Of a DNA stretch of 51,662 nucleotides, positions 1-51,662 are shown in pieces. The notes under the pieces were generated by a model. It did not search any database. It saw only the letters and a list, made by a program, of their open reading frames with translations, and was not told the origin of the DNA. The stretch lies in the sequence record NC_049826.1. One strand, 5' to 3'. The translations under genes and the position numbers were made by a program. Origin of the DNA: Escherichia phage aaroes. Each line of letters opens with the position of its first letter. Positions within the stretch are counted from its first letter, which is position 1.

Positions 1-68
1 TTTTGTTAAAACGCCAGGCCTTGTGTCGGGCATAATTATTTCATCAAAACGAACAAGAGGAAAACAAA
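1..68 (+). promoter_or_regulatory. truncated copy of recurrent early promoter-leader cassette
   Basis: Window starts inside the core (TTTTGTTAAAAC), then GC inverted repeat, CATAAT at 31-36, and a leader/RBS (GAGGAAAACAAAATG) almost identical to the copy at 10911-10979. Confidence 0.5.
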
Positions 69-248
69 ATGGTTGTTTACGATCCACGCGCTTTTAAAAT
101 TGCTCAAGAAGTTTCACGCGAATCTGTTGCTGGCGGTTCGGTTAACGGCTATCAGTTTGATTGGTCGGCAGCAATGACCTTGCTTAAGGTTGCATATGGT
201 CACGCGCCAATTGAAACAGCGGAGGAATATTATAAGCATGAAGGTTGA
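69..248 (+). CDS. hypothetical small protein (58 aa)
   Basis: ATG at 69 after cassette RBS; stop TGA 246-248; below the ORF-track length cutoff. Confidence 0.35.
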   Translation: MVVYDPRAFKIAQEVSRESVAGGSVNGYQFDWSAAMTLLKVAYGHAPIETAEEYYKHEG

Positions 249-480
249 GCAAGGTAGGCAGGCTGTATGGGATCACGCAAAGGAATGCGGGATCGCAGAA
301 GACATATCCAGGATAGCGAAATATTTTGATATTGCTGACATAAGCATTATCAGCGGCGACAAAATGACATTTCTCAATGAACGCCCGCGCAAGATGCATC
401 GCGTCCCAGCAATACCAACAAAGATTGATTTCAAAGAGGCTATGGCGAAAATTCGCGAGCCGCGCAAATACTACAAATGA
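238..480 (+). CDS. hypothetical protein (80 aa)
   Basis: ATG at 238 with GAGGAA RBS; the track ORF 190-480 is the same frame extended upstream. Confidence 0.45.
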   Translation: MKVEQGRQAVWDHAKECGIAEDISRIAKYFDIADISIISGDKMTFLNERPRKMHRVPAIPTKIDFKEAMAKIREPRKYYK

Positions 481-568
481 GGATTATTATCATGTGGCGT
501 TTGTTACCCTGTTATGATGGCGATCTCTATTGTATACGTTGTCATAATGAGATAAGGAGAATTTTTTG

Positions 569-1699
569 ATGAAGCAAATCAAAATCACAGATGAACAATT
601 TATCAATGAGCGCAAGCAGGGAAAGACATATAAGCAGATCGCTAATGAGTATGGCATGAACGTTCGAAGCATTGAGCGACGTGCGGCACGATTAGCAAAG
701 CAAGGTAAAGTTACAACCATCGGATCGCCTGGTTTTGGTGTTACTGGAGAATCAAAGCTAATTGATAAAGATGGCAATGTTGTTATGACATGGATTAAGA
801 CAAGCAAGGACCGCGAACAGTTAGAAGCATTAATGCAGGCCGCTATGGATGCATTTAGCGAAGAAGTTCCGCGACTTGATCCACAGCCAGAATCACAAAA
901 GGATTATAGCGAGACGTTATCACTGTATCCGATATTTGACATGCACTTGGGCGCAATGGCGCATAAGCATGAATGCGGCGAGAATTGGGATACAGCAACA
1001 GCAGAGCGCGTAATGAATAATTTCATTGATTATTCCATCCAGTGCGCGCCGGATAGTGAAAAGGCTGTTTTGCTGATTGGTGGTGATATGCTTCACAGCG
1101 ACGGACTGGAAGCGGTAACGCCTGCAAGCGGTCACGTATTAGATCAAGATAGTCGATATGCAAAACTTGTTTATGTTGCTATCCGGTCGGTTCGTCGAGC
1201 AATTACAAAGCTGTTATCAAAACACAAAAACGTCGAGATCCAAATCATTGAAGGCAACCACGACCAAAGCGGTATGATCTGGTTGCGCGCAGCAATGGCG
1301 GCAGCATATGAGAATGAGCCGCGAGTGCATGTTGATGTGTCTCCGCGAGTAGTTCATCACACACAATATGGCAAAACGTTCCTGGCATACCATCACGGGC
1401 ATACTATCCGCAAACCTGAAACATTGCTCATGATGTGCGCGGCAGACTGGCGCGAAGATTTCGGCAATTCAAAAATGATGTATACTCACGTAGGGCACTG
1501 GCATCATCAGACAGTAACTGAAACAAGCCTGGGCATTGTTGAAGTGCATAGCACTATGGCGGCAAAAGATGCATATGCGGCGCGCGGTGGATGGCGTTCT
1601 CGTCGCCGTGCGGCTGTTATTGTTTACGATAAAGAATACGGCGAAGTCGGGCGATTTATGCATTATCCAGAAATGGCTGATCGAACTTTTAATTATTAA
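569..1699 (+). CDS. calcineurin-like metallophosphoesterase (Mre11/SbcD-type motifs) with N-terminal HTH
   Basis: AAGGAG RBS then ATG 569; motifs DMH, GGDMLHSD, GNHD, HHGH in order; N-terminal ~50 aa HTH-like (TYKQIANEYGMNVRSIERRAARL). Confidence 0.6.
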   Translation: MKQIKITDEQFINERKQGKTYKQIANEYGMNVRSIERRAARLAKQGKVTTIGSPGFGVTGESKLIDKDGNVVMTWIKTSKDREQLEALMQAAMDAFSEEVPRLDPQPESQKDYSETLSLYPIFDMHLGAMAHKHECGENWDTATAERVMNNFIDYSIQCAPDSEKAVLLIGGDMLHSDGLEAVTPASGHVLDQDSRYAKLVYVAIRSVRRAITKLLSKHKNVEIQIIEGNHDQSGMIWLRAAMAAAYENEPRVHVDVSPRVVHHTQYGKTFLAYHHGHTIRKPETLLMMCAADWREDFGNSKMMYTHVGHWHHQTVTETSLGIVEVHSTMAAKDAYAARGGWRSRRRAAVIVYDKEYGEVGRFMHYPEMADRTFNY

Positions 1700-1727
1700 A
1701 ATATCAATATAAATCATCAATTTAATT

Positions 1728-1757
1728 GGGCGAGGCATTTTGCTTTGCCCTTTTTTT
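1728..1757 (+). terminator. intrinsic terminator after phosphoesterase gene
   Basis: Imperfect GC stem (GGGCGAGGCA / TGCTTTGCCC) followed by a 7-T run. Confidence 0.5.
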
Positions 1758-1830
1758 ATTCCTTTTTGTGCGTTCAATGGTTAGGATACAATCAATTAAT
1801 TGTTGACTTTTATTTACAGGAGATCTAATC

Positions 1831-2046
1831 ATGAAAGATTTTTTAAACGCTGCAACTTCCGGCACTGGCGGCGCGTCAATCACTGGCGCGGTAACTGGTC
1901 AAACAACGATTGCAATAGCCAGCTTCGTTTTGATGGCTGCATTTGGTATGTGGGGCGCTTATCTTCGTTGGCGTGATAGTAAGGCGCTACGTGACGCGCT
2001 TGAATGCGGTGATATTAAGAAGGCTATTGAAATCAGGGGTAAATAA
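1831..2046 (+). CDS. holin (possible pinholin)
   Basis: 71 aa, hydrophobic Gly/Ala-rich TM segments and charged C-terminus; AGGAG RBS; stop overlaps endolysin start. Confidence 0.55.
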
Positions 2047-2534
2047 TGAGCATAAAACAAAGAGTGACCGCTGCGGCTTTTGGCGTTGCTCTTGCTCTTA
2101 CTTCTCCATTACTGGAGGAAATAGAAGGAGTAAAATATAAGCCGTACAAAGATATTGCTGGAATATGGACGGTTTGCGCCGGAATAACTGGACCTGACGT
2201 AATACCAGGTAAGACGTACACACAGAGAGAGTGCGATGCGCTACTGGCAAAGCATATCAAGATCGCAAAGGATGAAGTTGATAAGCGCGTGAAGGTTGAT
2301 ATTCCTGATACAATGCGCGCGGCAATGTATTCATTCACGTATAATGCTGGCACTGGTGCTTTTAGAAATTCAACCATGCTTAAGCTGATTAATAAAGGCC
2401 GTTACATGGAAGCGTGCGATCAGTTATGGCGATGGACCAAATACACCAATCCAAAAACAGGAAAGAAAGAAACGTCTAAAGGACTGCGCAACCGCCGCGC
2501 CGTGGAATTTAAATATTGCATTAAGGATCTGTAA
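2046..2534 (+). CDS. endolysin, T4-lysozyme-like (GH24), possible SAR type
   Basis: E...D...T catalytic-triad-like stretch ([25 protein letters not shown]); weakly hydrophobic Ala/Gly-rich N-terminus typical of signal-anchor-release lysins. Confidence 0.7.
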
Positions 2535-2536
2535 TT

Positions 2537-2935
2537 ATGAGAAAGTTATCAGTAATCGCGATCGCTGTTATCTTGTCTGGATGTTCAAGCGTTACGCCAC
2601 TGACCGGATTGATAGGAAGCAAGCCTGAGATAACAGCACAGGCAGGAGCGGAGAACGTAAAACAGACCGTCGGACTGACAGCAAAACAGGACGCCAGCAC
2701 AAAACAGGATACGACAATTAAAGAGTCGAAAGTTGACACTGTTGATACTTCAAACAAAAAGGAGATCAAAACGTCAACCATTCAGGCCAATACCATCAAG
2801 GCTGATAAAATCCAGGTCGTGCAGGGTGAGCAAGGCAAGTGGTACGATCCTATAATATATTGCGCGGCAATTTTTAGTGGTCTTTTGTCAATGCTTTACT
2901 TTTCCTGCCGAAAGGGCAACAAAAAGGAGGCTTAA
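2537..2935 (+). CDS. unimolecular spanin (lipoprotein with C-terminal TM domain)
   Basis: Lipobox LSGC after a signal sequence plus C-terminal hydrophobic helix; position right after the endolysin, as in T1 gp11. Confidence 0.55.
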   Translation: MRKLSVIAIAVILSGCSSVTPLTGLIGSKPEITAQAGAENVKQTVGLTAKQDASTKQDTTIKESKVDTVDTSNKKEIKTSTIQANTIKADKIQVVQGEQGKWYDPIIYCAAIFSGLLSMLYFSCRKGNKKEA

Positions 2936-2948
2936 CGCTTCCTTTGTT

Positions 2949-3164
2949 TTATGCATCAGCCCACATATAACTTTCGTTTGTGAGTTTTGCATATTCGCGA
3001 ACTTCAAATTCGCACTTATCACCGTACATCTCCGCGACTTTCTTCTCGTTCGCTACCGCTGATTCCTCGGTCCATCCATCAGCTTTGCTGTAAAGAGTTG
3101 GAATCTCACTGCTAGTACCGTTGGAGTGATTATAAACGCGAACTACTAAAAATTTGTTAGCCAT
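2949..3164 (-). CDS. hypothetical early protein (71 aa)
   Basis: ORF behind a cassette copy; RBS GAAGGAAAACATC before ATG. Confidence 0.5.
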   Translation of the reverse strand: MANKFLVVRVYNHSNGTSSEIPTLYSKADGWTEESAVANEKKVAEMYGDKCEFEVREYAKLTNESYMWADA

Positions 3165-3247
3165 GATGTTTTCCTTCTGGTCGTTTCGTCTCGATGAAAC
3201 AAATATACCCGATACGAGATCGGGTGTTTTAACAAAAAGTGCTATTC
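3165..3247 (-). promoter_or_regulatory. early promoter-leader cassette copy
   Basis: Read on minus strand: GAATAGCACTTTTTGTTAAAAC, hairpin CCCGAT-loop-ATCGGG, TATATT, leader CATCGAGACGAAACGA; TAG of the upstream ORF lies in the core. Confidence 0.55.
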
Positions 3248-3436
3248 AATACGCTTTACAGTAACCAACAAAACTCCGTCCTCATCACACAAATTATGCT
3301 CTGATATATCAAACGCTCGCATGTCAGAATGAATGAGCGTTAACATTGCGTGCATGAAGTCGTCATGTGAGATTGAACTTACGGCGCAGAACTTCAATAT
3401 TTTGTCTATTAGCATTTGACGTAAACAATTCTTCAT
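3242..3436 (-). CDS. hypothetical protein (64 aa)
   Basis: GGAGA RBS before ATG at 3436; overlaps the 3' end of the upstream ORF by 74 nt in another frame; stop TAG is inside the repeat core. Confidence 0.4.
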   Translation of the reverse strand: MKNCLRQMLIDKILKFCAVSSISHDDFMHAMLTLIHSDMRAFDISEHNLCDEDGVLLVTVKRIE

Positions 3437-3755
3437 CGCTCATTTCTCCGATCCGTAAAACATCCCTTACCCATTCGTTTTGCATACCTTCCAGGCTGTA
3501 AAGTTCAAACGAGAAAGGGCGATTTGCTGATCCTTTCTTACACCAGAACTTTCCACCAACTCCATCAAGATAACCAGCGGTCATCATTCTTGCGCAAAAT
3601 TCTTTTGAAACGGCAGTTGCAAACATCCTCGGCGTAAATCCTGCGGCCCTTGCGAGCCGCTCACATTCTCTGTGCTGAAAGATAAATTTTGCTATATGTT
3701 GACGTGTAAACCATTCGAATGACTCACACCAGCGATACAGATCCAGAAGAAACAT
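3363..3755 (-). CDS. hypothetical protein (130 aa)
   Basis: ATG 2 nt after the stop of the P-loop gene (translational coupling). Confidence 0.5.
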   Translation of the reverse strand: MFLLDLYRWCESFEWFTRQHIAKFIFQHRECERLARAAGFTPRMFATAVSKEFCARMMTAGYLDGVGGKFWCKKGSANRPFSFELYSLEGMQNEWVRDVLRIGEMSDEELFTSNANRQNIEVLRRKFNLT

Positions 3756-3757
3756 AA

Positions 3758-5341
3758 TTACCCTAGCAATGTTGGATTTACGAAAACAACGCCATTAATC
3801 ACACAAATATAATTTCTTTCCTCAAGCATCGGAAGCAGTTGCGTTTCCATGCGCTTCATTACTCCAGCCTGACCAACAAAAGGCTTAACTTTTCGTGCAG
3901 CCTCATATATGGCGCGCACATTCAAGATTCCCTTATTAGCCTTTCCGTGTCGAGTGATGATCTCGATTAGTTTACCCATTTCAGCATCATCACCAGCATA
4001 GCCAGAAGCGTTTGCGGCGCTAATGTATGTTTTGCTCAACTCGCTAAACATCAGCAATGCTTCCTGAACGGTTTCAACCTCAATCTCTTTCGACTTCTGA
4101 GGGTATCCACCAGGATTAAACCAATTGCGGATAGTGTGCAAAACCGAAGCAATCCTGATCACCTGCTTATCCATTTTGCCAAGCGCACCTCGCAGCATTG
4201 TATGCGAATACTTTCCGCCATCAGCAAGGTGCGGTTCCATCTCCTGACGAGCCATGTTAAGCACTCGCATTGCGGATTTGCTGATCTTAAGCTGGATGTT
4301 TGATTCGCTCATGATGTTATGGATCAGCTTAAAATATTGGCTTTTCAGTTCTCCATCAACAGGCTCATAAGTCGAATCACCGTTATCATCAACAAATTTT
4401 CGACGACCTAAAAATGATTCTTCACGCACAAGCAAATAACGCTCACTCACACCGATACCGCGCGATCCTGCATCCATGATGGCATTAATTGTTTCATCCT
4501 GGGCAATTACTGCCATGCAGCCAAGAGCTTTAAAACTCATGTTATTGTCTGCGTTTGCGCGAGCTATAGAAACATGACCGTGATCCCATGCTTTTAGCAC
4601 AAGTTCGCTGTTTGTTTTGCGTTCGCTATTGGCATATGTCAGACCTAAAAGGCTGTTAATACTCGTTGCCTCGTCTGAAATTACAGCAAAGTTACCCTGG
4701 CGATTGTTGATTCTTGCAAGTCCTTCCGGCGTGGTATCGGACACAGGGAAAACAATGTCACACATCTTTTCAAGTTTTTCTTCAAGATCTTCTTTCTCTT
4801 GGTATAGCGATTCCATATCAGCGCCAGATCGCTCGCTTTTCATCTCTTTTGCAAGACCTGCCAACTTTGCCTGAATCTTTTTTCGTTCCTTCTTTCGCTG
4901 ATCATTAATTCTTTCTACTTCAGCAACCATAGGAGCAAGTGCCAGGCTGTTAACGGCAGATTTACCAGTTGAAGGAGGCTGGCTTGTGACAACATAAAGA
5001 GCTGTCGGCTGATCCGTTCCGTGATACTCAACCGTGAAGCGTCCAAGCATTGCAGCAGACACGCATCCGATAAAATGCATATAGGCCGATGATTCAGGGA
5101 ATTGAACAGAGCGAGCAATGTTGCGCGCCAACTTACCAACAACATCAACATCATTGCCAAGAGAAATTACAGGGTAGCGATCGTTTCCGTTATTAACATC
5201 ATTAACCTCACCCCAAAAGCTGGACGATTGACGGTATCCGTTAGCCTGAATGGATACGCGCACCGGAGACAATCCTTGCGCATCAGCTAATTCGATAATT
5301 TGTTTTGGTGTTAGTTTATTGGTTTCAAACGAAAAATTCAT
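3758..5341 (-). CDS. P-loop NTPase of unknown function (527 aa)
   Basis: AAGGAG RBS before ATG 5341; Walker A-like QPPSTGKS and Walker B-like AVISDEAT; charged coiled-coil segment after the P-loop. Confidence 0.55.
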   Translation of the reverse strand: MNFSFETNKLTPKQIIELADAQGLSPVRVSIQANGYRQSSSFWGEVNDVNNGNDRYPVISLGNDVDVVGKLARNIARSVQFPESSAYMHFIGCVSAAMLGRFTVEYHGTDQPTALYVVTSQPPSTGKSAVNSLALAPMVAEVERINDQRKKERKKIQAKLAGLAKEMKSERSGADMESLYQEKEDLEEKLEKMCDIVFPVSDTTPEGLARINNRQGNFAVISDEATSINSLLGLTYANSERKTNSELVLKAWDHGHVSIARANADNNMSFKALGCMAVIAQDETINAIMDAGSRGIGVSERYLLVREESFLGRRKFVDDNGDSTYEPVDGELKSQYFKLIHNIMSESNIQLKISKSAMRVLNMARQEMEPHLADGGKYSHTMLRGALGKMDKQVIRIASVLHTIRNWFNPGGYPQKSKEIEVETVQEALLMFSELSKTYISAANASGYAGDDAEMGKLIEIITRHGKANKGILNVRAIYEAARKVKPFVGQAGVMKRMETQLLPMLEERNYICVINGVVFVNPTLLG

Positions 5342-5414
5342 TGGTGATAACTCCTTTTTGATGCGGCAATAATACCGCACCAATGCTACCCGCATTTAAC
5401 AAAAAATACTATTT
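5342..5414 (-). promoter_or_regulatory. early promoter-leader cassette copy (variant core AATAGTATTTTTTGTTAA)
   Basis: Core followed by inverted repeat ATGCGG...CCGCAT containing TATTAT, then AAGGAG RBS. Confidence 0.5.
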
Positions 5415-5630
5415 GATCCGCTCTATGCTAACTAAGATTTTTTCTGGTTCCTTTTCGCTATGGCAATGCGCGGTTACGGAATCAGCAAAATCAAAATAAA
5501 GTGATTTGTGGTAAGAAAGACCAATCAGCCATCCAACCATCGTTTTCTTTATTGGCCTGACTATATCGCCAGGCTTGAAGGTTTTTGTTGCTGAATAAGT
5601 CACCTTATAGCGATATTCAGTCTTGATCAC
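5409..5630 (-). CDS. hypothetical protein (73 aa, GTG start)
   Basis: Open frame with GTG start and GAGG RBS; stop TAG inside the repeat core; start uncertain. Confidence 0.35.
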   Translation of the reverse strand: MIKTEYRYKVTYSATKTFKPGDIVRPIKKTMVGWLIGLSYHKSLYFDFADSVTAHCHSEKEPEKILVSIERIK

Positions 5631-6013
5631 TTATACATAGCCTCAAACAAATGACAGCCACCAGCGGAAAATCCTACTTCTTCGCGGTATAGCGTCCAGC
5701 GGTCGCCAGCTTCATCAAAAACATAACCAGCAACAGCACCAAGCGCTCGCCCTTGCTCAATCTGGTAACGCTTTCCTTCTTTGAAATGTTTTTTGCACGG
5801 TATCTTGTGATCTACAAAGGTGCATTTAATTGTTTTTGTCTTGATATGACGATAGTCAGACTCAACAGCGTTTTGCCATTTGCTACCCTTTGTAATGCTC
5901 TTTACCTGGAATTGCTCCAACTCGATCACATCATCGCTACCAGAAATTTTTTCGTATACGGTTTTATAACGACCGTTCATCAAAACGTTGGTTTTATTGC
6001 AGATAACTTTCAT
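5627..6013 (-). CDS. hypothetical protein (128 aa)
   Basis: AAAGGAG RBS before ATG 6013; follows a cassette copy. Confidence 0.5.
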   Translation of the reverse strand: MKVICNKTNVLMNGRYKTVYEKISGSDDVIELEQFQVKSITKGSKWQNAVESDYRHIKTKTIKCTFVDHKIPCKKHFKEGKRYQIEQGRALGAVAGYVFDEAGDRWTLYREEVGFSAGGCHLFEAMYK

Positions 6014-6091
6014 CGTTTATTTCTCCTTTCGTTTCGGTGAGGTGATTATGCCAGGCTTTTACACCTGGCTTTTAACAAAAAGTGCTATTTT
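6014..6091 (-). promoter_or_regulatory. early promoter-leader cassette copy
   Basis: Minus strand: AAAATAGCACTTTTTGTTAAAAG, hairpin GCCAGG...CCTGGC, CATAAT, leader CACCGAAACGAAAGGAG. Confidence 0.55.
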
Positions 6092-6795
6092 GCGTTAGCT
6101 TCAAAGACTGCGCGGGCAAAACCGCGCGGGGTGAGGGAGCGGATCATCTTTGTGCGCGATGACTTGCCGCCAGTTTTGGCCCAGCCTGGATTATCTTTGT
6201 CGTTCTCTTTCGGCAGGATTAAAGCGCGTGGAGGAATAACAAAGCCGTTGCCAGTCCAGAGGCATGTTTTCTTAAAATAGCGATCCCGCGCCGGAATAAT
6301 ATCAGGGAAGTCGGGATGTTTATCATCTTCCGGCAGATAGCCAGCGTAATCGCACGGATGGAACGTATAATCAGGCTTACGCCATAACGTTGACAGCTTG
6401 CCTACAGGATTCTCTATCATGTAAGGAACACCGAAATAATCAGCGATATGCGCCGCTATTTTGCAAGTGTCGGCGGCCTCACCCTGGAACGATGGATTCT
6501 CAAGGCGCTTTTTGGACCAATGGCGAGATCCGCTATTCGCAAGGTCAGTGCAAGGTGGGAAGGCCATAATGAAATCAGGCTTACCCCAATTTTCAAGTTT
6601 TGCGGTATATTTGAATAGCTCATCAATCCACACATTAACGTAAAAAATATTGTCGTGGATTATGCGTACTGAGTGGTAATCACCGTGATCTGCATCATCG
6701 TAATTAAAGCAAATGCATTTATATCCAGCATCAGCCCAATCTTTAACGGCTTTACCAGATCCATCAAACAAAGAGAAAATTAAACCCTTATACAT
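6085..6795 (-). CDS. compact DNA cytosine-C5 methyltransferase-like protein (236 aa)
   Basis: C5-MTase motif order: I LFDGSG, IV FPPC, VI ENPVG, C-terminal LTPRGFARA (resembles the TPRE-ARLQGFP block); no room for a large target-recognition domain. Confidence 0.6.
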   Translation of the reverse strand: MYKGLIFSLFDGSGKAVKDWADAGYKCICFNYDDADHGDYHSVRIIHDNIFYVNVWIDELFKYTAKLENWGKPDFIMAFPPCTDLANSGSRHWSKKRLENPSFQGEAADTCKIAAHIADYFGVPYMIENPVGKLSTLWRKPDYTFHPCDYAGYLPEDDKHPDFPDIIPARDRYFKKTCLWTGNGFVIPPRALILPKENDKDNPGWAKTGGKSSRTKMIRSLTPRGFARAVFEANAK

Positions 6796-6804
6796 TTCAT
6801 CACC

Positions 6805-7029
6805 TCAAAACGGAAAGCATCGCTGGCAGTTAGGATCGAAGTTGCAGCCGCAATCATTGACAATCATTGTTGGATCTGCAAATGCAGCGCCGCATTCATG
6901 GTCCATATCCATTTCACCCAACGCATCATCAAGCGTCCTGATTTTATATGCGACTTCAAGCGCGGCCTCTTTATTCAGTCCGGCATCTTCTGCTTTTTGC
7001 AGTCGCTCAAAAAATCCGTCCTGACTCAT
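6805..7029 (-). CDS. hypothetical Cys-rich small protein (74 aa)
   Basis: Acidic N-terminus and C-terminal cluster of 6 Cys (possible metal-binding knuckle). Confidence 0.45.
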   Translation of the reverse strand: MSQDGFFERLQKAEDAGLNKEAALEVAYKIRTLDDALGEMDMDHECGAAFADPTMIVNDCGCNFDPNCQRCFPF

Positions 7030-7127
7030 TTAATAAACTCCTTAATAACAGTAAGAAGAATTGCAAGCCAAAGCAAACCAACAAGGCCAATCATCACGAC
7101 AAATAAAATATCAAGAAATTTCATCAT
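7026..7127 (-). CDS. hypothetical 33-aa hydrophobic peptide
   Basis: AAAGGTG RBS, tandem ATG, single TM-like helix; stop TGA overlaps the ATG of 6805-7029 (ATGA); below the ORF-track cutoff. Confidence 0.3.
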   Translation of the reverse strand: MMKFLDILFVVMIGLVGLLWLAILLTVIKEFIK

Positions 7128-7174
7128 TATTATCACCTTTATTTAAAGGGAGGAGGAAACCTCCCATTGATTAA

Positions 7175-7402
7175 TCATACAGCCTTCCAGCTTTCAATAA
7201 ACATGCTGTTTTCTTCCAGCAGTTTAATCAATTCTTCGCGCGTGTATTTGCGGATTTTACTACCTGGATGTGAGCCAACAACAAACACACCTTTGCCACT
7301 CGTGATTGTTAACTGGTTGATTCCGCAAGATTTATCCATCTTAATGGCGACGCGGTGATGCGCATCAACAGTGTGCATGATGTTAGTGACTTTAGCTTTC
7401 AT
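7175..7402 (-). CDS. hypothetical protein (75 aa)
   Basis: GAGGA RBS before internal ATG (MKAKVTN...); the track ORF extends into the promoter. Confidence 0.45.
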   Translation of the reverse strand: MKAKVTNIMHTVDAHHRVAIKMDKSCGINQLTITSGKGVFVVGSHPGSKIRKYTREELIKLLEENSMFIESWKAV

Positions 7403-7477
7403 TATGCAATCCTCATTATATTTGGTGTGGTAACTATACCAGGTTTGAGAAATATTGTTTAGCAATTAGTGCTATCA
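7403..7477 (-). promoter_or_regulatory. early promoter cassette, variant core (TAGCACTAATTGCTAAAC)
   Basis: Variant core followed about 21 nt later by TATAGT and then TATAAT just before the RBS. Confidence 0.45.
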
Positions 7478-7576
7478 GTTGAAATAGCCATGGCGCTTTG
7501 CTCGCTTTCCGTCTCCGCCATAATGATCATTAGAAACGGCAATCATCCAGGCATTATGGAATATTATTATCTTCAT

Positions 7577-7858
7577 CTAATTAATGCCAACAACGTTAAA
7601 ACTTACAACTTTTGTTCCGCTAAACACATACGCTTCAACAGATCCACCAAATAAACGAATTTTTCCCTGGCCATACTGCGCATTCATATTGCGCCAAACC
7701 GTCATGTTAGAACAGGACGCGTTACCATTCTTGATAAGATTATCCATCTTTTTCATTAGATTATGATAATCAAGCCAGAATCTATAAGCGCGTTGTTTAG
7801 TTCGCGCCGCCTTGATTGTTTCGGCTGAGTTTTTAAAATCGCTGTTTTTGTAGGCCAT
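7577..7858 (-). CDS. hypothetical protein (93 aa)
   Basis: ORF; stop overlaps start of the downstream gene by 1 nt. Confidence 0.45.
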   Translation of the reverse strand: MAYKNSDFKNSAETIKAARTKQRAYRFWLDYHNLMKKMDNLIKNGNASCSNMTVWRNMNAQYGQGKIRLFGGSVEAYVFSGTKVVSFNVVGIN

Positions 7859-8052
7859 TACACAACCTCCATAAAAGTATTGAATCCACGCAGTTTGAAA
7901 GCATTGCCATGTTTAACAACGTTCCATGTCAGGCCGGAGTGATACGCAACCATATCCTCAAGATCAATGGTGATGATAGCGCCTTTCTTAAAGATTCCTT
8001 TCTCGTGAGTGGTGTCGCGCTGCACAACTTTAACATCAACCTGTGTTTCCAT
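7858..8052 (-). CDS. hypothetical protein (64 aa)
   Basis: ORF directly behind a cassette copy. Confidence 0.45.
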   Translation of the reverse strand: METQVDVKVVQRDTTHEKGIFKKGAIITIDLEDMVAYHSGLTWNVVKHGNAFKLRGFNTFMEVV

Positions 8053-8129
8053 TTTTAAATACTCGCTCGTTGTCGATGCGCTTAATATACCAATCAGAGG
8101 CGCATCGTTTTTAACAAAAAGTGCTATTC
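8053..8129 (-). promoter_or_regulatory. early promoter-leader cassette copy
   Basis: Minus strand: GAATAGCACTTTTTGTTAAAAA, hairpin GATGCGC...GCGCATC with TATATT in the loop, leader CATCGACAACGAG. Confidence 0.55.
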
Positions 8130-8414
8130 AACAACAGATCCAGTTAAAGAGATAAGCTGCCTTGTGATCTTGTGTCTGCGATACTGACGCGCAACAACCG
8201 GAAGATTTTCACCGCGCTGATGACCGAAGCAGATCGGCAACTCACCTTCAAGCGATCGGAATCCACCAAATTCAAGATCCCGCACTGGCTTTGAGCGCCA
8301 GGATTCAATAAATCCGCGCTCGTCACGAGTGATATAGCGGTATATGTTAGGGAGTGGCAATTGTATCCCATCAAAATACACTGTATCGGTATAGCTGTAA
8401 AACTTAGAACTCAT
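8124..8414 (-). CDS. hypothetical protein (96 aa)
   Basis: Start at internal ATG (MSSKFYS...) overlapping the stop of the 50-aa ORF upstream (ATGAGTTCTAA); stop TAG inside the repeat core. Confidence 0.45.
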   Translation of the reverse strand: MSSKFYSYTDTVYFDGIQLPLPNIYRYITRDERGFIESWRSKPVRDLEFGGFRSLEGELPICFGHQRGENLPVVARQYRRHKITRQLISLTGSVVE

Positions 8415-8556
8415 AATCAACAACTCCAAATTCGTTAACGATCTGCGCCTTATAGAATCCGCCATTTTTAGCCAGGTTATAACAGGAGGCGACAGTCTCA
8501 AATTCGCGCGCTTCCGGCTGGCTGTTTTCGTTCTCCCAGGTAATCAGAGTAACCAT
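8404..8556 (-). CDS. hypothetical small protein (50 aa)
   Basis: GAGGA RBS, ATG right after the cassette; translationally coupled to 8124-8414; missed by the ORF track. Confidence 0.35.
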   Translation of the reverse strand: MVTLITWENENSQPEAREFETVASCYNLAKNGGFYKAQIVNEFGVVDYEF

Positions 8557-8636
8557 TTTAAAATCCTCGCATTCGTTGTCGATGTGTGTAATATATCGGA
8601 TCGCGAGGATTGAGTTTTAACAAAAAGTGCTATTTA
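8557..8636 (-). promoter_or_regulatory. early promoter-leader cassette copy
   Basis: Minus strand: AAATAGCACTTTTTGTTAAAAC, inverted repeat around ATATATTACACACATCGACAACGA. Confidence 0.55.
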
Positions 8637-8900
8637 GTCCAGGAATTCGATTTCACGTTCTCCAGTTAACGGATCTACAAGCCAGAATCCGAGCGCCTCA
8701 CCGTAAACACCGCCATAGAATCCAAGCGCCGCCAGATCTTCACCTTTAACGAATACCAGATCCCCGCTACGGCTTACGTGAGACACGTTAACGATAACAG
8801 GAAAGGTGCGATCCTTAAATGCAGGCCGCATGGCGTAACATCCATTATTAAGCAGTCGTGCTTTGCGCTTAACTGGAATAGGTGCATTGATACGTGGCAT
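8634..8900 (-). CDS. hypothetical protein (88 aa)
   Basis: AAGGAG RBS before internal ATG (MPRINAP...); stop TAA adjoins the repeat core. Confidence 0.45.
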   Translation of the reverse strand: MPRINAPIPVKRKARLLNNGCYAMRPAFKDRTFPVIVNVSHVSRSGDLVFVKGEDLAALGFYGGVYGEALGFWLVDPLTGEREIEFLD

Positions 8901-8919
8901 CTTTATTTCTCCTTTGTTG

Positions 8920-9159
8920 TTAACCATGTTTAACGGCATCCAGAACATCACAGGATTCGTTAATAAACTTTGCCATGCGCTTATCATCACCGACAGGTAT
9001 TAGAGCGTTACACTCGCATTTGTGACTTAATACGGTGACTTTATGGAATGATGCGAACGGCATCGACGGGAACTCCACTGTTTGCGTCAAGATCCGCAAC
9101 CCCATCTTTTTGGCCCTTACCTGGGCCTCTGCAAGTTCAAAATCCACTTCATTAATCAT
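8920..9159 (-). CDS. hypothetical protein (79 aa)
   Basis: ORF, overlaps the upstream gene by 4 nt. Confidence 0.45.
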   Translation of the reverse strand: MINEVDFELAEAQVRAKKMGLRILTQTVEFPSMPFASFHKVTVLSHKCECNALIPVGDDKRMAKFINESCDVLDAVKHG

Positions 9160-9428
9160 TTCTTGATCTCCTCAGCAATGAACTTCAATACCTTGCGCAA
9201 AAACACTTCGTTATTGATGGTGGCTGGCAATTCTTCTTTCACTTCTTGCGGCAGGTAAATATTGCCGTGCCAGGTTAAGCAATCGTAGTTGATGCGGTAA
9301 GAGCAAAGCCACTCGCAATCGTTATCCGCTTCCCAAATGCAAAGCTGCATGACGTCGCCAAAATCTTCAACAGTCAGTTCCAGGCCATGACGCTTAGCGA
9401 AGTTGAAAGTTGTTTTGCTGATGTTCAT
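9156..9428 (-). CDS. hypothetical protein (90 aa)
   Basis: ORF behind a cassette copy, RBS GGAGACGG. Confidence 0.45.
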   Translation of the reverse strand: MNISKTTFNFAKRHGLELTVEDFGDVMQLCIWEADNDCEWLCSYRINYDCLTWHGNIYLPQEVKEELPATINNEVFLRKVLKFIAEEIKK

Positions 9429-9513
9429 CTTACCGTCTCCTGATGGGTGTCTCGTTTCGATGTGTGTAATGTACCCGATCAGGCGGATTCAGTTTTAACA
9501 AAAAGTGCTATTT
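9429..9513 (-). promoter_or_regulatory. early promoter-leader cassette copy
   Basis: Minus strand: AAATAGCACTTTTTGTTAAAAC, TACATT, leader CACACATCGAAACGAGACACC, RBS. Confidence 0.5.
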
Positions 9514-9514
9514 C

Positions 9515-9703
9515 TCAACTGGCGATTATTCCACCTATTCCATTAATCAGGAATAACAGGAATAACTCATTCGAGATCACCTGGATTGTGAGATCTTGAG
9601 TTTGATCAATTTTAATCAGGTGATTAACTTTTTGTGTGGAGGGGATAGAGAAACGCGATCCTCTCGCATCCTTTCCGGCAATCCTGGCGCGCAACATGTT
9701 CAT
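9515..9703 (-). CDS. hypothetical protein (62 aa), possible first gene of the leftward early block
   Basis: ATG after GGATGG; sequence is repeat-rich; stop precedes the cassette core. Confidence 0.3.
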   Translation of the reverse strand: MNMLRARIAGKDARGSRFSIPSTQKVNHLIKIDQTQDLTIQVISNELFLLFLINGIGGIIAS

Positions 9704-9719
9704 TATGTTTCCATCCGTT

Positions 9720-10060
9720 CACGCAAATGAGCCTCCGCAGTTCTTCCACGTTTCATGCTGTCATGCACACAAAAGAAACAATGTAAAATCTATATAAATA
9801 CACATTAAATCAATAAGTTATTTATATATGTATTTATATTTGTTTCTTATTGTTCTTGTTGTGTGATGGTTATTGGTATATGTTGCGATTTTTGTGTTGG
9901 TGGATATTGATTGTTTATTGTTCGATTTGGTTGATGATTATGGTTGCTCATGGTTGCGTATGATTCTTGATGTATTTATGTATATATCCGCGAAAATTCG
10001 TGAACAGCCACACAGCCAAAAAACATGGTGAGGATTCTTTTTAAATCATGCACTTAACTG
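9720..10060. other. AT-rich, GT-iteron-rich non-coding control region at the strand switch
   Basis: About 340 bp without a credible ORF; repeated TGATT/TGGTT/TGTGTG units; shares ATAAATCAATAAGTTA and TGTT(C)TTATTGTT with 39480-39800. Confidence 0.5.
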
Positions 10061-10111
10061 TGAATTTTGTTTCCGCGCAATCTCCACACGTATAGCAAAC
10101 AATTAGAACGC

Positions 10112-10140
10112 TTGACATCGACACGGCGCGGTGGCAACAT
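10112..10140 (+). promoter_or_regulatory. candidate sigma70-type promoter for the rightward early block
   Basis: TTGACA, 17-nt spacer, CAACAT, about 40 nt upstream of the first plus-strand ORF. Confidence 0.35.
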
Positions 10141-10179
10141 TGCAACCACCAACAAACAGAGCAAATAGGAGTTACTCTT

Positions 10180-10641
10180 ATGACTATGACAAGTAAAGAA
10201 TTTTGCGATATGTTGCGAGTTAATGCAGCCTCACTAGCTAACGGTGATGTTAGCGAACTGCAAATCAAGGAGCTTGACTTGCAATGCAATATTGCGCCGG
10301 AAGACTTGAGGAAAATTAACGCCTCATACATCCGAACGATTATGAATCGAACGCCGGAGGTGAAAGCCGTTGGCGTGGTGAAAGTTGAACGCGTTCGAGG
10401 TGATGCGGATATTCCTGATTGCTATCGCGTAACCATTAACAAGAATCCAAAGCGCCGATTGCTGACAGATGAAGAATTGCCAAAACTTGAAAGTAAGTGG
10501 CGAGCAAAGTTTATTGCTCAACTGCTTAAAACACAGCCGCGAATCAGCGATCTGGAAGGTGAGCGCCTGGAAGGTGCAGCAATCGCACTTGAGCGAATGA
10601 ATGAAATGCTTAACGAGATGGTAAAGATGGAGGATGAATAA
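10180..10641 (+). CDS. hypothetical early protein (153 aa)
   Basis: AGGAG RBS then ATG 10180. Confidence 0.5.
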   Translation: MTMTSKEFCDMLRVNAASLANGDVSELQIKELDLQCNIAPEDLRKINASYIRTIMNRTPEVKAVGVVKVERVRGDADIPDCYRVTINKNPKRRLLTDEELPKLESKWRAKFIAQLLKTQPRISDLEGERLEGAAIALERMNEMLNEMVKMEDE

Positions 10642-10904
10642 TGGCTATGATGAAAATTCGCAAAGCAACAGATGATTTCATCCGCAGTAATGCGGAAAGC
10701 GGTCGCCTGTACGTTGCATTCGTGGAGCGCAAGAGAAAGCGCGGAAAGATTGTTGCGACTGAGCGGTTATTCAAGATGAAGCCGAGAACTGAATGCGAAT
10801 GCAAAAAGGATTGCGGTTTTTACTTCGGATGCCGTTGCAGCACGATAGAAAACGCGCGAACGCTCATAGATGAAGGAAAAGTATACTTCAATCCGGCAGA
10901 ATAG
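10641..10904 (+). CDS. hypothetical protein with C-terminal Cys cluster (87 aa)
   Basis: GGAGGA RBS; ECECKKDCGFYFGCRCS zinc-ribbon-like end; stop TAG inside the repeat core. Confidence 0.5.
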   Translation: MAMMKIRKATDDFIRSNAESGRLYVAFVERKRKRGKIVATERLFKMKPRTECECKKDCGFYFGCRCSTIENARTLIDEGKVYFNPAE

Positions 10905-10976
10905 CACTTTTTGTTAAAACGCCAGGTGCGAATCCTGGCATAATAGCCTCATCGAAACGAGATTGAGGAAAACAAA
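10901..10976 (+). promoter_or_regulatory. early promoter-leader cassette copy (canonical)
   Basis: ATAGCACTTTTTGTTAAAAC, hairpin GCCAGG-tgcgaat-CCTGGC, CATAAT, leader ATCGAAACGAG, GAGGAAAACAAA, ATG. Confidence 0.6.
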
Positions 10977-11162
10977 ATGGCACGTCGCATCACCAAAGAC
11001 CTTAAAGTCCTGAACAAAGAAAACGTAGTTAAAATCCTGGTTATCTGGGGATACAACGAAGAAGCAGCAAAGCAGAAGGTAGAGGCAGGTTATGACCTGG
11101 CTGTAAAAGCAATGCCAAACGACGACGCCAAAGGCATTGCAAACTATGTAGCGTTCTTTTAA
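10977..11162 (+). CDS. hypothetical protein (61 aa)
   Basis: ORF directly behind the cassette. Confidence 0.5.
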   Translation: MARRITKDLKVLNKENVVKILVIWGYNEEAAKQKVEAGYDLAVKAMPNDDAKGIANYVAFF

Positions 11163-11177
11163 TTAGCAGGTGAATAA

Positions 11178-11363
11178 ATGAAAACGAAATTAGTCCATAA
11201 ATCAGAAATCAAGATCGGCGATACTGTGATTCACAACGGCGAGCTTAGAACGGTTGGCAAAGAGTCAATAAGCCACGATGAATTTATGGGGATCTTGTTG
11301 TTCGGTGACTCTTATCGTCTTGGTTATAAAATGGTTGAGCTTGTGGAAGAGGTAAAATTCTAA
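11178..11363 (+). CDS. hypothetical protein (61 aa)
   Basis: ORF with RBS; stop TAA adjoins the repeat core. Confidence 0.5.
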   Translation: MKTKLVHKSEIKIGDTVIHNGELRTVGKESISHDEFMGILLFGDSYRLGYKMVELVEEVKF

Positions 11364-11462
11364 ATAGCACTTTTTGTTAAAACTCAAAAACGATAACCAG
11401 GCATAATAAATCACATAGGGCGGCACGGCGTCGCCCAGTAAAACCAATCAGGAGAAAGCACC
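11363..11462 (+). promoter_or_regulatory. early promoter-leader cassette copy
   Basis: AATAGCACTTTTTGTTAAAAC, CATAAT at 11402-11407, GC hairpin GGGCGgcacggcgtCGCCC in the leader, RBS GGAGAAAG. Confidence 0.55.
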
Positions 11463-12365
11463 ATGTTAAAACTTACTGACATTAAATTCCCGATCACCTT
11501 CGAATCTCGCGGCGTTGGTCATTTCATGTTTACCGACGAGAAGACATGCACTAAGTTTAACGAATACGGAAGTACAAACGCTTCAACAATGGAGATTGAA
11601 CACTTCATTGAAGCGCACAATAAACACTACAACTCACTCAGAGACTACGGCTATGCAATGCCAGGATACACCTGTTTTCACTACAAGCCATATAAAGGCC
11701 AGGTGTTGCCAGTGCGCTCGCCGGAACGCGCAGAGATTCATACGGTAGATATGAAAACCTGCGACTACAAAAAATTGTGGTGCTTAAGTGTGGACAATAT
11801 CAAGTATCCGATTGTTTTTAATTGTGGCGGTTCAACAATCAGGTTCACATCGCGCGACAATGGCGTTTATAGCGATGGTCAGAAATCAGAGTTGAAAGTT
11901 GATTTCTTTGTTAATGGTCACAACAAATTCAATCCGCACAATGAAAAAGATAAGGTGTACTACGTGGAAGGCATTACAAAACACTTGTTTGGAGAAACAC
12001 CATTCGGCGGCGGAAAGACGTCAATTCAAAAAATCATTGGCGAGGAGATCCACAAGGCAGCCGTTGAAATGAAAGCGCCTGGAGGCTGTAAGATTGATAA
12101 AAGCGACATTATCACCATTCGTTCAAAGATTGGCGGAGTTGAATACGAGGGCAAAATTGAAAAAATGCCGCTAGGCGCTTCAATCATCGGCATCAAAGAC
12201 GACAACGGCGATTGGCATGATGTTTCTTTCCCGATCAAGCGTATCGAAGTGCAAGACGACTTGATTTGCCTCCTGGCGCATCATGGCAGCTATAAGAACA
12301 ATCCGTTCTCCGCAGAGCTAAACATCAAGCGCGGAACGATTGTTAAGTGGAAGGCAAAAGTATAA
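11463..12365 (+). CDS. hypothetical protein (300 aa)
   Basis: Long ORF with RBS; no motif I could name. Confidence 0.5.
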   Translation: MLKLTDIKFPITFESRGVGHFMFTDEKTCTKFNEYGSTNASTMEIEHFIEAHNKHYNSLRDYGYAMPGYTCFHYKPYKGQVLPVRSPERAEIHTVDMKTCDYKKLWCLSVDNIKYPIVFNCGGSTIRFTSRDNGVYSDGQKSELKVDFFVNGHNKFNPHNEKDKVYYVEGITKHLFGETPFGGGKTSIQKIIGEEIHKAAVEMKAPGGCKIDKSDIITIRSKIGGVEYEGKIEKMPLGASIIGIKDDNGDWHDVSFPIKRIEVQDDLICLLAHHGSYKNNPFSAELNIKRGTIVKWKAKV

Positions 12366-12438
12366 ATAGCACGAATTGTTAAAACTCAAATGTGGGGCCA
12401 AGTATAATGGCCTCACTTTCAACGAAGGAGATAAAACG
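12365..12438 (+). promoter_or_regulatory. early promoter cassette copy (core variant ...CACGAATTGTTAAAAC)
   Basis: Core then inverted repeat GGGGCC...GGCC enclosing TATAAT, then AAGGAG RBS. Confidence 0.55.
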
Positions 12439-12669
12439 ATGTACATTAACAAGAAGATGAAATGCATTTCCGTTAACTATGGTTGCTCTGGCATGTTCAA
12501 GCCTGGCGAAATCTATATGGCGCAAAAACTGAAATCATCAACTGGATCTTTTTACGTGAGCAATAGTAAGGGGCATCGCATGTTCCTGAACGGCGGCGAA
12601 GGCACTAAGGTTATGGCACACGCTATGGTAATTGCTGAATTTGAGGAGGTGAAAGATGAAAGCAAATAA
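12439..12669 (+). CDS. hypothetical protein (76 aa)
   Basis: AAGGAG RBS before ATG 12439; the track ORF starts at a TTG inside the promoter. Confidence 0.45.
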   Translation: MYINKKMKCISVNYGCSGMFKPGEIYMAQKLKSSTGSFYVSNSKGHRMFLNGGEGTKVMAHAMVIAEFEEVKDESK

Positions 12670-12877
12670 GCGCGTCAAGCACAGGTTTATTGATAACCAC
12701 GGAGACGCGATCGATGTATACAAGTTCGGCGATCGCGTGTTTATTGACGGCACGTTTGAAGGTGGGCGCAGGCCGGATTTTAGGTCGATACTTACCGCTG
12801 ACCAGGTGCGCAAGCTGGCGGATAAGTTAAATGATCTGGCAGATGAAATCGAATACAAGCAAATCCATTTTAATTGA
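12656..12877 (+). CDS. hypothetical protein (73 aa)
   Basis: GAGGAGG RBS; overlaps the upstream gene. Confidence 0.5.
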   Translation: MKANKRVKHRFIDNHGDAIDVYKFGDRVFIDGTFEGGRRPDFRSILTADQVRKLADKLNDLADEIEYKQIHFN

Positions 12878-12888
12878 TAGGTTTGATA

Positions 12889-13509
12889 ATGAAAAAATAC
12901 GAATTTGAACTTTGGGGAAGCAAATACAATTTTTCCACGAGCAAGCCGATTGTTATCGTTGATCTGGACGGCACTTTATCCGATGGAACGCATCGCTTGC
13001 ACCTGCTGCCGACAGAAGATTTGCACCTTACAGAAAGCTGGTCTGAGTTCAATAAGGCGGCTGTTGGAGATTCGCCGATTAAGAGCACGGTTGCAGTGGT
13101 TAACGGATTGTGGATGTCAGGATTTGCCATCGTTATCCTGACAGGACGCAGCGATGAGGTCATGGCTGACACCTGCGACTGGTTAAATTATAACGGCATC
13201 AAGTACGACGCGTTAATCATGCGCCGCAAGGAAGATAACCGAAAAGACACGATCATCAAAGAGGAAGTCTTACGAGCTATCGGACTGGAAAACATTGTGT
13301 GCGCTTTTGATGATTCGCATAACGTGGTTAAGCACTTCCGCAGCCTGGGAATCACAACCTATCAGGTTACGGAATACGACAAGCCACATAATCACATCCA
13401 ATCGCACGGCGTGGATGAATTGAAGCCAAAAATCGAATGCGAAGGCGAGCACTGTTTTAGTGTGGTTGATGGTAAATGTTTGCGTTGCGGCGTGGAGGGT
13501 TTGAAATGA
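12889..13509 (+). CDS. HAD-family phosphatase resembling the T4 Pnkp 3'-phosphatase domain, with C-terminal Zn-ribbon
   Basis: HAD motif I VIVDLDGTLSDG, then VILTGR, RKDTIIKEEV and FDDSHNVV blocks in the order I recall for T4 Pnkp phosphatase; C-terminal CEGEHC...CLRCG. Confidence 0.65.
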   Translation: MKKYEFELWGSKYNFSTSKPIVIVDLDGTLSDGTHRLHLLPTEDLHLTESWSEFNKAAVGDSPIKSTVAVVNGLWMSGFAIVILTGRSDEVMADTCDWLNYNGIKYDALIMRRKEDNRKDTIIKEEVLRAIGLENIVCAFDDSHNVVKHFRSLGITTYQVTEYDKPHNHIQSHGVDELKPKIECEGEHCFSVVDGKCLRCGVEGLK

Positions 13510-13667
13510 CCTGGTTACTTTTAATCTTTGTCACAAGTTACAACTCCGCCGCTATTGAATCGCATGAGTTCCACAGCGAATCAAGATGTCAGGAAGCACG
13601 AAAGCAAGTTGTTCTCCACATGTCAGATAGTGGAAAAGATGTAACGGCGTTATGTGTCCGTAAATAG
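13506..13667 (+). CDS. hypothetical small protein with N-terminal hydrophobic segment (53 aa)
   Basis: GGAGGG RBS before ATG 13506, overlapping the upstream stop; stop adjoins the repeat core. Confidence 0.35.
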   Translation: MTWLLLIFVTSYNSAAIESHEFHSESRCQEARKQVVLHMSDSGKDVTALCVRK

Positions 13668-13738
13668 CACTTTTTGCAAAAACAGATTGTTGGGCTTGCG
13701 GTATAGTAAGCCCATCGACAACGAAAAAGGAAAACATC
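13663..13738 (+). promoter_or_regulatory. early promoter-leader cassette copy
   Basis: AATAGCACTTTTTGCAAAAAC, inverted repeat GGGCTT...AAGCCC enclosing TATAGT, leader CCCATCGACAACGAAAAAGGAAAACATC. Confidence 0.55.
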
Positions 13739-14038
13739 ATGTTAGTTCGTAATGCGATTTATAAATTCACCAACGAGATGGGAGTTCAACTTTACCACGT
13801 AAACCATCAAGGCCACACATCAATTGCGATGTATCGCGACGCTCGCGGGAAGTGCAAACCTTCTCTGTGTGGCAGAATTTCTCCTGCGTTCTTCATGTTC
13901 AAATGGTATGCAACAGAACAAAGCAACCATAACCATTGGAATAAAGTATTGGTTGCAGGAGGCCGAATTGTTGCCAGCCACGTAGTCGATCCGCGCAAAC
14001 TAACAAGTCGCCAGCTTCGCAAAATGGCGCGCAAGTGA
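13739..14038 (+). CDS. hypothetical protein (99 aa)
   Basis: ORF behind the cassette. Confidence 0.5.
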   Translation: MLVRNAIYKFTNEMGVQLYHVNHQGHTSIAMYRDARGKCKPSLCGRISPAFFMFKWYATEQSNHNHWNKVLVAGGRIVASHVVDPRKLTSRQLRKMARK

Positions 14039-14054
14039 TAGAGGAGAAGAACAA

Positions 14055-14240
14055 ATGATATATGCACTTGTATTTTTGGTGATTTTCTTTTATATTTCAG
14101 GACTATTCATCTTCCGCGCATTGGTTAAAGAGTGTGATTGCACGGATAAAGATCATCCTCTTGTTCTGATGTTCTGGTTTGTGTGGTTTTGGGTTGCGCT
14201 TTACCAGATTGTACGGGATGAAAGCGGCTTTAAGTGGTGA
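14055..14240 (+). CDS. hypothetical small membrane protein (61 aa)
   Basis: Two hydrophobic helices; RBS AGAGGAGAAG. Confidence 0.5.
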   Translation: MIYALVFLVIFFYISGLFIFRALVKECDCTDKDHPLVLMFWFVWFWVALYQIVRDESGFKW

Positions 14241-14295
14241 TTCTTGCTATAGCGCATTCATACAGTGCGCTATGTTGAGATAACAACATGAGATC

Positions 14296-14433
14296 ATGAA
14301 GATGCGAAACTTCGAAAAAATCGTATCCAAAAAGAAGCGATACAGCTACCACGAGCACCAAGAGATGAATCAACGCTGTCGCAATAAGCGCAAGCGCCCA
14401 GGTAAACATTCAAGCAGATATGGAGACAACTAA
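14296..14433 (+). CDS. hypothetical highly basic peptide (45 aa)
   Basis: K/R-rich ORF whose stop TAA sits just before the kinase ATG; weak RBS; below the track cutoff. Confidence 0.3.
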   Translation: MKMRNFEKIVSKKKRYSYHEHQEMNQRCRNKRKRPGKHSSRYGDN

Positions 14434-14434
14434 T

Positions 14435-15025
14435 ATGAAACGAGACATTATCATCCTTAACGGACCGCCTGGAGTTGGCAAGGATACGCTTGCGGCATAC
14501 TTAACGGGCCATCGTTACGCAGCGGTTAAAGCGTCGTTTAAACAGCCTATGTTTGATATTGCGTTTTCCATGCTTGGCGTTTACCGATATGACGAGTTCA
14601 TTGATCTGTATAACGACCGCGAGCAGAAAGAAAAGCCTCAAGCAATCTTGCAAGGCAAGTCGCCTCGCCAGTTCATGATCTGGATTAGCGAAGAAGTTAT
14701 GAAGTCAGCTTTTGGCGAGCAATATTTCGGAAATCGCATGGTTGAGCAAGTACACGAGATGTACAGAGATTTAGCTGTTGTAATTAGTGACGGCGGATTC
14801 CCTGAAGAAATCAAGCCGCTAGTTAAGGCAGGCCATGAAGTTCACATTTGCCGACTGCATCGCGAAGGCTTCACGTTTGATGGCGATTCACGAAACTATA
14901 TTGACCTGAACGGATACCATCACCGCGTAAAACATTACGACTTCACAATGATTGATGGCGATCCAGAAAAGACTGTTGACGAGATCATCAAAACGGTCCA
15001 GTGGAAACACATTAAGATCAAATAG
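14435..15025 (+). CDS. P-loop nucleotide kinase, T4 gp1 (dNMP kinase)-like
   Basis: P-loop ILNGPPGVGKDT then AVKASFKQP block, similar in order to T4 gp1 as I recall it; stop TAG in the repeat core. Confidence 0.6.
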   Translation: MKRDIIILNGPPGVGKDTLAAYLTGHRYAAVKASFKQPMFDIAFSMLGVYRYDEFIDLYNDREQKEKPQAILQGKSPRQFMIWISEEVMKSAFGEQYFGNRMVEQVHEMYRDLAVVISDGGFPEEIKPLVKAGHEVHICRLHREGFTFDGDSRNYIDLNGYHHRVKHYDFTMIDGDPEKTVDEIIKTVQWKHIKIK

Positions 15026-15095
15026 CACGAATTGCTAAAAGCGGGGCGCAATGCCTCGCTATAATGCAAACACCAATCAACGAGAGGACTTGAAC
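15021..15095 (+). promoter_or_regulatory. early promoter cassette copy (core AATAGCACGAATTGCTAAAA)
   Basis: Core, GC-rich imperfect repeat, TATAAT 15060-15065, leader AATCAACGAGAGGA. Confidence 0.55.
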
Positions 15096-15500
15096 ATGTT
15101 AGAGCTTAACTACATTCGCGTAGGCACAAAATTTCGCGTAACCTGGGTATATGATGAGCGATGCGGCATTCGCAAAGGTGAGATTGTAACGGCTTCCGAT
15201 CGTTATATCGGATCGTTAAAAGAGTTTAACCGACCACGCATCAAGAATGGCTATATCATTACTCGACGACTTGGCTTTGATCATTATTGCGTAGTGGCAA
15301 CTCAAGGCGTTTTGATTGAGCTTAAGCGAATCAGCGATCATCGCGGCTGCCATGTTAAGACAATGAAAATGCCATTTCAGCGAGCGCGATACGATGCGCG
15401 ACGTATGCGCCGACTTGCGCGAAATGCGATCAAGTTCAAAAAGCCTGGTAATGATTTTTACGTCATGTACAAGGGGATTGCGCGAAATGCTGGGAAATAA
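15096..15500 (+). CDS. hypothetical protein (134 aa)
   Basis: GAGAGGA RBS before ATG 15096. Confidence 0.5.
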   Translation: MLELNYIRVGTKFRVTWVYDERCGIRKGEIVTASDRYIGSLKEFNRPRIKNGYIITRRLGFDHYCVVATQGVLIELKRISDHRGCHVKTMKMPFQRARYDARRMRRLARNAIKFKKPGNDFYVMYKGIARNAGK

Positions 15501-15599
15501 CAACAACGCAACCAATCCTAAGCCACCGTTTGATTTTCATGAAATCATGATTGTGTTATTCTTGATTCTCTTATTTATTTATTCAGTGAGGGCCGCACT

Positions 15600-15863
15600 A
15601 TGGTTTTTAACGCACTAAAACGAATCTTTAAACCTGAATACAGGATTGTTGCTTGCACAGAATGCAATATTTATTACCTTCAACGCCGCCGCGTTATTGG
15701 TGGGGGTTGGGAATACCTGACGGATGATGCTTTCGGCTTTTGGGCTATGGAGTTCAATAGCTACAGCGAAGCGCGAGAATACGCTAAAAAGTTGCACAAG
15801 TTCAGACCTTACAAACTTCGTTTGCTGGTTGTCAAAAAGTGCGACGTATGGGAGCACGAATGA
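15600..15863 (+). CDS. hypothetical protein (87 aa)
   Basis: ORF; a possible 43-aa membrane peptide (15487-15618) upstream is not called. Confidence 0.45.
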   Translation: MVFNALKRIFKPEYRIVACTECNIYYLQRRRVIGGGWEYLTDDAFGFWAMEFNSYSEAREYAKKLHKFRPYKLRLLVVKKCDVWEHE

Positions 15864-16039
15864 AAAAGTACGCAATAATCACATTAGCACTAATTATCGG
15901 ATGCGCACTTGCTTATAGTTGCGATGGCATTCTTGAGTCAATAGGCGGAATGATCATCTTTGCGGCTGGTTGTTATGCTGGGTATCACGACGGGTTTACA
16001 GCAGGCAAGCGCCACATCCTGACCGGAAAAACAAAATAA
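15860..16039 (+). CDS. hypothetical small membrane protein (59 aa)
   Basis: GGAG RBS, hydrophobic N-terminus (AIITLALIIGCALAY). Confidence 0.45.
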   Translation: MKKYAIITLALIIGCALAYSCDGILESIGGMIIFAAGCYAGYHDGFTAGKRHILTGKTK

Positions 16040-16081
16040 TGTTAACCGCGCCGCTTAGGTGGCGCCAAAAGGAGGAAACAA

Positions 16082-16369
16082 ATGGCTAAAAGCTATCATA
16101 AAATGTTGATTAACGCATTCGAAAAGGCAGCGCTTGAGCGTGGTTGGAATGACTCATTTCACACAGCAAACTGCATCAGACGTTACGGATTCAAGAATTG
16201 CCGCTCATGGGCGCGTGAAATGGCTTCATGGTATGATTTCGATGCGCATTACCTTGATATGGATTGCGCGCTGGTTGAAATGATTGAGCAGGCAGCGCTA
16301 GAGGATCGACCATTGACGCAATCTGATTTTGATGATTTTGTTCGCGATGAAATCTATTACATGAGCTAA
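16082..16369 (+). CDS. hypothetical protein (95 aa)
   Basis: AGGAGGAAACAAATG RBS; stop TAA-TAG runs into the repeat core. Confidence 0.5.
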   Translation: MAKSYHKMLINAFEKAALERGWNDSFHTANCIRRYGFKNCRSWAREMASWYDFDAHYLDMDCALVEMIEQAALEDRPLTQSDFDDFVRDEIYYMS

Positions 16370-16444
16370 TAGCACTTTTTGTTAAAACTTCCGCGAGGGC
16401 ATTTGTTAAAGTGTCCTCATTGAAGCGAAACAGAGGAAAGCACA
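16368..16444 (+). promoter_or_regulatory. early promoter-leader cassette copy
   Basis: AATAGCACTTTTTGTTAAAAC, inverted repeat GAGGGCA...TGTCCTC, leader ATTGAAGCGAAACAGAGGAAAG. Confidence 0.5.
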
Positions 16445-16699
16445 ATGTCAACCTTAAAAGATAAAAATTTTATTGGTCATGTTAGAGTTAAGTTAATCAA
16501 TGTTGACTACAGACCAGATCCAGAATCGCCAACATTGCGCGAGTGGGCCGGATTCGAAAACGGAAAGGAAATGGTTGTCGAGCTTTACAAAGATGGTGAG
16601 ATGTGGGCGATGGCTGGCATTAATCACAACGGCGAATTTGGCGAAGTAAAAGAAACAGATTGGTTTAGTCTTACAGAGAATGAAGCGGAGATTATCTAA
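16445..16699 (+). CDS. hypothetical protein (84 aa)
   Basis: ORF behind the cassette. Confidence 0.5.
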   Translation: MSTLKDKNFIGHVRVKLINVDYRPDPESPTLREWAGFENGKEMVVELYKDGEMWAMAGINHNGEFGEVKETDWFSLTENEAEII

Positions 16700-16932
16700 T
16701 GATCACGATTAACCTTTCAGAGAAGCAAGCATATCAAGTGATGAGCTACATTTCTGGATTTGGTATGGAAGGCGCTATGGGTGAAGTTGCGGATCAGATT
16801 TGCCGTCAACTTACACCAGCACCAACGCGAGCGGCAGAAACTGCCGCATGGCGTAACGAGGCAGGATACATTCAGAAGGCTATTGAAGACTGGAAGCGCA
16901 AAAACGAGACGGCGGAGGATGCTGGATTATGA
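16699..16932 (+). CDS. hypothetical protein (77 aa)
   Basis: Start overlaps upstream stop. Confidence 0.45.
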   Translation: MITINLSEKQAYQVMSYISGFGMEGAMGEVADQICRQLTPAPTRAAETAAWRNEAGYIQKAIEDWKRKNETAEDAGL

Positions 16933-17243
16933 TTTACATTCACTACTACCAGATCGGGACAAACGAGAACAAGAAAGAGCATCGTTTCATTCATGATGAT
17001 TTGGACAAGGCAAAGGCCCAGCAACAGGTTTTAGGCGGTGTCATTCAGGCTTTTGAGCCAGTGGAAGACATAGAGCACCGAGAGCATTTGAAAGAGATTG
17101 TTATTGATGAAATTTCATCACTAATCGACGACATGACAAATCACGGTCCTGGTTCTCCGTGGGAAGAAGCCGGATCGACGGAGTGTGATTGCGCTAAAGT
17201 TGCAACGCTTAACAACTTTCGTGAGTTGCTCGACGATTTTTAA
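16929..17243 (+). CDS. hypothetical protein (104 aa)
   Basis: Start overlaps upstream stop. Confidence 0.45.
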   Translation: MIYIHYYQIGTNENKKEHRFIHDDLDKAKAQQQVLGGVIQAFEPVEDIEHREHLKEIVIDEISSLIDDMTNHGPGSPWEEAGSTECDCAKVATLNNFRELLDDF

Positions 17244-17252
17244 TTAAAATTG

Positions 17253-17298
17253 AATGCCTCATACAGCGAACAGGACGCATTTTGACGAGGCATTTTTT
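17253..17298 (+). terminator. intrinsic terminator
   Basis: Stem AATGCCTC / GAGGCATT with a long loop, then a 6-T run. Confidence 0.55.
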
Positions 17299-17313
17299 AG
17301 GTAAGGTGATTCA

Positions 17314-17442
17314 ATGGATAACTACATAAAACCGTCGCAGTGGTGCGCACAGAAGCAAGAGGAAGCATTAGAACGCGGCGACACTGAAACGGCAATGCAC
17401 TATTTCGAAATGTACAACTTGTGGAAGGGTAGAGGTCTGTAA
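17314..17442 (+). CDS. hypothetical small protein (42 aa)
   Basis: AAGGTG RBS; stop overlaps the next ATG; below the track cutoff. Confidence 0.3.
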   Translation: MDNYIKPSQWCAQKQEEALERGDTETAMHYFEMYNLWKGRGL

Positions 17443-17672
17443 TGTTTGGAATGAACGAGGCACAATTCAACGCTGCAAAACGCCAGGCTAAGAAGTGCGG
17501 CGAGGCAATGAAGGCGGATGTTGAAAAGCGCGGAAAGTATGTTGATGAAGTTATGAAGGGCATTATTGCCGAACATTATCAGCCAGTTGCGCCAATGCTG
17601 ACAATTACCCAATTCATCTGGTTGTGTGGTTATCTTCGTGGGCGATGGGGAAACGCATTTGACCGCGAATGA
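17442..17672 (+). CDS. hypothetical protein (76 aa)
   Basis: ORF coupled to the upstream small ORF. Confidence 0.45.
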   Translation: MFGMNEAQFNAAKRQAKKCGEAMKADVEKRGKYVDEVMKGIIAEHYQPVAPMLTITQFIWLCGYLRGRWGNAFDRE

Positions 17673-17701
17673 TTGACAACAATTTCCTGATTGGTTAACA
17701 T
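17673..17701 (+). promoter_or_regulatory. sigma70-type promoter (TTGACA-17-TAACAT)
   Basis: TTGACA 17673-17678, exact 17-nt spacer, TAACAT 17696-17701. Confidence 0.5.
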
Positions 17702-17764
17702 CTTCTGTGTTTACATAAGAGCGGCGTTAGTGCCGAACGGGTGGCGCGGTTGCCACGCAACAAC

Positions 17765-17806
17765 GGCGATATGCAGGTTTTTACCGTAAGACGTATCGCC
17801 TTTTTT
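17765..17806 (+). terminator. leader terminator/attenuator immediately upstream of an RBS
   Basis: Stem GGCGATA / TATCGCC followed by 6 T, ending 12 nt before ATG 17819. Confidence 0.55.
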
Positions 17807-17818
17807 ATAGGTGGATAT

Positions 17819-18052
17819 ATGGAAAAGTACAAATTAACTTTCATGTTTAATAGTATGGTGATGAATCCCTTAAATGGTTACGCTTGCAATAGCTTTTCTG
17901 TTACCGTGGATGAGGATGGAATTGATGATGATGGTAAATTTATTCAAATAGGTGATTACCTTTATCCTATTCACAATATCAATTGCATCAAACGCGAGAT
18001 CGTAAAAGATGAAGTACAAAGTAAAGCTGACGATCAGGCGAATGGGGCGTAA
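17819..18052 (+). CDS. hypothetical protein (77 aa)
   Basis: AGGTGGA RBS before internal ATG; the track ORF extension covers the leader terminator. Confidence 0.45.
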   Translation: MEKYKLTFMFNSMVMNPLNGYACNSFSVTVDEDGIDDDGKFIQIGDYLYPIHNINCIKREIVKDEVQSKADDQANGA

Positions 18053-18190
18053 TTGCCAGTCATGTAGGCAGGATTTTGAATGCGAGATTTCAGCGCAAAA
18101 TCCTGTTGACGCGATTCAATGTGCTAAAGTTATATCAGGTGCAGATCCAGAGACGCATCAATTTTCAATCAATTTTGTAAGGGAAGTATT

Positions 18191-18424
18191 ATGTTGAACT
18201 TAATTTCTGCTTTTGTTATTGGTTTTGTTCTTGCTGTAATTATTCTGTTTGTCGCATCGGAAAAGATTTGCAAATTTCTTGCTAAGAACGGGAAGTTTGC
18301 AAGCGTGACATGGAATAACAAGATGCAGCGATGGGATGTTCGCGGTCACTATCTGACGATTGGTAGCAAAATCCATCAGCACCTGAAGAATCAAGAAGAT
18401 GAAAAAGTAAAATACAAGTATTGA
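18191..18424 (+). CDS. hypothetical membrane protein (77 aa)
   Basis: N-terminal TM helix (LISAFVIGFVLAVIILFVA). Confidence 0.45.
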   Translation: MLNLISAFVIGFVLAVIILFVASEKICKFLAKNGKFASVTWNNKMQRWDVRGHYLTIGSKIHQHLKNQEDEKVKYKY

Positions 18425-18431
18425 CCAACTA

Positions 18432-18453
18432 CCCGCCAAATGGCGGGTTTTTT
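18432..18453 (+). terminator. intrinsic terminator ending the early block
   Basis: CCCGCC-aaat-GGCGGG followed by a 6-T run. Confidence 0.8.
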
Positions 18454-18503
18454 ATTGCCTGCAATTTGTCTATAATGAGGCTTTGTTATAAGGAGGGCGC
18501 ATT

Positions 18504-19025
18504 ATGGCTAAAAACGTTGAGCCAGCAGTAAAGGCTTGCAATTTTAAAAAACTATATAATAAGCAATATGGCGATATTGCAAAAATGACAAAGGCGCACA
18601 AGTACACGCCGGAACAGGTGTTTGATCTGGCTGTGCGTTACTTTACGTGGGCCGAGGAAAACCATATACAGGCTGCGGAAACTGCATCCTTTCAGGGTGA
18701 TGTATACGAAAGCAAGATTCACAAGCCGCGCGTGTTCACCTTAAATGGATTCCGCTTATTCGCTGGGCTTTCTGCTTCCGTTCTTGAAAAATGGCGACGC
18801 GAGCCAGGATTCAGCGATGTTATGGACTTTATCGACGGCGTTGTTTACGAGCAAAAATTCCAGCTTGCCGCAAACAATATTGTTAACGCCGGATTCATTG
18901 GTAAAGAGATCGGCATTGAAAAGCCAGCAACCGTAACCATTGAGAATAACACAAGCGCAAGCGTTGACGCTGTAACGGCGGAGGAAGTCAAAGAGGCGGT
19001 AATTGACATTCTGGAGAAGATATAA
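18504..19025 (+). CDS. terS: terminase small subunit
   Basis: 173-aa ORF immediately upstream of and overlapping TerL; strong RBS GGAGGG; call rests on position and size. Confidence 0.6.
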   Translation: MAKNVEPAVKACNFKKLYNKQYGDIAKMTKAHKYTPEQVFDLAVRYFTWAEENHIQAAETASFQGDVYESKIHKPRVFTLNGFRLFAGLSASVLEKWRREPGFSDVMDFIDGVVYEQKFQLAANNIVNAGFIGKEIGIEKPATVTIENNTSASVDAVTAEEVKEAVIDILEKI

Positions 19026-20593
19026 TGCTGATTTGGGAAGACTTAACAGCGGCGCAAAAACGCGCCGTTAAGGAAATGAGCGAATATTCATTCGAAAAGA
19101 TGATCCGCATTTGGTTTCAACTTCTCCAGGGGCAAAGGTTCTTAGGAAACTGGCATTTCAGTTACCTATGTAGCGAAGTTGAAAAAATCATCAAAGGAGA
19201 GTCACAGAATGTAATTTTCAACATAACGCCAGGCAGCGGTAAAACAGAGATATTCTCGATCCATATGTCGCCTTACGCGTCATTGAAAAGTAAGAAGGTG
19301 CGAAATCTTAATCTTTCGTTTAGTGATGGCCTTGTCCAGCAGAATAGCAACCGCATTAAGGAGATTATTGGTTCTCCAGAATGGCAGGAGCTATGGCCTG
19401 GAAAGCTGGTAAAGGCAAGCGCAAAGGATCTGATTGTAACCGATGGCGGCAAGGTTAAATTGCAAGTTAACTCGCGATCTATAGGTGGTCAGGTTACTGG
19501 TCTGCGTGGCGGTTACATGGACGATGGATTTACTGGTATGCTGGTTCTTGACGATCCAGACAAGCCGGATGACATGCTTTCTAAGGTAAAGCGCGAAGCC
19601 GGACACATGCGCCTAAAGAACACAGTGCGATCGCGTCGAATGAAGGACACAACGCCCATCGTAATGGTCCAGCAACGGCTACACGTCAATGATTCAACAT
19701 GGTTCATGACAAACGGAGGTATGGGCGGCATCCAGTTTAAGGTTGTTAGCATTCCGGCGCTCGTTACTAAGGAATATCGCGAAACGCTTCCTGATTGGTT
19801 AAAGCCTGAGTTTGATCGCGATGTTTTGTCAAGTAAGCCAGTGATGATTGATGGAGTTGCTCATTATTCATTCTGGCCTGCTAAGGAAAGCGCGGAGGAA
19901 TTGCTTGCGCTTCGAAATGCTGATCCGTACACGTTCGCTAGTCAGTATCAGCAACAGCCTGTTGCGCTTGGCGGTAACGTGTTTAAAACAGAGTGGTTTC
20001 AGTATTACGGAAGCAGTGAGAAATGCACACTACCAAAACCGGATCGCTTTGAATACACATTTATCACGGTTGATACCGCGCAGAAAACAGGGGAGCTTAA
20101 CGACTATTCCGTGATCTGTTATTGGGGGATGTATAAAGATCGTGTTTACTTCATTGATGGCGTTCGCGGAAAATGGGAAGCACCGGACCTTGAGACGAAT
20201 TTTGTTGCATTCGTTAATCAGTGCTGGAAGCGCAATAAAGAATGCGGAACATTGCGAAGGATTCATGTTGAAGATAAGTCGTCTGGCACTGGCTTGATTC
20301 AGAGTGCAGCGAAAAAAATCATGATAAAGATCAATCCAGTTCAGCGTGATAAAGACAAGGTTACTCGTGCAATGGACGCAGCACCAGTAATGCGCGCCGG
20401 ACGCGTGGCACTTCCAGAATCGCATCCTATGCTGGCTGAGATACTAGCTGAAGTTGCGGCGTTTACATTCGATGATAGCCATCCTCATGATGATATTGTT
20501 GATAACATCATTGATGCGGTTAACATTGAAATGAACATGGCAGATGATCCGGTTGGAAGAATGAAAAAATTGGCAGGCTTGCGGAACAAATAG
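19025..20593 (+). CDS. terL: terminase large subunit
   Basis: 522 aa; Walker A ITPGSGKTE, Walker B LVLDDPD, acidic nuclease-like C-terminal half. Confidence 0.85.
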   Translation: MLIWEDLTAAQKRAVKEMSEYSFEKMIRIWFQLLQGQRFLGNWHFSYLCSEVEKIIKGESQNVIFNITPGSGKTEIFSIHMSPYASLKSKKVRNLNLSFSDGLVQQNSNRIKEIIGSPEWQELWPGKLVKASAKDLIVTDGGKVKLQVNSRSIGGQVTGLRGGYMDDGFTGMLVLDDPDKPDDMLSKVKREAGHMRLKNTVRSRRMKDTTPIVMVQQRLHVNDSTWFMTNGGMGGIQFKVVSIPALVTKEYRETLPDWLKPEFDRDVLSSKPVMIDGVAHYSFWPAKESAEELLALRNADPYTFASQYQQQPVALGGNVFKTEWFQYYGSSEKCTLPKPDRFEYTFITVDTAQKTGELNDYSVICYWGMYKDRVYFIDGVRGKWEAPDLETNFVAFVNQCWKRNKECGTLRRIHVEDKSSGTGLIQSAAKKIMIKINPVQRDKDKVTRAMDAAPVMRAGRVALPESHPMLAEILAEVAAFTFDDSHPHDDIVDNIIDAVNIEMNMADDPVGRMKKLAGLRNK

Positions 20594-20619
20594 CACGAAT
20601 TGCTAAAAGAAAGTATAAT
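20589..20619 (+). promoter_or_regulatory. repeat-core copy at the TerL/portal junction followed by TATAAT
   Basis: AATAGCACGAATTGCTAAAAG with the TerL stop TAG inside it; TATAAT 20614-20619 sits just before a terminator hairpin. Confidence 0.4.
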
Positions 20620-20623
20620 CAAA

Positions 20624-20647
20624 GGCTGGTAAATCCAGCCTTTTTTA
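20624..20647 (+). terminator. intrinsic terminator
   Basis: GGCTGG-taaat-CCAGCC plus a 6-T run. Confidence 0.8.
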
Positions 20648-20661
20648 TTGGAGGAAAGATA

Positions 20662-21942
20662 ATGAGTAAATCACGAATCGTTAAGGCTGACGGCTATAAC
20701 GAGATCTTTAAAGGCGAGAATTGCAAATCGCGAGTAGAACAACCATTCTACATGCAATCAATGCCATACAAGACGCTTGCTGACTTTTACGAAAAAGATG
20801 GCCTGGCAAAAAGGATTATTGACGTAGTACCAGAGGAAATGGTTTCCCCTGGCTTTACTGTTGACGGCGTGGCAGACGAGGCTGCATTCCGTTCTTTGTG
20901 GGATGAAAAGCGATTGAATGCAAAAATTATTGATGCGCTTTGCTGGTCGCGTTTGTTTGGCGGATCTGCAATCATTGCTCTTGTTCAGGATGGGCGAGCA
21001 CTCAAATCACCTGTAAAGCCTGGCGCTGTGCTGGAAGATGTTCGCGTTTACGATCGTTATCAGATTCGCGTTGAAGCGCGCGAAACTAATCCCCGCAAGG
21101 TTCGCTATGGTGAGCCAGTGCTTTACACTGTAACGCCAGGCGGAGACTTGCCGGAATACCAGGTACATTACACGCGCGTTTGCATTATCGACGGTGAGCG
21201 GATACCTAACGCAAAGCGACGCAGCAATGATGGCTGGGGTGAGTCAGTTCTTAACAAGCGACTTGTTGAGGCTATTGTTGATTATAACTATTGTGAAACA
21301 TTGGCAACGCAATTATTGCGGAGGAAACAACAGGCGGTATGGAAGGCTAAAGGACTTGCTGACTTGTGCGATGATGAGGAAGGCGTTAGCGCAGCACGTC
21401 TGAGACTTGCGCAGGTTGACGATGAGGGTGGCGTAGGTAGGGCCATTGGTATTGATGCTGAGGATGAGGAATATGATGTTCTTAACTCTGACATTAGCGG
21501 CGTTGATTCTTTCTTGGAAAAGAAAATGGATCGCATAGTTTCCCTTTCAGGTATTCATGAAATCATCCTGAAAAATAAAAACGTTGGCGGCGTTAGCGCA
21601 AGCCAAAACACGGCGCTTGAAACATTCTATAAGCTGATTGAACGAAAACGCGTTGAGGATTACAAGCCTATCCTTGAATTTCTATTGCCGTTCATCATTA
21701 GCGAGCAGGAGTGGAGCATTGAGTTTTCACCTTTGAGCGTACCTAGCGATAAAGATCAGGCTGAAATTCTGAATAAGAATATCGACTCAATCAGCAAGGC
21801 TATTGATGGTCAGTTCCTTGATGTTGAAGAGGCGCGCGACACGTTGCGAGCAATCGCCCCAAGCGTTAAACTAAAGGACACTAATAAAATAAAGCTGCCG
21901 GAGCCATCGGAGCCGGAGCCAGGCACACAGGGGAATGAGTAA
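20662..21942 (+). CDS. portal protein
   Basis: 426-aa ORF directly after TerL with an acidic C-terminus; call rests on position and size. Confidence 0.65.
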   Translation: MSKSRIVKADGYNEIFKGENCKSRVEQPFYMQSMPYKTLADFYEKDGLAKRIIDVVPEEMVSPGFTVDGVADEAAFRSLWDEKRLNAKIIDALCWSRLFGGSAIIALVQDGRALKSPVKPGAVLEDVRVYDRYQIRVEARETNPRKVRYGEPVLYTVTPGGDLPEYQVHYTRVCIIDGERIPNAKRRSNDGWGESVLNKRLVEAIVDYNYCETLATQLLRRKQQAVWKAKGLADLCDDEEGVSAARLRLAQVDDEGGVGRAIGIDAEDEEYDVLNSDISGVDSFLEKKMDRIVSLSGIHEIILKNKNVGGVSASQNTALETFYKLIERKRVEDYKPILEFLLPFIISEQEWSIEFSPLSVPSDKDQAEILNKNIDSISKAIDGQFLDVEEARDTLRAIAPSVKLKDTNKIKLPEPSEPEPGTQGNE

Positions 21943-22706
21943 TGAAAGTGAATGGCGTCGTTAAACAATGGCGCTTTCCTGAAGCAAGCGAGCGGCAATT
22001 TAGCCGCTCAATTCAGGAGGCAATTAGAGATCTTGTGGTTCTCATGCGCAAGCGTACAAAAGCGATGAAGTTTGACGCAACAGATAATGAGATCAACAGC
22101 GCAGAAGATGAAATTAACAGCCTGGCAACTGACCTTATAGCTGGCATTGTTTCCACTCTTCCTGCAATCGCGTTGACCATCTATAAATTCAATGCGAAGC
22201 AGTTCATAAATGTTGCCAAGTCAACTGGCGGAAAGGATAACACGGCGGTAATTGTTTTGATCGCGGTTGGCGCTAACGCTAACGAGGAGTGGTATCATAC
22301 GCTTTACGGGCAATGGCACGGACTTACAGAATCATCGCTAAGGAAATTGTTCACAAACATTGCGTCTGACTGGTCAACAAACATTCGCAATGCAAACTTT
22401 CGTGGAAGCAATGATAAACAGGTTAATGATCTTGCAGAAAAGAGATTTGCTGTTTATAGCTCCTGGGGTAAAACGAGATCAGAAAACATTATCGGCGCGT
22501 GGAATAGTCGCCTGATGCGCCAGCGCCTTTATGATGCTAAAGTAACTCATTATTTCTGGCATGGAATGTTAGATGATAGAGAGCGCTTGCAGCATGTGTT
22601 ATGGGAAGGTAAAAGAATAGCTCTTGATGCAATTCATGATTTCCCTGGTGAGCCGTGGGGTTGCCGTTGCTGGGCGATTCCAGATTGGAATAGTAAAGGA
22701 GAGTAA
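21942..22706 (+). CDS. head morphogenesis protein (Mu F / SPP1 gp7-like)
   Basis: Position after portal; C-terminal GMLDDRERLQHVLWEG block resembles the Mu F family signature as I recall it. Confidence 0.55.
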   Translation: MKVNGVVKQWRFPEASERQFSRSIQEAIRDLVVLMRKRTKAMKFDATDNEINSAEDEINSLATDLIAGIVSTLPAIALTIYKFNAKQFINVAKSTGGKDNTAVIVLIAVGANANEEWYHTLYGQWHGLTESSLRKLFTNIASDWSTNIRNANFRGSNDKQVNDLAEKRFAVYSSWGKTRSENIIGAWNSRLMRQRLYDAKVTHYFWHGMLDDRERLQHVLWEGKRIALDAIHDFPGEPWGCRCWAIPDWNSKGE

Positions 22707-22709
22707 TTA

Positions 22710-23822
22710 ATGAAGGCAAAACAAAGATTTGATAGCGTCAAGGTTAAAGCGCATTTTGATGATAATGGCTTTTTAGTGGATCGCCCAATTGTGGCGCGAA
22801 TTGGCTTACAGGAGTATCACACACCGTATGGAATCAGACGAGAGTTCAGACCAGCGTCCGAGGTGTTCAAAGCTGATTCCCTTGCCACGTTCGCAGGCAA
22901 GCCGATAACTATCGGTCACGTAACGGTAACACCGGACAATGCGGATCAGGTTGTTGTTGGTTCATGCGCTGGTGCTGGTGTTCCAAATGGTGTTGGCGTT
23001 GAAGTTCCGTTAAGCATTTACTCAAAGCGAGCAATTGAGAGCGCAAAAAAGAAAGACACAGCCGAAATTTCAGTTGGTTACACATCCATTGATATTGATA
23101 AGCCAGGCTGGGGCAACAATAAAACTGGTGATTACTTATTTGAGGAAGACATTAAAGAAGACTGGAAGCCTGATTCTCCTGATTGGGTCAAATTTGACGC
23201 CATTCAGACGAATATCCGTGTCAACCACATTGCGCTTGTCTTTCGTGGTCGTGCTGGCATTGCCAAATTAAATCTTGATAGTGAACAAGATTTTCCGTAT
23301 AGTGACGAGATTCTAAATGACAAAGGAGATGAGGAAATGACAGTAAAAATTAAACTTGATGGCGCGGTAGAATTTGATGTTCCAAAGGCCGTTGCTGATC
23401 ATATTGAGGTGTTAAAGGCAGATGCAAAAGCTGCAACCGAAAAAGCTGATGGCCTTGAGGCCGAGCGCGACGCCCTGAAAACTAAAGTCGATGGCATTCC
23501 GGCGCAGATTGCAGAAGCTGTTAAGAAGGCAAAGACTGACGCAGAAGAACACGCCAAGCTAGTTGCAGATGCAACTGAAATTGGCATCAAGTGTGACGGC
23601 TTGGACGCTAAAGCGATCAAAGTTGCTTACGTCAAAGAAGTCACTGGCGCTGATATTTCAGAAAAAGCCGACGCATATATTGAAACAGCTTTTGACCTTG
23701 CGAAGCAGTCTGATAAAATGGCGGCGCAGCGTAAATATGTTAAGGGCGATTCTTTCGAATCTGGCAAGAGTGAAAAAACCGACTCCCTTGATCCGACTGC
23801 GCGTTTGAAAAAACTTAAATAA
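22710..23822 (+). CDS. scaffolding-like protein (possible protease-scaffold fusion)
   Basis: C-terminal half is a charged Ala/Lys/Glu coiled coil; sits between morphogenesis and capsid genes. Confidence 0.45.
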   Translation: MKAKQRFDSVKVKAHFDDNGFLVDRPIVARIGLQEYHTPYGIRREFRPASEVFKADSLATFAGKPITIGHVTVTPDNADQVVVGSCAGAGVPNGVGVEVPLSIYSKRAIESAKKKDTAEISVGYTSIDIDKPGWGNNKTGDYLFEEDIKEDWKPDSPDWVKFDAIQTNIRVNHIALVFRGRAGIAKLNLDSEQDFPYSDEILNDKGDEEMTVKIKLDGAVEFDVPKAVADHIEVLKADAKAATEKADGLEAERDALKTKVDGIPAQIAEAVKKAKTDAEEHAKLVADATEIGIKCDGLDAKAIKVAYVKEVTGADISEKADAYIETAFDLAKQSDKMAAQRKYVKGDSFESGKSEKTDSLDPTARLKKLK

Positions 23823-23834
23823 GGAGAAATAAAC

Positions 23835-24347
23835 ATGGCTACAATTGGAGCAAGTTATTTTGCTGTAATGTCTCGTGCGTTACCTGGTCAGGTGTCTGAC
23901 ACTTCAGCTTATAATATTGATGGCGCTTGTGTTCTTGAGAATGCGGAAGGCAACCAGAACAAAAACATTTTTGTTGGTGTTGCAGTCCAGCATGGCGGCG
24001 TTGATGCTATGGGCAATAAGCTAATTAAGCCGATGGCGGCAAGCGGCAAGGCTTACGGTGTTGCAATTCGATCCCACTTCCAGACTACTTCTGCTGACGG
24101 TCGAATGATTTATGAATCTGGCGGCGGAATCAACGTAATGACTGAAGGGCGTGTTTGGATGTTGGCTAAAGACGCCACCGCTCCAGCGTTCGGAACTACA
24201 ATCAAACTGTCTGATGATGGTCAGGTTGATACCACGTCTGGCACTATCGAAACAAACTGGATCGCGACTGGTGATTTCACCAAGTTTCAAGACTTGAAGC
24301 TGGTAGAGGTTCAGGTGCAAAAAGTTCCGGTAGTTCCAGCAGGTTAA
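23835..24347 (+). CDS. head-associated structural protein, paralog A (possible decoration protein)
   Basis: Shares blocks with the next ORF (GRVWMLAKDATAPAFG vs GSVWCLTSESEAPEYG); strong RBS. Confidence 0.45.
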   Translation: MATIGASYFAVMSRALPGQVSDTSAYNIDGACVLENAEGNQNKNIFVGVAVQHGGVDAMGNKLIKPMAASGKAYGVAIRSHFQTTSADGRMIYESGGGINVMTEGRVWMLAKDATAPAFGTTIKLSDDGQVDTTSGTIETNWIATGDFTKFQDLKLVEVQVQKVPVVPAG

Positions 24348-24354
24348 TAAATAT

Positions 24355-24378
24355 GGCGCTCAGTGAGCGCCTTTTTTA
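24355..24378 (+). terminator. intrinsic terminator between the two paralogs
   Basis: GGCGC-tcagtga-GCGCC then 6 T. Confidence 0.75.
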
Positions 24379-24392
24379 TATTTGGAGTTCTC

Positions 24393-24827
24393 ATGAGTGA
24401 TTATTCAGTCATTGTTGGCGCTGAGTCGCCAGGATGCATGGTTGATTCTTCAATAATGGTGATTAATGGTTCTTTTGTATGTGGAGACGAGTTTATTTCA
24501 CCAGGTAAGATTGTAAGGTTATCATATATATCAAGCGGATATAAAATAGTCAGTGTTAATGGTGATCTAGTTATTGGCGTGGCAGTAAGACCGCCGGACT
24601 CGTGCATATATGAGGAGGGTGATCCCGTTAATGTGGTTAGTAGAGGTAGTGTGTGGTGCTTAACTTCTGAGAGCGAAGCGCCAGAATATGGAGATAAAGT
24701 ATTTGTAACGCAAGATGGAGATGCGGCATACAGTGAAGGCTACTTGCTGAGCGGTTGGATCTTTACTGGCGAACATGTAAAGGTTGATCATGATTCATAT
24801 ATTGTCGGGGTAAGCATTAGCGCATAA
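24393..24827 (+). CDS. head-associated structural protein, paralog B
   Basis: GGAG RBS before ATG 24393; paralogous to 23835-24347. Confidence 0.45.
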   Translation: MSDYSVIVGAESPGCMVDSSIMVINGSFVCGDEFISPGKIVRLSYISSGYKIVSVNGDLVIGVAVRPPDSCIYEEGDPVNVVSRGSVWCLTSESEAPEYGDKVFVTQDGDAAYSEGYLLSGWIFTGEHVKVDHDSYIVGVSISA

Positions 24828-24846
24828 CACAAAATTATGTTGCACG

Positions 24847-24865
24847 TTTAACAAAAAATGCTATC
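24847..24865 (-). promoter_or_regulatory. inverted copy of the early repeat core upstream of the capsid gene
   Basis: Plus strand TTTAACAAAAAATGCTATC is the reverse complement of ATAGCATTTTTTGTTAAA; minus-strand CATAAT lies 6 nt beyond it. Confidence 0.4.
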
Positions 24866-24910
24866 ATTGTGGCGTTACATACTAACAGCCTTTATATATG
24901 GAGGAAGAAA

Positions 24911-25885
24911 ATGGAAAAAGAAAAATTTGATCAGCTAGATGCGGATATTGTTTCTAGTTATCTGGCTACTCGCGGCGTTAAGGGTGATGCTTCTGATATG
25001 GGTATCTGGACGGCGCAAGAGCTTCACAAGATCCGCTCAACTGCTTACGAGAAAGAATATCCTGCAGGTTCAGCGCTTCGTGTATTCCCTGTAACTAATG
25101 AGCTTTCTGATACTGATAAGACTTTTGAATATCAGATGTTTGACAAAGTTGGTTACGCAAAAATTATCGCTGATTACACCGACGACCTGCCGACCGTTGA
25201 CGCGCTGATGTCCAGCGAATTTGGTAAAGTGTTCCGCTTGGGTAACGCGTTCTTGATCTCCATTGACGAAATCAAGGCTGGTCAGCGCACTGGTAAGAGC
25301 CTTTCCACTCGCAAGGCAAACGCAGCACAAAACGCTCATGATCAGGAAGTTAACCGCCTGGTGTTTAAGGGTTCAAAGCCGCATAAGATTCTTTCGGTGT
25401 TTGAACATCCTAACCTGACAAAGATCGTGTCAACTGGCTGGTTAAGTGCTGATGAAAACACTAAGTTCCCGCAGGCAGCATCTGATGAACTGGAAAAGGC
25501 TATTGAAACCATTCAGACCATCACCAATGGTCAGCACCGAGCAACCAACATCCTGATTCCGCCGTCTATGCGCAAGGTTCTTTCCGTTCGAATGGAAAAC
25601 ACCACTGAAAGTTATCTGGAATACTTCCAGAAACAAAACAGCGGAATCACCATTGACTCAATCGCAGAGCTTGAGGATATTGATGGCACAGGAACGAAAG
25701 GTTGCCTGGTATATGAGAAAGACCCGATGAACATGTCGATCGAAATTCCAGAAGCATTTAACATGCTTCCGGCGCAACCAAAAGATCTGCATTTCAAAGT
25801 TCCGTGCACTTCAAAATGTACTGGCCTGACGATTTACCGTCCGTTTACGCTAGTGCTTATTACTGGCTTGAAAAAATCAGGTTAA
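24911..25885 (+). CDS. major capsid protein
   Basis: 325 aa from GGAGGAAGAAA RBS; position after scaffold; followed by a strong terminator. Confidence 0.65.
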   Translation: MEKEKFDQLDADIVSSYLATRGVKGDASDMGIWTAQELHKIRSTAYEKEYPAGSALRVFPVTNELSDTDKTFEYQMFDKVGYAKIIADYTDDLPTVDALMSSEFGKVFRLGNAFLISIDEIKAGQRTGKSLSTRKANAAQNAHDQEVNRLVFKGSKPHKILSVFEHPNLTKIVSTGWLSADENTKFPQAASDELEKAIETIQTITNGQHRATNILIPPSMRKVLSVRMENTTESYLEYFQKQNSGITIDSIAELEDIDGTGTKGCLVYEKDPMNMSIEIPEAFNMLPAQPKDLHFKVPCTSKCTGLTIYRPFTLVLITGLKKSG

Positions 25886-25897
25886 TCGTATAACATT

Positions 25898-25927
25898 GGG
25901 GAATCCTTAACTGGATTCCCTTTTTTA
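25898..25927 (+). terminator. intrinsic terminator after the capsid gene
   Basis: GGGAATCC-ttaact-GGATTCCC plus a 6-T run. Confidence 0.85.
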
Positions 25928-25941
25928 TTGGAGGTTATGAA

Positions 25942-26214
25942 ATGGCTAAAGAAAAAACTGTAACGCTAAAGGTTTCCGGCGTATGCCTTATCATTGTTGA
26001 TGGTGAGCATTATCATCCAGGCAAAGAGTTTGACGTAGAAGAATCAAAGTTGAAAACAAGCGCGTTTGAATATCTAATTGCAAAAGGCGATCTGGAGGTC
26101 AAAGATAACTCCGCATTGAACGAAGAAATCAAACAGAGCGCAGCAAGCAAACGTAAAAAAGACCCGCGAGAGGGCAAGAGCAAAGCCGAACTTGAAGACG
26201 GCGGCATCTATTAA
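25942..26214 (+). CDS. hypothetical head-region protein (90 aa)
   Basis: GGAGG RBS; charged C-terminus. Confidence 0.45.
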
Positions 26215-26220
26215 TAAAGA

Positions 26221-26240
26221 GGGCGCTTATAGCGCCCTTT
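26221..26240 (+). terminator. candidate terminator (weak U-tract)
   Basis: GGGCGCT-tat-AGCGCCC followed by TTTG. Confidence 0.4.
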
Positions 26241-26261
26241 GTCATATCTGGAGGAAACACA

Positions 26262-26678
26262 ATGGTTGATGAATTTTTCACTGACGCAGAAATCACGCAG
26301 CAAATCGTGAAATTAGCGCCACCGATGAAGCAGATTGATCCAGATTTAATGGTGGCATGGATTGAGCTTGCAAAGGAATTTGTTTGCAAGAAGCGGTTTA
26401 AAGAATCATATCCAAAAGCGGTTGCTCTTTATACGTTGCACCTTATGACGCTTGACGGAGCTATGAAGCAAGAAGGGGAAAGCGTAGAGAGTTACTCACG
26501 GCGCGTGGCGTCATTTTCCCTGACTGGTGAATTTAGCCAGACTTTTGATCGAGTGTCAGGCGACTCTGACGGAAAAGAGATTAGACAAACTCCCTGGGGG
26601 AAAATGTACGAAACGCTAAATCGTAAGAAAGGCGGTGGATTTGGCCTTGTGACTGGATTTCGGAGGCGTTGCAAATGA
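26262..26678 (+). CDS. head-tail connector/adaptor protein (putative)
   Basis: First of four overlapping ORFs between capsid and tail-tube genes; call rests on position. Confidence 0.45.
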
Positions 26679-27046
26679 ACTATAACGAGATCGCAAGAAT
26701 GGCAACCGAAGGAATTAACTTCTTTAGTGATGGCAACGGTGAGTTTAAGTGCATAACGCAGCGTGGAAGCGTTGAAATCATCGGAGGCGAAGAAGTAGAA
26801 AAGCCAGAGATTAGTGTAATGATTAAGGGTTTAATTAGATCCCCCAAAGTCCGAGAGGTTGACGGCGAGACAATACGAGTAACCGATAAGTTGGGAGTTT
26901 TTAACAATAAAGTTGAAATTAAGAACGGGTATCATATTGATGTTGATGGTGAATTATATGTTGTAGTTGAAGCAAGACCAATCAGACAAACCAATGTCAC
27001 TGTTGCTTATCGGCCTATTTTGAGAAGGATTTCTGTACATGGCTAA
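26669..27046 (+). CDS. head closure / head-tail joining protein (putative)
   Basis: Position; overlapping start. Confidence 0.4.
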
Positions 27047-27482
27047 AAACTACACGATAAGAGAGTTTCACGGAAACATTGATGCGTGGATAAACGCCGT
27101 TGATAGTGGCCTGAAAGATTGCGTTGAGTTGTTCGCCGAAAAAGTGCATACAGATCTTGTTAAGCGTTCTCCGGTTGATACTGGTCGTTACCGTGCAAAC
27201 TGGCAGGTAACAGCAAACAAGCCGCCATTGTATGCGCTTAACCAGTACGATAAGCACGGAGACAAAACGATCGCGGAAGGAAAGCGAGCCATATACGCGA
27301 TTTTACGAGGTGGCGGCGCAGTAAGAGCCATTTATTTTTCAAACATGCTTATTTATGCTAACGCGCTTGAGTACGGTCATTCAAAACAAGCGCCAGCGGG
27401 TGTGCTTGGGATTGTAGCGGTTAAGTTGAGATCTTATATGGCTGAAGCAATAAAAGAGTCGAGGGCTAAAAATGCACTATGA
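27039..27482 (+). CDS. tail completion / neck protein (putative)
   Basis: Position; overlapping start. Confidence 0.4.
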   Translation: MAKNYTIREFHGNIDAWINAVDSGLKDCVELFAEKVHTDLVKRSPVDTGRYRANWQVTANKPPLYALNQYDKHGDKTIAEGKRAIYAILRGGGAVRAIYFSNMLIYANALEYGHSKQAPAGVLGIVAVKLRSYMAEAIKESRAKNAL

Positions 27483-27870
27483 ATTAATGCTATCGGCGCG
27501 TAAGGCGCTGGCGACTGAATACGAGAGCAGATTCATTATCGCTTATGAAAACGTAGAGTTTACGCCACCTGGTGACGGTTCGCCGTGGTTGAAGTTTGAC
27601 TATGCCGAAGTTGACACAGAATACTTGTCATTGGATCGAAAATGCGTTTCCTATATCGGAATGATTCAGGTTGGCATTGTGTTTCCACCAGGTTACGGAA
27701 CTGACAGGCCGCGCGTTCTCGCTAAAGAGATTGCGCAATTCTTTTACGATGGTAAAATGCTGGAGCATGGTTATATATATGAGGGTGCAAGAGTTCACAA
27801 GCCGCTCAAGAGTGAAAGCGGTTGGATTCTCCCAATAAGGTTTTATGTTCGAATTGAAACAAAGGAGTAA
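27472..27870 (+). CDS. tail terminator protein (putative)
   Basis: Position directly upstream of the tube gene. Confidence 0.4.
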   Translation: MHYELMLSARKALATEYESRFIIAYENVEFTPPGDGSPWLKFDYAEVDTEYLSLDRKCVSYIGMIQVGIVFPPGYGTDRPRVLAKEIAQFFYDGKMLEHGYIYEGARVHKPLKSESGWILPIRFYVRIETKE

Positions 27871-27875
27871 AAATT

Positions 27876-28538
27876 ATGCATTTACCAAATGGATCGCAAA
27901 TTTTCGTTGAGAGCAATCGCGGAAGCGAAATCCAAGCAACAGCAGTGTCAAACGCCAAAGATCCTGTTTTCACTGTTGCATCTGGCGGCACTGCGTACAA
28001 GAAAGGTGATTATGTGATCATCACTGCGTCTTCTTGGGGTAAGCTGATTGATCGTGTTATGCGTGTAAAGGCTAACGGTGAAGAAACAAGCGTGACTCTT
28101 GAAGGCGTAGATACTACTGATCAGAACGTTTTCCCGTCTGGCGGTACTGCATCTTTTGCCAAAATTGATGCATGGACGGAGATCCCTTGCGTTCAGGATT
28201 TGTCGCAGGGCGGCGGCGAACAGCAATACTATACTTATCAGTGTTTGGCAGACGACCAGGAACAGCAGTTACCTACCTATAAGAGCGCCGTTTCTCTGAC
28301 CTACACTTTTGCGCACGAATACGATAACGCGATCTATCCGCTACTTCGTACAGCAGATGAGTCAGGCGCTGTAACGGCGCTTCGCATGTGTGTACCAAAA
28401 GCAAAAGAGATGCGTTGCTGGGCTGGTGTCCTTTCGTTTAACGAGATCCCACAAACGACCGTTAACGAAATGGAAACTGTTTCCCTGTCTGTATCCCTGA
28501 AAGGTCGATTCACCTTCCTACCTTCTCAAGTAGCATAA
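27876..28538 (+). CDS. major tail (tube) protein
   Basis: 220 aa, strong RBS AAGGAG, followed by a strong terminator and then the chaperone genes. Confidence 0.55.
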   Translation: MHLPNGSQIFVESNRGSEIQATAVSNAKDPVFTVASGGTAYKKGDYVIITASSWGKLIDRVMRVKANGEETSVTLEGVDTTDQNVFPSGGTASFAKIDAWTEIPCVQDLSQGGGEQQYYTYQCLADDQEQQLPTYKSAVSLTYTFAHEYDNAIYPLLRTADESGAVTALRMCVPKAKEMRCWAGVLSFNEIPQTTVNEMETVSLSVSLKGRFTFLPSQVA

Positions 28539-28543
28539 TCACA

Positions 28544-28566
28544 AGGGGCGTTGCGCCCCTTTTTTT
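28544..28566 (+). terminator. intrinsic terminator after the tail tube gene
   Basis: AGGGGCG-ttg-CGCCCCT plus a 7-T run. Confidence 0.85.
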
Positions 28567-28605
28567 GTTACTGTACAATCATGATAAACGATTCATAATC
28601 AATTC

Positions 28606-28625
28606 TTTTAACAAAAAGTGCTATC
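28606..28625 (-). promoter_or_regulatory. inverted copy of the early repeat core upstream of the tail chaperone gene
   Basis: Plus strand TTTTAACAAAAAGTGCTATC is the exact reverse complement of the early core; flanked upstream by TACAAT and CATAAT. Confidence 0.4.
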
Positions 28626-28637
28626 AAGGAGAAAGAA

Positions 28638-28955
28638 ATGTCAAAAATGAAATTGACGATTGGGCCGCTTCCTGACTTTAAATTACCAGTGAAATTTGCA
28701 ATGCCTAACGGAGAAGATCAAACAATTATCTTCACAGTTCGCCACCGCAAAACAAGTGAGATTCACGAGCGCTACACGTCAGATACTCCAATGAGCGATG
28801 TTGAAATGATCACCTTCCTTGCTTCCGGTTGGAATCTTGATGATGAATTTAACGAAGAAAATATTAAACAGCTTCTTGATTACTACCCAGCAACAGCAAT
28901 CGGATTAACTAGCGCATACATGAAAGCGCTTGCGGGGCAGCGAGTAAAAAACTAA
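28638..28955 (+). CDS. tail assembly chaperone (lambda gpG analogue)
   Basis: 105 aa ORF upstream of the tape measure gene ending in slippery A-AAA-AAC. Confidence 0.6.
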   Translation: MSKMKLTIGPLPDFKLPVKFAMPNGEDQTIIFTVRHRKTSEIHERYTSDTPMSDVEMITFLASGWNLDDEFNEENIKQLLDYYPATAIGLTSAYMKALAGQRVKN

Positions 28956-29266
28956 AAAGGGCGGTTTACCTGTTTTATCAGAAACCGCCGACAGATGCAG
29001 AGCTTGAGGCAGTTGGCCTTACAAGGGCAGACTATGAAGGAGAAGATCCGCCAGAGGTTATATTTGATGAAAGCATGATGCAATCATGGGATATATTTTG
29101 CGCAATGCAAACGCAATGGCGATGTTCTGGCGGTGGCGCTTACGGATTTGATTATAATGTCTTGCCTATGCTTTTTGAGATTTACAAGGTTGAGGATCGC
29201 GAGATGGCGCTAAACGACTTGCGAATCATGGAGCAAAAAGCACTTGAAATGATGCATTCAAAATAA
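28638..29266 (+). CDS. tail assembly chaperone frameshift product (gpGT analogue, -1 shift near 28952)
   Basis: The -1 frame is open from 28946 to the stop at 29264-29266. Confidence 0.55.
28946..28990 (+). other. programmed -1 ribosomal frameshift signal (slippery heptamer plus downstream hairpin)
   Basis: A-AAA-AAC at 28946-28952; stem GGCGGTTT (28960-28967) / AAACCGCC (28983-28990) 7 nt downstream. Confidence 0.6.
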
Positions 29267-29305
29267 GCGCCTACGGGCGCTTTTTTATTACCTGGAGGAT
29301 TAATA

Positions 29306-31978
29306 ATGTCAGAACAATACGCAGGCTTGACGCTTGGGGTTGACGTTTCTCAACTCAACAATGCTGTAAAGTCTTTGCAGCAATTCAAGAAGGCAAACGA
29401 CGACGCAAAGGGAAGCGTTGAGAGTTTTGTTGATTCAGAGGTTGTTGCGAGACAAAGAGCCAAACAACTGGCTGAGGAATTGGCAAAGCAGAAGCAAGAA
29501 TTTAAAGCAATTCAGTCGGCAATAGATCCGACAGCAAGCAAAATGGATAAGTTGCGCCAGGCTGCGACACAGCTTGATGCGCTTTGGAAAAAAGGAATTG
29601 TGCCGGATGATACATTCTTTGAGTTAGGATCAATTCTTGAGACGCAGCAAAACAAACTGATCGCAACTAAAAAGGCGCTAACTGAAGAAGGCCGCGCGGC
29701 GCTTGAGGAAGCAAAAAACAAGGCAAGGGCAGAGGCTGAGGCAAGAAAGTTTATTGCGGCATTGCAGGCGCAAGCTGACGCAGCGGAAAAAACAAAATCA
29801 GAGCTTGTCGAAATGAGAGCCGCACAACTTGGAGTTAGTGCAGAGGCTGCACCATTTATTGCAAAAATGAAGGAGCAGGAAAAACAAGCCTCAAAACTTG
29901 GCGTTTCTATGGGGCAGTACAAGCAAGCAATGGCGCAATTGCCAATGCAGATCACTGACGTTGTTACTTCTCTTGCTTCAGGTATGCCAGTGTGGATGAT
30001 CGCAATCCAGCAGGGCGGGCAAATCAAGGACTCATTCGGCGGTGTTGCTAATACGTTTAAAGCGCTAATGACATTTGTCACGCCTTTAAGTGTAGGAATG
30101 ACGGCGCTGACTGGTGCTCTTGGTTATGCTGCATATAATGCATACAAAGCAAATGCACAACTGAAGGAGATCACAAAAACCGTTCAGGAGGCAACTGGTC
30201 TTTCTGGTGATTTTGCGGAGCGGATTGCAACTGGAATCCAGGCGCTATCTGACAAGACAGGAGAGAGCGCCGACAATATAGCAAAGGCTTACATAAGCAC
30301 TAAGGATGGAGCAAGCGAGGCTATACAAAAACTCGTCGATGTTGGATTTACCTATGACGAAGCAAAGGTAAAAGTAAACGAATACAAAAACGCATCAAGT
30401 TTTGTAAGTCTTAACAATGAAATTGCCGATCATAAAAACAAAGTTCTTGAGCTTGGCGATTCATGGTATGCGGTCTTAAAAGCAAAACGTAATTATGCTT
30501 CACCGTCCGGCGGGCTGTTGGGGAAAGAGCTTGGTTATGTGAATCCAATGCTGCAATTTGCGAAGAACACCTATGAGGATATAGGAAAGATCGTAAAAGA
30601 TGCGAATAAGGATATGGCGGAACGAGCAGCACGAATCGACAGAGAAAACCTTTCCTTAAACAGAGTTCGAGCGGCGCAAGAGGCTTTAAACAAAGCTATA
30701 GAGGATCAGAAGAACGTAGCAAGGACAGCAGACGAAGAGTTGAAAAAACGAGCGGCTGAGAACGTGGAGTTCAGGCGAAAAGAGCTTGAAGAGGCGAAGA
30801 AGGCGCAGCAGCAAAAGGAAAAAGTTGGTGGAGTTGTAAAAGCACCAACAGAGCAGCTTGATAAGGAGCTATATGTTCTCAAAGCGCAACTTGAAACACT
30901 AAAAGAGCACAGGACTGTAAATGATGTTATTTCACGCCAGCGACAATCTTTGTGGAGCATTGAAAAGCAGATCCAGATCCTGGAGGAAGCGCAAAGCAAA
31001 CGTAAGCTGACAAAAGCGGAACAGGCGTTACTAAACGAGCAAAAAGCAGTTATTGCTATGGCAAAAGAAAAGGCCGAGATAGGCGATCAGATTGTTTTGC
31101 AACAGAGAAAGAATAAGCAATACCAGGAAGGTCTTAAATTCATTCAGCAAACATCAGATGCTATTGACGCTATGAACTTGCGACAGTCTGGAGCTACAGA
31201 TCTGCAAATCCAGCGAGAGCTTGAGTTGAAGAAGTTGCGAACTGATTATGTTGCTGGCGGAGGTAGTATCGACGATGAAATTTACCAGCAGATGGAAGCA
31301 AAACTGAAGGAGTATTACGCCACTGAGGATCAGCTTAGAAATAACTGGATTGCAGGAGCAAAGAACGCATGGGAGGTTTACGGACAAGATGCAATGGATA
31401 TGTACGGCAACGTGCAAGATATTGCAAGCGAGGCGCTCAACGGTCTAACCAACCAAATGGCTACATTCCTTGCAACAGGTAAGGCAAATTTTAAGAGCTT
31501 CGCAACGTCAATCATCCAAATGATTATCCAGATGATCACAAAGATGGTTATCTTTAATGCCATATCTGGTGCGATTGGCGGTGACACTTGGACGATTGGA
31601 AGCCTTCTTAAAAATGTTGGATTTGCAACTGGTGGATACACTGGCGACGGCGGTAAGTATGAGCCAGCAGGTGTTGTCCATAAAGGCGAGTTTGTCATGA
31701 CGAAGGAGGCCACGAAGCGGATCGGGGTTGGAAATCTTTACAAAATGATGCGCGGTTATGCAAATGGCGGCGTTGTTGGCGGAACTTCATACACTGGCGG
31801 CGGAGTTTCATCTGGAGCAACAAATCTTAATATTGGCGGGATCAGCGTTGATATTAACAACGGAAGCGATCCGAAAGGGTTGGAGACTGGCGTAAAAATG
31901 ATTTTCACTGATATGATTAAGCGTTCCTGTACGCAGGGTGGGGAAGTTTACGAATTTGTTATGTCTAAGCGGGGGTGA
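29306..31978 (+). CDS. tail tape measure protein
   Basis: 890 aa, long Ala/Gln/Lys/Glu-rich coiled coil, Gly-rich C-terminus; position. Confidence 0.85.
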
Positions 31979-32331
31979 TAGTGAAACTTGAGCAATTCAA
32001 ATGGTGCACACAAACGCAAGGAGGCGGCGGCACTATGACCACATCAAATAACGACAGGGAAATCTCATTTGGTAATGGTTACACGCAGGTTGCGTCAGGA
32101 GGGTTTAACACGGTACGCAGGGAGTTTTCCATTGTCTATGTTGGCAAGGATTACAGAGACGTTGTTGACTTCCTGAATGGGCACAGGCTGAAGCCGTTTT
32201 TATGGTTCATGCCTGACGGTCAGCCTGGTCTATTCAGGGTTAAATCCGGTAGCGTTGGATTAACTCCAATATCAGCAACCGTTCAGGAAGTGAAAGCAAC
32301 ATTTACTGAGCAATTTACATCAATGCAATAA
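31975..32331 (+). CDS. minor tail protein (lambda gpM-like)
   Basis: Position after the tape measure gene; start uncertain (GTG 31975 or ATG 32035 after AGGAGG). Confidence 0.55.
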
Positions 32332-32335
32332 TTCA

Positions 32336-32358
32336 AGCCGCCTTTGTGCGGCTTTTTT
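32336..32358 (+). terminator. intrinsic terminator
   Basis: AGCCGC-ctttgt-GCGGCT plus a 6-T run. Confidence 0.8.
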
Positions 32359-32392
32359 ATTGATGATACAATGTACGAAAGGAGGTGCAATT

Positions 32393-33154
32393 ATGGCTAA
32401 TGAAACAACAGGTCGCGCGGATCTTGAAAATTGTCTGCAAAGCCTTTACCCTGGCGAGATTATCACGCTAATTGAAATTGACGGAACAAAGTTTGGCGCA
32501 AACATTTACCGCATACACAATGAGAACATCTCATACACTGCGGAAGAATTATTGCAGGCGCGAGAAACTGGAGTTCTTCCGCCGAAAGAGATTACATTCC
32601 GTGGTGAGGTTTACGGCGCGCGCCCGTTCGGAATATCTGGAATCAACTTCACAAGCAACGGAAAGGCTGATAAGCCACAATTGATACTGTCAAACCTTGA
32701 CAGCCAGGTGAGCGCGATGATTCGCAACTTTAACGGCATGATGCAAGCTAAGGTTACAATCTGGATCACGCCAGCGGAATTAATGGGGAAAGATGGCAGC
32801 ATTAAAGATGGAGCTTCAAGAAAGCTGGTTTACTACATTGAGCGCCCAAGCCATTACAATAGAATGATGGCGAAATTTGACCTGACATCGCCTTATGATA
32901 TGGATGGAATAATGATTCCTCCGCGAATAACTCAAAGCGTTTGTTATTGGGCGCAGCGTGGATGGTATCGAAGCGGAAAAGGTTGCGGATACAATGGATC
33001 GCGAATGTTTGACAAAGACAACAATCCTGTAACCGATCCATCTCAAGACTTTTGCGCAGGAACTGTAACAGCGTGCAAACTTCGTTTTGGTGCAGATCAG
33101 CAGCTTGATTTTGGCGGCGCACCAGTAGCAAGCCTGTTAAGGAGAAACCAGTAA
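32393..33154 (+). CDS. minor tail protein (lambda gpL-like)
   Basis: AGGAGG RBS; C-terminal four-Cys cluster like the gpL Fe-S motif; position. Confidence 0.6.
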   Translation: MANETTGRADLENCLQSLYPGEIITLIEIDGTKFGANIYRIHNENISYTAEELLQARETGVLPPKEITFRGEVYGARPFGISGINFTSNGKADKPQLILSNLDSQVSAMIRNFNGMMQAKVTIWITPAELMGKDGSIKDGASRKLVYYIERPSHYNRMMAKFDLTSPYDMDGIMIPPRITQSVCYWAQRGWYRSGKGCGYNGSRMFDKDNNPVTDPSQDFCAGTVTACKLRFGADQQLDFGGAPVASLLRRNQ

Positions 33155-33885
33155 TGATTAGTGCAAAGATAAAACTTGAAATAATGCAGCACGTAAAAGA
33201 TGAATACCCGCGCGAGGCGTGCGGGGTTATCACTCAAAAGTCGCGGGTACAGAAATATCACCGAATAACAAACGTGCATGATGATCCTGAAAATCATTTT
33301 GAGATGAACGCAATTGAATACGTTGAGGCGTGTGAAAGTGGCGAGATTATTGCTGTTGTGCATAGCCACACTGGGGACGGGGCAAGTACAATTCCAAGCG
33401 CCCATGATACATGCATGTGTGATGAAATGGGTGTTTCATGGGTTATTGTGTCATGGCCAGAAGGTGATATGAGAATCATTGAGCCTGAATCTCGTCCTCT
33501 TATTGGTCGCCCGTGGTCGCTTGGGGCGTATGATTGCTGGGGGCTTATTATGGCATGGCACAAAAAACATGGCGTTATCCTGAATGATTTCAGGAAACCA
33601 TATGAATGGTGGAAGCCTGAGCACGGTGAAAATCTTTATCAAGAAAATTATCTGAAAGAGGGTTTTGTTGAAACAGGAGAGCCGCCAAAACCTGGTGATA
33701 TGGTTATCTTTCAGCTTTCCGCGCCAGTGTGGAATCATGCAGGCATTTATCTTGGCAACAATCAGTTTCTTCATCATGCCTTTGGTAAGTTGTCAAGGGT
33801 TGATTTGTATTCTGGATGGTATCAGGAACATGCAAAAATGGTTTGTAGACATAAGGATCTGAAATATGACTTTGAAGGTAATTAA
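33154..33885 (+). CDS. tail assembly protein (lambda gpK-like, JAB/MPN plus NlpC/P60 domains)
   Basis: JAMM motif HSHTGDGASTIPSAHD; C-terminal Cys/His papain-like core (YDCWGL ... H). Confidence 0.75.
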   Translation: MISAKIKLEIMQHVKDEYPREACGVITQKSRVQKYHRITNVHDDPENHFEMNAIEYVEACESGEIIAVVHSHTGDGASTIPSAHDTCMCDEMGVSWVIVSWPEGDMRIIEPESRPLIGRPWSLGAYDCWGLIMAWHKKHGVILNDFRKPYEWWKPEHGENLYQENYLKEGFVETGEPPKPGDMVIFQLSAPVWNHAGIYLGNNQFLHHAFGKLSRVDLYSGWYQEHAKMVCRHKDLKYDFEGN

Positions 33886-34462
33886 ATTGTCTGGATCTTT
33901 AGGGCGAAGATTTGGTGTATTTCATAAGCTGGCTGTTGACTCATACCCTGAAGCAATCCGTGCGCTATCTTCGCAGGTGGAAGGATTCAAGGACTACATG
34001 CAAAGCGAAGTGGGATCGCGAATGCGTTACGCTGTATTTGTTGACGGTAATAATGTAGGACAGCACGATGAAAAAGCGTGGCAATGCGCAAAGGAAGTGA
34101 GGATTATTCCAATCCCAACAGGTTCAAAGTCTGGCGGGTTGTTTCAGGTTGTTCTTGGCGCGGTTATTATGGCGACTGCATTTTTCACTGGCGGCTCTTC
34201 ACTTGCTTTGATGGGTGCTTTTGCATCGTCTGCTTTCATGATGGGTGGTGCTATGGTGCTTGGCGGAGTAATGCAAATGATTTCACCGCAGCAAGGAGGA
34301 TCAAGATTGTCCTCACAGTCAGCAGAAAACAAGCCGTCTTATGCTTTCGGTGGCGCTGTTAACACAACAGCAGCAGGATACCCAATACCATTGCCATACG
34401 GTCAAAGGACCGTCGGCGGAGCTATCTGGTCGGCTGGCAGCTATGCAGAGGATAAGGCTTAA
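33866..34462 (+). CDS. tail assembly protein (lambda gpI-like)
   Basis: Position between K-like and J-like genes; Gly/Ala-rich hydrophobic C-terminal half. Confidence 0.6.
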   Translation: MTLKVIKLSGSLGRRFGVFHKLAVDSYPEAIRALSSQVEGFKDYMQSEVGSRMRYAVFVDGNNVGQHDEKAWQCAKEVRIIPIPTGSKSGGLFQVVLGAVIMATAFFTGGSSLALMGAFASSAFMMGGAMVLGGVMQMISPQQGGSRLSSQSAENKPSYAFGGAVNTTAAGYPIPLPYGQRTVGGAIWSAGSYAEDKA

Positions 34463-34470
34463 TATAAAAG

Positions 34471-34497
34471 AGTCGCGCGTTGCGCGGCTTTTTTTTT
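34471..34497 (+). terminator. intrinsic terminator before the J-like gene
   Basis: 8-bp GC stem (AGTCGCGCG / GCGCGGCT) with a 3-nt loop plus 9 T; followed by TATAAT and a degenerate core (AAATAGCAC). Confidence 0.85.
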
Positions 34498-34542
34498 GCC
34501 CGTATAATTCAACAAATCAAATAGCACAAAAGGTGAAAAAGC

Positions 34543-37500
34543 ATGGCTGAAAATATGATAACTGGAAGTAAGGGTGGATCATCAAAACCTTATGTTCCAA
34601 AAGAGATGGAAGATAACCTGATCTCAATCAATAAAATCAAAATCCTTCTTGCAGTTTCCGATGGCGAGTGCGATCCAGATTTTACACTTCGCGATCTGTA
34701 TCTTGATGATGTTCCGGTAATTGCAGACGACGGAACTGTTAACTACCAGGGTGTGAGCGCAGAGTTTCGCCCAGGTACACAGACTCAAGATTACATCCAG
34801 GGATTTACTGACACATCAAGAGAAGTGACGCTGGCGCGTGATATTACTACGTCAAATCCTTATGTGATTTCCGTAACCAACAAAACATTATCTGCTATCA
34901 GAATCAAAATGCTAATGCCAACAGGCATTAAGCAAGAGGATAACGGCGATCTTGTCGGCGTTAAGGTTACTTATGCTGTTGATATGGCTGTTGACGGAGA
35001 CTCTTACAAAGAAGTATTGCGAGACACTATCGAAGGTAAAACGCGTTCCGGTTACGACAGAAGCAGAAGGATTGACCTTCCGGCATTCAATGATCGCGTA
35101 TTACTTAGGGTTAGAAGGATTACGGCAGACAGCGCATCTTCTCGTGTTACTGATCTGATTAAGCTACAAAGTTACGCTGAGGTTATTGATGCAAAATTCC
35201 GTTATCCTCTGACTGGTCTTGTATACGTTGAATTTGACAGTGAATTGTTTCCTAACCAGATCCCAAATATTTCAATCAAGAAAAAGTGGAAACTGATTAA
35301 TGTACCAAGCAACTATGATCCTGTATCTCGAGAGTATAGAGGTTCATGGGATGGAACATTCAAAAAAGCCTGGTCAAATAATCCAGCATGGGTGCTTTAC
35401 GACATCATTACAAATCAGCGTTATGGATTAGATCAGAGAGAGCTTGGTGTACAGGTTGATAAGTGGAGTCTTTACGAAGCTGCGCAATACTGCGATCAGA
35501 AAGTTCCAGACGGAAAAGGAGGCACAGAGCCACGCTATCTATGTGATGTTGTTATCCAGAGTCAGATTGAGGCTTATCAGCTTATTCGTGACATTTGCTC
35601 TATCTTCCGTGGAATGAGCTTTTGGAATGGCGAGAGTTTGTCAATCGTTATTGATAAACCACGCGATCCATCTTACATCTTCACAAATGATAACGTTGTT
35701 GATGGTGATTTCCAGTATACGACGGCAAGCGAAAAGAGCATGTACACGCAGTGCAACGTGACGTTCGACGACGAACAAAACATGTATCAACAGGACGTAG
35801 AGGGCGTATTCGACACCGAGGCAGCATTGCGCTTTGGATACAATCCTACAAGCATAACAGCGATCGGATGTACACGCAGGAGTGAGGCTAATCGGCGAGG
35901 TCGATGGATACTAAAAACCAACTTGCGCAGCACTACGGTAAACTTTGCTACCGGACTGGAAGGCATGATCCCATCAATAGGTGATGTGATTGCTATTGCT
36001 GACAATTTTCACAGCAGCAACCTTAAATTAAACCTATCAGGGCGCGTGATGGAAGTTTCCGGCTTGCAGGTGTTCGTTCCGTTTAAGATTGACGCGCGAC
36101 CAGGTGATTTCATTATCATCAACAAGCCGGACGGAAAGCCAGTTAAGCGCACAATCTCAAAAGTAAGCGGTGACGGAAAAACCATTGAGCTAAACATTGG
36201 GTTTGGGTTTGAAGTTAAGCCGGATACAGTTTTTGCAATCGACCGCACTGACATTGCGTTGCAGCAATATGTTGTAACGAGTATCGGAAAAGGTGATGAT
36301 GATGATGAATTTACATACTCCATCACGGCTGTTGAATATGACCCTAACAAATACGACGAGATTGATTACGGAGTAAACATTGACGACAGGCCAACTTCAA
36401 TTGTCCAGCCTGACACGATGGCAGCACCGGAAAACGTGCAAATATCCTCATACTCGCGAATTGTCCAGGGTGCAAGCGTTGAAACAATGGTTGTGTCGTG
36501 GGATAAAGTACCTTACGCATCACTGTATGAAATGCAATGGCGAAAAGGTGATGGCAACTGGCTGAATACACCACAGACCGCAAACAAAGAAATTGAGGTT
36601 GAAGGTATTTATTCAGGAAACTACCAGGTAAGGGTTAGATCTGTTTCTGCTTCAGGTTCTACGTCTCCGTGGTCCAGAATTGTGACAGCTTCACTGACTG
36701 GTAAGGTAGGAGAGCCAGGCGCTCCAGTTAACTTAACCGCATCCGACAATGAAGTTTTTGGTATTCGTGTTAAGTGGGGGATGCCAGAAGGGAGCGGAGA
36801 CACGGCATACATTGAGCTTCATCAGTCGCCGGATGGAACGGCTGAAAACTCAAGCCTGCTAACGCTGATCCCGTATCCACAATATGAATACTGGCATGGA
36901 ACGCTTCCGGCTGGTCATGTTGTATGGTATCGGATCAGGAGCGTAGACAGGATCGGCAACGTTTCCGGTTGGACTGATTTTGTTAGAGGTATGGCTTCAG
37001 ATGATGTTGAGGCTGTTTTAGGAGATATTCTTGACAAGATTTTTGATACTGAAGCAGGTCAGGATCTGAAAGAGAACGCCATTGACAGTGCAAACAAGAT
37101 AAAGGACCAGGCGCAAGCAATCATCCAGAATGCTCTTGCTAATGATGCTGATATTAAGTGGACGCGAGTACAAAACGGAAAGAGAAAGGCTGAATATGGT
37201 CACGCTCTTGAGCTTATAGCCACAGAGACTGAGGCACGAGTTACGCAGATTGAAGAATTGAGGGCGTCAATCGACGAGGATATTGTTTCAAGTATAAAGA
37301 CAGTGCAGGAGGCTATCGCCACAGAATCTGAAACGCGAGCAACTCAAATAAACGCTTTGGATTCAAAATTCACAACTGAAATTGACGGCGTAAAACGCGA
37401 TACAGCAGCAAGCATTAATCAGGTGAATCAAACAATTGCCAACGAATCTGAAGCGCGAGCGCAGGCCGTTAACGCTCTTGATGCGAAGTTCACAAAGGAG

Positions 37501-38121
37501 ATCGAAGATTTAAACGGAGTTATTAAGACTGAGGTTGAGGCTAACATCTCTGAAGTGAAACAGGCTATCGCTAACGAGACAGAAGCAAGGGTGCAGGCTG
37601 ACCAGGCGTTAACAGCTAAGTTCGGCGATGTTGAATCGGCATTAGCTCAAAAACTTGATTCATGGGCTAGTGTGTCGTCTGTTGGAGCTAAATACTCAAT
37701 GAAATTGGGGTTAACATACAACGGTCAACAGTACAGCGCAGGAATGGTAATGCAGCTTTCGCAGAGTTCATCCGGCCTTATCTCGCAGATTTTGTTTGAT
37801 GCGAACAGGTTCGCCATCATGACAAGTTCGACTGGCGGGGTGTATAAGCTACCTTTCGTGGTGGAAAATAACCAGGTATTCATTAACAGCCTGTTAGTGA
37901 AAAATGGTTCAATCACCAATGCGATGATCGGTAATTATATTCAGTCGAATAACTTTGTTGCTAATCAGCAGGGGTGGAGGCTGAATAAAAACGGCAGATT
38001 TGAGAACTACGGTTCTACATCTGGAGAAGGGGCCATGAAGTTGACCAACGAAACAATAAGTGTACGAGACGCAAACAGGCGCTTGCGTGTTCAGATTGGT
38101 AGGCTTACTGGTACATGGTAA
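34543..38121 (+). CDS. central tail fibre / host specificity protein (lambda gpJ-like)
   Basis: 1192 aa at the end of the M-L-K-I module; contains about four tandem ~40-aa coiled-coil repeats. Confidence 0.8.
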   Translation: MAENMITGSKGGSSKPYVPKEMEDNLISINKIKILLAVSDGECDPDFTLRDLYLDDVPVIADDGTVNYQGVSAEFRPGTQTQDYIQGFTDTSREVTLARDITTSNPYVISVTNKTLSAIRIKMLMPTGIKQEDNGDLVGVKVTYAVDMAVDGDSYKEVLRDTIEGKTRSGYDRSRRIDLPAFNDRVLLRVRRITADSASSRVTDLIKLQSYAEVIDAKFRYPLTGLVYVEFDSELFPNQIPNISIKKKWKLINVPSNYDPVSREYRGSWDGTFKKAWSNNPAWVLYDIITNQRYGLDQRELGVQVDKWSLYEAAQYCDQKVPDGKGGTEPRYLCDVVIQSQIEAYQLIRDICSIFRGMSFWNGESLSIVIDKPRDPSYIFTNDNVVDGDFQYTTASEKSMYTQCNVTFDDEQNMYQQDVEGVFDTEAALRFGYNPTSITAIGCTRRSEANRRGRWILKTNLRSTTVNFATGLEGMIPSIGDVIAIADNFHSSNLKLNLSGRVMEVSGLQVFVPFKIDARPGDFIIINKPDGKPVKRTISKVSGDGKTIELNIGFGFEVKPDTVFAIDRTDIALQQYVVTSIGKGDDDDEFTYSITAVEYDPNKYDEIDYGVNIDDRPTSIVQPDTMAAPENVQISSYSRIVQGASVETMVVSWDKVPYASLYEMQWRKGDGNWLNTPQTANKEIEVEGIYSGNYQVRVRSVSASGSTSPWSRIVTASLTGKVGEPGAPVNLTASDNEVFGIRVKWGMPEGSGDTAYIELHQSPDGTAENSSLLTLIPYPQYEYWHGTLPAGHVVWYRIRSVDRIGNVSGWTDFVRGMASDDVEAVLGDILDKIFDTEAGQDLKENAIDSANKIKDQAQAIIQNALANDADIKWTRVQNGKRKAEYGHALELIATETEARVTQIEELRASIDEDIVSSIKTVQEAIATESETRATQINALDSKFTTEIDGVKRDTAASINQVNQTIANESEARAQAVNALDAKFTKEIEDLNGVIKTEVEANISEVKQAIANETEARVQADQALTAKFGDVESALAQKLDSWASVSSVGAKYSMKLGLTYNGQQYSAGMVMQLSQSSSGLISQILFDANRFAIMTSSTGGVYKLPFVVENNQVFINSLLVKNGSITNAMIGNYIQSNNFVANQQGWRLNKNGRFENYGSTSGEGAMKLTNETISVRDANRRLRVQIGRLTGTW

Positions 38122-38164
38122 AATCAAAGCGGGGCGATTGCCCCGCATTTATGGAGGTTTAATA

Positions 38165-38470
38165 ATGGCTGAATATGGTGTTTCAACGTGGGATGCTAAC
38201 GGGAAGTATAACAACTACGGAATCAAGCCAGTTTCCGTTGTTGGTGTCATCAGCCTTGCCGCTGGTCAGACAAGCGGATCGTGGAGCTTTAGCATTCCAA
38301 GTGGTTTTAAGGTTGGGTATGTTGTTTCACTTGATGAAGGTGCTAGAGGAGTTGGAAGGGAAATAGTAGCATCTGGAAATACAATAAGAATTAGTCCTAC
38401 ATCGTCAATCGGTGCAAATAGGTATTCTTCTTCAAAGTGCGAGTTAGTTGTTTTTCTTGAGAGGGTTTAA
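38165..38470 (+). CDS. hypothetical tail-associated protein, MAEYG paralog 1 (101 aa)
   Basis: GGAGG RBS; shares N-terminus MAEYG...WDANGK with the next ORF. Confidence 0.45.
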   Translation: MAEYGVSTWDANGKYNNYGIKPVSVVGVISLAAGQTSGSWSFSIPSGFKVGYVVSLDEGARGVGREIVASGNTIRISPTSSIGANRYSSSKCELVVFLERV

Positions 38471-38472
38471 AA

Positions 38473-39111
38473 ATGGCTGAGTATGGAGCAATGTTATCAT
38501 TATCAAATGGGAATCCATTTGTTACACCAAAATCAACGCCATTTTGCTTATATGGCAAGTACACTTATTCATCTTCAGGTACTTCTGCCTATCATAGCGC
38601 AAGCGCAAATATACCAGTAAATCAATCTTATCCATGCATGGCATTTATAAAAACAACAAACACACAGCAGCCAACTGCATTAATAGCTTACAGGAACGGT
38701 GGTAACATTTATGTAAACGGAGGAAATCCATACGGGCAATCATTTACAATGACTGTTTATATATTCGCTATATTCCCTCAAACTCTACCAAAATATGGTA
38801 TGGCTATATGGGATGCAAGCGGCAAGTTGGTTTTAACTAATGAAAGCAGGGTGCTAACAGACCTTGTGACAATTGGTACTCCTGGTTCTTCAGGGGGAAC
38901 GAATATAGATCAGACATTATCTGGTTCTTATGCTGTTTGCCCATCAAGGCTTGGTGCGGTTATAGGCATGGGTGCGTCTGACATATATACATCATGCAGG
39001 TATAATGGTTCAGTCACAAGGATAGGTGCAGCAAGGACAACTCCAGGGACGGGTTCTATAACAAATAACGGAAATTCAATAATTGCAATAAAGACTGATA
39101 TTTACGACTAA
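38473..39111 (+). CDS. hypothetical tail-associated protein, MAEYG paralog 2 (212 aa), possible receptor-binding accessory
   Basis: N-terminus MAEYG and a later IWDASGK block; Ser/Thr/Gly/Asn-rich. Confidence 0.45.
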   Translation: MAEYGAMLSLSNGNPFVTPKSTPFCLYGKYTYSSSGTSAYHSASANIPVNQSYPCMAFIKTTNTQQPTALIAYRNGGNIYVNGGNPYGQSFTMTVYIFAIFPQTLPKYGMAIWDASGKLVLTNESRVLTDLVTIGTPGSSGGTNIDQTLSGSYAVCPSRLGAVIGMGASDIYTSCRYNGSVTRIGAARTTPGTGSITNNGNSIIAIKTDIYD

Positions 39112-39113
39112 TG

Positions 39114-39142
39114 AAAAAGGGGCTTTCGCCCCTTTGTTTTTA
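39114..39142. terminator. bidirectional intrinsic terminator between convergent genes
   Basis: AAAAA-GGGGC-tttc-GCCCC-TTTgTTTTT. Confidence 0.8.
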
Positions 39143-39143
39143 T

Positions 39144-39371
39144 TTAAAGACTGCAATCAGCGTTTTTAAAGTTGTCAATGCTTACCCACTGAAAATTAAA
39201 CGGATAGCCAGCCTTAACAAGAGTGCGTTCGCCAACTCGTTTTACTCCAAAAATAGCAACTGAATACTGCATACCGCTATTTTCATAAATAGCCGTGCAT
39301 TCACGTTTAGGCATATTTGCGCAACCAGTCAGGGTTACGGCTGCAATCAAAACGGCGATTAACTTTTTCAT
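39144..39371 (-). CDS. cor: small outer-membrane lipoprotein, Cor-like superinfection-exclusion candidate
   Basis: 75 aa, signal peptide with lipobox LTGC; AAGGAG RBS; size, lipobox and location resemble Cor of T1/phi80/N15. Confidence 0.5.
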   Translation of the reverse strand: MKKLIAVLIAAVTLTGCANMPKRECTAIYENSGMQYSVAIFGVKRVGERTLVKAGYPFNFQWVSIDNFKNADCSL

Positions 39372-39447
39372 GTTGGTGTCTCCTTCGTTGTTGTTGGTTG
39401 CAACTATACACGATCTTACAGCAGGCGTTTAGCAAAAAGTGCTATTC
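39372..39447 (-). promoter_or_regulatory. early-type promoter cassette for the lipoprotein gene (core variant GAATAGCACTTTTTGCTAAA)
   Basis: Core, TATAGT, leader CGAAGGAGACACC before ATG; here the TAG in the core is not a stop of any upstream gene. Confidence 0.45.
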
Positions 39448-39479
39448 TGTTCTTTTTGTTCTCCTGCGTTCTCAAATCT

Positions 39480-39800
39480 GCGGAGGCGTAAATTTAGAGT
39501 AAAAAGTGAGCAATAACAGAGCGCGATATATACAGATAAATATATATACATACATATAAATCAATAAGTTAGTAGTATATATATTAATGTTTGTTCTTTA
39601 TTGTTATCTGTGTTTTGTGTGATTTTGTGTGTCTGGTGATTTTTCTGTGATTATGCATGTGTCAGTGGTTATGTGTGTCTATATATCTATATCCGTCGCA
39701 AATTGAGGAACAAGAGAACAAAAAGACAACAAAGATATTTATCAATCACTTACATGTAAGTTTTGTTATCCAAGTTGGCGAGAACGTTGTTAAAACAGAA
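39480..39800. other. second AT-rich, TGTG-iteron non-coding control region (homologous to 9720-10060)
   Basis: No ORF; shares ATAAATCAATAAGTTA (39556-39571) and TGTTCTTTATTGTT with the first region; repeated GTGTGATTTT / GTGATT units. Confidence 0.5.
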
Positions 39801-39815
39801 AAAACAAAATAACTA

Positions 39816-39843
39816 TTGACTAAACGCATCAAATAGCTACAAT
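39816..39843 (+). promoter_or_regulatory. sigma70-type promoter for the recombination module
   Basis: TTGACT, 16-nt spacer, TACAAT, about 30 nt upstream of ATG 39873. Confidence 0.5.
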
Positions 39844-39872
39844 GCAGACATACCAACCAATGAGGGCAAATC

Positions 39873-40934
39873 ATGAATAAGTTTATGGCGTACACCAGCG
39901 AAGAAATGAGTAATGAGCTTTATCACGATCCAGAAGCGTGGACGGCTGATTATGTTAGTGGATCAAGCCTGGCCGAGATTTACAGCACATGCCCGGCGGC
40001 GTGGAAGTTCAAGCCTCGTGACGATAAGAGCAAGGCGCTTGTTTTCGGTACGCAGTCGCATACCAACTTTGAGAGCAAGGAGCTTTTCGAAAAAACATAT
40101 CGCCGAGCGCCAGCGCCAGAAGACTTTAAGGATCTGATAACTAGCCAAACTGCGCTTGCCGCAAAACTGAAATCATTTGGCCTGAAAGGTACAACCGGAA
40201 AGACTTATCCAGACCTTATCAAAATGATGGTAGATTGCGGAGAAGACCTTAACGTCATGTGGTTAATCGACATGATCGCAGAAAGCCAGGCCAGGGCCGA
40301 CGGAGTGCAGTTAATCGACGCTAAAGACTACGACGCTTGCGTTGCAATGCGCCAGGTTCTGGAATCAATACCGGAACATAACGCATGTATGAATAGCAAG
40401 ACAGCACAACGTGAATTATCGTTGTTCGGTGAAATCAACGGCGTAAAAGTCAAAGTGCGATGCGATCACGTTGACGTAACAAAGAACGTAACAGCAACTT
40501 TGATTGATGGTTACGATGAAAAAGGTCAACCGATTTGCCGCGATATTATTTATCCAGAGGCGATTGTGATCACTGACTACAAAACAACAATGAGCGCTAA
40601 TCCGGTTGAGTTTATGCGCCTGGCTTACAATCACGGCTATTATCTTAAAATGGCGTTGCAATGTGATTTATTCAGGAAAGCGTATCCAGAAGAAAAGCGA
40701 CCTATAGTTGTGCGCCTGTTAGCGCAAGAGAAGAAAGAGCCTTATTTGCCGCTGGCTTTCCGCATGAATAGCGAGCAATTAAAGATCGGGCGCATTCAGT
40801 ACATGAGCGTGATTAACCAGTTTTCCATGTGCCAGCAGCATGACGTTTGGCCTTCGTATTCAAACGGTGAGCCGGAGGTTTGCCTTGATACTCCTGATTG
40901 GGTGCGCCGCCAGTTTAAGCAATATCTTATTTAA
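39873..40934 (+). CDS. PD-(D/E)XK exonuclease (RecB/Cas4/YqaJ-like)
   Basis: IVITDYKTT motif (D-x-K core) with upstream acidic residues; sits in the recombination module with Erf and SSB. Confidence 0.5.
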   Translation: MNKFMAYTSEEMSNELYHDPEAWTADYVSGSSLAEIYSTCPAAWKFKPRDDKSKALVFGTQSHTNFESKELFEKTYRRAPAPEDFKDLITSQTALAAKLKSFGLKGTTGKTYPDLIKMMVDCGEDLNVMWLIDMIAESQARADGVQLIDAKDYDACVAMRQVLESIPEHNACMNSKTAQRELSLFGEINGVKVKVRCDHVDVTKNVTATLIDGYDEKGQPICRDIIYPEAIVITDYKTTMSANPVEFMRLAYNHGYYLKMALQCDLFRKAYPEEKRPIVVRLLAQEKKEPYLPLAFRMNSEQLKIGRIQYMSVINQFSMCQQHDVWPSYSNGEPEVCLDTPDWVRRQFKQYLI

Positions 40935-41015
40935 ACAGCACAAATAGCTAAACAAATGAAAAATGCGGTGTTATAATTCACCGCATAAGTTAACAACAAG
41001 CGTAAGGAAATAAAC
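40935..41015 (+). promoter_or_regulatory. degenerate cassette: core remnant plus hairpin with TATAAT in the loop
   Basis: AAATAGCTAAAC, then stem ATGCGGTG / CACCGCAT with loop TTATAATT, then RBS AAGGAAATAAAC. Confidence 0.4.
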
Positions 41016-41282
41016 ATGGAAAACAAACAAGTTTCAGAGGTAGCAGTTCACATCAATAATTTTGCCACCGGCATGGCTATGTTGCTTCGTGACTTTGTGG
41101 CGCCGCTTGACCCAACGGCAGGCGCAGAAGAAATGGAGTACATCAGAAAAGTAATGGATGCAGTCGATAACGTCGTACTCATTGCAACAATGAGCGAAGA
41201 CAACGAGGAAGCAATCAAGGCGGTAAAAGAAAGTTCTGATCGCATGATGGAAAATCTGATTAAATTACACACCAAAGAATAA
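41016..41282 (+). CDS. hypothetical acidic protein (88 aa)
   Basis: ORF between the exonuclease and Erf genes. Confidence 0.45.
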   Translation: MENKQVSEVAVHINNFATGMAMLLRDFVAPLDPTAGAEEMEYIRKVMDAVDNVVLIATMSEDNEEAIKAVKESSDRMMENLIKLHTKE

Positions 41283-41339
41283 ACAAAGCATTAACAGCAA
41301 TAAGGCGGCGAAAGCCGCCATGAATTACGGGAATTAATC

Positions 41340-41996
41340 ATGAAACTATCAGAGCAATTCGATAAGGTTTTACCAGCACTGCATAAGGCGCGTAGTTTGT
41401 TTGTAAAGGTGAAGAAGGATAAGCAAAACACTCACCTTAAAAACCGTTACGCAACACTTGATGCCGTACTTGATGCAATCACTCCGGCGCTAAACGATAA
41501 CGAATTAATGCTTATGCAGGATATGATTGAAAGCGATCAGCCAAATAGGATTAAAGTTGAAACGACAGTTCTTCATGTGTCCGGTCAGTACGTTAAATTC
41601 TATGCTGAGCTACCAATCGTTAAAAACGATCCTCAAGGTGTCGGATCTGCATTCACATACGCGCGTCGTTATGCAGCCGCAGCTGCATTTGGCTTAAGCC
41701 AGGCAGACGATGACGCACAGATTGCCGTTAAATCTGCAAACGACTGGAAGCGTGACATTGAGAAATGCGAAAGCGTAAACGAATTACAAGAAGTGCTCAA
41801 ATCAGCATGGAAGGCAAGCGATCCGGCAAGCAAGCAGGTAATTAAAGAGCATTACGAAAAGCGCAAGGCAGAACTTGAGATCGGAAAAGCACGAGGATTT
41901 AATCCAGCGCAACCAAAACAAAATCTTGCCGCTCAAGACGTTGACACAAAAAACGACGAGCAAGTAAAATCACAAAGCATAACTGACTTTGAATAA
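41340..41996 (+). CDS. erf: Erf-family single-strand annealing protein
   Basis: [16 protein letters not shown] and [21 protein letters not shown] blocks match the Erf pattern as I recall it from P22 Erf. Confidence 0.6.
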
Positions 41997-42003
41997 TTGA
42001 CAT

Positions 42004-42025
42004 GGGGCGCTTGCGCCCCTTTCTT
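42004..42025 (+). terminator. intrinsic terminator
   Basis: GGGGCG-cttg-CGCCCC followed by TTTCTT. Confidence 0.65.
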
Positions 42026-42040
42026 ACAGGAGAATAAATA

Positions 42041-42487
42041 ATGCATATTATTACTGGTGAGATCCGAAAAGAGCCGCGAGTAAAGCAAATGCCTAACGGC
42101 AGCACACTTTATGTGGTTGAACTTTCAGAGCGATATAAAGATAAAGATGGAAACTGGCAATATACAAACTACAGTTTCTTTTTTAATGCCAAAACAGAAG
42201 GTCTTAATGGTTGGTATTCTGAGGCGTTCCAGGTTGGCAAGGTTATTTCTGTATCTTGCGACACGCTGCGCATTGAAACGCGCGAATATAACGGCAAGAC
42301 ATATTCAAGTTTGATGACTGGCGGATTTGCAAATCTTATATTCAGCCAGCGCGGAGAAGGTCAGCCGCAACAGCAACAACAAGGCGGATGGGGACAACCA
42401 CAGCAACATAATCAACCACAGCAACAGCAACAACCAAGACAAAGCAATCAGCCTCCTATGGACTTTGACGACGACATCCCTTTCTGA
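42041..42487 (+). CDS. ssb: single-stranded DNA-binding protein
   Basis: OB-fold-sized N-terminal domain, Gln/Gly-rich linker, C-terminal acidic tip DFDDDIPF identical to the E. coli SSB tip. Confidence 0.85.
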   Translation: MHIITGEIRKEPRVKQMPNGSTLYVVELSERYKDKDGNWQYTNYSFFFNAKTEGLNGWYSEAFQVGKVISVSCDTLRIETREYNGKTYSSLMTGGFANLIFSQRGEGQPQQQQQGGWGQPQQHNQPQQQQQPRQSNQPPMDFDDDIPF

Positions 42488-42492
42488 TCAAC

Positions 42493-42516
42493 AAAGGGGC
42501 ATTACGCCCCTTTTTC
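42493..42516. terminator. bidirectional terminator between convergent genes
   Basis: AAA-GGGGC-attac-GCCCC-TTTTT; the minus-strand stop codon lies in the loop. Confidence 0.75.
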
Positions 42517-42759
42517 ACTTTCAGCCATTCCAAGAACAGCAATCACCTTAACAGCAATTCGCTTTGCAAGTTCAGTTTGATGAGCGTTCAGCTTTCCGGT
42601 GGTCATTATTGACAACATTCCGCTCATACTTCCAAGCCCGTTAAAATCTGACATTGCAGATTTCATTATTGATATTGGTGAATGACCATCATCAGCTATT
42701 GTGTGCGCTCTCTCTGATAGGTCTTTAACTACCTGATCTATTCCTTCACTTTTCTTCAT
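42502..42759 (-). CDS. hypothetical protein (85 aa)
   Basis: ORF; start overlaps the upstream stop. Confidence 0.45.
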   Translation of the reverse strand: MKKSEGIDQVVKDLSERAHTIADDGHSPISIMKSAMSDFNGLGSMSGMLSIMTTGKLNAHQTELAKRIAVKVIAVLGMAESEKGA

Positions 42760-43237
42760 TTGCTTTTCCTTCAGGCGTTGATTGTTGTTCTGGCATTACA
42801 GGCCACGGGCTAATTGATTCCCTTTCTGCTATTGGCCTTTCAGGTTCAACCCCTAAAAACTTTCCTACAAACTCACCAACAAAATTTGAGCTATCGCTTA
42901 CATAAACATGCATCCTGTCTAGATCTGCAACAGTAACGCTATTTGGCGCGATCATGATCCTCTGTTGGTGAAAACCGATATACATCACATTAGCCGGACG
43001 CTCAATAGTTCCCATATTTGGCGCAATTACGCCCATTATCCAACAATAATGAATGTTGCCATCAAGCGGCTCACATCCAGCGTTAAGCCAGTTTACTTTC
43101 TGGTGTGGGAATGCCATTGATGAATCAGTAGCATCACGCCGCAACGACCATTTAACGCCTCCAATCTCAATGATTTGTTTTGGCCTCATTCCGTTGAATT
43201 GAGTCACGCCAGCGCCATTTTGATTAATGTTTTGCAT
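42746..43237 (-). CDS. hypothetical protein (163 aa)
   Basis: AAGGTG RBS before ATG 43237. Confidence 0.5.
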   Translation of the reverse strand: MQNINQNGAGVTQFNGMRPKQIIEIGGVKWSLRRDATDSSMAFPHQKVNWLNAGCEPLDGNIHYCWIMGVIAPNMGTIERPANVMYIGFHQQRIMIAPNSVTVADLDRMHVYVSDSSNFVGEFVGKFLGVEPERPIAERESISPWPVMPEQQSTPEGKANEEK

Positions 43238-43251
43238 ATCGGTTCACCTTG

Positions 43252-43575
43252 TTACATTGATTTCATTTTACGCAATGCGCAGATACAAGCGGCAGCAAGA
43301 TCGGTTAATTCTTTCTCAATGCCATGATGCGATCCGTCTGCCTTTTCTGTCATTAGCTCTTTGTATTCCATTTCTACAATCGACATTAAGCCGCCCGGCT
43401 TGTCAATGTGTGCGTCCCAGGTCTTAGGATGGTGCTTAGTTCTTTCAATAACACTTCCCATAACTGCATCATGTTCATGATCTCGATCATAATCTCTATC
43501 ATGGCCATTTCCTTCAATTACTACTCGCGGCAAATGCACGCGCGGTAAATGATAGCCAGCGACAAGAATTTTCAT
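43252..43575 (-). CDS. hypothetical His/Asp-rich protein (107 aa)
   Basis: ORF after a terminator; HDRDYDRDHEHD segment (possible metal binding). Confidence 0.45.
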   Translation of the reverse strand: MKILVAGYHLPRVHLPRVVIEGNGHDRDYDRDHEHDAVMGSVIERTKHHPKTWDAHIDKPGGLMSIVEMEYKELMTEKADGSHHGIEKELTDLAAACICALRKMKSM

Positions 43576-43591
43576 AAGTATATCCCCTTAT

Positions 43592-43615
43592 AAAAAAGCG
43601 CCTCGAAAGGCGCTT
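43592..43615 (-). terminator. intrinsic terminator (minus strand)
   Basis: AAGCGCCT-ttcg-AGGCGCTT then TTTTTT on the minus strand. Confidence 0.8.
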
Positions 43616-43621
43616 GATTTA

Positions 43622-51662: not shown

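Follow-up and report, generated by a model that had tools for sequence, protein, structure and literature searches.

Analysis of positions 1831-2935 of the window (the whole stretch of DNA that was analysed, 51,662 nucleotides) revealed three tandem, tightly packed genes on the plus strand, encoding a holin, a GH24 lysozyme and a lipoprotein spanin. A lysis cassette had been proposed for this interval from an earlier reading of the sequence, and the three open reading frames were found at exactly these coordinates, all on the plus strand. The start of the endolysin gene shares one nucleotide with the holin stop codon, and the gap between the endolysin and spanin genes is two nucleotides. Shine-Dalgarno-like motifs are present 7-9 nucleotides 5' of the starts: GGAG for the holin, GGGG for the endolysin and AAGGA for the spanin. 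Features identified at the locus are listed in Table 1.

Table 1. Genes, protein segments and signals of the lysis cassette. Coordinates are those of the window; KD, Kyte-Doolittle hydropathy.
Feature	Coordinates	Strand	Remarks
Terminator-like hairpin and T-run, 3' of the DNA repair exonuclease gene	1728..1750	+	upstream boundary of the cassette
Holin, T1 gp13 family, predicted class II (pinholin-like)	1831..2046	+	71 aa
Putative SAR-like TMD1, holin residues 4-22	1840..1896	+	weakly hydrophobic, Gly/Ala/Ser/Thr-rich, KD 0.68
TMD2, holin residues 27-45	1909..1965	+	strongly hydrophobic, KD 1.86-1.94
Endolysin, GH24 / T4-type lysozyme, R21 (class II SAR) type	2046..2534	+	162 aa
Putative signal-anchor-release (SAR) domain, endolysin residues 7-23	2064..2114	+	uncharged, weakly hydrophobic
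Catalytic triad E27 / D36 / T42 (E-X8-D-X5-T)	2124..2171	+	T4-type lysozyme motif
Unimolecular spanin, T1 gp11 family	2537..2935	+	132 aa
Lipoprotein signal peptide MRKLSVIAIAVILSG and Cys16 (putative lipidation site)	2537..2584	+	lipobox LSGC, +2 residue Ser17
C-terminal transmembrane helix, spanin residues 105-124	2849..2908	+	KD 1.87-1.99, uncharged, followed by RKGNKKEA (basic tail)
Terminator-like hairpin over the spanin stop codon	2923..2945	+	downstream boundary; faces a convergent minus-strand gene

The upstream hairpin has a stem of 10 pairs (6 GC) followed by TTTTTTTATT. The downstream hairpin has a stem of nine pairs followed by GTTTTAT, and it is kept in two of the related loci (L004 and L005) even where the flanks have diverged. 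The holin gene directly follows the DNA repair exonuclease gene, no gene being found in between (positions 1700-1830). A promoter scan returned two promoter-like matches against 4.3 expected from shuffles and no promoter is claimed; the plus-strand match at 1803-1832 covers the holin start codon and hence cannot drive the holin. Minus-strand open reading frames within the cassette (e.g. 2033-2377 and 2521-2781) come only from the mechanical list of reading frames and have no other support. Two minus-strand genes lie downstream and are convergent to the cassette: one at 2949-3164 (-), encoding a 71-aa hypothetical protein that matched no Pfam or NCBIfam family, and one at 3363-3755 (-), encoding a 130-aa protein named 'YdbL' in the annotation of phage damhaus, for which no Pfam match was found. 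Scans of the whole 51.7 kb window found no tRNA and no Rfam family reaching the gathering threshold.

Comparison with other phages revealed matches to the cassette in 128 phage records; in 122 of them the match extends over 80% or more of the query. This recurrence rules out chance. In Escherichia phage damhaus (Hanrivervirus, Drexlerviridae, Tempevirinae) the cassette corresponds to gp34-gp36, and 1,301 bp align at 99.9% nucleotide identity. The cassette proteins translated from the damhaus locus (L001) are identical to those of the window, with essentially no difference within the cassette, and damhaus and the first 25 kb of the window show about 96% identity across 90% of the length. Judged by sequence, the window is a T1-like E. 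coli phage of Hanrivervirus (Drexlerviridae). The RefSeq annotation of damhaus names the three genes holin, endolysin and Rz-like spanin. Elsewhere the third gene goes by 'u-spanin', as in the BASEL phages JakobBernoulli and KarlJaspers, or by 'putative unimolecular spanin'. The cassette was also seen in the Drexlerviridae loci fetched for comparison (L001 and L003-L017; L013 ends before the holin). According to a 2026 survey, 508 of 522 Drexlerviridae carry the exonuclease-holin-endolysin-spanin module (PMC13164509). Twenty of the matching records are named 'Campylobacter phage', with Campylobacter jejuni as host; this is unexpected, and the records may be mislabelled or contaminated.

Comparison with phage T1 revealed the same gene order, with 59%, 65% and 46% identity between T1 gp13, gp12 and gp11 and the holin, endolysin and spanin of the window, respectively. 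The holin (71 aa) and the endolysin (162 aa) have the same length in both phages, the T1 spanin has 133 residues against 132 in the window, and the lipobox LSGC is identical. Both cassettes lie downstream of a DNA repair exonuclease gene and are flanked by terminators. Terminators are annotated in T1 at the position equivalent to the downstream hairpin of the window and after the exonuclease gene (gene 16), but in T1 genes 15 and 14 separate the latter from the holin. These two genes, an HNH endonuclease gene and the gene for the small gp14 (L003 4029-4760), are found between exonuclease and holin in T1 only of the two phages. T1 gp14 matches Pfam DUF7244 (SH3-like) at 8.8e-29 and has a homologue in L009 and L010 as well; a tblastn search of the whole window with gp14 found nothing. 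The absence of gp14 from the window fits the survey cited above, in which the SH3 gene occurs in only 188 of 522 Drexlerviridae (PMC13164509).

Analysis of the endolysin revealed a match to Pfam PF00959 (Phage_lysozyme) that spans profile positions 2-125 of 125 and scores 130.6 bits (cut-off 22.3; E 5.5e-38), and a match to PHROG 7 (4e-56). Together with the presence of E27-X8-D36-X5-T42, the Pfam match confirmed the T4-lysozyme-like catalytic stretch that had been read from the sequence. When the endolysin is aligned with R21 of phage 21, with the lysin of T1 and with three further Drexlerviridae lysins, the three catalytic residues are invariant. Among solved structures, the best relative found by phmmer is R21 (PDB 3HDE; E 5.7e-42, residues 3-159). 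Next come E. coli RrrD (4ZPU) and then 3HDF, a shorter R21 chain of 140 residues, for which the alignment starts at residue 25 of the query. Identity over the catalytic domain is 51% to R21 of the phage 21 record OL657228.1, where the R21 gene is annotated 'SAR endolysin glycosyl hydrolase'. The two enzymes share the E-D-T triad, the four cysteine positions and a SAR-type N-terminal segment. A single-sequence AlphaFold2 model of the endolysin reached a mean pLDDT of 58, with residues 1-48 below 50, and was too poor for comparison with 3HDE. In one IMG/VR contig (L018 2603-3184) the N-terminal ~45 residues of the endolysin are duplicated in tandem, which is either an assembly artefact or real.

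Residues 7-23 of the endolysin are 17 uncharged residues between K4/R6 and E24/E25, and no other uncharged run of such length occurs at the N-terminus. Their hydrophobicity is marginal, as is typical of SAR domains by definition. The segment has a mean KD of 1.84, and 53% of its residues are Gly, Ala, Ser or Thr; it is the peptide that the original prediction had singled out as a weakly hydrophobic, Ala/Gly-rich N-terminus, and the composition agrees with that description. The R21 SAR domain has a KD of 2.1-2.3 and 63% of these four residues, so that the segment of the window endolysin is somewhat shorter and weaker; the Hessa sum is 2.26 in the window and 0.15 in R21, again with the window the weaker. 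Cysteine occurs in the endolysin only at positions 44, 63, 124 and 158 and is not found in the SAR segment, unlike in the disulfide-caged P1 Lyz type. The character of the segment is kept in T1, in TLS-type and Rtp-type relatives and in every Drexlerviridae relative fetched. The alignment with 3HDE starts at residue 3 of the endolysin and hence includes the N-terminal SAR segment; relative to R21, six residues are missing from the linker that precedes the catalytic glutamic acid.

With just 17 uncharged residues, proline included, the hydrophobic stretch might belong to a canonical cytoplasmic lysozyme, in which the N-terminal helix would be part of the fold and the enzyme would leave the cell through large holin holes. 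We consider this extremely improbable, since soluble GH24 enzymes such as T4 lysozyme have no uncharged run of 14 residues or more, and since R21, the closest characterised relative, is a SAR enzyme. Moreover, a related class II SAR endolysin from Drexlerviridae, carrying E26/D35/T41, was reported to cause lysis that is azide (SecA)-sensitive and so Sec-dependent (bioRxiv 10.64898/2026.09.09.750462), which also argues against a cytoplasmic enzyme.

A second reading takes the N-terminus as a cleavable Sec signal peptide, which would leave a soluble periplasmic enzyme under some other control. The hydrophobic core is short and the small residues at A15-L16-A17 resemble an AXA site, yet R21 has AXA-like motifs too and is described as uncleaved (PMC6139136). 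Precedent for cleavage comes from T4 RI, where, according to the title of PMC8385771, a presumed SAR domain proved cleavable, and SignalP 6.0 identified the N-terminal segment of the 57_3Lys endolysin (57_3Lys preprint). Against these points, the full-length chain 3HDE includes the SAR domain of R21, to which the N-terminal segment of the window endolysin aligns, and the segment is conserved across subfamilies together with the adjoining SPLLEEIEG motif. A constitutive lysozyme in the periplasm would also kill the host too early. Overall, cleavage of this kind appears very unlikely.

The proposal of a likely SAR endolysin is supported by the homology to R21 (51%, with the 3HDE alignment spanning the SAR segment). 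Our analysis supports the assignment of the enzyme to the R21-like (class II) SAR type, and its behaviour at the membrane would be that of R21 and the relatives. The stretch is nevertheless short, contains Pro21 and is weaker than that of R21, and its AXA-like motifs may permit cleavage by signal peptidase.

The holin matched PHROG 2877 'holin' (E 1.2e-35) over positions 1-71 of 71, and its gene lies directly upstream of the endolysin gene. No family in Pfam or NCBIfam was matched above threshold. DUF3262, with 19.8 bits against a cut-off of 27, was rejected, as this score probably reflects membrane-helix composition. On sequence grounds the holin is a member of the T1 gp13 family. Residues 4-45 form one uncharged run of 42 residues that includes both putative transmembrane segments, and the charged C-terminal tail after TMD2 contains 8 basic and 5 acidic residues (net +3). 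In TLS-type homologues glutamic acid occurs at the position of Q24 (TGE), which suggests a turn between the two segments of the holin.

Comparison of the holin with S21 of phage 21 revealed two 71-aa proteins with the same hydropathy pattern of a weak TMD1 and a strong TMD2, which are not homologous. The mean KD of TMD1 is 0.68 in the holin and 0.64 in S21, and that of TMD2 is 1.86-1.94 and 1.72-2.02, respectively; the S21 sequence used as reference was checked against the phage 21 record and agrees with it at 100% identity. No alignment between the holin and S21 was returned by BLASTP at E <= 100, and the holin is therefore placed outside the S21 family, as at most a functional analogue. S21 has a dual-start methionine, whereas no second start for an antiholin was found in the window holin, in which the only start is Met1 and the next methionine is residue 35. 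The TLS-type holins (L012 and L014-L017) begin with M1-RDFLL-M7, a possible dual start (antiholin/holin) that PMC11447400 also notes.

From the SAR endolysin, the original prediction had concluded that the 71-aa holin is a pinholin. This was supported, as a prediction. T1-type holins are predicted as pinholins in the literature (PMC4559738, PMC11447400, PMC6139136), and the S21-like hydropathy of the window holin points in the same direction. The step from one protein to the other is not strict, since SAR endolysins also pair with other holins: phage N4 has a SAR endolysin with a holin system, as stated in the title of bioRxiv 10.1101/2025.11.12.688109. The holin also lacks detectable similarity to S21. 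The pinholin label is plausible as a prediction from topology, in that the hydropathy profile mirrors that of S21. Pinholins of the S21 type have two transmembrane segments (N-in, C-in), the first of which is weakly hydrophobic and able to leave the membrane, and form holes of ~2 nm, too small for a folded endolysin from the cytoplasm; the agreement with S21 is one of hydropathy, which by itself says nothing on insertion or release.

The holin might instead not be a pinholin, having either one stable transmembrane helix (N-out, C-in) or large holes, and would then trigger the SAR endolysin by collapse of the membrane potential. The absence of S21 similarity is compatible with such a holin, as is the note in the T1 GenBank record that its holin 'contains single transmembrane domain'. 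The hydrophobicity of residues 4-22 is very low (KD 0.68, Hessa sum 7.4), but the hydropathy is close to that of S21, in which TMD1 is just as weak. SAR endolysins are known with non-pinholin holins, according to the title cited above (10.1101/2025.11.12.688109), and both endolysin types occur with u-spanins (PMC6139136). On the other hand, the uncharged run of 42 residues could accommodate two helices separated by a conserved TG(Q/E) turn, and several papers, some of them from the Texas A&M Center for Phage Technology, class T1-type holins as class II pinholins. We regard a holin other than a pinholin as rather unlikely, and a pinholin is taken as the preferred reading below.

The spanin matched PHROG 1804 'Rz-like spanin' (2.2e-49) and T1 gp11, the prototype of the u-spanins (46% identity, E 8e-37). 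By the Lol rule, lipoproteins with a residue other than aspartic acid at position +2 are sorted to the outer membrane. In the spanin this residue is serine and not aspartic acid, and outer-membrane sorting is therefore implied; Cys16 and Ser17 are invariant among six spanin homologues. The C-terminal helix keeps its hydrophobic character across homologues and not its sequence, and the sequence of the T1 helix differs from that of the window. Cysteine is found only at positions 16, 109 and 124, so that the periplasmic stretch of 88 residues (17-104) is cysteine-free. Sub-threshold matches of the spanin to NCBIfam spanin2_3 (23.6 bits against 80), TraV, RcsF and PHROG 'Cor' were rejected, as they reflect likeness of lipoprotein signal peptides.

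The third gene had been described as encoding a lipoprotein with a C-terminal transmembrane helix, and this description agrees with the LSGC lipobox with Cys16 as the predicted site of lipidation and with the hydrophobic residues 105-124. Hydropathy analysis of all three proteins, as had been suggested, gave the weak TMD1 and strong TMD2 of the holin, residues 7-23 of the endolysin and the C-terminal transmembrane segment of the spanin. A six-frame scan of positions 1700-3300 revealed no second lipobox preceded by a signal peptide besides that of the spanin, and hence no embedded or overlapping Rz1-like gene. Homology to gp11 and the absence of an embedded second lipobox reading frame bear out the view of this protein as a u-spanin like T1 gp11 rather than one half of an Rz/Rz1 pair. 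In this respect the window differs from phage 21, which has a two-component, embedded Rz/Rz1 spanin in place of a single protein.

Consistent with this assignment, the features by which Kongari et al. recognised u-spanins, which include the absence of periplasmic cysteine (PMC6139136), are found in the window spanin. For T1 gp11 itself, the same study showed lipid modification and the ability to complement a lambda RzRz1 defect. With two exceptions, the T1gp11-family u-spanins were reported to sit in pinholin / SAR-endolysin cassettes, u-spanins in general being found with both endolysin types (PMC6139136).

Some variation was observed among the spanins of the relatives. In L005 and L008 the first ~97 residues are nearly the same as in the window, and the helix is different and four residues shorter. 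Against these two loci, DNA identity drops from about 2826 to 2915 and returns at the terminator hairpin, so that the helix behaves as a swappable module. Close relatives also differ in the sequence 3' of the terminator. In two TLS-like contigs (L011 and L017) the spanin has a longer, different signal peptide with lipobox IVAC (MKWLKLLYPFAVIIFACFIVAC), and the periplasmic domain is otherwise the same.

Taken together, the locus is very probably a T1-like late lysis cassette that acts through a pinholin, a SAR endolysin and a u-spanin. This study established the order of the genes, their homology, the catalytic residues and the hydropathy profiles, together with the lipobox and the lack of a second spanin gene. 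The model of R21 and T1 gp11, together with the literature on relatives, leads us to predict the export of the endolysin, its tethering and release, the size of the hole, the lipidation of the spanin and the fusion step. The endolysin would be exported by the host Sec system, and its uncleaved N-terminal segment (residues 7-23) would hold it inactive on the inner membrane. The 71-aa holin would build up in the inner membrane and depolarise it at a programmed time. Upon depolarisation the SAR segment would exit the bilayer and the endolysin would refold, allowing E27, D36 and T42 to cut the peptidoglycan. The lipid on Cys16 would anchor the spanin in the outer membrane, and the C-terminal helix would hold its other end in the inner membrane; once the wall is gone, the spanin would disrupt the outer membrane, probably by membrane fusion. 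Similar cassettes have been described in the literature: phage Stevie was reported to have a 'predicted (class-II) pinholin', an R21-like SAR lysozyme and a unimolecular spanin (PMC4319613), and the same pinholin / SAR endolysin / u-spanin description was given for TLS and T1, explicitly as predictions (PMC11447400).

It is conceivable that T1-type cassettes form a mechanistically distinct sub-class, although the sequence data do not indicate this and we consider it quite unlikely. The SAR segment of the window endolysin directly abuts the catalytic glutamic acid (four residues, LL-EEIE), whereas the linker from the SAR segment to the catalytic glutamic acid is six residues longer in R21. The very weak first segment of the non-S21 holin may never insert, in which case the holin may have a constitutive, 'activated' topology with a single transmembrane segment. 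If such a sub-class exists, the timing of lysis would be set otherwise than in the S21/R21 model.

The cassette is already known, being annotated in near-identical genomes and published for T1-like phages. SAR and pinholin assignments in the T1 family rest mostly on prediction and on homology to R21. For the T1-like phages, the cassette found here would represent an ordinary textbook route of lysis, the significance of which lies mainly in correct annotation.

Follow-up and report, generated by a model that had tools for sequence, protein, structure and literature searches.

The 51,662-nucleotide stretch of phage DNA analysed here (the window) carries repeated cassettes that are probably sigma70 promoters of the class II marbox type, read by the host activators Rob, MarA, SoxS or RamA; we infer binding, activation and the exact start sites from the sequence. 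If this is true, the phage drives its early genes with borrowed host proteins, the regulators MarA, SoxS and Rob of stress response and antibiotic resistance. The repeat itself is already known from phage TLS: a 2024 publication describes a 21-nt direct repeat there and leaves its function as a question (PMC11447400). What is new here is the marbox match of its core, and the marbox reading is a possible answer to that published question.

Manual curation identified 22 cassette copies and one truncated copy at window position 1-12. The pattern AATAGCAC-N5-G-NN-AAAAC, with at most two mismatches, has 16 matches compared with 0.62 expected, and none of 100 shuffles reached 16. A preliminary description had reported about 20 copies. 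The repeated cassette is real and every coordinate listed there is a genuine copy (those on the minus strand are left-hand ends), but the copy at 28605-28624 (minus strand) was overlooked, and the copy at 40935, called degenerate, is a marbox with zero mismatches. The cassettes were also described as always co-oriented with the downstream gene. This holds for all 18 standard cassettes (18 of the 22 copies), for a variant at 20590 that is without a properly spaced hexamer, and for a degenerate copy at 34521 that adjoins a start codon; it does not hold for 24845-24864 and 28605-28624, which are antisense to the late genes around them. The cassettes and two canonical promoters without a marbox are:

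1..68, plus strand: truncated cassette at the window edge; marbox positions 9-20 (TTTTGTTAAAAC) at 1-12, 18-nt spacer, hexamer CATAAT 31-36, predicted TSS near 43, ATG 69
3165..3245, minus strand: cassette; marbox 3226-3245, TATATT 3202-3207, predicted TSS 3195, start codon 3164; spacer hairpin
5342..5412, minus strand: cassette; marbox 5393-5412 (2 mismatches), TATTAT 5369-5374, predicted TSS 5362, start codon 5341; -10 enclosed by a hairpin
6014..6088, minus strand: cassette; marbox 6069-6088, CATAAT 6045-6050 (TGG upstream), predicted TSS 6038, start codon 6013
7403..7475, minus strand: cassette; marbox 7456-7475 (0 mismatches), 17-nt spacer, TATAGT 7433-7438, predicted TSS 7426, start codon 7402
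8053..8127, minus strand: cassette; marbox 8108-8127, TATATT 8084-8089, predicted TSS 8077, start codon 8052; -10 enclosed by an 8-bp stem
8557..8633, minus strand: cassette; marbox 8614-8633, TATATT 8590-8595, predicted TSS 8583, start codon 8556
9429..9511, minus strand: most upstream cassette of the leftward arm; marbox 9492-9511, TACATT 9468-9473, predicted TSS 9461, start codon 9428
10112..10140, plus strand: canonical promoter without marbox, TTGACA-17-CAACAT, counterpart of TLS P01; precedes the first rightward gene (DUF7174, 10180-10641)
10901..10976, plus strand: cassette; marbox 10901-10920, CATAAT 10939-10944, predicted TSS 10951, ATG 10977; spacer hairpin GCCAGG/CCTGGC
11364..11462, plus strand: cassette; marbox 11364-11383, CATAAT 11402-11407, predicted TSS 11414, ATG 11463; 49-nt leader with its own hairpin
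12366..12438, plus strand: cassette; marbox 12366-12385 (GAATT variant), 17-nt spacer, TATAAT 12403-12408, predicted TSS 12415, ATG 12439
13664..13738, plus strand: cassette; marbox 13664-13683, TATAGT 13702-13707, predicted TSS 13714, ATG 13739
15022..15095, plus strand: cassette; marbox 15022-15041, TATAAT 15060-15065, predicted TSS 15072, ATG 15096
16369..16444, plus strand: cassette; marbox 16369-16388, TAAAGT 16407-16412, predicted TSS 16419, ATG 16445
20590..20661, plus strand: variant copy; marbox 20590-20609, 4 nt, TATAAT, then an intrinsic-terminator hairpin; no hexamer at 17-19 nt; next gene from 20662
39372..39445, minus strand: cassette; marbox 39426-39445 (0 mismatches), 17-nt spacer, TATAGT 39403-39408, predicted TSS 39396, start codon 39371
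40935..41015, plus strand: cassette after the exonuclease gene; marbox 40935-40954 (0 mismatches), 17-nt spacer, TATAAT 40972-40977 in the 8-nt loop of a covarying hairpin, predicted TSS 40984, ATG 41016
47581..47652, minus strand: cassette before the primase gene; marbox 47633-47652, overlapping the 3' end of the regulator gene, TATCAT 47609-47614 in the loop of a terminator-like hairpin, predicted TSS 47602, start codon 47580
48123..48198, plus strand: cassette before the helicase gene; marbox 48123-48142, 17-nt spacer, TATTAT 48160-48165, overlapping the opposite-strand -10 of the regulator's promoter, predicted TSS 48172, ATG 48199
48161..48188, minus strand: canonical promoter without marbox, TTGAGT-16-TATAAT, counterpart of TLS P57; Cro-like regulator gene (47636-48109, minus strand)
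50647..50724, plus strand: cassette; marbox 50647-50666, spacer hairpin, CATAAT 50685-50690, predicted TSS 50697, ATG 50725

The order of parts is a 20-bp core (ATAGCAC-N5-GYTAAAAC), a spacer of 17-18 nt, a TATAAT-like hexamer, a C-A start site, a leader and an RBS. The leader is short (~26 nt; median 26 nt), A/C-rich and begins AUCGAAACGA. The hexamer logo (n=19) is T15 A19 T17 A15 A11 T19, with G at -14 in 15 of 19 copies and C-A at -1/+1. The fixed distances between the hexamer, the G at -14, the C-A start and the RBS show that the unit is indeed a promoter-leader cassette. From TTGTTA to the hexamer, previously given as 21-22 nt, we measured 22 nt, and 21 in five copies; from the end of the core the distance is 18 nt, or 17. 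No -35 element was found at 16-18 bp in the cassettes, in agreement with the earlier view that they are not canonical -35/-10 promoters, and a full TG upstream of the -10 is present only in a minority of copies.

The core agrees with the MarA/SoxS/Rob marbox consensus AYNGCACNNWNNRYYAAAYN, which is confirmed in print, at 13 of 14 specified positions; core position 19 is A where the consensus has Y, which counts against the marbox reading. Positions that vary among the phage copies (8-10 and 14) are degenerate positions in the consensus. The window contains 19 sites within one mismatch of the consensus (1.4 expected). Scored with a PWM made from 87 ChIP-seq sites for MarA/SoxS/Rob/RamA, the phage cores have a median of 16.3 bits, compared with 11.5 for the ChIP sites; the core ranks within the top ~15% of in vivo bound sites. 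Eighteen of the 22 cores reach at least the 78th percentile of ChIP sites, and that of cassette 13664..13738 (GCACTTTTTGCAAAA) is identical to a ChIP-seq-bound Salmonella site. The conserved core, formerly taken for a DNA or RNA structural element, is best regarded as a site for a protein; the hairpin downstream is a distinct part, which varies between copies.

The preliminary description found no described promoter class for this architecture. Its sequence, orientation and spacing all agree with those of class II MarA/SoxS/Rob (marbox) promoters; that the phage sites lie in class II position rests on start sites predicted from the -10. The phage core lies forward and exactly 18 bp from the -10, like the class II promoters micF, nfo and sodA. 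In the fetched E. coli sequences, micF has a marbox at -51 to -32, 18 bp and TAGAAT; nfo and sodA have 18 bp between marbox and -10, and fumC 17-18 bp. Published class II rules specify a forward site centred near -41, no recognisable -35, and a canonical -10 and TSS, and in structures of Rob/SoxS-micF complexes sigma70 is displaced from the -35. In class II promoters the site of the activator overlaps the -35 and stands in for it, which accounts for the apparently "too long" 22-nt spacing.

The window belongs to a T1-like phage of the Drexlerviridae. A motif search in other phages found 9-16 modules per genome in six other Drexlerviridae, whose hosts are Escherichia, Klebsiella, Cronobacter and Pantoea, and no module in lambda or in one Vibrio phage. 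There are 16 modules in the window, 16 in T1, 13 in Rtp, 9 in Cronobacter ESP2949-1, 16 in Klebsiella Skenny, 13 in AKS96 and ~14 in Pantoea AAS23, compared with a simulated expectation of ~0.1 (window, T1, Rtp, ESP2949-1 and Skenny). When the modules are pooled, 68 of 83 have an 18-nt spacer.

We propose that a monomeric AraC-family activator of the MarA/SoxS/Rob kind would occupy the 20-bp core, candidates being host Rob (always present), MarA or SoxS when induced, and RamA in Klebsiella and Salmonella. The activator would touch GCAC (~-47 to -44) and YTAAA (~-37 to -33) with its two helix-turn-helix motifs, and its site would overlap the -35 element and take the place of that element. Once bound, it would touch sigma70 region 4 and the alpha C-terminal domain, recruiting host RNA polymerase to the TATAAT-like -10, usually with G at -14, and transcription would start at the A 7 nt downstream of the hexamer. 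Six-frame translation revealed no MarA/SoxS/Rob homologue (best E 0.66) and the phage encodes no AraC-family protein; it would therefore rely on the host's activator.

Counting against the marbox reading, T1-like phages grow fast in unstressed laboratory cells, despite scarce MarA and SoxS and a largely sequestered Rob. When the Keio single-gene collection was screened with LL5, a T1-like phage closely related to TLS, the genes recovered were limited to LPS genes, tolC, secB and ppiB; rob, marA and soxS were not among them, and therefore no single activator is essential. Either the three activators are redundant, or good, often extended, -10 elements provide substantial basal activity. A further reading, which we regard as quite unlikely, is that holoenzyme alone acts on these often TG/G-extended -10 elements, with the A/T-rich core as an UP-like or curved element and the marbox likeness incidental or modulatory. 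Strong hexamers and the frequent G at -14 favour it, as does the normal plating of T1-like phages on hosts lacking rob, marA or soxS singly; the class II MarA targets lpxC, lpxL and rfaY have MarA-independent activity too, and UP elements were proposed by the TLS authors (PMC11447400). However, the UP consensus fits only ~8 bp shifted towards the start site, with 6-11 of 14 mismatches at the canonical -59 to -38 register, and the most conserved bases (G4, C5, A6, C7 and G13) are not A/T-tract features. The lack of a -35 at 16-18 bp and the scarcity of full TG also argue against it, and the twenty-base motif is kept across genera with 50-60% protein identity, far exceeding the need of an UP-like element.

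The core might instead be read by a phage protein. The Cro/YdaS-like HTH regulator (T1 gp23 family) is the only phage HTH protein conserved in all genomes compared; it occurs in five of five other genomes at 60-70% identity and in Pantoea AAS23, and its HTH is below the Pfam threshold. A conserved protein of this kind, expressed from a canonical promoter that lacks a marbox, might itself read the core, and this counts against a host reader. In the manner of T4 MotA or Mu Mor/C, its synthesis from that promoter would come first, and it would then switch on ~20 class II-type cassettes. There are well-established precedents for phage activators taking the place of a -35 (T4 MotA, Mu Mor/C, lambda CII), and copies with C at position 14 contain a partial palindrome, TAGCA-N5-TGCTA, centred near -42. 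We nevertheless consider this scheme unlikely. Core conservation is asymmetric, A1, C7 and A16-18 being (near-)invariant without symmetric partners, and the palindrome is broken by T at position 14 in 13 of 19 copies. Every genus has a different predicted recognition helix in the regulator (SQQTVNQW, SNQTVQGW, TPQAVEEW, SMGTVQQW and others), yet the DNA motif is invariant, and the matches to the marbox consensus, the ChIP-derived PWM and the 18-bp spacing would be coincidence. Moreover, the most upstream promoter found on the leftward arm is itself a cassette, with no canonical promoter found upstream of 9511.

Most copies have a hairpin in or around the -10, supported by covariation. Folding of 19 copies gave a mean z of -2.63 (z < -1.64 in 13 of 19); the mean MFE was -10.8 kcal/mol, compared with -5.4 for random 41-nt windows (P < 0.0002). 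In one orthologous cassette from 32 distinct phage sequences, compensatory double changes occur in seven of eight stem pairs; 84% of stem cells are paired (32 phage sequences), compared with 63% in shuffles and 25-54% in slid controls. These folding statistics and compensatory changes bear out the earlier suggestion of a selected structure without a conserved stem sequence. The hairpin is upstream of the predicted start and would therefore act in DNA or in read-through RNA of the upstream gene, most likely as a terminator, insulator or 3'/5'-end stabiliser.

Hairpins also figure in a reading under which the copies are not promoter parts, and act as stoperator-like or insulator elements (a protein roadblock or hairpin against read-through) or as decoys soaking up host MarA/SoxS/Rob. 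The TLS authors raised the stoperator idea by analogy with mycobacteriophage L5 (PMC11447400). Like stoperators, the copies are asymmetric, intergenic and co-oriented with transcription; a hairpin follows most of them, and true terminators follow those at 20590 and 47652. "Terminators" annotated by others, three in T1 and one in G29-2 (ortholog of the 10901..10976 hairpin), are cassette hairpins, and several copies occupy repressive positions of late promoters. All the same, we judge this reading very improbable: it needs no fixed -10 distance, yet the 18-nt spacing predominates, and hexamer, start site, leader and RBS are conserved. In addition, 36 of 66 detectable hairpins enclose the -10 without a T-run after, a terminator scan of 9300-11000, home of two cassettes, found no terminator, and these phages are virulent.

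The copies associated with late promoters are:

24840..24867, plus strand: late (major capsid) promoter TTGCAC-16-TATCAT, ATG 24911; backward marbox 24845-24864 (minus strand) forms the spacer and TG/TAT of its extended -10
28572..28624: plus-strand promoter-like site TGTACA-16-CATAAT (28572-28599), with a backward marbox, 28605-28624 on the minus strand, covering its ~-1 to +19; the marbox adjoins the SD of the gene at 28638 and has its own minus-strand hexamer, TATCAT 28581-28586
34480..34542, plus strand: TTGCGC-17-TATAAT (34480-34508) and a degenerate forward marbox 34521-34540 (~+7 to +26), overlapping the SD of a J-like tail gene (ATG 34543)

A promoter scanner called neither 24840..24867 nor 34480-34508 in the window; it does call the same late-promoter design as that of 24840..24867 in T1, AAS23 and Skenny. 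The backward marboxes within phage late promoters recall the arrangement at the MarA/SoxS/Rob-repressed pbpG promoter, which speaks for the marbox reading, and their placement suggests that the same factor may also repress late genes.

The genome is that of a T1-like siphophage of 51.7 kb (Drexlerviridae, Tempevirinae, Hanrivervirus type), to which Shigella phage SFP17 and Escherichia phages G29-2, egaa, damhaus and pSf-1 are most closely related. T1 itself counts among the seven classic T phages, and the T1-like phages are virulent. We know of no account of the mode of transcription of T1 and its several hundred sequenced relatives, and a literature search found no transcription start site or transcriptome data on Drexlerviridae. 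Small early genes form two divergent arms, at ~3.1-9.5 kb on the minus strand and 10.2-18 kb on the plus strand. The plus-strand early arm is followed by structural genes on the same strand, and the far end and the window start contain the replication and lysis genes. Between the two early arms, at ~9760-9990, lies an ORF-poor, A/T- and T/G-rich stretch with many short TTGTT, TATGT and GATT repeats, which may be a packaging or terminal-repeat region, or an origin.

The intergenic regions carry a 20-bp repeat (the core). Searching for AATAGCAC-N5-G-NN-AAAAC with at most two mismatches returned 16 matches against 0.62 expected, and none of 100 shuffled sequences reached 16. Weaker copies were curated by hand, giving 22 copies and one truncated at the window start, in agreement with the roughly 20 reported in a preliminary description of this sequence. 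That description held the copies to be always co-oriented with the downstream early gene. This is true of the standard cassettes, all 18 of which read GCAC...TAAA toward the following gene, and does not extend to the two antisense copies in the late region (24845-24864 and 28605-28624).

Each cassette consists of the core, a spacer, a TATAAT-like hexamer, a predicted start, a leader and a ribosome binding site. The distance from the end of the core to the hexamer is 18 nt (17 in five copies), which is the same geometry as the 21-22 nt measured previously from TTGTTA. In the hexamer alignment (n = 19; T15 A19 T17 A15 A11 T19), A2 and T6 are invariant, a G is present at -14 in 15 of 19 copies, and the C-A six and seven bases past the hexamer is the usual start-site context (-1/+1). 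A partly conserved leader, CATCGA(A/C)AACGA, follows the predicted start and precedes the ribosome binding site, for a median predicted 5' UTR of 26 nt. The bases from +1 to +12 (e.g., 10951-10962), A-T-C-G-A-(A/C)-A-A-C-G-A, are moderately conserved across genera in a logo of 83 modules (core plus hexamer, pooled over the window and its relatives), and the leaders are A/C-rich and G-poor as far as the Shine-Dalgarno sequence. These first dozen bases could have a role in promoter escape, translation or RNA stability. The cassettes are also fused to the preceding genes, so that coding sequence and regulatory site are joined: the upstream stop codon is the TAG within the core (A-TAG-CAC) in 9 of 22 copies (e.g., 10901-10904, 13664-13667 and 50647-50650), and in five further copies the stop of the preceding gene ends within 1 nt of the first base of the core.

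The cassettes are not textbook promoters, as first noted in the preliminary description. A canonical sigma70 promoter was rejected because no -35 hexamer lies 16-18 bp upstream of the -10; the -35-like TTGTTA or TTGCTA is 21-22 nt upstream, and the bases from -35 to -30 are AAAACn. A sigma70 consensus scan called neither of the two cassettes scanned, those at 9511 (minus strand) and 10901. Other host elements fit poorly. An UP element (NNAAAWWTWTTTTNNNAAANNN at -59 to -38) has mismatches at 6-11 of 14 positions, with the best fit shifted ~8 bp toward the start. A sigma54 promoter (TGGCAC-N5-TTGC; GG at -24, GC at -12) would have to accommodate AG for GG in the core (TAGCAC-N5-GTTA/GCTA) and a right half 2 bp out of register, and it leaves the fixed TATAAT unexplained. 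Sites for IHF, Fis and CRP-like proteins do not fit when compared by eye with their consensus sequences.

In contrast to these candidates, the marbox, the site type of the E. coli activators MarA, SoxS and Rob, matches the core closely. The marbox/soxbox consensus, AYNGCACNNWNNRYYAAAYN, is 20 bp long and asymmetric. Read as ATAGCACTTTTTGTTAAAAC, the core agrees with it at 13 of 14 specified positions, and where the phage copies differ from one another, at positions 8-10 and at 14 (T or C), the marbox consensus is itself degenerate. The window contains 19 sites within one mismatch of this consensus against 1.4 expected, three of them perfect. [quoted passage not shown] Eighteen of 22 cores lie at or above the 78th percentile of the ChIP-seq sites, and cassette 13664 has a core with exactly the sequence of a ChIP-bound site.

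The preliminary description could place this architecture in no described promoter class. That view has to be abandoned, as class II marbox promoters, in which the marbox replaces the -35, match in sequence, orientation and 18-bp spacing. Such promoters have a forward site, no recognisable -35, and a canonical -10 and start, and structures of RNA polymerase bound to micF together with Rob or SoxS show sigma70 moved off the -35. In E. coli K-12, micF (RNA 5' end annotated) carries ACAGCACTGAATGTCAAAAC from -51 to -32, followed by 18 bp and TAGAAT; nfo has a marbox, 18 bp and TATCAT; sodA a marbox, 18 bp and TATAAT; and in fumC the marbox is 17-18 bp from the -10. Of 83 phage modules, 68 have an 18-nt spacing, 11 have 17 nt and four have 19 nt; with starts predicted from the hexamer, the marbox is centred at -40.5, overlapping the -35 region. 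The spacing that had seemed too long for a promoter follows from the orientation and the 18 bp that the cassettes share with class II promoters. The same geometry accounts for the "TTGACA(N23)TATAAT" promoters that annotators entered in the record of phage AKS96.

The likeness to micF, nfo, sodA, fumC and lpxC P2 thus covers the asymmetric 20-bp marbox, its forward orientation and centre at ~-41, the 18 bp to a canonical -10 and the lack of a recognisable -35; the host promoters are sigma70-dependent, as the cassettes would be, and the scores of the phage cores resemble those of the best in vivo binding sites. There are also differences. The host promoters are chromosomal and their marboxes scattered and degenerate, whereas a virulent phage genome here carries ~20 near-consensus copies and adds a selected hairpin in or around the -10, a conserved leader and the fusion of marbox and stop codon.

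A search of other phage genomes, proposed in the preliminary description as a check on the motif, recovered modules in six more Drexlerviridae and in neither outgroup. Protein identity between these genera is just 50-60%, yet the motif is all but unchanged from one to the next.

Modules per genome (marbox with at most one mismatch and a hexamer at 17-19 nt; AAS23 counted at up to two mismatches)
Window: 16
T1: 16
Rtp: 13
Cronobacter phage ESP2949-1: 9
Klebsiella phage Skenny: 16
AKS96: 13
Pantoea phage AAS23: about 14 (at most two mismatches)
Lambda: 0
Vibrio phage 1.029.O: 0
Simulated sequences for the first five genomes: about 0.1

This element has been seen before. In phage TLS, a 21-nt direct repeat, aaATAGCACnnnTTGnTAAAA, occurs in 18 intergenic copies along the direction of transcription, ~76 nt before start codons, and its discoverers also saw it in T1, Rtp and Rogue1 (DeGiulio, Ramsey, Kropinski, Misra 2024, PMC11447400). 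The phage core and the TLS repeat are the same element, and, since the repeat is in print for TLS, the preliminary observation is a rediscovery of a known, unexplained element. In silico analysis of TLS found three sigma70-like promoters only and no RNA polymerase or sigma gene; the authors suggested stoperators, enhancer sites or UP elements and named the function an open question (PMC11447400). The fixed hexamer, the conservation of start site and leader, the hairpin covariation and the marbox identity are not in that paper (PMC11447400) and are new here. The class II marbox reading offers a concrete and testable answer to the question it posed (PMC11447400). The stoperators of mycobacteriophage L5 resemble the repeat in being many asymmetric sites in short intergenic regions, aligned with transcription (PMC11447400), and the orientation rule does hold here. 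However, L5 stoperators bind the prophage repressor, block elongation and have no fixed relation to a -10, whereas the phage marboxes are locked 17-19 nt (mostly 18) from a -10 in virulent phages, and we rejected this reading.

We then considered which protein might read the core. A six-frame search of the window (phmmer and a small HMM, --max) identified no MarA/SoxS/Rob homologue, only noise (best E 0.66), so a reader of this type would need to be a host protein. Two phage genes have canonical promoters without a marbox: the DUF7174 gene (TTGACA-17-CAACAT) and the gene for a Cro/YdaS-like HTH regulator of the T1 gp23 family (TTGAGT-16-TATAAT). The first of these is located as follows.

10180-10641, plus strand: DUF7174 gene, the first rightward gene, behind a consensus -35 promoter

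Could DUF7174 be a hidden universal activator? Its AlphaFold model (pLDDT 80) is weakly winged-helix-like with long C-terminal helices; Foldseek against the PDB returned winged-helix-like matches, none of them significant (best E 0.035), and a PDB sequence search returned none. The family is restricted to part of the Drexlerviridae, and its absence from T1, ESP2949-1 and Skenny excludes it as the universal reader. The HTH regulator occurs in all of the compared genomes, but each genus has its own version of the predicted recognition helix, against a constant DNA motif. A symmetric-dimer operator, TAGCA-N5-TGCTA, was also rejected because conservation of the core is asymmetric.

Among phages, the T4 middle promoters offer a precedent for the arrangement: a MotA box replaces the -35, and the activator re-targets sigma70 polymerase to a normal -10 (sigma appropriation). 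Both systems thus have a conserved box in place of the -35 and a normal -10. Unlike the cassettes, T4 uses another sequence, centred at ~-30 and 11-13 bp from the -10, which is read by the phage proteins MotA and AsiA; the box described here is a marbox centred at ~-41, and our searches turned up no reader encoded by the phage.

The simplest reading is that the site would be read by a conserved host protein: Rob, MarA/SoxS, or RamA in Klebsiella and Salmonella. Rob is made constitutively, and MarA or SoxS would act when induced. An activator of this type would raise transcription by contacting sigma70 region 4 and the alpha-CTD. On balance, sequence and geometry make it probable that these phages have a phage-wide set of class II marbox promoters driven by host activators of the MarA/SoxS/Rob type, although our literature search found no link between marboxes and phages. 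If another protein reads the site, its exact mimicry of a marbox promoter would need its own explanation. A Keio screen with the T1-like phage LL5 recovered LPS genes, tolC, secB and ppiB, and did not recover rob, marA or soxS. LL5 therefore grows on the single deletions and no single activator is essential, so that the predicted dependence on host factors may be quantitative and not all-or-none. This result is compatible with redundancy at the marbox, or with substantial basal activity from good -10 hexamers; MarA-independent activity has likewise been published for class II MarA targets.

The inverted repeat noted in the preliminary description proved to be a hairpin that is real and under selection. 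When a 41-nt segment, starting at the core end and running 16 nt beyond the hexamer, was folded in 19 copies and compared with shuffles, the mean z was -2.63 (z < -1.64 in 13 of 19), and the mean MFE was -10.8 kcal/mol compared with -5.4 in random genome windows. Covariation was assessed for the cassette after the exonuclease gene, using 45 IMG/VR loci (32 distinct sequences including Skenny and ESP2949-1). This cassette has an 8-bp stem with the hexamer inside an 8-nt loop. Across the 32 sequences, 84% of stem cells are paired, compared with 63% in shuffles and 25-54% with a slid partner; both sides have changed in seven of eight stem pairs, and none of 500 shuffles matched the observed covariation score. 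In 82 modules from six genomes, the hairpin places the hexamer in its loop in 36, lies within the spacer in 28, is otherwise arranged in two and is absent in 16.

The 3' arm of the exonuclease-gene hairpin spans ~-5 to +3. The hairpin is thus absent from the RNA of its own promoter and can act only in DNA or in read-through RNA from upstream. An inverted repeat near the -10 is also conserved in the early promoters of coliphage N4, where structure and not sequence counts. However, it is a virion RNA polymerase, aided by host SSB, that recognises the N4 hairpins, and T1-like phages lack an RNA polymerase gene (PMC11447400); unlike those of N4, the cassette hairpins may act in read-through RNA. 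The spacer hairpins (28 of 82) precede the T/A-rich hexamer and look like weak terminators, whereas those enclosing the -10 (36 of 82) have no T-run. A terminator scan of 9300-11000 found none. Several "rho-independent terminators" in public annotations are cassette spacer hairpins in which the -10 hexamer was taken as the T-tract:

T1, 38973-39001: annotated terminator
T1, 39998-40024: annotated terminator
T1, 41980-42007: annotated terminator
G29-2, 1221-1241: annotated terminator

The hairpin might insulate neighbouring transcription units, shield the ends of processed RNA, or assist promoter melting when the DNA is supercoiled.

The antisense copies in the late region are not misplaced cassettes. 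They and a degenerate forward copy coincide with promoter-like sequences of late genes, and relatives have versions of the capsid promoter:

24840-24867, plus strand: major capsid gene promoter, TTGCAC-16-TATCAT, with a backward marbox at 24845-24864 (minus strand)
28572-28624: promoter-like TGTACA-16-CATAAT with a backward marbox at ~-1 to +19, touching the Shine-Dalgarno sequence of the tape-measure chaperone gene
34480-34542: TTGCGC-17-TATAAT with a degenerate forward marbox at ~+7 to +26, overlapping the Shine-Dalgarno sequence of the J-like tail gene
T1, 15062-15089: capsid promoter TTGACG-16-TATTAT (10/12), called by the scanner
AAS23, 5945-5972: capsid promoter TTGCCT-16-TATTAT, called by the scanner
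Skenny, 14171-14198: capsid promoter TTGACG-16-TATTCT, called by the scanner

In the window capsid promoter, the backward marbox fills the 16-bp spacer, and its GTGCTAT provides the TG and the TAT of an extended -10. The capsid promoters of Rtp and AKS96 are canonical and lack the marbox. On the minus strand, the marbox in 28572-28624 has its own TATCAT at 18 nt, a candidate promoter that would send a short antisense RNA into the terminator of the major tail gene. A marbox-like sequence is found at the same J-like gene start in T1, Rtp and AKS96.

A host precedent for repression is pbpG, where a marbox overlaps the promoter spacer and MarA, SoxS and Rob repress directly. As in pbpG, the marbox of the major capsid promoter lies in the spacer and forms part of the extended -10, in the window and in relatives; the window capsid promoter has a weak -35, and repression there is proposed by analogy. 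Neither the capsid nor the tail-gene promoters of the window were called by the consensus scanner, in the capsid case because of this weak -35, and the idea of repression thus draws on the relatives and on manual reading. That one reader might activate early genes and restrain late ones is suggestive only.

A more far-reaching proposal is that the whole T1-like developmental programme is wired to host MarA/SoxS/Rob (or RamA), with activation, late repression, a switch timed by titration and dependence on the stress regulon; we regard this as rather unlikely. Under such a scheme, forward marboxes at -41 would let the host protein activate ~20 promoters of early and middle genes, and from marboxes inside late promoters it would repress these, in the spacer and extended -10 of the capsid promoter and at ~+1 to +26 of the two tail-gene promoters. 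As the phage DNA replicates, hundreds of genomes, each with ~20 high-affinity sites, would then titrate the regulator and set early-to-late timing. Phage growth would thereby be tied to the activity of the host antibiotic-resistance and stress regulon (bile, salicylate, oxidants, mar/ramA mutations), which would affect therapy with a very large group of Klebsiella and E. coli Drexlerviridae.

The narrower reading, class II marbox promoters on the early genes, would itself have consequences. If it is correct, a virulent phage drives its early genes by a host stress and antibiotic-resistance activator and not by a factor of its own, which would link phage development to the host antibiotic-resistance regulon in a classic phage family. 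Bile, salicylate, oxidants and mar/ramA resistance mutations are then predicted to alter susceptibility to a family that is widely used against E. coli and Klebsiella. The cassettes would also be a source of compact, strong and inducible promoter-terminator modules.

Two further sites in the window are of note. One is a variant copy, and Rtp has a standard cassette at the equivalent place:

20590-20661, plus strand: variant copy, with TATAAT only 4 nt after the marbox, then a strong terminator hairpin, then the portal gene

At the other, 48160-48166, the -10 hexamer of the helicase cassette (48123, plus strand) faces and overlaps that of the canonical promoter from which the Cro-like regulator is transcribed on the minus strand. 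The two hexamers, TATTAT (plus) and TATAAT (minus), are offset by one base, and because they overlap, the two promoters should compete for polymerase.

The genome of Pantoea phage AAS23 as a whole contains 4-5 copies of a second repeat, TATTATTTTTGCGGTAGAT, unrelated to the marbox. About 20 database records named "Campylobacter phage" (host C. jejuni) encode proteins up to 100% identical to those of the window coliphage, and look like mislabelled or contaminating T1-like coliphages.

Follow-up and report, generated by a model that had tools for sequence, protein, structure and literature searches.

A compact gene of the T1-like Escherichia phage aaroes very probably encodes a single-domain DNA C5-cytosine methyltransferase orthologous to the Dcm of phage K42

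The closest described counterpart of the gene analyzed here is the 711-bp dcm of the KarlJaspers-like phage K42 (strain Hzau42, genome of about 51.7 kb), which has been the subject of experiments (Wang et al., bioRxiv 2023; Cell Rep 2024). Loss of this gene or of its ribosome-binding site led to escape of the phage from the retron Ec86, the lesions comprising a deletion and a frameshift as well as, in two escape mutants, a dC-to-dA change located 9 bp before the dcm start (Wang et al., bioRxiv 2023). When expressed alone from pBAD, K42 Dcm raised the content of 5-methylcytosine (5mC) in purified Ec86 msDNA, as determined by LC-MS, and it triggered the retron by itself, being toxic only when Ec86 was present; a C82A/E128A/K175A/K176A mutant yielded neither 5mC nor Ec86 toxicity (Wang et al., bioRxiv 2023). 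Furthermore, the defense was lost when CCTGG in the msDNA stem was changed to AATGG, ACTGG, or CATGG, and a dcm gene was found in 34 of 35 Ec86-sensitive phages (Wang et al., bioRxiv 2023). The K42 dcm result was restated in a later paper.

The window, that is, the whole stretch of DNA that we analyzed, comprises 51,662 nucleotides of Escherichia phage aaroes (NC_049826.1), a T1-like phage of the genus Hanrivervirus (Drexlerviridae). The closest deposited genome overall is that of phage damhaus (96% nucleotide identity), while the region of interest shares 92-97% DNA identity with many Hanrivervirus phages, including damhaus, KarlJaspers/Bas06, pSf-1, and egaa. Direct reading of the sequence revealed an ATG-started open reading frame (ORF) of 236 codons on the minus strand, which has no upstream extension, since ORF calling takes the earliest start codon that follows a stop. 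The gene, its Shine-Dalgarno sequence, and its two Cys-rich neighbors are located as follows:

6085-6795, minus strand: coding sequence (236 aa) assigned to a compact orphan C5-methyltransferase ("Dcm-like") from the ORF, phrog_757, KarlJaspers gp55, the K42 literature, and a DNMT3-like predicted fold
6803-6806, minus strand: Shine-Dalgarno GAGG (in GAGGTGA), 8-11 nt upstream of the ATG, read from the sequence
5627-6013: 128-aa Cys-rich ORF, neighbor of the methyltransferase gene
6805-7029: 74-aa Cys-rich ORF, upstream neighbor of the methyltransferase gene

The encoded protein is identical to KarlJaspers/Bas06 gp55 (bas06_0055) at 230 of 236 residues (97%, six substitutions), and all four residues altered in the K42 quadruple mutant (C82, E128, K175, and K176) are present in it under the same numbering. 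The Shine-Dalgarno sequence shares nucleotides with the stop codon that ends the 74-aa ORF upstream, and the K42 escape change 9 bp upstream of the start would map to position 6804 of the window, the second G of GAGG.

An earlier note, made from the sequence alone, had taken this ORF for a C5-cytosine methyltransferase of unusually small size, and both the assignment and the smallness were borne out, albeit not by every route. The domain search and structure prediction that it had proposed gave a divided answer. The protein scored 10.8 bits against Pfam PF00145, for which the cut-off is 22, with a match spanning motifs I-IV only, and no NCBIfam model matched it, so that the C5-methyltransferase call cannot rest on generic domain libraries alone. 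On the positive side, the PHROGs library returned phrog_757 ("DNA methyltransferase", E = 7.8e-86, residues 2-235), and the predicted fold was DNMT3-like. The assignment thus rests on phrog_757, the sequence motifs, the fold, and the literature on the K42 orthologue. In relatives, the gene is annotated as "DNA methyltransferase" or "site-specific DNA methylase" and, in the BASEL genomes, as "Dcm-like C5 cytosine methyltransferase". The best explanation, which we hold with high confidence, is that the product of the gene is a SAM-dependent DNA C5-methyltransferase of the PHROG 757 family that stands alone, has a single domain, and is orthologous to K42 "Dcm". It is a real gene, but of a kind already known, its orthologue having been characterized as an active C5-methyltransferase and as a trigger of retron Ec86/Eco1.

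The motifs I, IV, and VI and the C-terminal block, all named in the earlier note, could be read directly in the sequence and proved to be conserved in a family alignment of 26 homologues sharing 56-87% identity. Most motif residues, including G12, S13, G14, P81, C82, E128, N129, P130, and the stretch I218-G225, were either invariant or at least 90% conserved in this alignment. The elements of the protein are encoded as follows (all coordinates refer to the window):

6754-6777, minus strand: motif I, FSLFDGSG, aa 7-14, SAM-binding loop; G12, S13, and G14 invariant; aligned to M.HhaI DLFAGLGG and DNMT3B SLFDG
6550-6561, minus strand: motif IV, FPPC, aa 79-82, with the catalytic cysteine C82 (coding strand TTCCCACCTTGC); P81 and C82 invariant
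6496-6549, minus strand: catalytic loop after Pro-Cys, aa 83-100 (TDLANSGSRHWSKKRLEN); pLDDT 72-81 at residues 81-100
6406-6414, minus strand: motif VI, ENP (a variant of ENV), aa 128-130 (GAGAATCCT); E128 is the glutamate that protonates cytosine N3; invariant
6250-6273, minus strand: putative motif VIII equivalent, KKTCLWTG, aa 175-182, strand beta7 (residues 177-182 in the model), placed by position
6160-6249, minus strand: what is left of the target-recognition region, aa 183-212 (NGFVIPPRALILPKENDKDNPGWAKTGGKS), some 30 residues that are mainly loop; pLDDT 77 (191-200) and 56 (201-210)
6088-6156, minus strand: C-terminal block, aa 214-236 (RTKMIRSLTPRGFARAVFEANAK), one motif IX/X-like element that accounts for the two terminal helices; I218-G225 invariant

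Profile alignment placed F10-D-G12-S-G14 on M.HhaI F18-A-G-L-G-G, indicating that a motif I of the C5 type is present, and P81-C82 on both P80-C81 of M.HhaI and the FPC of E. coli Dcm. In the catalytic loop, G89 and K96 were invariant, while T83, L85, and S88 were at least 90% conserved. The ENP tripeptide, with Pro in place of Val, comes after a strand (residues 125-129) in the structural model. The motif VIII equivalent has no R-x-R, though K175, T177, and W180 were invariant and K176 at least 90% conserved; judging from their position and from the K42 quadruple mutant, K175 and K176 probably stand where canonical enzymes have Q-x-R-x-R. Residues 183-212 formed the most variable stretch of the alignment, coinciding with the lowest model confidence, and ended in the invariant pair G209-G210. 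The C-terminal block, of which aa 218-230 are IRSLTPRGFARAV (I218-R-S-L-T-P-R-G-F-A-R-A-V), was modeled as two helices (213-220 and 224-234) and is motif IX-like by sequence but corresponds to the terminal helix by position; its best local BLASTP match was motif IX of E. coli Dcm (RRLTPRECARLMGF), which is not significant on its own (E = 1.1). Motifs VI, VIII, and IX/X were placed by conservation and predicted secondary structure, the profile comparison having reached only motifs I-IV with M.HhaI or motif IV with Dcm.

The AlphaFold2 model, built from the family alignment (pLDDT 88.7, pTM 0.88), displayed a class I SAM-methyltransferase (Rossmann-like) fold of the C5 type. Among known structures, it most resembles the catalytic domains of DNMT3A and DNMT3B, in that the best 40 Foldseek matches were all DNMT3A/B/C catalytic domains; searches of PDB sequences gave only marginal DNMT3B matches (E = 1.1 with the single protein and 0.056 with the family profile). 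The model also agrees with the earlier remark that there is little room for a target-recognition domain (TRD), as strand beta7 extends to residue 182 and the first C-terminal helix begins at 213. From K176 to S220, there are 44 residues, compared with 139 between R165 (motif VIII) and N304 (motif X) of M.HhaI, whose reference sequence agreed with that of PDB entry 10mh throughout, at all aligned residues. About 35-45 residues are thus found where canonical enzymes carry the TRD, and both alignment and model lacked a folded small domain between motifs VIII and IX as well as separate motifs IX and X. In the model, the only candidates for reading the bases would be the catalytic loop (aa 83-100) and the loop 183-212.

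This compactness is a trait of the family and not a truncation. A word-indexed search returned 3,277 homologues, which among the matches listed were 157-262 aa long, mostly 226-262 aa, while an exhaustive profile search yielded 2,138 clusters at 50% identity (966 at E ≤ 1e-10), in which most full-length members had about 205-260 aa. By tblastn, the gene was found in 1,481 of 50,697 phage records (about 3%), the carriers including Drexlerviridae of E. coli and Klebsiella, Dhillonvirus, rV5-like phages, phapecoctaviruses, T4-like phages, jerseyviruses, the P1-like D6, and Arthrobacter phages. Two members exceeded the PF00145 threshold, the relatives P0112 and P0113 scoring 25.4 and 28.5 bits; one member is fused to a D12 Dam methyltransferase and one to an HNH nuclease. 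Of the fusions, P0257 (563 aa) and P0260 (348 aa), one has a C-terminal D12-class N6-adenine methyltransferase domain (PF02086, E = 2.5e-48) and the other an HNH nuclease domain. We also observed that about 20-39 records of the MG0656xx series ("Campylobacter phage A14b, A112a, B15 ..."), labeled as C. jejuni phages, match this T1-like region and the protein; the Campylobacter host labels appear doubtful for such enterobacterial-type genomes.

The best-documented consequence of carrying the gene, namely the triggering of retron Ec86/Eco1, is not visible from the sequence. Given the 97% identity to the KarlJaspers orthologue, the aaroes enzyme is expected to activate Ec86/Eco1 as well, in which case the phage should be sensitive to hosts bearing retron Eco1, such as BL21, and deletion of the gene should give escape. 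A 64-aa ORF located three genes upstream in the same leftward cassette (7858-8052, minus strand) matches PF25180, "Phage antiviral trigger protein Gp54" (E = 1.5e-37), so that the cassette holds two proteins known as triggers of bacterial defense.

Which sequence the enzyme methylates is a separate question, and here the most serious rival to the simple "Dcm-like" view arises as a variant of the best explanation: the protein would be an active DNA C5-methyltransferase, but with a specificity other than that of Dcm (e.g., CCW, CC, or the outer cytosine), and the name would be a misnomer. The CCWGG target of K42 Dcm is an assumption carried over from the name of E. coli Dcm (Wang et al., bioRxiv 2023), and we found in the literature searched neither a measured methylation motif nor a methylome for C5-methyltransferases of T1-like phages or for the compact family. 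The aaroes protein shows no significant similarity to E. coli Dcm, including its TRD (best BLASTP E = 1.1), and hhalign aligned the two over only 24 columns around motif IV, while a recognition remnant of about 30 residues makes it harder to picture how five base pairs would be read. MG1655 is a dcm+ strain, and its genome record contains dcm in intact form. The K42 experiments were performed in this strain, and with the empty vector its msDNA contained little 5mC and Ec86 was silent (Wang et al., bioRxiv 2023), which would be odd if the phage enzyme, which does trigger the retron, merely duplicated host Dcm. The K42 authors also mention toxicity of Dcm itself, a further point in favor of a differing specificity. 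On the other hand, a change of either C of CCTGG in the msDNA abolishes the defense, and the DNMT3 enzymes manage to read CpG and its flanks with a small TRD loop.

The composition of the window also speaks against this variant. Across its whole length, CCWGG is not avoided (120 sites, observed/expected ratio [O/E] 0.97), nor is GATC (284 sites, O/E 1.0), whereas CCSGG is strongly depleted (3 sites versus 12.7 expected), which argues that protection needs a central W; CCWWGG occurs once versus 19 expected. This argument from motif avoidance is indirect, since host Dam and Dcm would yield the same pattern, and the genome statistics are best described as compatible with a CCWGG target. In phage T1, which is devoid of the methyltransferase, the O/E of CCWGG is 0.82, but the difference between 0.97 and 0.82 was discarded as a test of specificity, being too small and confounded by host Dcm. 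As separate observations, CCSGG is not depleted in T1 (65 sites versus 45 expected, O/E 1.45), which makes the depletion in the window lineage-specific, and avoidance of palindromes is very strong in the window: 19 of the 64 possible 6-bp palindromes are absent from it, and GAATTC (EcoRI) occurs once versus 12.5 expected, GATATC (EcoRV) once versus 11.8, GGATCC not at all versus 13.3, and AAGCTT not at all versus 16.5. Taken as a whole, a non-Dcm specificity is possible, yet we regard it as doubtful. Similarly tentative is our suggestion that the protein is a C5-methyltransferase devoid of the small domain that uses a loop of some 30 residues to read DNA, perhaps dimerizing as DNMT3 does, and whose specificity may not be the inner cytosine of CCWGG. 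If true, it would represent the smallest natural sequence-specific, or deliberately relaxed, DNA C5-methyltransferase scaffold, and a differing specificity would explain why Ec86 is triggered by the phage enzyme but not by the host Dcm of MG1655.

The earlier note had also considered that an enzyme devoid of a TRD might act on a different substrate. In its broader form, this alternative holds that the substrate is not double-stranded DNA but tRNA or other RNA (as for DNMT2), single-stranded DNA only, or free nucleotides, and that the methylation of msDNA is a side activity. We consider it very improbable: K42 Dcm alone methylates DNA, the methylated msDNA site sits in a base-paired DNA stem, the closest structures are those of DNA enzymes (DNMT3A/B, M.HhaI, and M.HaeIII), the family includes a fusion with a Dam DNA methyltransferase, and the gene recurs beside Dam in the nin region of a lambdoid prophage.

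The distribution of the neighbors bears on another suggestion of the earlier note, namely that the enzyme needs a partner, for which the 128-aa and 74-aa ORFs were proposed. The order of genes, i.e., putative helicase (DUF3987), 73-aa ORF, 128-aa ORF, methyltransferase, and 74-aa ORF, is common to aaroes and KarlJaspers, but it is not preserved elsewhere. In an E. coli lambdoid prophage, the methyltransferase gene is located in the nin region between Dam/DUF6378 and NinG/RusA, in T4-like phages of 165 kb it is surrounded by small early genes, and in T7-like Salmonella phages it is placed between the genes for DNA ligase and an RNA polymerase inhibitor. No homologues of the 128-aa and 74-aa neighbors were found within 4 kb of the gene in the lambdoid, T4-like, and T7-like carriers, and tblastn of the carrier loci detected homologues of the 128-aa, 74-aa, and 73-aa neighbors in KarlJaspers only. 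Conversely, no homologue of the methyltransferase turned up in phage T1 (best E = 0.24), but T1 contains homologues of the 128-aa (ST7) and 74-aa (ST6) ORFs, which are adjacent and only 80 bp apart (T1 46621-47327). Since T1 keeps both flanking ORFs without the methyltransferase, the latter appears as a cassette-like insertion or indel within Drexlerviridae. The two neighbors were rejected as partners because of their distribution, and the suggestion of a partner-requiring enzyme fails also on the activity of K42 Dcm when expressed alone. A beta-subunit encoded in an alternative frame, as in M.EcoHK31I, was likewise rejected, as the open stretches in the +2 frame have neither a conserved start nor a conserved position across relatives. 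Split C5-methyltransferases do have a known precedent in M.AquI alpha/beta and M.EcoHK31I alpha/beta. That the aaroes protein is one subunit of such a pair, with the TRD supplied in trans by the 128-aa or 74-aa neighbor or by an internal alternative-frame ORF, is nonetheless very improbable and largely refuted, for although the TRD region is very short and the genes are so tightly packed that the stop of the 74-aa ORF overlaps the Shine-Dalgarno sequence, the orthologue works alone, neither the neighbors nor the +2-frame stretches are conserved with the gene, and a motif IX/X block is present at the C-terminus of the protein itself.

Several further features of the surroundings were noted. The leftward methyltransferase cluster ends with a 545-aa DUF3987 protein (3758-5395, minus strand; E = 1.9e-43), called "putative helicase" in relatives. 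Just downstream of the methyltransferase stop, a hairpin (GCCAGGCTTTTACACCTGGC) occupies 6047-6066, and its stem consists of two CCWGG sites (6051 and 6064). It is followed by TTTTAA on the plus strand, though the terminator scan did not call it; in the region 3300-10300, the scan for promoters and terminators found nothing above shuffled controls.

Returning to the DNA C5-methyltransferase that we favor, its action can be outlined from the established chemistry of the C5 family. The target cytosine would be flipped out, the C82 thiolate would attack C6 while E128 protonates N3, and the methyl group would be donated by SAM held by the F10-D-G-S-G14 loop, with K175 and K176 on beta7 replacing the arginines of motif VIII. 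The sequence would be read by the catalytic loop (83-100) together with the loop of about 30 residues (183-212), with no folded small domain and possibly with dimerization as in DNMT3. Expressed with the other small early genes of the leftward cassette, the enzyme would methylate replicating phage DNA, most likely at CCWGG. The earlier note had paired it with a separate Dam methylase encoded near the other end of the window, and this second enzyme was confirmed by its match to PF05869:

50725-51426, plus strand: Dam-family N6-adenine methyltransferase, 233 aa (PF05869, E = 2.9e-61, 206.5 bits)

In KarlJaspers, bas06_0042 is annotated as "Dam-like N6-adenine methyltransferase". With Dam acting at GATC, the C5-methyltransferase would protect the phage against EcoRII-type restriction, and the cost of the methylation would be that retron Ec86/Eco1 senses this activity. 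Such an anti-restriction role, which the earlier note had put forward, is plausible, although in the BASEL study the Drexlerviridae showed no connection between the methyltransferases they encode and their resistance to restriction. As to the McrBC-sensitivity assay that it had suggested, its value depends on the methylated motif. McrBC needs R-m5C, which is not created by C-m5C-WGG, so that the assay is informative only if the motif makes R-m5C. As a discovery, the gene matters little, being annotated in dozens of sister phages; the sequence that it methylates, and how it does so with almost no TRD, bears on minimal methyltransferase scaffolds.

A comparison with known systems places the aaroes protein as follows. 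With K42 dcm and KarlJaspers gp55, the gene has in common its length of 711 bp, its position, and the residues C82, E128, K175, and K176; six amino acid substitutions separate the protein from KarlJaspers gp55, and the figure of 97% identity refers to this protein and not to that of K42. With E. coli Dcm/M.EcoRII (CCWGG, 472 aa), it shares the chemistry and presumably the target, and both the PC motif and the R-x-LTPR-x-x-AR block are recognizable in it; however, it has half the length and lacks both the Dcm-type TRD and the N-terminal extension. M.AquI and M.EcoHK31I resemble it in having a short polypeptide with the catalytic motifs, but, unlike them, the phage gene has neither a conserved partner gene nor an internal ORF, and its orthologue is active alone. 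In M.HhaI (327 aa), the interval of 139 residues accommodates the small domain, motif IX, and the hinge, whereas the 44 residues of the phage protein leave one IX/X-like block. The catalytic domains of DNMT3A and DNMT3B, the nearest in predicted fold, share 15-17% identity with the phage protein at a marginal sequence E-value (0.056); they comprise about 285 aa and act on CpG as DNMT3L-assisted tetramers, whereas the phage enzyme has 236 aa and its dimerization is conjectural.

Follow-up and report, generated by a model that had tools for sequence, protein, structure and literature searches.

A conserved pair of non-coding modules in a T1-like phage as candidate replication origins or early-gene control regions

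The window that we analyzed, NC_049826.1 (51,662 nucleotides), is the complete genome of Escherichia phage aaroes, a T1-like phage (Drexlerviridae, Hanrivervirus). Two regions of this genome, A (9694–10179) and B (39440–39872), are full-length paralogs in the same orientation, and each is a non-coding module of about 450 bp. Module A comprises the upstream region, promoter, and leader of the rightward early operon, and it has homologs in 30 related loci. Module B comprises the upstream region, promoter, and leader of recE-erf-ssb, and it is conserved in 45 recE-upstream loci and in 178 GenBank phage records. A profile built from the B homologs only matches A at 9694–10162 (model positions 14–430, E = 4.6e-32), so the units have the boundaries given above, and their downstream promoters are included. 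The two modules are kept as a pair across the Drexlerviridae, in dozens of relatives, and B is more strongly conserved than A. All of the module features that we describe are on the plus strand, except that the AT-rich cores and the pac-proximal stretch are given no strand.

A preliminary description of this DNA had called the two regions the largest non-coding stretches of the window and had placed both at strand-switch points. The first statement fits the gaps in the list of open reading frames (9704–10179 and 39372–39872), although a crude ORF mask puts short ORFs inside both. The second is true of A, but at B the switch depends on a single minus-strand gene, cor. TLS lacks cor, and its B module lies between two plus-strand genes.

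The similarity of A and B goes beyond that of shuffled AT-rich sequence. Their local alignment score is 90, versus 22 ± 2.8 (maximum 34) for dinucleotide shuffles and 31 ± 6.3 (maximum 56) for shuffles that keep the local composition. Both stretches are AT-rich, share an orientation, and are without annotation, as had been noticed, and the homology is far longer than was claimed. The word that they were said to share does exist as an exact match, TAAATCAATAAGTTA, at 9806–9820 and 39557–39571, but it has 15 nucleotides and is not a 16-mer: the 16th base is T in A (9805) and A in B (39556). It is followed by a TGTT block, which is TGTTTCTTATTGTT in A and TGTTCTTTATTGTT in B. An exact scan of IMG/VR for the 15-mer returned about 120 mostly unrelated AT-rich contigs, which we dropped; we collected the homologous loci by their flanking genes instead. 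A search of E. coli genomes and plasmids for module-like DNA, which would be a sign of a satellite or replicon, gave no match. We ruled out a MITE-like mobile element because both copies are at fixed loci across the family and because the homology runs past the inverted arms and into the promoter.

A predicted sigma-70 promoter of canonical form closes each module. The predicted promoter P_B (39816–39843) has TTGACT and TACAAT hexamers separated by 16 nt. It was found by the promoter scan, with 10 of 12 consensus matches, and it is equivalent to P51 of TLS. Its TATTGACTAAA and GCTAnAATG elements show little or no variation within the family. The predicted promoter P_A (10112–10140) has TTGACA, 17 nt, and CAACAT (TTGAC ... 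TATAATGCA in relatives), with conserved TTGAC and TAtAATGCA columns. In phage aaroes, P_A is below the threshold of the promoter scan; it is homologous to P01 of TLS. P01 and P51 are two of the only three intergenic sigma-70 promoters that are predicted in TLS. All of the other transcription units use a 21-nt element (ATAGCAC...TAAAA), so P_A and P_B form a distinct regulatory class. (The TTGnTA of this element is not a −35 hexamer: it is about 22 nt from the −10-like hexamer.)

Upstream of its promoter, each module contains a (TA)n-rich core. Low stability and enrichment in TATATA make both cores, 9784–9843 in A (about 85% A+T) and 39525–39590 in B (about 80% A+T), candidate DNA-unwinding elements. 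They are the two least stable windows of the genome at both 100 bp and 200 bp, with z = 4.6–5.2, while the next window has z = 3.0–3.5. At 100 bp, the least stable window is 39526–39625 in B (z = 5.2) and the second is 9781–9880 in A (z = 4.8). Nine of the 16 plus-strand copies of TATATA are inside the two modules, as are 15 of 22 in T1 and 10 of 17 in TLS. Across homologs, the mean A+T content of the core is 84%.

Each core adjoins a spacer that is 80% G+T on the top strand. No 100-bp window of the genome is richer in G+T than one in the A spacer (9843–9985; 83%, versus 50 ± 6.5% for the genome), and the B spacer (39590–39690) holds the second-richest. The length of the A spacer varies from 81 to 170 nt among homologs, all of which keep the skew (mean 0.68); the mean for B homologs is 0.70. 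Neither the promoter scan nor inspection by eye found a promoter that lies in a core or faces it, and P_A and P_B fire away from the cores. This makes a transcript-primed origin or a small RNA gene unlikely. A skew this strong, with no detected promoter reading into it, argues for a strand-specific role at the DNA level. As for structured RNAs, there was no Rfam match at the gathering score anywhere in the window, and the hairpin potential of the core is not conserved among relatives. We also rejected a conserved cruciform centered on the IHF box: the signal is strong in A of this phage (z = −4.4 to −4.9), weak in B (z = −1.2), and averages z of about −1.3 in relatives.

Both modules contain consensus sites for IHF, identified as sequence matches. 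The predicted site 1 of A, AATCAATAAGTTA (9808–9820), matches the consensus WATCAANNNNTTR perfectly, and it lies at the center of the core palindrome, in the loop of the predicted hairpin. Site 1 of B (39559–39571) is the same AATCAATAAGTTA. The predicted site 2 of B, TATCAATCACTTA (39740–39752), is also a perfect match, with conserved columns, and precedes the presumed start site of P_B by about 100 bp. These three sites, all in an A/T-rich context, are three of the nine perfect matches in the genome. The counterpart in A, box 2 (AATCATGCACTTA, 10044–10056), has one mismatch to the consensus, and its AAATCA...ACTTA columns are conserved in the alignments of both A and B. Box 2 is upstream of the −35 hexamer by 56 bp in A and by 64 bp in B, which fits an IHF site of the promoter-UAS type, about 80–180 bp upstream of the start site. 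At the aligned position of site 1, the consensus is perfect in 17 of 29 A homologs and in 14 of 45 B homologs; it is absent from B modules of the T1 and TLS types (at least 3 mismatches).

The preliminary description had also proposed iterons and GT-rich short repeats. Of the repeats that it named, TGATT is in mild excess (three per spacer, versus the 0.8 and 0.5 that spacer composition predicts), but TGGTT occurs at expectation and GTGTGATTTT just once in the genome. There are no classical direct repeats of 17–22 bp, and Tandem Repeats Finder gives only repeats of 9–14 nt with 2 to 3.6 copies and low scores (31–45). Nor did we find DnaA boxes: perfect TTATNCACA is absent genome-wide, and the 53 matches with one mismatch (57.7 expected) include one in A and none in B. 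The real repeats are GTT or AAC triplets at 9–11-bp spacing, in inverted arrays around the core that reach the promoter.

In module A, the outer-left array (9697–9723) has GTT at 9698, 9707, and 9717, spaced first by 9 and then by 10 bp, and ends in GTTCACG; its TGTT columns are conserved. It is followed by a conserved CCGC box, GCCTCCGCAG (9731–9740). In the A alignment, the CG columns of this box reach 95% conservation or more, and in the weighted track the adjoining C's reach at least 70%. On the inner side are A/C-rich AACA repeats on the left (CACACAAAAGAAACAATG, 9766–9783, with conserved AACA columns) and, as their mirror image, a TGTT array on the right (TTTGTTTCTTATTGTTCTTGTTGTGTG, 9839–9865, with conserved TGTT/TTGTT columns). 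A 40-nt inverted repeat, 75% complementary, joins 9766–9805 to 9826–9865. The outer-right arm (9988–10026) is inverted relative to the left arm and has CCGCGAAAATTC, GTGAACAG, and then more AAC/ACA repeats, with conserved CGGAAAT..AACA columns. A promoter-proximal AAC array (CACAC, CAAAC, AGAAC; 10072–10111) runs up to the −35 hexamer.

Module B has a similar layout. Its outer-left array (39448–39474) has GTTCT at 39449, 39458, and 39468, and its conserved box GGCGTAAAT (39485–39493, with conserved CGTAAAA columns in the B alignment) is related to the CCGC box of A. In the inner-right TGTT array, TGTTTGTTCTTTATTGTTATCTGTGTTTTG (39588–39617), conservation across the family reaches 95% or more in the TTGT and TGT columns, and TTGTT and TGTTT are prominent in the weighted track. 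The outer-right arm GAGGAACAAGAGAACAAAAAGACAACAAAG (39705–39734) is inverted relative to the left arm, and a 16-nt inverted repeat, 94% complementary, joins 39451–39466 to 39711–39726. The promoter-proximal AAC array (GAGAAC, TAAAAC, AAAAAC, ATAAC; 39780–39813) abuts the −35 hexamer.

GTT–GTT distances in A peak at 9–10 and 19–20 bp (z = 3–6), and the repeat phasing in B peaks at 9–10 and 18–19 bp. Chains of at least three GTT at steps of 9–11 bp are found in 78% of 23 non-redundant A homologs (0.6% of shuffles) and in 48% of B homologs (1.4% of shuffles). The corresponding figures for AAC chains are 38% of A homologs versus 0.9% of shuffles and 40% of B homologs versus 1.1%. The inverted arrays are 245–290 bp apart, with the core between them, and the left and right arms co-vary: for B, complementarity is 8.95 within a phage versus 7.40 between phages (permutation p of about 0.0005).

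Which proteins might act at these repeats? The first gene downstream of P_A (10180–10641) encodes a DUF7174 protein, which is hypervariable and has a single winged-helix-like domain, with weak fold matches. DUF7174 variants track the repeat variants, and we consider it the leading candidate for a site-specific binder of the arm repeats. But the gene and the repeats are physically linked at A, so the association may reflect mere linkage. Also, DUF7174 has no detectable homology to Rep_3/RepE, and the gene adjoins A only; B has no neighboring DUF7174. The second candidate is the phage's DUF3987 helicase, whose predicted structure (pLDDT 89) best matches MCM2-7 and Orc1/Cdc6 and has a C-terminal winged-helix domain. 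The phage primase carries the Zn-ribbon motif of primase-helicases. We found no annotated initiator in the gene tables of T1, TLS, or grams, or among the proteins that we scanned. Two other proposals for what determines the repeat variants failed. Three phages with different repeat variants in module A have fully identical (100%) versions of both the helicase winged helix and the Cro-like HTH regulator. The latter, the HTH protein that the preliminary description had suggested, is therefore not the source of the repeat differences among these phages. Finally, the A and B repeat variants can differ within one phage, which makes a single highly specific binder unlikely.

We propose that the modules are a pair of transcription-coupled replication origins, fused to immediate-early promoters; we give this reading a probability of roughly 40%. 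A site-specific protein would bind the helically phased, inverted GTT/AAC arrays on both sides of the core and so line a single face of the double helix. In the lineages that keep the consensus, IHF would bend the DNA at the center of the (TA)n core. Host RNA polymerase that starts at P_A or P_B and moves away would feed negative supercoils back, and the core would melt. The MCM-like helicase and the primase would then be loaded at the melted core, and the G+T-rich strand would be left exposed. We infer all of these binding events, and the replication function itself, from what is observed: the duplication, conservation, and anatomy of the modules, their duplex instability and strand skew, and their consensus IHF sites and promoters.

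Several observations favor an origin pair. The instability and the TATATA copies are concentrated in the cores, the phased inverted arrays are conserved, and the arms co-vary. The modules are conserved as a pair in phages that have a primase and an MCM-like helicase but no annotated initiator. And the combination of an IHF consensus in an AT-rich core with a winged-helix-like gene after P_A may be analogous to the arrangement of iteron replicons. On the other side, classical iterons and DnaA boxes are missing, and the conserved repeat cores are short (4–7 bp). Differences between repeats are not accompanied by changes in the winged helix of the helicase or in the Cro-like regulator, and A and B repeats can disagree in one phage. 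Many lineages lack the IHF consensus, core palindromy is strong only in A of this phage, and module B of TLS is not flanked by divergent transcription. Still, calling the modules a candidate origin or binding array, as was first suggested, seems fair given the duplication, the real arrays, the IHF consensus, and the lowest duplex stability in the genome, even though the named repeats and the iterons did not hold up. None of our results supports the partition role that was suggested as well.

A more specific version of the origin reading strikes us as rather doubtful. In this version, the Drexlerviridae would have a two-copy origin whose specificity comes from a swappable cassette at A (DUF7174 with matching phased mini-repeats), which would recruit the MCM-like helicase to the IHF-bent (TA)n core. 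Such an exchange system might be comparable to the O/ori cassettes of lambdoid phages, with unrelated parts and with fusion to immediate-early promoters, but we would not expect it.

The main rival, which we rate only a little lower than the origin pair, is a purely transcriptional role. Each module would then extend one of two immediate-early sigma-70 promoters by an upstream region of the activating or operator type. DNA bent by IHF, chiefly at box 2 about 100 bp before the start site, and a phage or host regulator on the phased arrays might first stimulate P_A and P_B; the arrays might later shut off both in step. The AT-rich core could be a flexible or supercoil-sensitive element, perhaps as in ilvPG. 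Known regions of this kind include O1-IHF-O2/Pe of phage Mu and lambda pL with its upstream IHF sites. Because the homology includes the promoters, it is more parsimonious to see the modules as a duplicated promoter region: promoter and upstream region are homologous as a single unit. The near-invariance of P_B, the scarcity of such promoters in TLS, and the separate class that P_A and P_B form all agree with this. So do the AAC arrays that reach the −35 hexamer, the retention of box 2 in both modules, and the winged-helix-like protein that is encoded first after P_A, which is a typical position for an autoregulator. However, the architecture is conserved for about 300 bp upstream of −110, which is unusually long for a bacterial promoter, and a third early promoter has no module. 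A transcriptional role also leaves the extreme instability, the variable-length G+T-rich spacer, and the widely separated inverted arrays unexplained, and variation in the repeats is not paralleled by variation in the Cro-like regulator.

We also considered that the modules might be accessories to packaging or recombination. IHF assists terminase assembly at lambda cos and at P1 pac. IHF-bent DNA beside pac might aid the terminase, with B as a secondary or relict copy; or the core might be a homologous "linker" for cassette exchange and recombination-dependent replication. A pac-proximal non-coding stretch (9515–9693) does adjoin A. The GenBank records of T1 and TLS both begin at the equivalent of about 9586–9600, or about 100–200 bp to the left of A, and position 1 of TLS is the restriction-mapped pac (its HindIII site at 5876 agrees with the published 5,882 bp). 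Also, homology to most Hanrivervirus relatives breaks at about 9855–9878, inside A, with the right half and the DUF7174 cassette swapped, and B is directly upstream of recE-erf-ssb. But the pac-proximal stretch is outside the duplicated unit: the B profile does not reach into it, and the pac equivalent has no counterpart at B, which is about 22–30 kb from pac and has no pac-like neighbor. This account also leaves the phased arrays and the stronger conservation of B unexplained, and we think it improbable. (The GATC cluster at 9575, 9592, 9604, and 9657 is in the pac-proximal stretch as well. The modules themselves are free of GATC, and we rejected GATC clustering as an origin mark.)

Equally improbable, in our view, are arrays for global proteins of the host (H-NS or Fis on AT-rich DNA, or an OmpR/ArcA-type response regulator on direct TGTT repeats 10–11 bp apart) that would sense host physiology or titrate a factor. 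The IHF consensus sites would suit this explanation. TGTT/AACA at 9–11-bp phasing, the one repeat core that is universally conserved, is similar to ArcA sites (TGTTA-N6-TGTTA) and OmpR-type direct repeats, and the flanks of the repeats vary while two tested phage DNA-binding proteins are invariant. But the flanks (GTTCAC, GTAACA, GATAACA, GTCAACA, or GAAACA) vary by lineage in phages of one host species, which better fits a variable partner that is encoded by the phage.

Returning to the origin pair, it would be analogous to ori and crr of phage P4 or to oriL and oriR of phage SPP1. As in P4, a small genome has two cis regions at a distance from each other, with short repeats in both orientations, and the phage has a primase and a helicase with a terminal winged helix (here in a structural model), without a separate annotated initiator. 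The GTTCAC/GTGAACA(G) repeat core of this lineage is the same as that of the type I iteron of P4, TGTTCACC. The P4-like repeats in phage aaroes are GTTCACG at 9717 and CGTGAACAG at 9999–10007 in A, and GTTCTC/GAGAAC in B, with copy number and identity much below those of P4; in TLS, three of the five copies of GTGAACA are inside the modules. There are also differences. P4 has 6–10 near-identical octamers per site, whereas the arrays here have 2–3 degenerate copies each. P4 ori and crr are not among P4's five least stable 100-bp windows. The P4 primase-helicase alpha, which binds the type I iterons, is one polypeptide, whereas phage aaroes has one gene for its primase and another for its helicase, an MCM-like DUF3987 protein that is not annotated as P4-type. 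Changes in the repeats are not matched by changes in the winged helix of this helicase, and our sequence searches found no link from it to the solved origin-binding domain of P4 alpha.

Other systems share individual features. In the iteron replicons pSC101 and R6K gamma ori, IHF acts in an AT-rich segment; the modules have an AT-rich element of the unwinding type but neither 17–22-bp iterons nor DnaA boxes. SPP1, a siphovirus of the pac type, has two distant origin-like copies, oriL and oriR, each with repeats beside an AT-rich region. Their known initiator, G38P, binds both copies, and its gene contains oriL. The modules have no sequence or protein homology to oriL/oriR. The O1-IHF-O2/Pe region of phage Mu doubles as a transposition enhancer; just before its early promoter is an IHF site with arrays of short sites on either side, which winged-helix proteins bind. 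The modules might similarly use one stretch of DNA for both transcription control and replication, but the Mu region is a single copy without a (TA)n core or a G+T-skewed spacer, and its proteins are unrelated. The oriF and oriG origins of T4 and the primary origin of T7 have a promoter beside an easily unwound segment, without a dedicated initiator. There, the unwinding element is downstream of the promoter and the transcript primes replication, whereas here the core is upstream of P_A or P_B.

T1 belongs to the classical set of seven T phages, and its family is abundant, is represented in therapy collections, and is notorious for contaminating laboratories. Yet to our knowledge, the replication origin and the early regulatory circuit of T1-like phages have never been mapped. 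A reannotation of TLS in 2024 looked for an origin and reported no candidate repeats. Our literature search, outside of which lie the genome papers for T1 (2004) and Rtp (2006), found no description of these modules or of an origin in the T1 family. The modules are the best candidates so far for the replication origins or early-gene control regions of these phages. They are two precisely bounded targets, conserved across the family, with a defined anatomy and named candidate factors, so the questions of the origin and the early switch become directly testable. If DUF7174 is the cognate binder, then a domain of unknown function would gain a role, and the breakpoint in A would reflect the exchange of a specificity cassette. 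If the modules are only transcriptional, they would still define the immediate-early promoter class of T1-like phages.

The two non-coding units of this phage, module A (9694-10179) and module B (39440-39872), gave a local alignment score of 90. This lies above every shuffle, both for dinucleotide shuffles (22 ± 2.8, maximum 34) and for shuffles that preserve local composition (31 ± 6.3, maximum 56), and bears out the likeness of the two regions put forward in the preliminary description. The shared 16-mer proposed there is exact for 15 nucleotides, TAAATCAATAAGTTA (9806-9820 and 39557-39571), but had one base wrong in A. We also built a profile of the B region only, from an alignment of 45 IMG/VR loci that lie upstream of recE homologs. 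This profile matched 9694-10162 of the window (E = 4.6e-32, model positions 14-430) and region A in about 30 relatives, which indicates that A and B are full-length paralogs of ~430-490 bp, downstream promoters included. The window genome has no other copy of the module. T1 has both regions; a search with A matches both paralogous sites in many GenBank records; and module B is recognizable in 178 GenBank phage records, including TLS and phages of Citrobacter, Salmonella, and Klebsiella.

By BLAST against GenBank phages, the window is a complete T1-like siphovirus genome (Drexlerviridae, Tempevirinae, Hanrivervirus), with phage grams as its nearest named relative. (About 20 GenBank MG0656xx records for "Campylobacter phage", with Campylobacter jejuni given as host, share 80-94% identity with the window; this host label looks doubtful, and they may be coliphage contaminants.) Module A has minus-strand early ORFs on its left and a plus-strand gene at 10180 on its right. 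Module B lies between cor (39144-39371, minus strand) and recE/exonuclease VIII (39873-40934), with erf and ssb next after recE. The placement of B at a strand switch is thus correct for the window, via cor, but not for TLS, which lacks cor and has B between two plus-strand genes.

From left to right, both modules begin with an outer-left array of three GTT repeats at 9-10-bp steps (GTT at 9698, 9707, and 9717 in A; GTTCT at 39449, 39458, and 39468 in B), followed by a small conserved box (CCGC / GGCGTAAAT), an A/C-rich stretch with AACA repeats, and a (TA)n core of ~80-85% A+T, which in the window phage contains a perfect IHF consensus, WATCAANNNNTTR. Then come an inner-right array (TTGTT...TGTT), a spacer that varies in length (81-170 nt) and has 80% G+T on its top strand, and more (TA)n leading to an outer-right arm with inverted repeats (CGTGAACAG in A, GAGGAACAAGAGAACA in B). 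Shigella phage 2019SD1 (NC_049820) has ~190 bp of extra DNA within the spacer of module B, so the spacer tolerates large insertions. A second IHF-type box (perfect at 39740-39752 in B, one mismatch at 10044-10056 in A) precedes a further AAC array, which reaches the -35 hexamer of a predicted canonical sigma-70 promoter: P_A (10112-10140, TTGACA-N17-CAACAT) or P_B (39816-39843, TTGACT-N16-TACAAT).

To score the repeats, we searched non-redundant homologs and composition-matched shuffles for chains of at least three GTT (or AAC) spaced 9-11 bp apart. GTT chains are present in the outer-left array of 78% of A homologs (0.6% of shuffles) and 48% of B homologs (1.4% of shuffles). AAC chains are present in 18-30% of outer-right arms and in 38-40% of promoter-proximal arrays (~1% of shuffles for each). 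GTT-GTT spacing in the spacer peaks at 9-10 and 19-20 bp (z = 3-6). Contrary to the preliminary description, Tandem Repeats Finder detected no real iterons. Among the repeats that had been named, TGATT is in mild excess, TGGTT is not, and GTGTGATTTT has a single copy.

By nearest-neighbour energy, no other 100-bp or 200-bp window of the genome is as unstable as the two cores (z = 4.6-5.2, against z = 3.0-3.5 for the next), and the two most G+T-rich 100-bp windows lie at the cores (83% and 80%; genome 50 ± 6.5%). The modules hold 9/16 plus-strand copies of TATATA in the window, 15/22 in T1, and 10/17 in TLS. The AT-rich core and the G+T skew are present in all homologs examined. At the aligned position, only 17 of the 29 A homologs and 14 of the 45 B homologs have a perfect IHF consensus; it is missing there from B modules of the T1 and TLS types. 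DnaA boxes are at chance level. In the genome's third least stable stretch, 1687-1851, an IHF consensus (1790-1802) and a copy of the shared 15-mer with three mismatches (1710-1724) lie upstream of a gene starting at 1831. This stretch is not matched by the module profile, which rules it out as a homolog.

The TLS record begins at the pac site mapped by restriction analysis (HindIII first cuts the record at 5876, in agreement with the published 5,882 bp), and the T1 and TLS records both open at a position that aligns to 9586-9600. The pac-proximal stretch (9515-9693) contains four GATC within 83 bp (9575, 9592, 9604, and 9657) and an inverted repeat, ATTATTCC...GGAATAAC. The overlapping 62-codon minus-strand ORF (9515-9703) is probably pac region and not a gene. 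This stretch is directly to the left of module A, yet it is outside the duplicated unit as defined by the B-profile search. Most Hanrivervirus relatives align from 9400 only to ~9855-9878, inside module A, and have a different cassette in place of its right half and the DUF7174 gene. The window's own cassette is common to just three records (~94% identity). This break in homology indicates that module A is a mosaic recombination junction.

A 2024 reannotation of TLS (its Supplementary Table S1) lists three predicted intergenic sigma-70 promoters, P01, P51 (recE), and P57 (regulator/primase), and reports that a 21-nt repeat of unknown function, aaATAGCACnnnTTGnTAAAA, precedes all other transcription units. 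P01 is the promoter of module A, and P51 that of module B. The counterpart of P57 (48148-48176, minus strand, TTGAGT-N16-TATAAT with a TG extension) has no module beside it. This third canonical early promoter drives the Cro/YdaS-like regulator and primase, and is back-to-back with a 21-nt element facing the ResIII/Helicase_C helicase. The start codon of this helicase gene is probably the ATG at 48200, not the TTG at 48133. The window has 22 copies of the element (ATAGCACnnnTTGnTAAAA), always oriented with transcription, such as 9492-9511(-), 10901-10920(+), 39426-39445(-), and 48123-48142(+). It is absent only at the three canonical promoters: P_A, P_B, and the minus-strand one near 48150-48180. 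In most cases, a -10-like hexamer such as gGTATATT, gGCATAAT, or GCTATAAT follows 17-19 nt after the end of the element. The TTGnTA of the element is too distant from the -10 (~22 nt) to be a normal -35. By analogy to the MotA-dependent middle promoters of T4, it looks like an activator box in place of the -35.

What might bind the module repeats? Only TGTT/AACA is conserved across the family, and its flanks are lineage-specific (GTTCAC/GTGAACA, GTAACA, GATAACA, GTCAACA, GAAACA; TGTAACA in T1). The left and right arms of the same phage tend toward one variant, inverted: the longest shared inverted word is 6.72 within versus 6.22 between phages for A arms (p ~0.015) and 8.95 versus 7.40 for B arms (p ~0.0005), with both p values inflated by relatedness. 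The DUF3987 helicase (3761-5341, minus strand; "DNA helicase", T1 ST9 family) has a confident AlphaFold2 model (pLDDT 89) with a winged-helix topology at its C-terminal end. The PDB structures most similar to it are those of eukaryotic MCM2-7 subunits and archaeal Orc1/Cdc6 (Foldseek E down to 5e-6, TM ~0.35), and the model indicates an MCM-like AAA+ replicative helicase of T1-like phages. Two relatives with different module A repeats have the same last 80 helicase residues as the window phage, and also an identical Cro/YdaS-like HTH regulator (47636-48109, minus strand) over its full length.

The first gene downstream of P_A, DUF7174 (10180-10641), is found at the same place in most relatives, TLS among them, and weakly in T1. 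It is hypervariable between otherwise near-identical phages, and its variants follow the right-arm repeat variant. This co-inheritance is expected whatever the function, because the gene and the arm are physically linked; also, variation in DUF7174 is not accompanied by changes in the arms of module B. In the DUF7174 model (pLDDT 80), a winged-helix-like domain at the N terminus is followed by two long helices at the C terminus; Foldseek matches are weak (E ≥ 0.035), mostly to winged-helix DNA-binding proteins. As a candidate repeat binder, DUF7174 is a lead, not a result.

We tentatively propose that the modules are a pair of origins fused to immediate-early promoters (probability roughly 40%). 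Several features fit a site of DNA opening and of a strand-specific event: the modules are the most meltable DNA in the genome, with an IHF site at the center; inverted arrays of helically phased short repeats surround the core; the flank is strand-skewed, with no promoter detected reading into it; and the phage's replication genes include a helicase and a primase but no annotated initiator. We rank this proposal first given these features and the parallels to P4 and SPP1. The core of P4's type I iterons is the same as the repeat core of the window's lineage, and P4 uses these iterons at both ori and crr, which lie apart from each other; here, too, there are two modules. SPP1, a siphovirus of the pac type, has two copies of its origin far from each other. 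We also considered that the modules might be a long control region, present in duplicate upstream of two immediate-early promoters and comparable to O1-IHF-O2/Pe of Mu. This is the more economical explanation, and we rank it almost as high, though still as a tentative one. The two proposals are not mutually exclusive. We consider roles in packaging or recombination, and binding arrays for host factors, to be less likely.

The authors of the TLS reannotation sought an origin and reported no candidate repeats "anywhere else in the genome"; the SU57 paper did not find an origin either. Phage origins and early control regions are well known as kinds of element. In the accessible literature (the T1 and Rtp genome papers aside), the paired modules, their phased repeats, and their tie to canonical early promoters are undescribed. 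The main value of the modules is that they make the question of the origin and early switch of the T1 family directly testable.

Follow-up and report, generated by a model that had tools for sequence, protein, structure and literature searches.

The sequence ATCGAAACGA, which recurs downstream of a -10-like hexamer in many cassettes of the window (the whole 51,662-nt sequence analysed, Escherichia phage aaroes, NC_049826.1), is interpreted, with belief slightly outweighing doubt, as the initial transcribed sequence (ITS; about +1 to +12) of phage promoters of the class II MarA/SoxS/Rob type. The window represents a T1-like siphophage (Drexlerviridae, Hanrivervirus-like). An earlier note had described the box in many cassettes; it is real and occupies a fixed place relative to the hexamer. 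The positions given there hold to within a few bases, except that the copy placed at 15074, ATCAACGAG, is merely a weak relative. The context was missed: the box closes, on the downstream side, a putative composite promoter whose upstream repeat corresponds to a consensus marbox.

The cassette is about 75 nt long and repeated about 20 times in the window. It opens with a 21-nt repeat and, after a constant gap of 22 nt, continues with a -10 hexamer that has G at -14. C(-1) and A(+1) follow, and the leader, rich in A and poor in T, has its CGA triplets at +3, +8 and +13. In its 20-nt form the repeat has 16 copies in the window at three or fewer mismatches, against 0.02 expected. In five complete genomes, a -10-like hexamer lies 21–23 nt past the repeat in 77 of 86 copies, and at exactly 22 nt in 66. 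Leaders are 21 to 33 nt long (median 26 nt). A hairpin of -4 kcal/mol or stronger is encoded in 130 of 163 cassettes; upstream hairpin stems are merely 5–9 bp. Coordinates are listed in the table.

Table. Features of the focal cassette (10900–10979) and of further cassettes of the window. All +1 positions are predicted.
Feature	Position	Strand	Details
20/21-nt repeat AATAGCACTTTTTGTTAAAA	10900..10919	+	focal cassette, upstream
Marbox core GCACTTTTTGTTAAA	10904-10918	+	perfect gcannwwntgnnaaa match, forward orientation, about -47 to -33
Spacer hairpin GCCAGG-TGCGAAT-CCTGGC	10921..10939	+	-11.3 kcal/mol; 3' arm adjoins the -10
Extended -10-like element TGG-CATAAT	10936..10944	+	hexamer at 10939-10944
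Discriminator AGCCTC	10945..10950	+	C-rich; last base is C(-1)
Box ATCGAAACGAG, focal copy	10951..10961	+	predicted transcript +1 to +11
Shine-Dalgarno GAGGA	10965-10969	+	leader 26 nt
ATG of 61-aa DUF7421 protein	10977-10979	+	gene downstream of the focal box
Cassette	13663..13724	+	box ATCGACAACGA 13714-13724; marbox 13667-13681; -10 TATAGT 13702-13707
Hairpin of the 13663..13724 cassette	GGGCTT 13692-13697 / AAGCCC 13708-13713	+	-10 sits in the loop
Cassette	9451..9512	-	exact box ATCGAAACGAG 9451-9461 (+1 = 9461); marbox 9494-9508; -10 TACATT 9468-9473
Cassette	8573..8634	-	box ATCGACAACGA 8573-8583 (+1 = 8583); marbox 8616-8630
Cassette	8067..8128	-	box ATCGACAACGA 8067-8077 (+1 = 8077); marbox 8110-8124
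Cassette	6028..6089	-	box variant ACCGAAACGAA 6028-6038 (+1 = 6038); marbox 6071-6085
Cassette	3181..3246	-	three-unit box ATCGAGACGAAACGA 3181-3195 (+1 = 3195); marbox 3228-3242
Cassette	15021..15086	+	weak box ACCAATCAACGAGAG from +1 = 15072; marbox 15025-15039
Cassette	16368..16432	+	variant leader ATTGAAGCGAAACA from +1 = 16419; marbox 16372-16386

Exact occurrences in the window are two for ATCGAAACGAG (one on each strand) and three for CATCGACAACGA, at 13713-13724 (+), 8067-8078 (-) and 8573-8584 (-). Close variants are ATCGAGACGAAACGA and ACCGAAACGAA; weaker ones lie at 15072-15086 (+), 16419-16432 (+), 12415 (+) and 39396 (-). Loose matching of the 11-mer with two mismatches gives 12 matches in the window against 15.9 expected, which is not above chance. 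The position of the box is far from chance: each good copy has as its first base the 7th one past a -10-like hexamer, itself 22 nt downstream of the 20-nt repeat, and seven early-gene cassettes of the window carry it at this one place. A set of 264 unique cassettes was drawn from this window, T1, TLS and T1-like IMG/VR contigs. Exact cores in it (CGAAACGA, CGACAACGA and CGAGACGA) begin at +3 in 49 of 54 cases. In three complete genomes, strict cores are essentially confined to the cassette position; in-gene matches are nearly all looser variants, e.g. CGAAAACA, the exceptions being three strict-core matches in T1 and TLS. The box is present in T1, in a contig of Rtp length (L024), in TLS-type loci and in the Webervirus mtp17 of Klebsiella, the TerL of which is 61% identical.

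The strict box is carried by only 31 of 163 non-redundant cassettes, the others having ACACCAAC-, ATTGAAGC- or even T-run leaders; it is therefore not required for cassette function. Strict boxes are concentrated in the two divergent early arms (3–16 kb), before small genes without known function. Their cassettes are also the most consensus-like, with C(-1) in 100%, A(+1) in 94% and G(-14) in 94%, and with 0.29 repeat mismatches as against 0.98 in the others.

A sequence logo was built from the 163 non-redundant cassettes. Conserved positions are C(-1) (72%), A(+1) (75%), G(-14) (79%) and T(-12) (74%); A(-11) and T(-7) were imposed by the hexamer filter. A is found at +5 to +7 in 62–69%, within an A-rich stretch from +5 to +12, and C at -3 in 56%, making the discriminator C-rich. 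Spacer and discriminator are otherwise random. Since C(-1), A(+1) and A at +5 to +7 are conserved beside random sequence, the box is not just a recent duplication.

The condition set in the earlier note, transcription starting just after the -10-like hexamer, is supported for the hexamer at 10939-10944 by T(-12), G(-14), the canonical start distance and C(-1)A(+1), from which a role as a true -10 is inferred. A box at that distance, preceded by C(-1) and opening with A(+1), predicts mRNAs sharing their first 11–12 nt. The box has what is expected of the ITS of a sigma70 promoter, namely a fixed distance from the -10, a pyrimidine at -1 and a purine at +1. From +3 to +12 it is 49% A and 11% T. 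TG occurs at 0.23 times expectation (p 1e-19). Within +1 to +22, a -10-like hexamer (A at its second and T at its sixth position) occurs once among the 31 strict-box cassettes and in 18 of all 163, compared with 30% of random 22-mers. The trinucleotides CCT, TCC and CCC are nearly absent from cassette leaders. In published ITS libraries, promoter escape was slowed by T's and by TG within the initial ~7 nt, and purine content correlated with productive yield (PMC5961368). CG and CA slowed escape in two of three promoter contexts in such libraries, and T at +2 was unfavourable at lacUV5; the 1.7-fold enrichment of CG and CA in the box and its T at +2 thus count against an escape-favouring role. 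No measured 5' end, protein binding or activation was found for any T1-like phage in the literature searched, nor, beyond the TLS paper, any transcript mapping or promoter study of these phages.

The upstream repeat accounts for the other end of the putative promoter. The marbox consensus gcannwwntgnnaaa, a MarA/SoxS/Rob site (PMC12052159), has 20 perfect matches in the window against 1.6 expected, and 19 of the 20 are cassettes. The 19-mer AYNGCACNNWNNRYYAAAY has 19 matches in the window at one or fewer mismatches, against 1.4 expected. A longer marbox form, AYnGCACnnWnnRYYAAAYn, was reportedly given by Martin et al. 1999. Perfect marbox matches number 20 in T1, 19 in TLS, 14 in mtp17 and 15 in mtp21, as against about 0.5 in shuffles. 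Degenerate logo positions (N at -43, W at -42/-41, Y at -37) fall on degenerate positions of the marbox. The marbox faces forward in every cassette: its AAA end is the one nearer to the downstream -10 and gene, its GCA end the farther one. Between AAA and the -10 lie 20 nt, as in E. coli micF. With the predicted start site, the A found 7 nt past the hexamer, taken as +1, the marbox centre would lie at about -40. Positions -35 to -30 read AAAACN, with two of six matches to TTGACA, so the cassettes are without a recognisable -35. TTGTTA was rejected as a normal -35: the spacing to the -10 is 22 nt in 66 of 86 copies, a single copy has 17 nt, and no -35-like hexamer stands at -35 to -30. Sigma54, sigma28, sigma32, CRP, FNR, Fis, IHF and DnaA gave no fit to the repeat when their consensus sequences were compared with it by eye.

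Class II marbox sites in the literature are forward, centred near -41 and without a recognisable -35. Their activation is modest, 2–4 fold (PMC8811837). MarA and SoxS are scarce and Rob is largely aggregated in unstressed cells, so that dependence of a lytic phage on these proteins is not self-evident. Sequence searches of six-frame ORFs of the window, T1, TLS and mtp17 found no homologue of MarA/SoxS/Rob (phmmer/hmmsearch; best E 0.11). A structurally divergent phage protein of the same specificity may be the alternative binder.

Under the preferred reading, the marbox, forward at about -50 to -31, would be the asymmetric site of a host AraC-family protein, MarA/SoxS/Rob (RamA in Klebsiella). 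It would be followed by 20 nt of free sequence, usually hairpin-encoding, and then by the -10 hexamer with G at -14; the activator would take the place of -35 recognition, as in host class II marbox promoters. A C-rich discriminator ending in C(-1) comes next, then A(+1), the A of CATCGA, which is the predicted transcript start. The box would be both the first bases copied by RNA polymerase and the 5' end of a short (~26 nt) leader. It would set the start site by offering a pyrimidine at -1 and A at +1 at the optimal distance; its A-rich, T-poor stretch, lacking TG and -10-like hexamers, would allow fast clearance by polymerase of an activator-tethered promoter; and the U-poor leader, unstructured and free of anti-Shine-Dalgarno sequence, would keep the ribosome site open. 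The cassette would stand before most transcription units of T1-like phages.

Period-5 CGA triplets (ATCGA-AACGA-AACGA) exceed what composition explains: CGA, ACG and TCG are enriched 2.6–2.9 times over composition, and CGA starts peak at +3 (43), +8/+9 (47) and +13 (9), with spacings of 5 (29 cases) and 6 nt (10 cases). They could reflect a 5' RNA tag, (A/U)NCGA repeats read by a phage or host RNA-binding protein or nuclease, which is unlikely though the best placed of the alternatives; the reader would stabilise, translate or later shut off early mRNAs in a post-transcriptional early-to-late switch. The 1-nt indels tolerated between the halves (ATCGA-AACGA vs ATCGACAACGA) are easier to reconcile with an RNA reader of some flexibility than with fixed contacts to polymerase, and the gathering of strict boxes in the early arms would fit such a switch. 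Early proteins, however, carry no RNA-binding Pfam or PHROG annotation and yielded no candidate reader; the motif is, on inspection, unlike the (ARN)n pattern of Hfq or the GGA pattern of CsrA; and Rfam 15 gave no match at gathering threshold in the whole window. A pure tag, moreover, would not need to stand at +1, where the box is found, and not inside leaders or before promoterless ribosome sites. Of the RNase processing suggested in the earlier note, that by RNase III is not supported, as a long duplex (~20 bp) is absent and the mean leader MFE is -0.7 kcal/mol. RNase E prefers A/U-rich single-stranded sites, which the U-poor box (11% T) does not suit. A stable 5' stem-loop was also rejected, the UCG-AAA-CGA mini-hairpin being marginal at that leader MFE.

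Somewhat less likely again is that the box acts mainly in translation, as an A/C-rich unstructured leader for loading of 30S and S1, its place at +1 being incidental to short leaders. Leaders are indeed less structured than shuffles (-0.73 vs -1.29 kcal/mol), A-rich (49%), narrow in length and almost lacking the CCT, TCC and CCC that could mask the Shine-Dalgarno. The pairing with host 16S rRNA for which a check had been suggested is no better than that of shuffles, 72–100% of which are equal or better, and the longest perfect match of five box variants to E. coli rrsH is 6 nt; an rRNA-pairing enhancer of the T7 gene 10 epsilon or downstream-box type is rejected on that ground. The box is, to judge by where it stands, tied to the promoter and not to the ribosome site. 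The extra bases of longer leaders fall between box and Shine-Dalgarno while the box keeps +1, and cores are not found before ribosome sites that have no cassette. The positional SD is 1.3 nt when anchored on +1 and 3.0 nt when anchored on the ribosome site by the distance from box to ATG, although in leaders this short the two anchorings are only partly separable. The CGA periodicity, too, is not explained by composition alone.

Maintenance of the box by copying and recombination of cassettes, with no direct role in expression, as in the shuffling joints of T4-type PeSLs, is improbable, although several observations fit it. With 10 of the 15 close relatives listed, homology sets in precisely at 10900 and often stops near 13742, immediately past the next-but-one cassette. 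Near-identical cassette cores occur with unrelated flanks, the only point for which the per-position substitution profile of 'orthologous' cassettes was used, that profile being biased by the choice of pairs. The strict box co-occurs with one marbox subtype (26/81 vs 5/82, p 2e-5), and HSP ends are weakly enriched in cassettes (14/231 vs 3.1%, p 0.016). Enrichment of breakpoints in the early arms, however, is not significant (5/53, p 0.33), and the box persists across subfamilies and host genera. Paralogous cassettes have randomised the 22-nt spacer and the discriminator yet keep box, -10 and repeat, which argues for position-specific selection rather than copying. Against distant relatives, breakpoint enrichment at cassettes is weak.

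Even less probable is a DNA operator at +1 to +12 through which a phage repressor, e.g. the Cro/YdaS-like HTH protein encoded at 47636-48109, would switch off the early promoters. The short inverted repeat TCG-AAA-CGA overlaps the start site, and the HTH regulator belongs to phrog_2856 (E 3e-78) with sub-threshold P22_Cro/YdaS Pfam matches; yet the arms are only 3 bp, the centre is 3 or 4 bp with a third CGA unit possible, unlike the operator of a dimeric HTH protein, and the gene of the regulator itself has no box copy nearby. Lambda PR' has a sigma70-dependent pause element close to the promoter, AACGAT at +1 to +6, which AACGA(G/A) in the box resembles. Such a role is rejected as having next to no probability: the box lacks the final T that is critical in a -10-like hexamer, and such hexamers are scarce in the early transcribed region (1/31 and 18/163, as given above).

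Reading the box as the ITS of a marbox promoter places the cassette beside known systems. Class II marbox promoters, with micF as archetype, likewise have a forward asymmetric marbox, CAC(T/G)-7N-AAA, no recognisable -35, and a canonical -10; the orientation in micF is that of the phage cassettes. Their marbox is centred near -41 over the -35, close to where the predicted start site would put that of the cassettes. They differ in that the phage sites occur as about 15–20 perfect copies per 50-kb genome, far better matches than most host sites, and are accompanied by a conserved ITS box and by a hairpin within or around the -10. The ITS of micF, GCTATCATC, is unrelated to the phage box.

The 21-nt intergenic repeat of TLS, aaATAGCACnnnTTGnTAAAA, is the same element as the repeat described here, in the same sequence and orientation. 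It was reported about 76 nt upstream of start codons, and also in T1, Rtp and Rogue1, by Kropinski, Misra and colleagues (2024; PMC11447400), who found only three canonical sigma70 promoters in the TLS genome and left the function of the repeat open as stoperator, enhancer site or UP element. That paper has no -10 at a fixed 22 nt, downstream box, hairpins or marbox (PMC11447400). A search for marbox and phage in the literature gave no paper with 'marbox' among the top matches; an earlier description elsewhere is possible.

The ITSs of T7 A1, T7 A3 and T5 N25 share with the box a C(-1)A(+1)T(+2) start and a purine- or A-rich sequence. ATCGAGA of T7 A1 equals +1 to +7 of the copy starting at 3195, and T7 A3 ATGAAACGA is one base off the box. 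By the cassette matrix, the mapped A1 ITS CATCGAGAGGGAC ranks in the top 0.3% of T7 1-8000 and the A3 ITS CATGAAACGACAG in the top 6.6%; A2, B and C are not similar. These promoters belong to unrelated phages, have canonical -35 and -10 hexamers and lack CGA periodicity. The resemblance is post hoc, holds for two of the five E. coli promoters in T7 and is statistically modest. An ITS can shift promoter output more than 10-fold through escape.

PeSLs of T4-type phages are, like the cassette, short modules of promoter and hairpin before many small early genes (PMC2839356, PMC4122927). They have been proposed as modular shuffling joints; homology breakpoints at cassette edges of the window, found with close relatives, are suggestive of this. 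The ~20 cassettes share with PeSLs a repeated composite of promoter and stem-loop in early, plastic intergenic regions. PeSLs differ in having a TTGACA-N17-TATAAT-type promoter and a separate stem-loop, whereas the cassette has no -35 and no N17 spacing, a marbox at 22 nt, and a hairpin inside the spacer or enclosing the -10.

Taken alone, the box amounts to a conserved transcript start, which is modest; its correct placing exposes the promoter architecture of T1-like phages. Reading the repeat as a class II marbox, with a fixed -10 and a start box, yields a concrete hypothesis. That class II marbox promoters serve for most of the transcription of T1-like phages (Drexlerviridae of Escherichia, Shigella and Klebsiella), wiring it to MarA/SoxS/Rob (or RamA) with the box as a phage-specific add-on, is tentative, the sequence evidence leaving doubt somewhat the stronger. 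The box would then let a tethered polymerase clear the promoter and would mark early mRNAs. About 20 near-perfect marbox sites per genome copy might also titrate the regulators from host stress genes. MarA, SoxS and Rob are regulators of the response to antibiotics, bile and oxidative stress, and also control TolC and porins. T1-like phages are considered for therapy, and TolC is the receptor of some of them. If the hypothesis is true, a very common group of coliphages and Klebsiella phages would have its growth linked to the regulon that underlies intrinsic multidrug resistance, with a bearing on combinations of phage and antibiotic, and the cassettes would be compact, stress-tunable promoter parts.

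The box lies between the -10-like hexamer and the ribosome-binding site of a repeated cassette of about 75 nt. Positions 10900-10979 of the plus strand read AATAGCACTTTTTGTTAAAA-C-GCCAGGTGCGAATCCTGG-CATAAT-AGCCTC-ATCGAAACGAG-ATT-GAGGA-AAACAAA-ATG. Exact copies in the window are ATCGAAACGAG (n = 2) and CATCGACAACGA (n = 3), all in the identical place within the cassette, which bears out the box as the earlier note described it; weaker relatives are also present. The 11-mer alone, matched fuzzily across the window, occurs at chance level; the signal is positional. Of 54 unique cassettes with an exact core (CGAAACGA, CGACAACGA or CGAGACGA) and leaders of 21-33 nt, 49 have the core beginning at +3, additional bases in longer leaders falling between box and Shine-Dalgarno sequence. 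No box cores were found before ribosome sites without a cassette.

The upstream 20-mer is present in 16 copies at ≤3 mismatches (0.02 expected), and about 20 real cassettes are scattered through the genome. A -10-like hexamer follows TTGnTA by 21-23 nt in 77 of the 86 repeat copies of five complete genomes (exactly 22 nt in 66, 17 nt in 1). This fixed spacing argues that the hexamer is a genuine -10 and that the box probably starts at the canonical start position. TTGnTA as a -35 element is ruled out by the 22-nt 'spacer'. A logo anchored on the -10 was built from 163 non-redundant cassettes of the window, T1, TLS and T1-like IMG/VR contigs; A(-11) and T(-7) were requirements of the filter used to pick hexamers. 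It comprises the repeat at -52 to -32, a spacer without conservation, G(-14) (79%), T(-12) (74%), a C-rich though unconserved discriminator, C(-1) (72%), A(+1) (75%) and A-rich stretches at +5 to +7 and +10 to +12.

The repeat was described in 2024 in phage TLS as aaATAGCACnnnTTGnTAAAA, with 18 intergenic copies along the direction of transcription, and is shared by T1, Rtp and Rogue1; the canonical sigma70 promoters found in TLS numbered just three, and the function of the repeat was listed as an open question, with no mention of a -10, the box or MarA/SoxS/Rob (PMC11447400). It fits the binding site of these host AraC-family activators, the marbox, defined as 5'-gcannwwntgnnaaa-3' (PMC12052159). 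Perfect matches (GCACTTTTTGTTAAA, with variants GCACGAATTGCTAAA and GCACTAATTGCTAAA) number 20 in the window against 1.6 expected, and 19 of the 20 are cassettes; T1 has 20, TLS 19 and two Klebsiella phages 14 and 15 (about 0.5 in shuffles). The longer consensus of the site, AYnGCACnnWnnRYYAAAY, is matched 19 times in the window at ≤1 mismatch (1.4 expected). Degenerate positions of phage logo and marbox coincide at N(-43), W(-42/-41) and Y(-37). As in class II promoters, the site is forward, a recognisable -35 is absent and the -10 is canonical; counted from the predicted start, it overlaps the -35 position and clusters near -41, where class II sites lie. In E. coli micF, a structurally characterised class II promoter, 20 nt separate the marbox AAA from the -10 hexamer, as in the phage cassette. 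Six-frame translation of four genomes (the window, T1, TLS and Klebsiella Webervirus mtp17) brought up no MarA/SoxS/Rob homologue, which makes the host's own activators, RamA in the case of Klebsiella, the obvious putative readers of the repeat; binding and activation are likewise putative.

On the best explanation, the box forms the initial transcribed sequence (ITS) of putative phage class II marbox-type promoters. It holds a fixed place after a real -10, is conserved against a randomised spacer, has no tie to promoterless ribosome sites and is unusual in composition. Transcription would start at the A of CATCGA; the sequence would help start-site choice and promoter clearance, and would give an open, RNase E-resistant leader. 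The common 5' end of about 12 nt proposed earlier is plausible.

The main rival is a putative RNA-level reader of the CGA repeats; an RNA-binding factor was also among the proposals of the earlier note. CGA starts at +3 in 43 cassettes, at +8/+9 in 47 and at +13 in 9, with a period of 5 (sometimes 6) over leader positions +1 to +16 (for example 3181-3195 and 10951-10961), as 2-3 tandem (A/U)NCGA pentamers; CGA, ACG and TCG are enriched 2.6-2.9-fold over composition. This periodicity is unaccounted for by any explanation offered, and we know of no RNA- or DNA-binding specificity that fits such repeats. As for the RNase processing site suggested earlier, an RNase III site is refuted, the leaders being essentially unstructured (mean MFE -0.73 kcal/mol versus -1.29 for shuffles; a UCG-AAA-CGA mini-hairpin is marginal); no Rfam family matched across the whole window. 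Pairing with 16S rRNA is also refuted, five box variants scoring no better against the E. coli molecule than their own shuffles. A sigma pause element of the lambda PR' type is ruled out by a -10-like hexamer in just 1/31 leaders with the exact (strict) box, versus 30% of random 22-mers.

For the promoter-ITS reading, composition agrees with promoter-escape data only in part. A makes up 49% of the ITS and T 11%, TG occurs at 0.23 times expectation, and CCT, TCC and CCC are nearly missing. In randomised-ITS data, early T's and TG slow escape, productive yield correlates with purine content, and CG and CA are unfavourable in some contexts (PMC5961368); the fit is partial because CG and CA are enriched in the box. 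The mapped starts of T7 A1 (CATCGAGAGGG) and A3 (CATGAAACGACAG) are box-like, and those of A2, B and C are unlike it; when T7 1-8000 is scored with the cassette matrix, A1 falls within the best 0.3% of positions and A3 within the best 6.6%. This is a lead, not proof.

The strict box is not universal (31 of 163 non-redundant cassettes); other cassettes carry ACACCAAC, ATTGAAGC or T-run leaders. Strict-box cassettes are the most consensus-like promoters and favour one marbox subtype (26/81 versus 5/82, p 2e-5), which fits a co-selected 'strong early' class; descent is also compatible. Occurrence in T1, an Rtp-length contig, TLS-type loci and mtp17 (terminase only 61% identical) points to an old, family-wide box. 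In 10 of the 15 close relatives listed, Megablast homology sets in precisely where the repeat does, at 10900, and it often stops at about 13742, just past the start codon that follows the 13663 cassette; these breaks at cassette edges suggest module exchange. Against distant relatives, HSP ends are weakly enriched in cassettes (14/231 against 3.1%, p 0.016).

In 130 of 163 cassettes the segment from -34 to +4 folds into a GC-rich hairpin with an energy of -4 kcal/mol or below, and pairing within a cassette is far stronger than between halves swapped across cassettes (p 1e-17). The 3' arm preferably ends at -12, with the hairpin within the 22-nt spacer (10921-10939), or at -1, with the arm in the discriminator and the -10 in the loop (13692-13713). 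Such hairpins would form only in read-through RNA, since RNA from the cassette's own +1 is without the 5' arm. The arrangement recalls the PeSL promoter/stem-loop cassettes of T4-type phages. In cassettes 8556-8634 and 9428-9512 (both minus) the spacer is complementary to the leader's own Shine-Dalgarno region (AATCCTCGC / GCGAGGATT; CCTGATCGGGT / ACCCATCAGG), which would cover the ribosome site in read-through RNA and leave it free in own-+1 RNA. In terminator cassettes an intrinsic terminator overlaps the marbox promoter and a T-rich ITS replaces the box; in AAAGGCTGG-TAAAT-CCAGCCTTTTTT a hairpin around the -10 precedes the T-run. The antisense cassette at 28.6 kb is kept in T1. Its predicted transcript would enter the reverse of a terminator hairpin directly, and the product could be a short antisense RNA.

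Features of the window and of T1
Feature	Position	Strand	Remarks
Box copy ATCGAGACGAAACGA	3181-3195	minus	
Box copy ACCGAAACGAA	6028-6038	minus	
64-aa early protein	7858-8052	minus	Pfam PF25180 'Phage antiviral trigger protein Gp54', E 1.5e-37
AT-rich non-coding region between divergent early arms	9512-10100		~600 bp; many TGTT/TTAT-type short repeats
Canonical sigma70 promoter of first rightward gene	10112-10117 (TTGACA), 10135-10140 (CAACAT)	plus	17-nt spacing
Further nested promoter hairpins	12386-12413, 5369-5392		also most other cassettes and related loci L002-L128
Bona fide terminator cassette	20590-20664	plus	-10 in loop, T-run as ITS
Bona fide terminator cassette	47580-47653	minus	-10 in loop, T-run as ITS
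Similar terminator cassette, T1 (L002)	about 35985	minus	
Antisense marbox cassettes	28581-28625, 24821-24865	minus	inside plus-strand structural gene block
Antisense marbox cassette, T1 (L002)	18840	minus	
157-aa Cro/YdaS-like HTH protein	47636-48109	minus	phrog_2856, E 3e-78; Pfam matches just under threshold

About 165 phage records match the 4-kb stretch around the box at 80-99% identity, led by Shigella phage SFP17 and Escherichia phage vB_EcoS_G29-2 (Drexlerviridae; Tempevirinae; Hanrivervirus), which points to an essentially complete T1-like siphophage genome of ~51.6 kb. Small-gene arms diverge on the minus strand (~3-9.5 kb) and on the plus strand (from ~10.1 kb). Genome ends of related records and the T1 terminal repeat map to the AT-rich stretch between them, a possible site of pac or of an origin. 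The sigma70 promoter of the first rightward gene (ATG at 10180, DUF7174) is the counterpart of TLS promoter P01; the unit behind it needs no marbox and could be an immediate-early transcript. The PF25180-matching protein is predicted to be driven by a box-bearing cassette. The HTH protein adjoins the primase gene and is the sole recognisable transcription regulator encoded by the phage.

By itself the box is of modest interest. The field lists the function of the upstream repeat as open, and its putative interpretation as a class II marbox is what makes the locus valuable.

Follow-up and report, generated by a model that had tools for sequence, protein, structure and literature searches.

The genes at positions 12889-13509 and 14435-15025 of Escherichia phage aaroes (Drexlerviridae, Hanrivervirus) encode a stand-alone phosphatase of the Pnkp type and a P-loop kinase of the gp1/Dnk family, a pair whose role most likely lies, to judge from sequence and gene context, in DNA and nucleotide metabolism rather than in tRNA repair. 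The window analyzed is the whole genome of the phage (51,662 nucleotides). An earlier note had drawn attention to these two ORFs, and both are present at these coordinates and had been correctly read. The features to which the text refers are as follows.

566-1699, + strand: "DNA repair exonuclease" with HTH and metallophosphoesterase parts (phrog_704, 3.9e-151).
12889-13509, + strand: stand-alone Pnkp-type HAD (DxDxT) phosphatase, 206 aa (PF25109, phrog_415, PDB matches, catalytic residues).
13423-13506, + strand: C-terminal Cys/His tail of the phosphatase, 27-28 residues (C184, H188, C189, C197, and C200; alignment of tail variants).
13506-13667, 13739-14038, 14055-14240, and 14296-14433, + strand: four spacer ORFs from the ORF list, within 13506-14433 between phosphatase and kinase.
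14435-15025, + strand: gp1/Dnk-family P-loop kinase, predicted to act on (deoxy)nucleoside monophosphates, 196 aa (PHROG 139, hhalign, structure model).
18431-18448, + strand: intrinsic-terminator-like hairpin, 7 pairs, of which 6 are G-C, with a T-run (terminator scan).

The phosphatase and kinase genes belong to a run of small ORFs on the + strand that ends at the strong terminator-like hairpin at 18431-18448, and terS starts just downstream, at 18504. Early expression of the two genes is plausible; a promoter scan of positions 9300-18600 gave no word on timing, because sigma-70-like sites were fewer than in shuffled controls. The small ORFs that separate or flank the two genes matched either nothing or PHROGs without an assigned function, which for the spacer ORFs are 5579, 8382, and 9755. 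Many other phages have no such spacer between phosphatase and kinase.

The ATG at 12889 agrees with the MKKYEF start of homologues of the phosphatase, and its stop codon (13507-13509) shares ATGA with the ATG of the next ORF. The protein matched Pfam family PF25109 (HAD_PNKP) with a score of 78.5 bits (E = 7.2e-22; curated gathering score, 27.6 bits) over profile positions 3-140 of 143, and phrog_415 at 2.9e-65. Matches to PDB sequences were confined to the phosphatase halves of Capnocytophaga gingivalis Pnkp1 (4xrp, residues 196-308; the best match, E = 2.3e-7) and of T4 Pnkp (1ltq, residues 202-298; 4e-4), and the match to phrog_505, which is of the T4 PseT type, covered only profile positions 158-292 of 295. 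By these spans, an N-terminal Pnk-type P-loop 5′-kinase domain is absent from the 206-aa protein. The database name "polynucleotide kinase" is thus a misnomer, since only the phosphatase half is present.

With T4 Pnkp (PseT; 1ltq, PF25109), the phosphatase has in common the DxDxT acylphosphatase fold, the nucleophile, the general acid, the Ser/Thr-Gly-Arg of motif II, RKD..K, and the DD metal ligands. Motif I (DLDGT) provides D25, D27, and T29, the two aspartates being nearly invariant among relatives; in T4 Pnkp, D165 is the nucleophile and D167 the general acid (PMC3592404). The later blocks are TGR (T85, R87), RKD..K (D120, K124), and DD (D141, D142), and a phmmer alignment to 1ltq, together with an alignment to a T4-like Pnkp, placed these six residues opposite T4 S211, R213, D254, K258, D277, and D278. 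R36 sits 11 residues past the nucleophile, like T4 R176, a correspondence of spacing only; R36, by this spacing, and R87, by alignment, are the counterparts of T4 R176 and R213, the Pnkp-specific arginines. The Pfam, PDB, and residue alignments bear out the original observation of a HAD motif I followed by further blocks in the order of T4 Pnkp, and they indicate that the protein keeps the full catalytic apparatus of the T4 Pnkp 3′-phosphatase. It is ~29% identical to the Pnkp phosphatase domains of T4-like phages and differs from T4 Pnkp in lacking the N-terminal Pnk domain and an RNA ligase partner, in a longer insert past motif I and a variable Cys/His tail, and in a genetic context of DNA and nucleotide metabolism instead of rnlA.

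A secondary Pfam match, to the class B acid phosphatases (PF03767; 1.2e-9, 38 bits), also lay above its cut-off of 27, and there were weak matches to NT5C. Both bear on an alternative in which the phosphatase, in the manner of class B acid phosphatases and NT5C, is a mononucleotidase of 5′- or 3′-(deoxy)nucleotides that tunes or edits the nucleotide pool with the kinase, removing unwanted rNMPs, dUMP, or 3′-NMPs, for example, rather than acting on polynucleotide ends. Such a role would be in keeping with the fusion to a dATP/dGTP diphosphohydrolase domain and the coupling to nrdB described below, and with the size of the family: more than 8,000 representative relatives were found, and the best-scoring 150 are mostly stand-alone proteins of 140-170 aa. 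We nevertheless consider this role distinctly unlikely. The HAD_PNKP score is far above the nucleotidase scores, the Pnkp-specific arginines are kept, and a 5′-dNMPase joined to a dNMP kinase would amount to a futile cycle.

The start codon of the kinase gene is preceded by GGAG 9 nt 5′ of the ATG, and homologues are also 196 aa long. The P-loop reads GKDT. Both the aaroes kinase (8.9e-51) and T4 gp1 (1.8e-65) matched phrog_139, "dNMP kinase," whereas a T4-like Pnkp did not, and the fold of the structure model is nearer to T4 dNMP kinase than to polynucleotide kinases. The resemblance to T4 dNMP kinase pointed out in the earlier note was therefore confirmed by phrog_139 and by the fold. Identity to T4 gp1 in the structural alignment is only 17%, and hhalign of the kinase family gave probabilities of 80% for gp1 and 95% for T5 Dnk while covering the N-terminal 67-73 columns only. 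Since PDB searches with the single kinase sequence and with the family profile (hmmsearch) returned P-loop matches only, the profile not reaching 1dek, the link to gp1 rests on PHROGs, hhalign, and the structure model. At 196 aa, the kinase is shorter than gp1 (241 aa; 1dek) and T5 Dnk (250 aa), which are the two characterized phage dNMP kinases of its family; its C-terminal half is not alignable to theirs by profile and, unlike them, it is genetically coupled to a phosphatase. On these grounds we assign the kinase to the gp1/Dnk dNMP-kinase family, not to the Pnk family, and predict activity on dNMPs.

Conserved order, adjacency, and occasional fusion argue that the phosphatase and the kinase function as a pair, and the pairing first noticed in aaroes holds up. 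Among 80 IMG/VR loci with a kinase homologue, 66 have the phosphatase gene upstream of the kinase gene and on the same strand, and this order is kept across 18 of 23 kinase clusters (70% identity). The gap between the genes ranges from 3 to 2093 bp over the 66 loci and is ≤150 bp in 34. In many phages the two genes directly adjoin each other or are translationally coupled; in phiEa100, Klebsiella phage GP-4, and Bubbly, the stop codon of one gene overlaps the start codon of the next. Both genes are close together in 537 of 1609 phage records. Rarely, the two are fused: metagenomic proteins P0375 and P0379 each consist of the phosphatase followed by the kinase, as in the gene pair. Orthologous genes, annotated as "PNK" and dNMP kinase, occur in the same order in T1, TLS, KanT1, and Klebsiella Webervirus phages, where they frequently follow the gene for the "DNA repair exonuclease." Aaroes differs from these phages by an exonuclease gene located elsewhere (566-1699), by ~0.9 kb of small ORFs between the two genes, and by the extra Cys/His tail. 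Its exonuclease shares 41-63% identity with those of the phiEa100 and Klebsiella phage Bubbly cassettes and lies ~11 kb from the pair, whereas in other phage families the gene is directly upstream of it. A phrog_704 exonuclease, which is Mre11-like, directly precedes the pair in 22 of the 80 IMG/VR loci and a DNA ligase follows it in 5; in phiEa100, the cassette runs exonuclease, phosphatase, kinase, DNA ligase.

The same cassette could belong to DNA end healing, with the pair acting as a non-orthologous analogue of Pnkp. The phosphatase would remove 3′-phosphates, and the gp1-fold kinase would phosphorylate 5′-OH DNA ends, not free dNMPs; the Mre11-like nuclease would trim ends, and the nick would be sealed by host LigA in T1-like phages or by the adjacent phage ligase in T7-like phages. 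Consistent with this, the exonuclease-phosphatase-kinase-DNA ligase order is found in phiEa100 and in 5 IMG/VR loci, the phosphatase-kinase fusions mirror the dual activities of Pnkp, and the exonuclease has a weak, sub-threshold match to PdeM, a ligase-associated DNA-damage endonuclease (E = 3.7e-4, 19.9 bits, cut-off 150). Moreover, one protein (P0501) carries a genuine Pnk-type kinase fused behind the same type of phosphatase, indicating that the kinase "slot" can hold a polynucleotide kinase. We regard end healing as unlikely, as both nearest characterized relatives of the kinase are dNMP kinases, and adjacency of kinase and ligase is expected in T7-like genomes regardless, because replication genes are clustered there; in T7 itself, ligase 1.3 is encoded near nucleotide kinase 1.7. 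It is likewise improbable that the gp1-fold kinase is a polynucleotide 5′-kinase recruited from the nucleotide-kinase fold, forming with the phosphatase a split, non-orthologous Pnkp that, helped by the Mre11-like nuclease and a DNA ligase, heals 3′-phosphate/5′-OH breaks left by host nucleases in the DNA or RNA of the phage. If true, split Pnkp would be a common, unrecognized break-repair or counter-defense module of phages.

The earlier note had raised a further possibility, namely, that the pair, as a split T4 Pnkp, provides an anti-defense measure by healing tRNA or other RNA cut by anticodon nucleases such as PrrC or RloC, with a ligase encoded, for example, by the 300-aa ORF at 11463-12365. 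Such a system would profit from a phosphatase that keeps all of the T4 Pnkp residues for removing 2′,3′-cyclic, 3′-, and 2′-phosphates from RNA, from the functional link between the two genes, and from their location among early-region small ORFs without assigned function. However, the kinase is of the gp1/Dnk type and not of the Pnk type, and no RNA ligase motif or family was found in the genome or in its annotated relatives. The 12 KxDG matches in six-frame ORFs include the portal, a tail-tip protein, a structural ORF (22710-23822), the primase, and short ORFs, and none is in a ligase-like ORF in any frame of the whole genome. No RNA ligase of the KxDG type or RtcB was found alongside the phosphatase in the genome, and no ligase appears among the annotations of the relatives KarlJaspers and phiE31-2. 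For the 300-aa ORF, Pfam gave nothing above noise, matches to PDB, NCBIfam, and PADLOC were lacking, and KxDG is absent; the AF2 model was poor (pLDDT 50, pTM 0.33), and Foldseek of this model against BFVD retrieved uncharacterized proteins of T1-like phages only, so that neither a ligase nor any other recognizable fold supports it as the missing partner. When phosphatase, kinase, 300-aa ORF, and exonuclease were compared with PADLOC-DB, none matched a model significantly, and the sole hit was a P-loop match (E = 0.0037). The host ligase RtcB requires a 3′-phosphate, which the phosphatase would destroy. Pnkp1, the best PDB match, joins kinase and phosphatase in one polypeptide and operates together with an RNA ligase and Hen1 (bacterial Pnkp1-Rnl5-Hen1 RNA repair), partners that aaroes lacks. 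Finally, the T4-like phage Phi1 carries, on top of its genuine pseT and rnlA, an extra stand-alone phosphatase of the aaroes type (41% identical), whose gene lies in the td-nrdA-nrdB cluster in translational coupling with nrdB. Repair of anticodon-nuclease-cut tRNA by a split Pnkp thus appears highly improbable.

The evidence is in better agreement with the fallback offered in the same note, according to which the pair acts on nucleotides rather than RNA, as the exonuclease, DNA ligase, nrdB, and diphosphohydrolase contexts suggest. We give an even chance to the view that the two proteins are coupled DNA/nucleotide-metabolism enzymes of a mobile phage cassette composed of an Mre11-like nuclease, a Pnkp-type phosphatase, and a gp1-type dNMP kinase. 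Breakdown of host DNA and dNTP supply are pointed to because related phosphatases adjoin nrdB, as in Phi1, or form one protein with a dATP/dGTP diphosphohydrolase domain (PF18909, in P0377). Both T1 and TLS break down the genome of the host and recycle its nucleotides, and neither has a DNA polymerase gene (PMC11447400). T1-like phages, having no DNA polymerase of their own, would draw on the degraded host chromosome to make new DNA. In infected cells, 5′-dNMPs set free from host DNA would be turned into dNDPs by the kinase and then into dNTPs by host Ndk. The phosphatase may strip 3′-phosphates off DNA ends, oligonucleotides, or 3′-phosphorylated mononucleotides; left in place, these phosphates would hinder exonucleolytic breakdown, priming, or re-use.

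What the phosphatase acts on is the least secured step of this salvage account. The Pnkp phosphatase domain is also active on deoxynucleoside 3′-monophosphates (PMC6714547), and 3′-dTMP served as a substrate of the T4 Pnkp phosphatase (PMC3592404). Against salvage, the need for a 3′-phosphatase in recycling dNMPs is not evident, and the neighboring nuclease and ligase suit DNA end repair equally well. The low identity of the kinase to gp1, the N-terminal coverage by hhalign, and the failure of the profile to reach 1dek also count against it, as does the Pnk-type kinase of P0501 in the same fusion order. Functional analogues of a salvage pair are the T7 gp1.7 nucleotide kinase and the T5 Dmp 5′-deoxynucleotidase, which channel breakdown products of host DNA into or out of the dNTP pool; their folds and families are unrelated to those of the aaroes proteins, and no homology is implied. 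Both dmp and dnk are annotated in T5.

The pair is already annotated in published papers on T1-like genomes, in which a role in nucleotide supply has also been guessed, so that the finding is correct but ordinary. A search of the literature for experiments on the T1-like PNK and dNMP kinase, or for a link between dNMP kinase and escape from defense, returned genome-annotation papers only. In a paper on retron Eco2, PNK figured only as a reagent. What is sharpened is the annotation: the T1-like "polynucleotide kinase" comprises just the phosphatase, the kinase paired with it is of the gp1 type, and the two are most likely not a tRNA-repair kit. The pair is very common, occurring in hundreds of phage isolates of the Drexlerviridae and Autographiviridae, with thousands of metagenomic relatives. 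Knowledge of its substrates would explain how polymerase-less phages like T1 recycle the host chromosome or, less likely, bring to light another, non-orthologous way of healing nucleic-acid ends.

The phosphatase had also been credited with an added Zn-ribbon. The Cys/His tail is real and is probably a zinc knuckle, but it is not constant: it is a variable add-on carried by only some relatives. A 57-aa alternative tail found in other relatives has no homologue in the aaroes genome. Relatives without a tail are 179 aa long, those with the Cys/His tail are 204-211 aa long and retain the C..H..CxxC pattern, those with the unrelated 57-aa tail are 236-237 aa long, and proteins with both tails reach 264 aa.

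Two genes of Escherichia phage aaroes code for a stand-alone phosphatase and a kinase:

12889-13509, + strand: phosphatase, 206 residues
14435-15025, + strand: kinase, 196 residues

The context of start and stop codons and the starts and lengths of homologues indicated that both open reading frames (ORFs) are real. The phosphatase start agrees with the MKKYEF start of homologues, and its stop codon shares ATGA with the start of the next ORF; the start of the kinase is the second ATG, 9 nt downstream of a GGAG, and 196 residues is also the length of its homologues. The phosphatase matched the Pfam family HAD_PNKP (78.5 bits for a cut-off of 27.6; E = 7.2e-22) and phrog_415 (2.9e-65), and the solved structures matched were phosphatase halves only, from Pnkp1 (4xrp) and T4 Pnkp (1ltq, 5uj0). 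The chemistry of T4 Pnkp involves D165 as the nucleophile and D167 as the acid/base, plus S211, K258, and D278 (PMC3592404). These residues aligned with D25, D27, T85, K124, and D142 of the aaroes protein, respectively, and R213, D254, and D277 aligned with R87, D120, and D141, confirming the assignment to Pnkp-type phosphatases made in the earlier note. Residue R176 of T4 Pnkp is essential, and R36 of the aaroes phosphatase, as read from the sequence, shows the same spacing, 11 residues past the nucleophile. The Pfam, PHROG, and PDB matches revealed no kinase domain in this protein, and its database name, polynucleotide kinase, is therefore a misnomer.

The phosphatase had also been credited with an added Zn-ribbon. 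A Cys/His tail of 27-28 residues does exist (13423-13506; C184, H188, C189, C197, and C200), but it is optional, since close relatives have 179 residues without the tail versus 204-211 residues with it, the latter conserving C..H..CxxC. Other relatives carry an unrelated tail of 57 residues (236-237 residues in total), no homologue of which was found within the window, or both tails in tandem (264 residues). On sequence comparison, the C terminus is a swap site, occupied by nothing, the knuckle, the 57-residue domain, or both (homologues P0122, P0124, P0128, and P0138). Relatives of the phosphatase numbered 8095 at E ≤0.001 among 1.84 billion representative proteins, and the best-scoring 150 of them were overwhelmingly stand-alone proteins of 140-170 residues.

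For the kinase, Pfam returned a P-loop match only, below threshold. The protein matched phrog_139, deoxynucleoside monophosphate kinase (8.9e-51), as did T4 gp1 (1.8e-65, with a sequence 100% identical to T4 gene 1), in agreement with the earlier description of a P-loop kinase resembling the T4 dNMP kinase; a T4-like Pnkp matched phrog_505 and phrog_2071, not phrog_139. An AlphaFold2 model based on 46 homologues was confident (pLDDT 91.9, pTM 0.85). Comparison of the kinase profile with T5 Dnk and T4 gp1 gave probabilities of 95% and 80%, respectively, for alignments of the N-terminal 67-73 columns only, which contain the GKDT P-loop, SFKxP, and DRxxKE, and just the 26-column P-loop aligned with Pnkp. 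The gp1-family assignment is sound; the substrate range we only infer, because the relation to gp1 is remote (17% identity; 1dek was not reached by a profile search of the PDB with the kinase family).

Coupling of the two genes was quantified in 80 IMG/VR loci that a search with the kinase family had yielded. The phosphatase gene was upstream of the kinase gene on the same strand in 66 loci, and no other arrangement of the two was seen. Of 23 clusters formed by the kinases at 70% identity, 18 are represented among these 66 loci. The intergenic gap ranged from 3 to 2093 bp (≤150 bp in 34 loci). Stop and start codons of the pair overlap in Klebsiella phages Bubbly (Webervirus) and GP-4 (Autographiviridae, Melnykvirinae) and in Erwinia phage phiEa100 (Autographiviridae, Molineuxvirinae), whose phosphatases and kinases are 48-67% and 40-46% identical to those of aaroes. 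Among the few longer relatives of the phosphatase, the metagenomic proteins P0375 (403 residues) and P0379 (461 residues) keep this order, with an N-terminal phosphatase (phrog_415, PF25109) and a C-terminal kinase (phrog_139). With P0375 as the query, 537 of 1609 phage records had both genes near enough to cover at least 80% of the fusion. Together, the conserved order, the overlaps, and the fusions show that the two genes are partners, as had been proposed. In Hanrivervirus, ~0.9 kb and four small ORFs separate them; in view of the tight pairs, fusions, and co-location elsewhere, this arrangement looks like a loosened form of an ancestral tight pair.

13506-14433, + strand: spacer coding for a 53-residue product with a hydrophobic N terminus, a 99-residue protein, a 61-residue hydrophobic Cys-containing protein (a relative is annotated as FeoB-associated Cys-rich membrane protein), and a very basic 45-residue peptide

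The earlier note put the pair forward as a candidate split Pnkp acting in tRNA repair against anticodon nucleases, with a possible missing partner:

11463-12365, + strand: 300-residue ORF

This role is highly improbable for several reasons. Although 12 matches to KxDG were found in six-frame ORFs of the window (including the portal, the tail-tip protein, the structural ORF at 22710-23822, the primase, and short ORFs), none was in a ligase-like ORF, as the note had reported for the vicinity of the pair, and annotated relatives (KarlJaspers, phiE31-2) lack a ligase. The kinase is not of the Pnk type, and no genomic context supports such a role. The phosphatase, the kinase, the 300-residue ORF, and the exonuclease matched none of the PADLOC defence-system models. 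The tRNA-repair role is also contradicted by T4-like phage Phi1, which carries genuine pseT and rnlA genes and, in addition, a stand-alone phosphatase of the aaroes type, ORF229 (L087:4998-5474). ORF229 is translationally coupled to nrdB, overlapping its stop codon in the td-nrdA-nrdB cluster, and is 41% identical to the aaroes phosphatase; the corresponding figure for phosphatase domains of Pnkp from T4-like phages is ~29%.

Nothing favoured the 300-residue ORF as a ligase: it matched nothing in Pfam, PDB, NCBIfam, or PADLOC, and its model was poor (pLDDT 50). Two N-terminal repeats, each of four strands plus a helix (residues 1-60 and 107-176), reached moderate confidence, and the remainder was not modelled. 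It falls in a PHROG without assigned function and is similar only to uncharacterised proteins of T1-like phages, in some of which its pieces form separate ORFs of 93-204 residues. One GenBank relative is labelled tail fiber protein, with no visible support.

A 375-residue phrog_704 DNA repair exonuclease, which has an HTH at the N terminus and a weak metallophosphoesterase signature, was encoded directly upstream of the pair in 22 of the 80 loci. It is the first gene of the cassette in T7-like and Webervirus phages. Unlike in these cassettes, the aaroes gene is separate from the pair and, like that of KarlJaspers, precedes the lysis genes:

566-1699, + strand: phrog_704 exonuclease gene (3.9e-151; 41-63% identity to the cassette versions); other copies at L004:5824-6951 and L006:2345-3475

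This exonuclease is a candidate for the function that degrades host DNA in T1. A sub-threshold match to the ligase-associated DNA-damage endonuclease PdeM was also observed. An ATP-dependent DNA ligase follows the pair in 5/80 loci, and in 8/80 loci, which lack the phosphatase, the kinase is preceded by a different phosphoesterase and followed by the ligase. The nuclease and ligase neighbours favour healing of DNA ends by a non-orthologous split Pnkp, as does the metagenomic protein P0501, in which the phosphatase is fused to a Pnk-type AAA_33 kinase in an order reversed relative to T4 Pnkp; the kinase of the pair, however, belongs to the gp1/Dnk family of dNMP kinases, and we consider this explanation unlikely. 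In P0377, also metagenomic, the phosphatase is fused to a dATP/dGTP diphosphohydrolase domain (PF18909).

We favour a role in nucleotide and DNA metabolism over RNA repair or anti-defence; the earlier note had offered action on nucleotides as a fallback. In T1 and TLS infections, the host chromosome is broken down and its nucleotides are re-used, and both phages rely on the host polymerase (PMC11447400), and the Pnkp phosphatase domain accepts 3'-dNMPs besides polynucleotide ends (PMC3592404, PMC6714547). We infer, with chances that we judge about even, that the kinase would increase the conversion of 5'-dNMP to dNDP, like the characterised enzymes of T4 and T5, and that the phosphatase would remove 3'-phosphates from DNA ends, oligonucleotides, or 3'-phosphorylated mononucleotides during host-DNA breakdown. 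The weak point of this salvage reading is why salvage needs a 3'-phosphatase; that the enzyme is a mononucleotidase is distinctly unlikely.

Both genes belong to known families, and the finding is correct and already known at the annotation level, since the phosphatase or the pair is annotated in three papers. The Sfin-1 genome paper (PMC6714547) equates the protein with the C-terminal part of T4 Pnkp, its phosphatase domain. The TLS paper lists a polynucleotide kinase and a dNMP kinase under nucleotide metabolism and DNA replication, in a section opening with host-DNA re-use (PMC11447400). [quoted passage not shown] No assay of either subfamily was found in the literature searched. Our analysis adds the placement of the kinase in its family by structure, the quantified coupling, the fusion proteins, and negative evidence against RNA repair.

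The window is a complete T1-like siphovirus genome and, in common with other T1-like phages, codes for a primase, helicases, recombination proteins, and Dam and Dcm methylases; neither a DNA polymerase nor a ligase is annotated. Across 11400-15600, its identity is 95.6% to Escherichia phage vB_EcoS_G29-2 and Shigella phage SFP17, and the BASEL phage KarlJaspers (Drexlerviridae, Tempevirinae, Hanrivervirus) shares 89%. Between 20 and 39 GenBank records labelled as Campylobacter jejuni phages (e.g., MG065665.1, Campylobacter phage A131) are Hanrivervirus-like, with a kinase 92% identical to that of aaroes; the assigned host seems doubtful, perhaps through contamination or mislabelling. Between a block of small + strand ORFs spanning ~8 kb (10180-18400) and terS at 18504 lies a strong hairpin resembling an intrinsic terminator:

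18431-18448, + strand: hairpin of 7 pairs, 6 of them G-C, with a T-run
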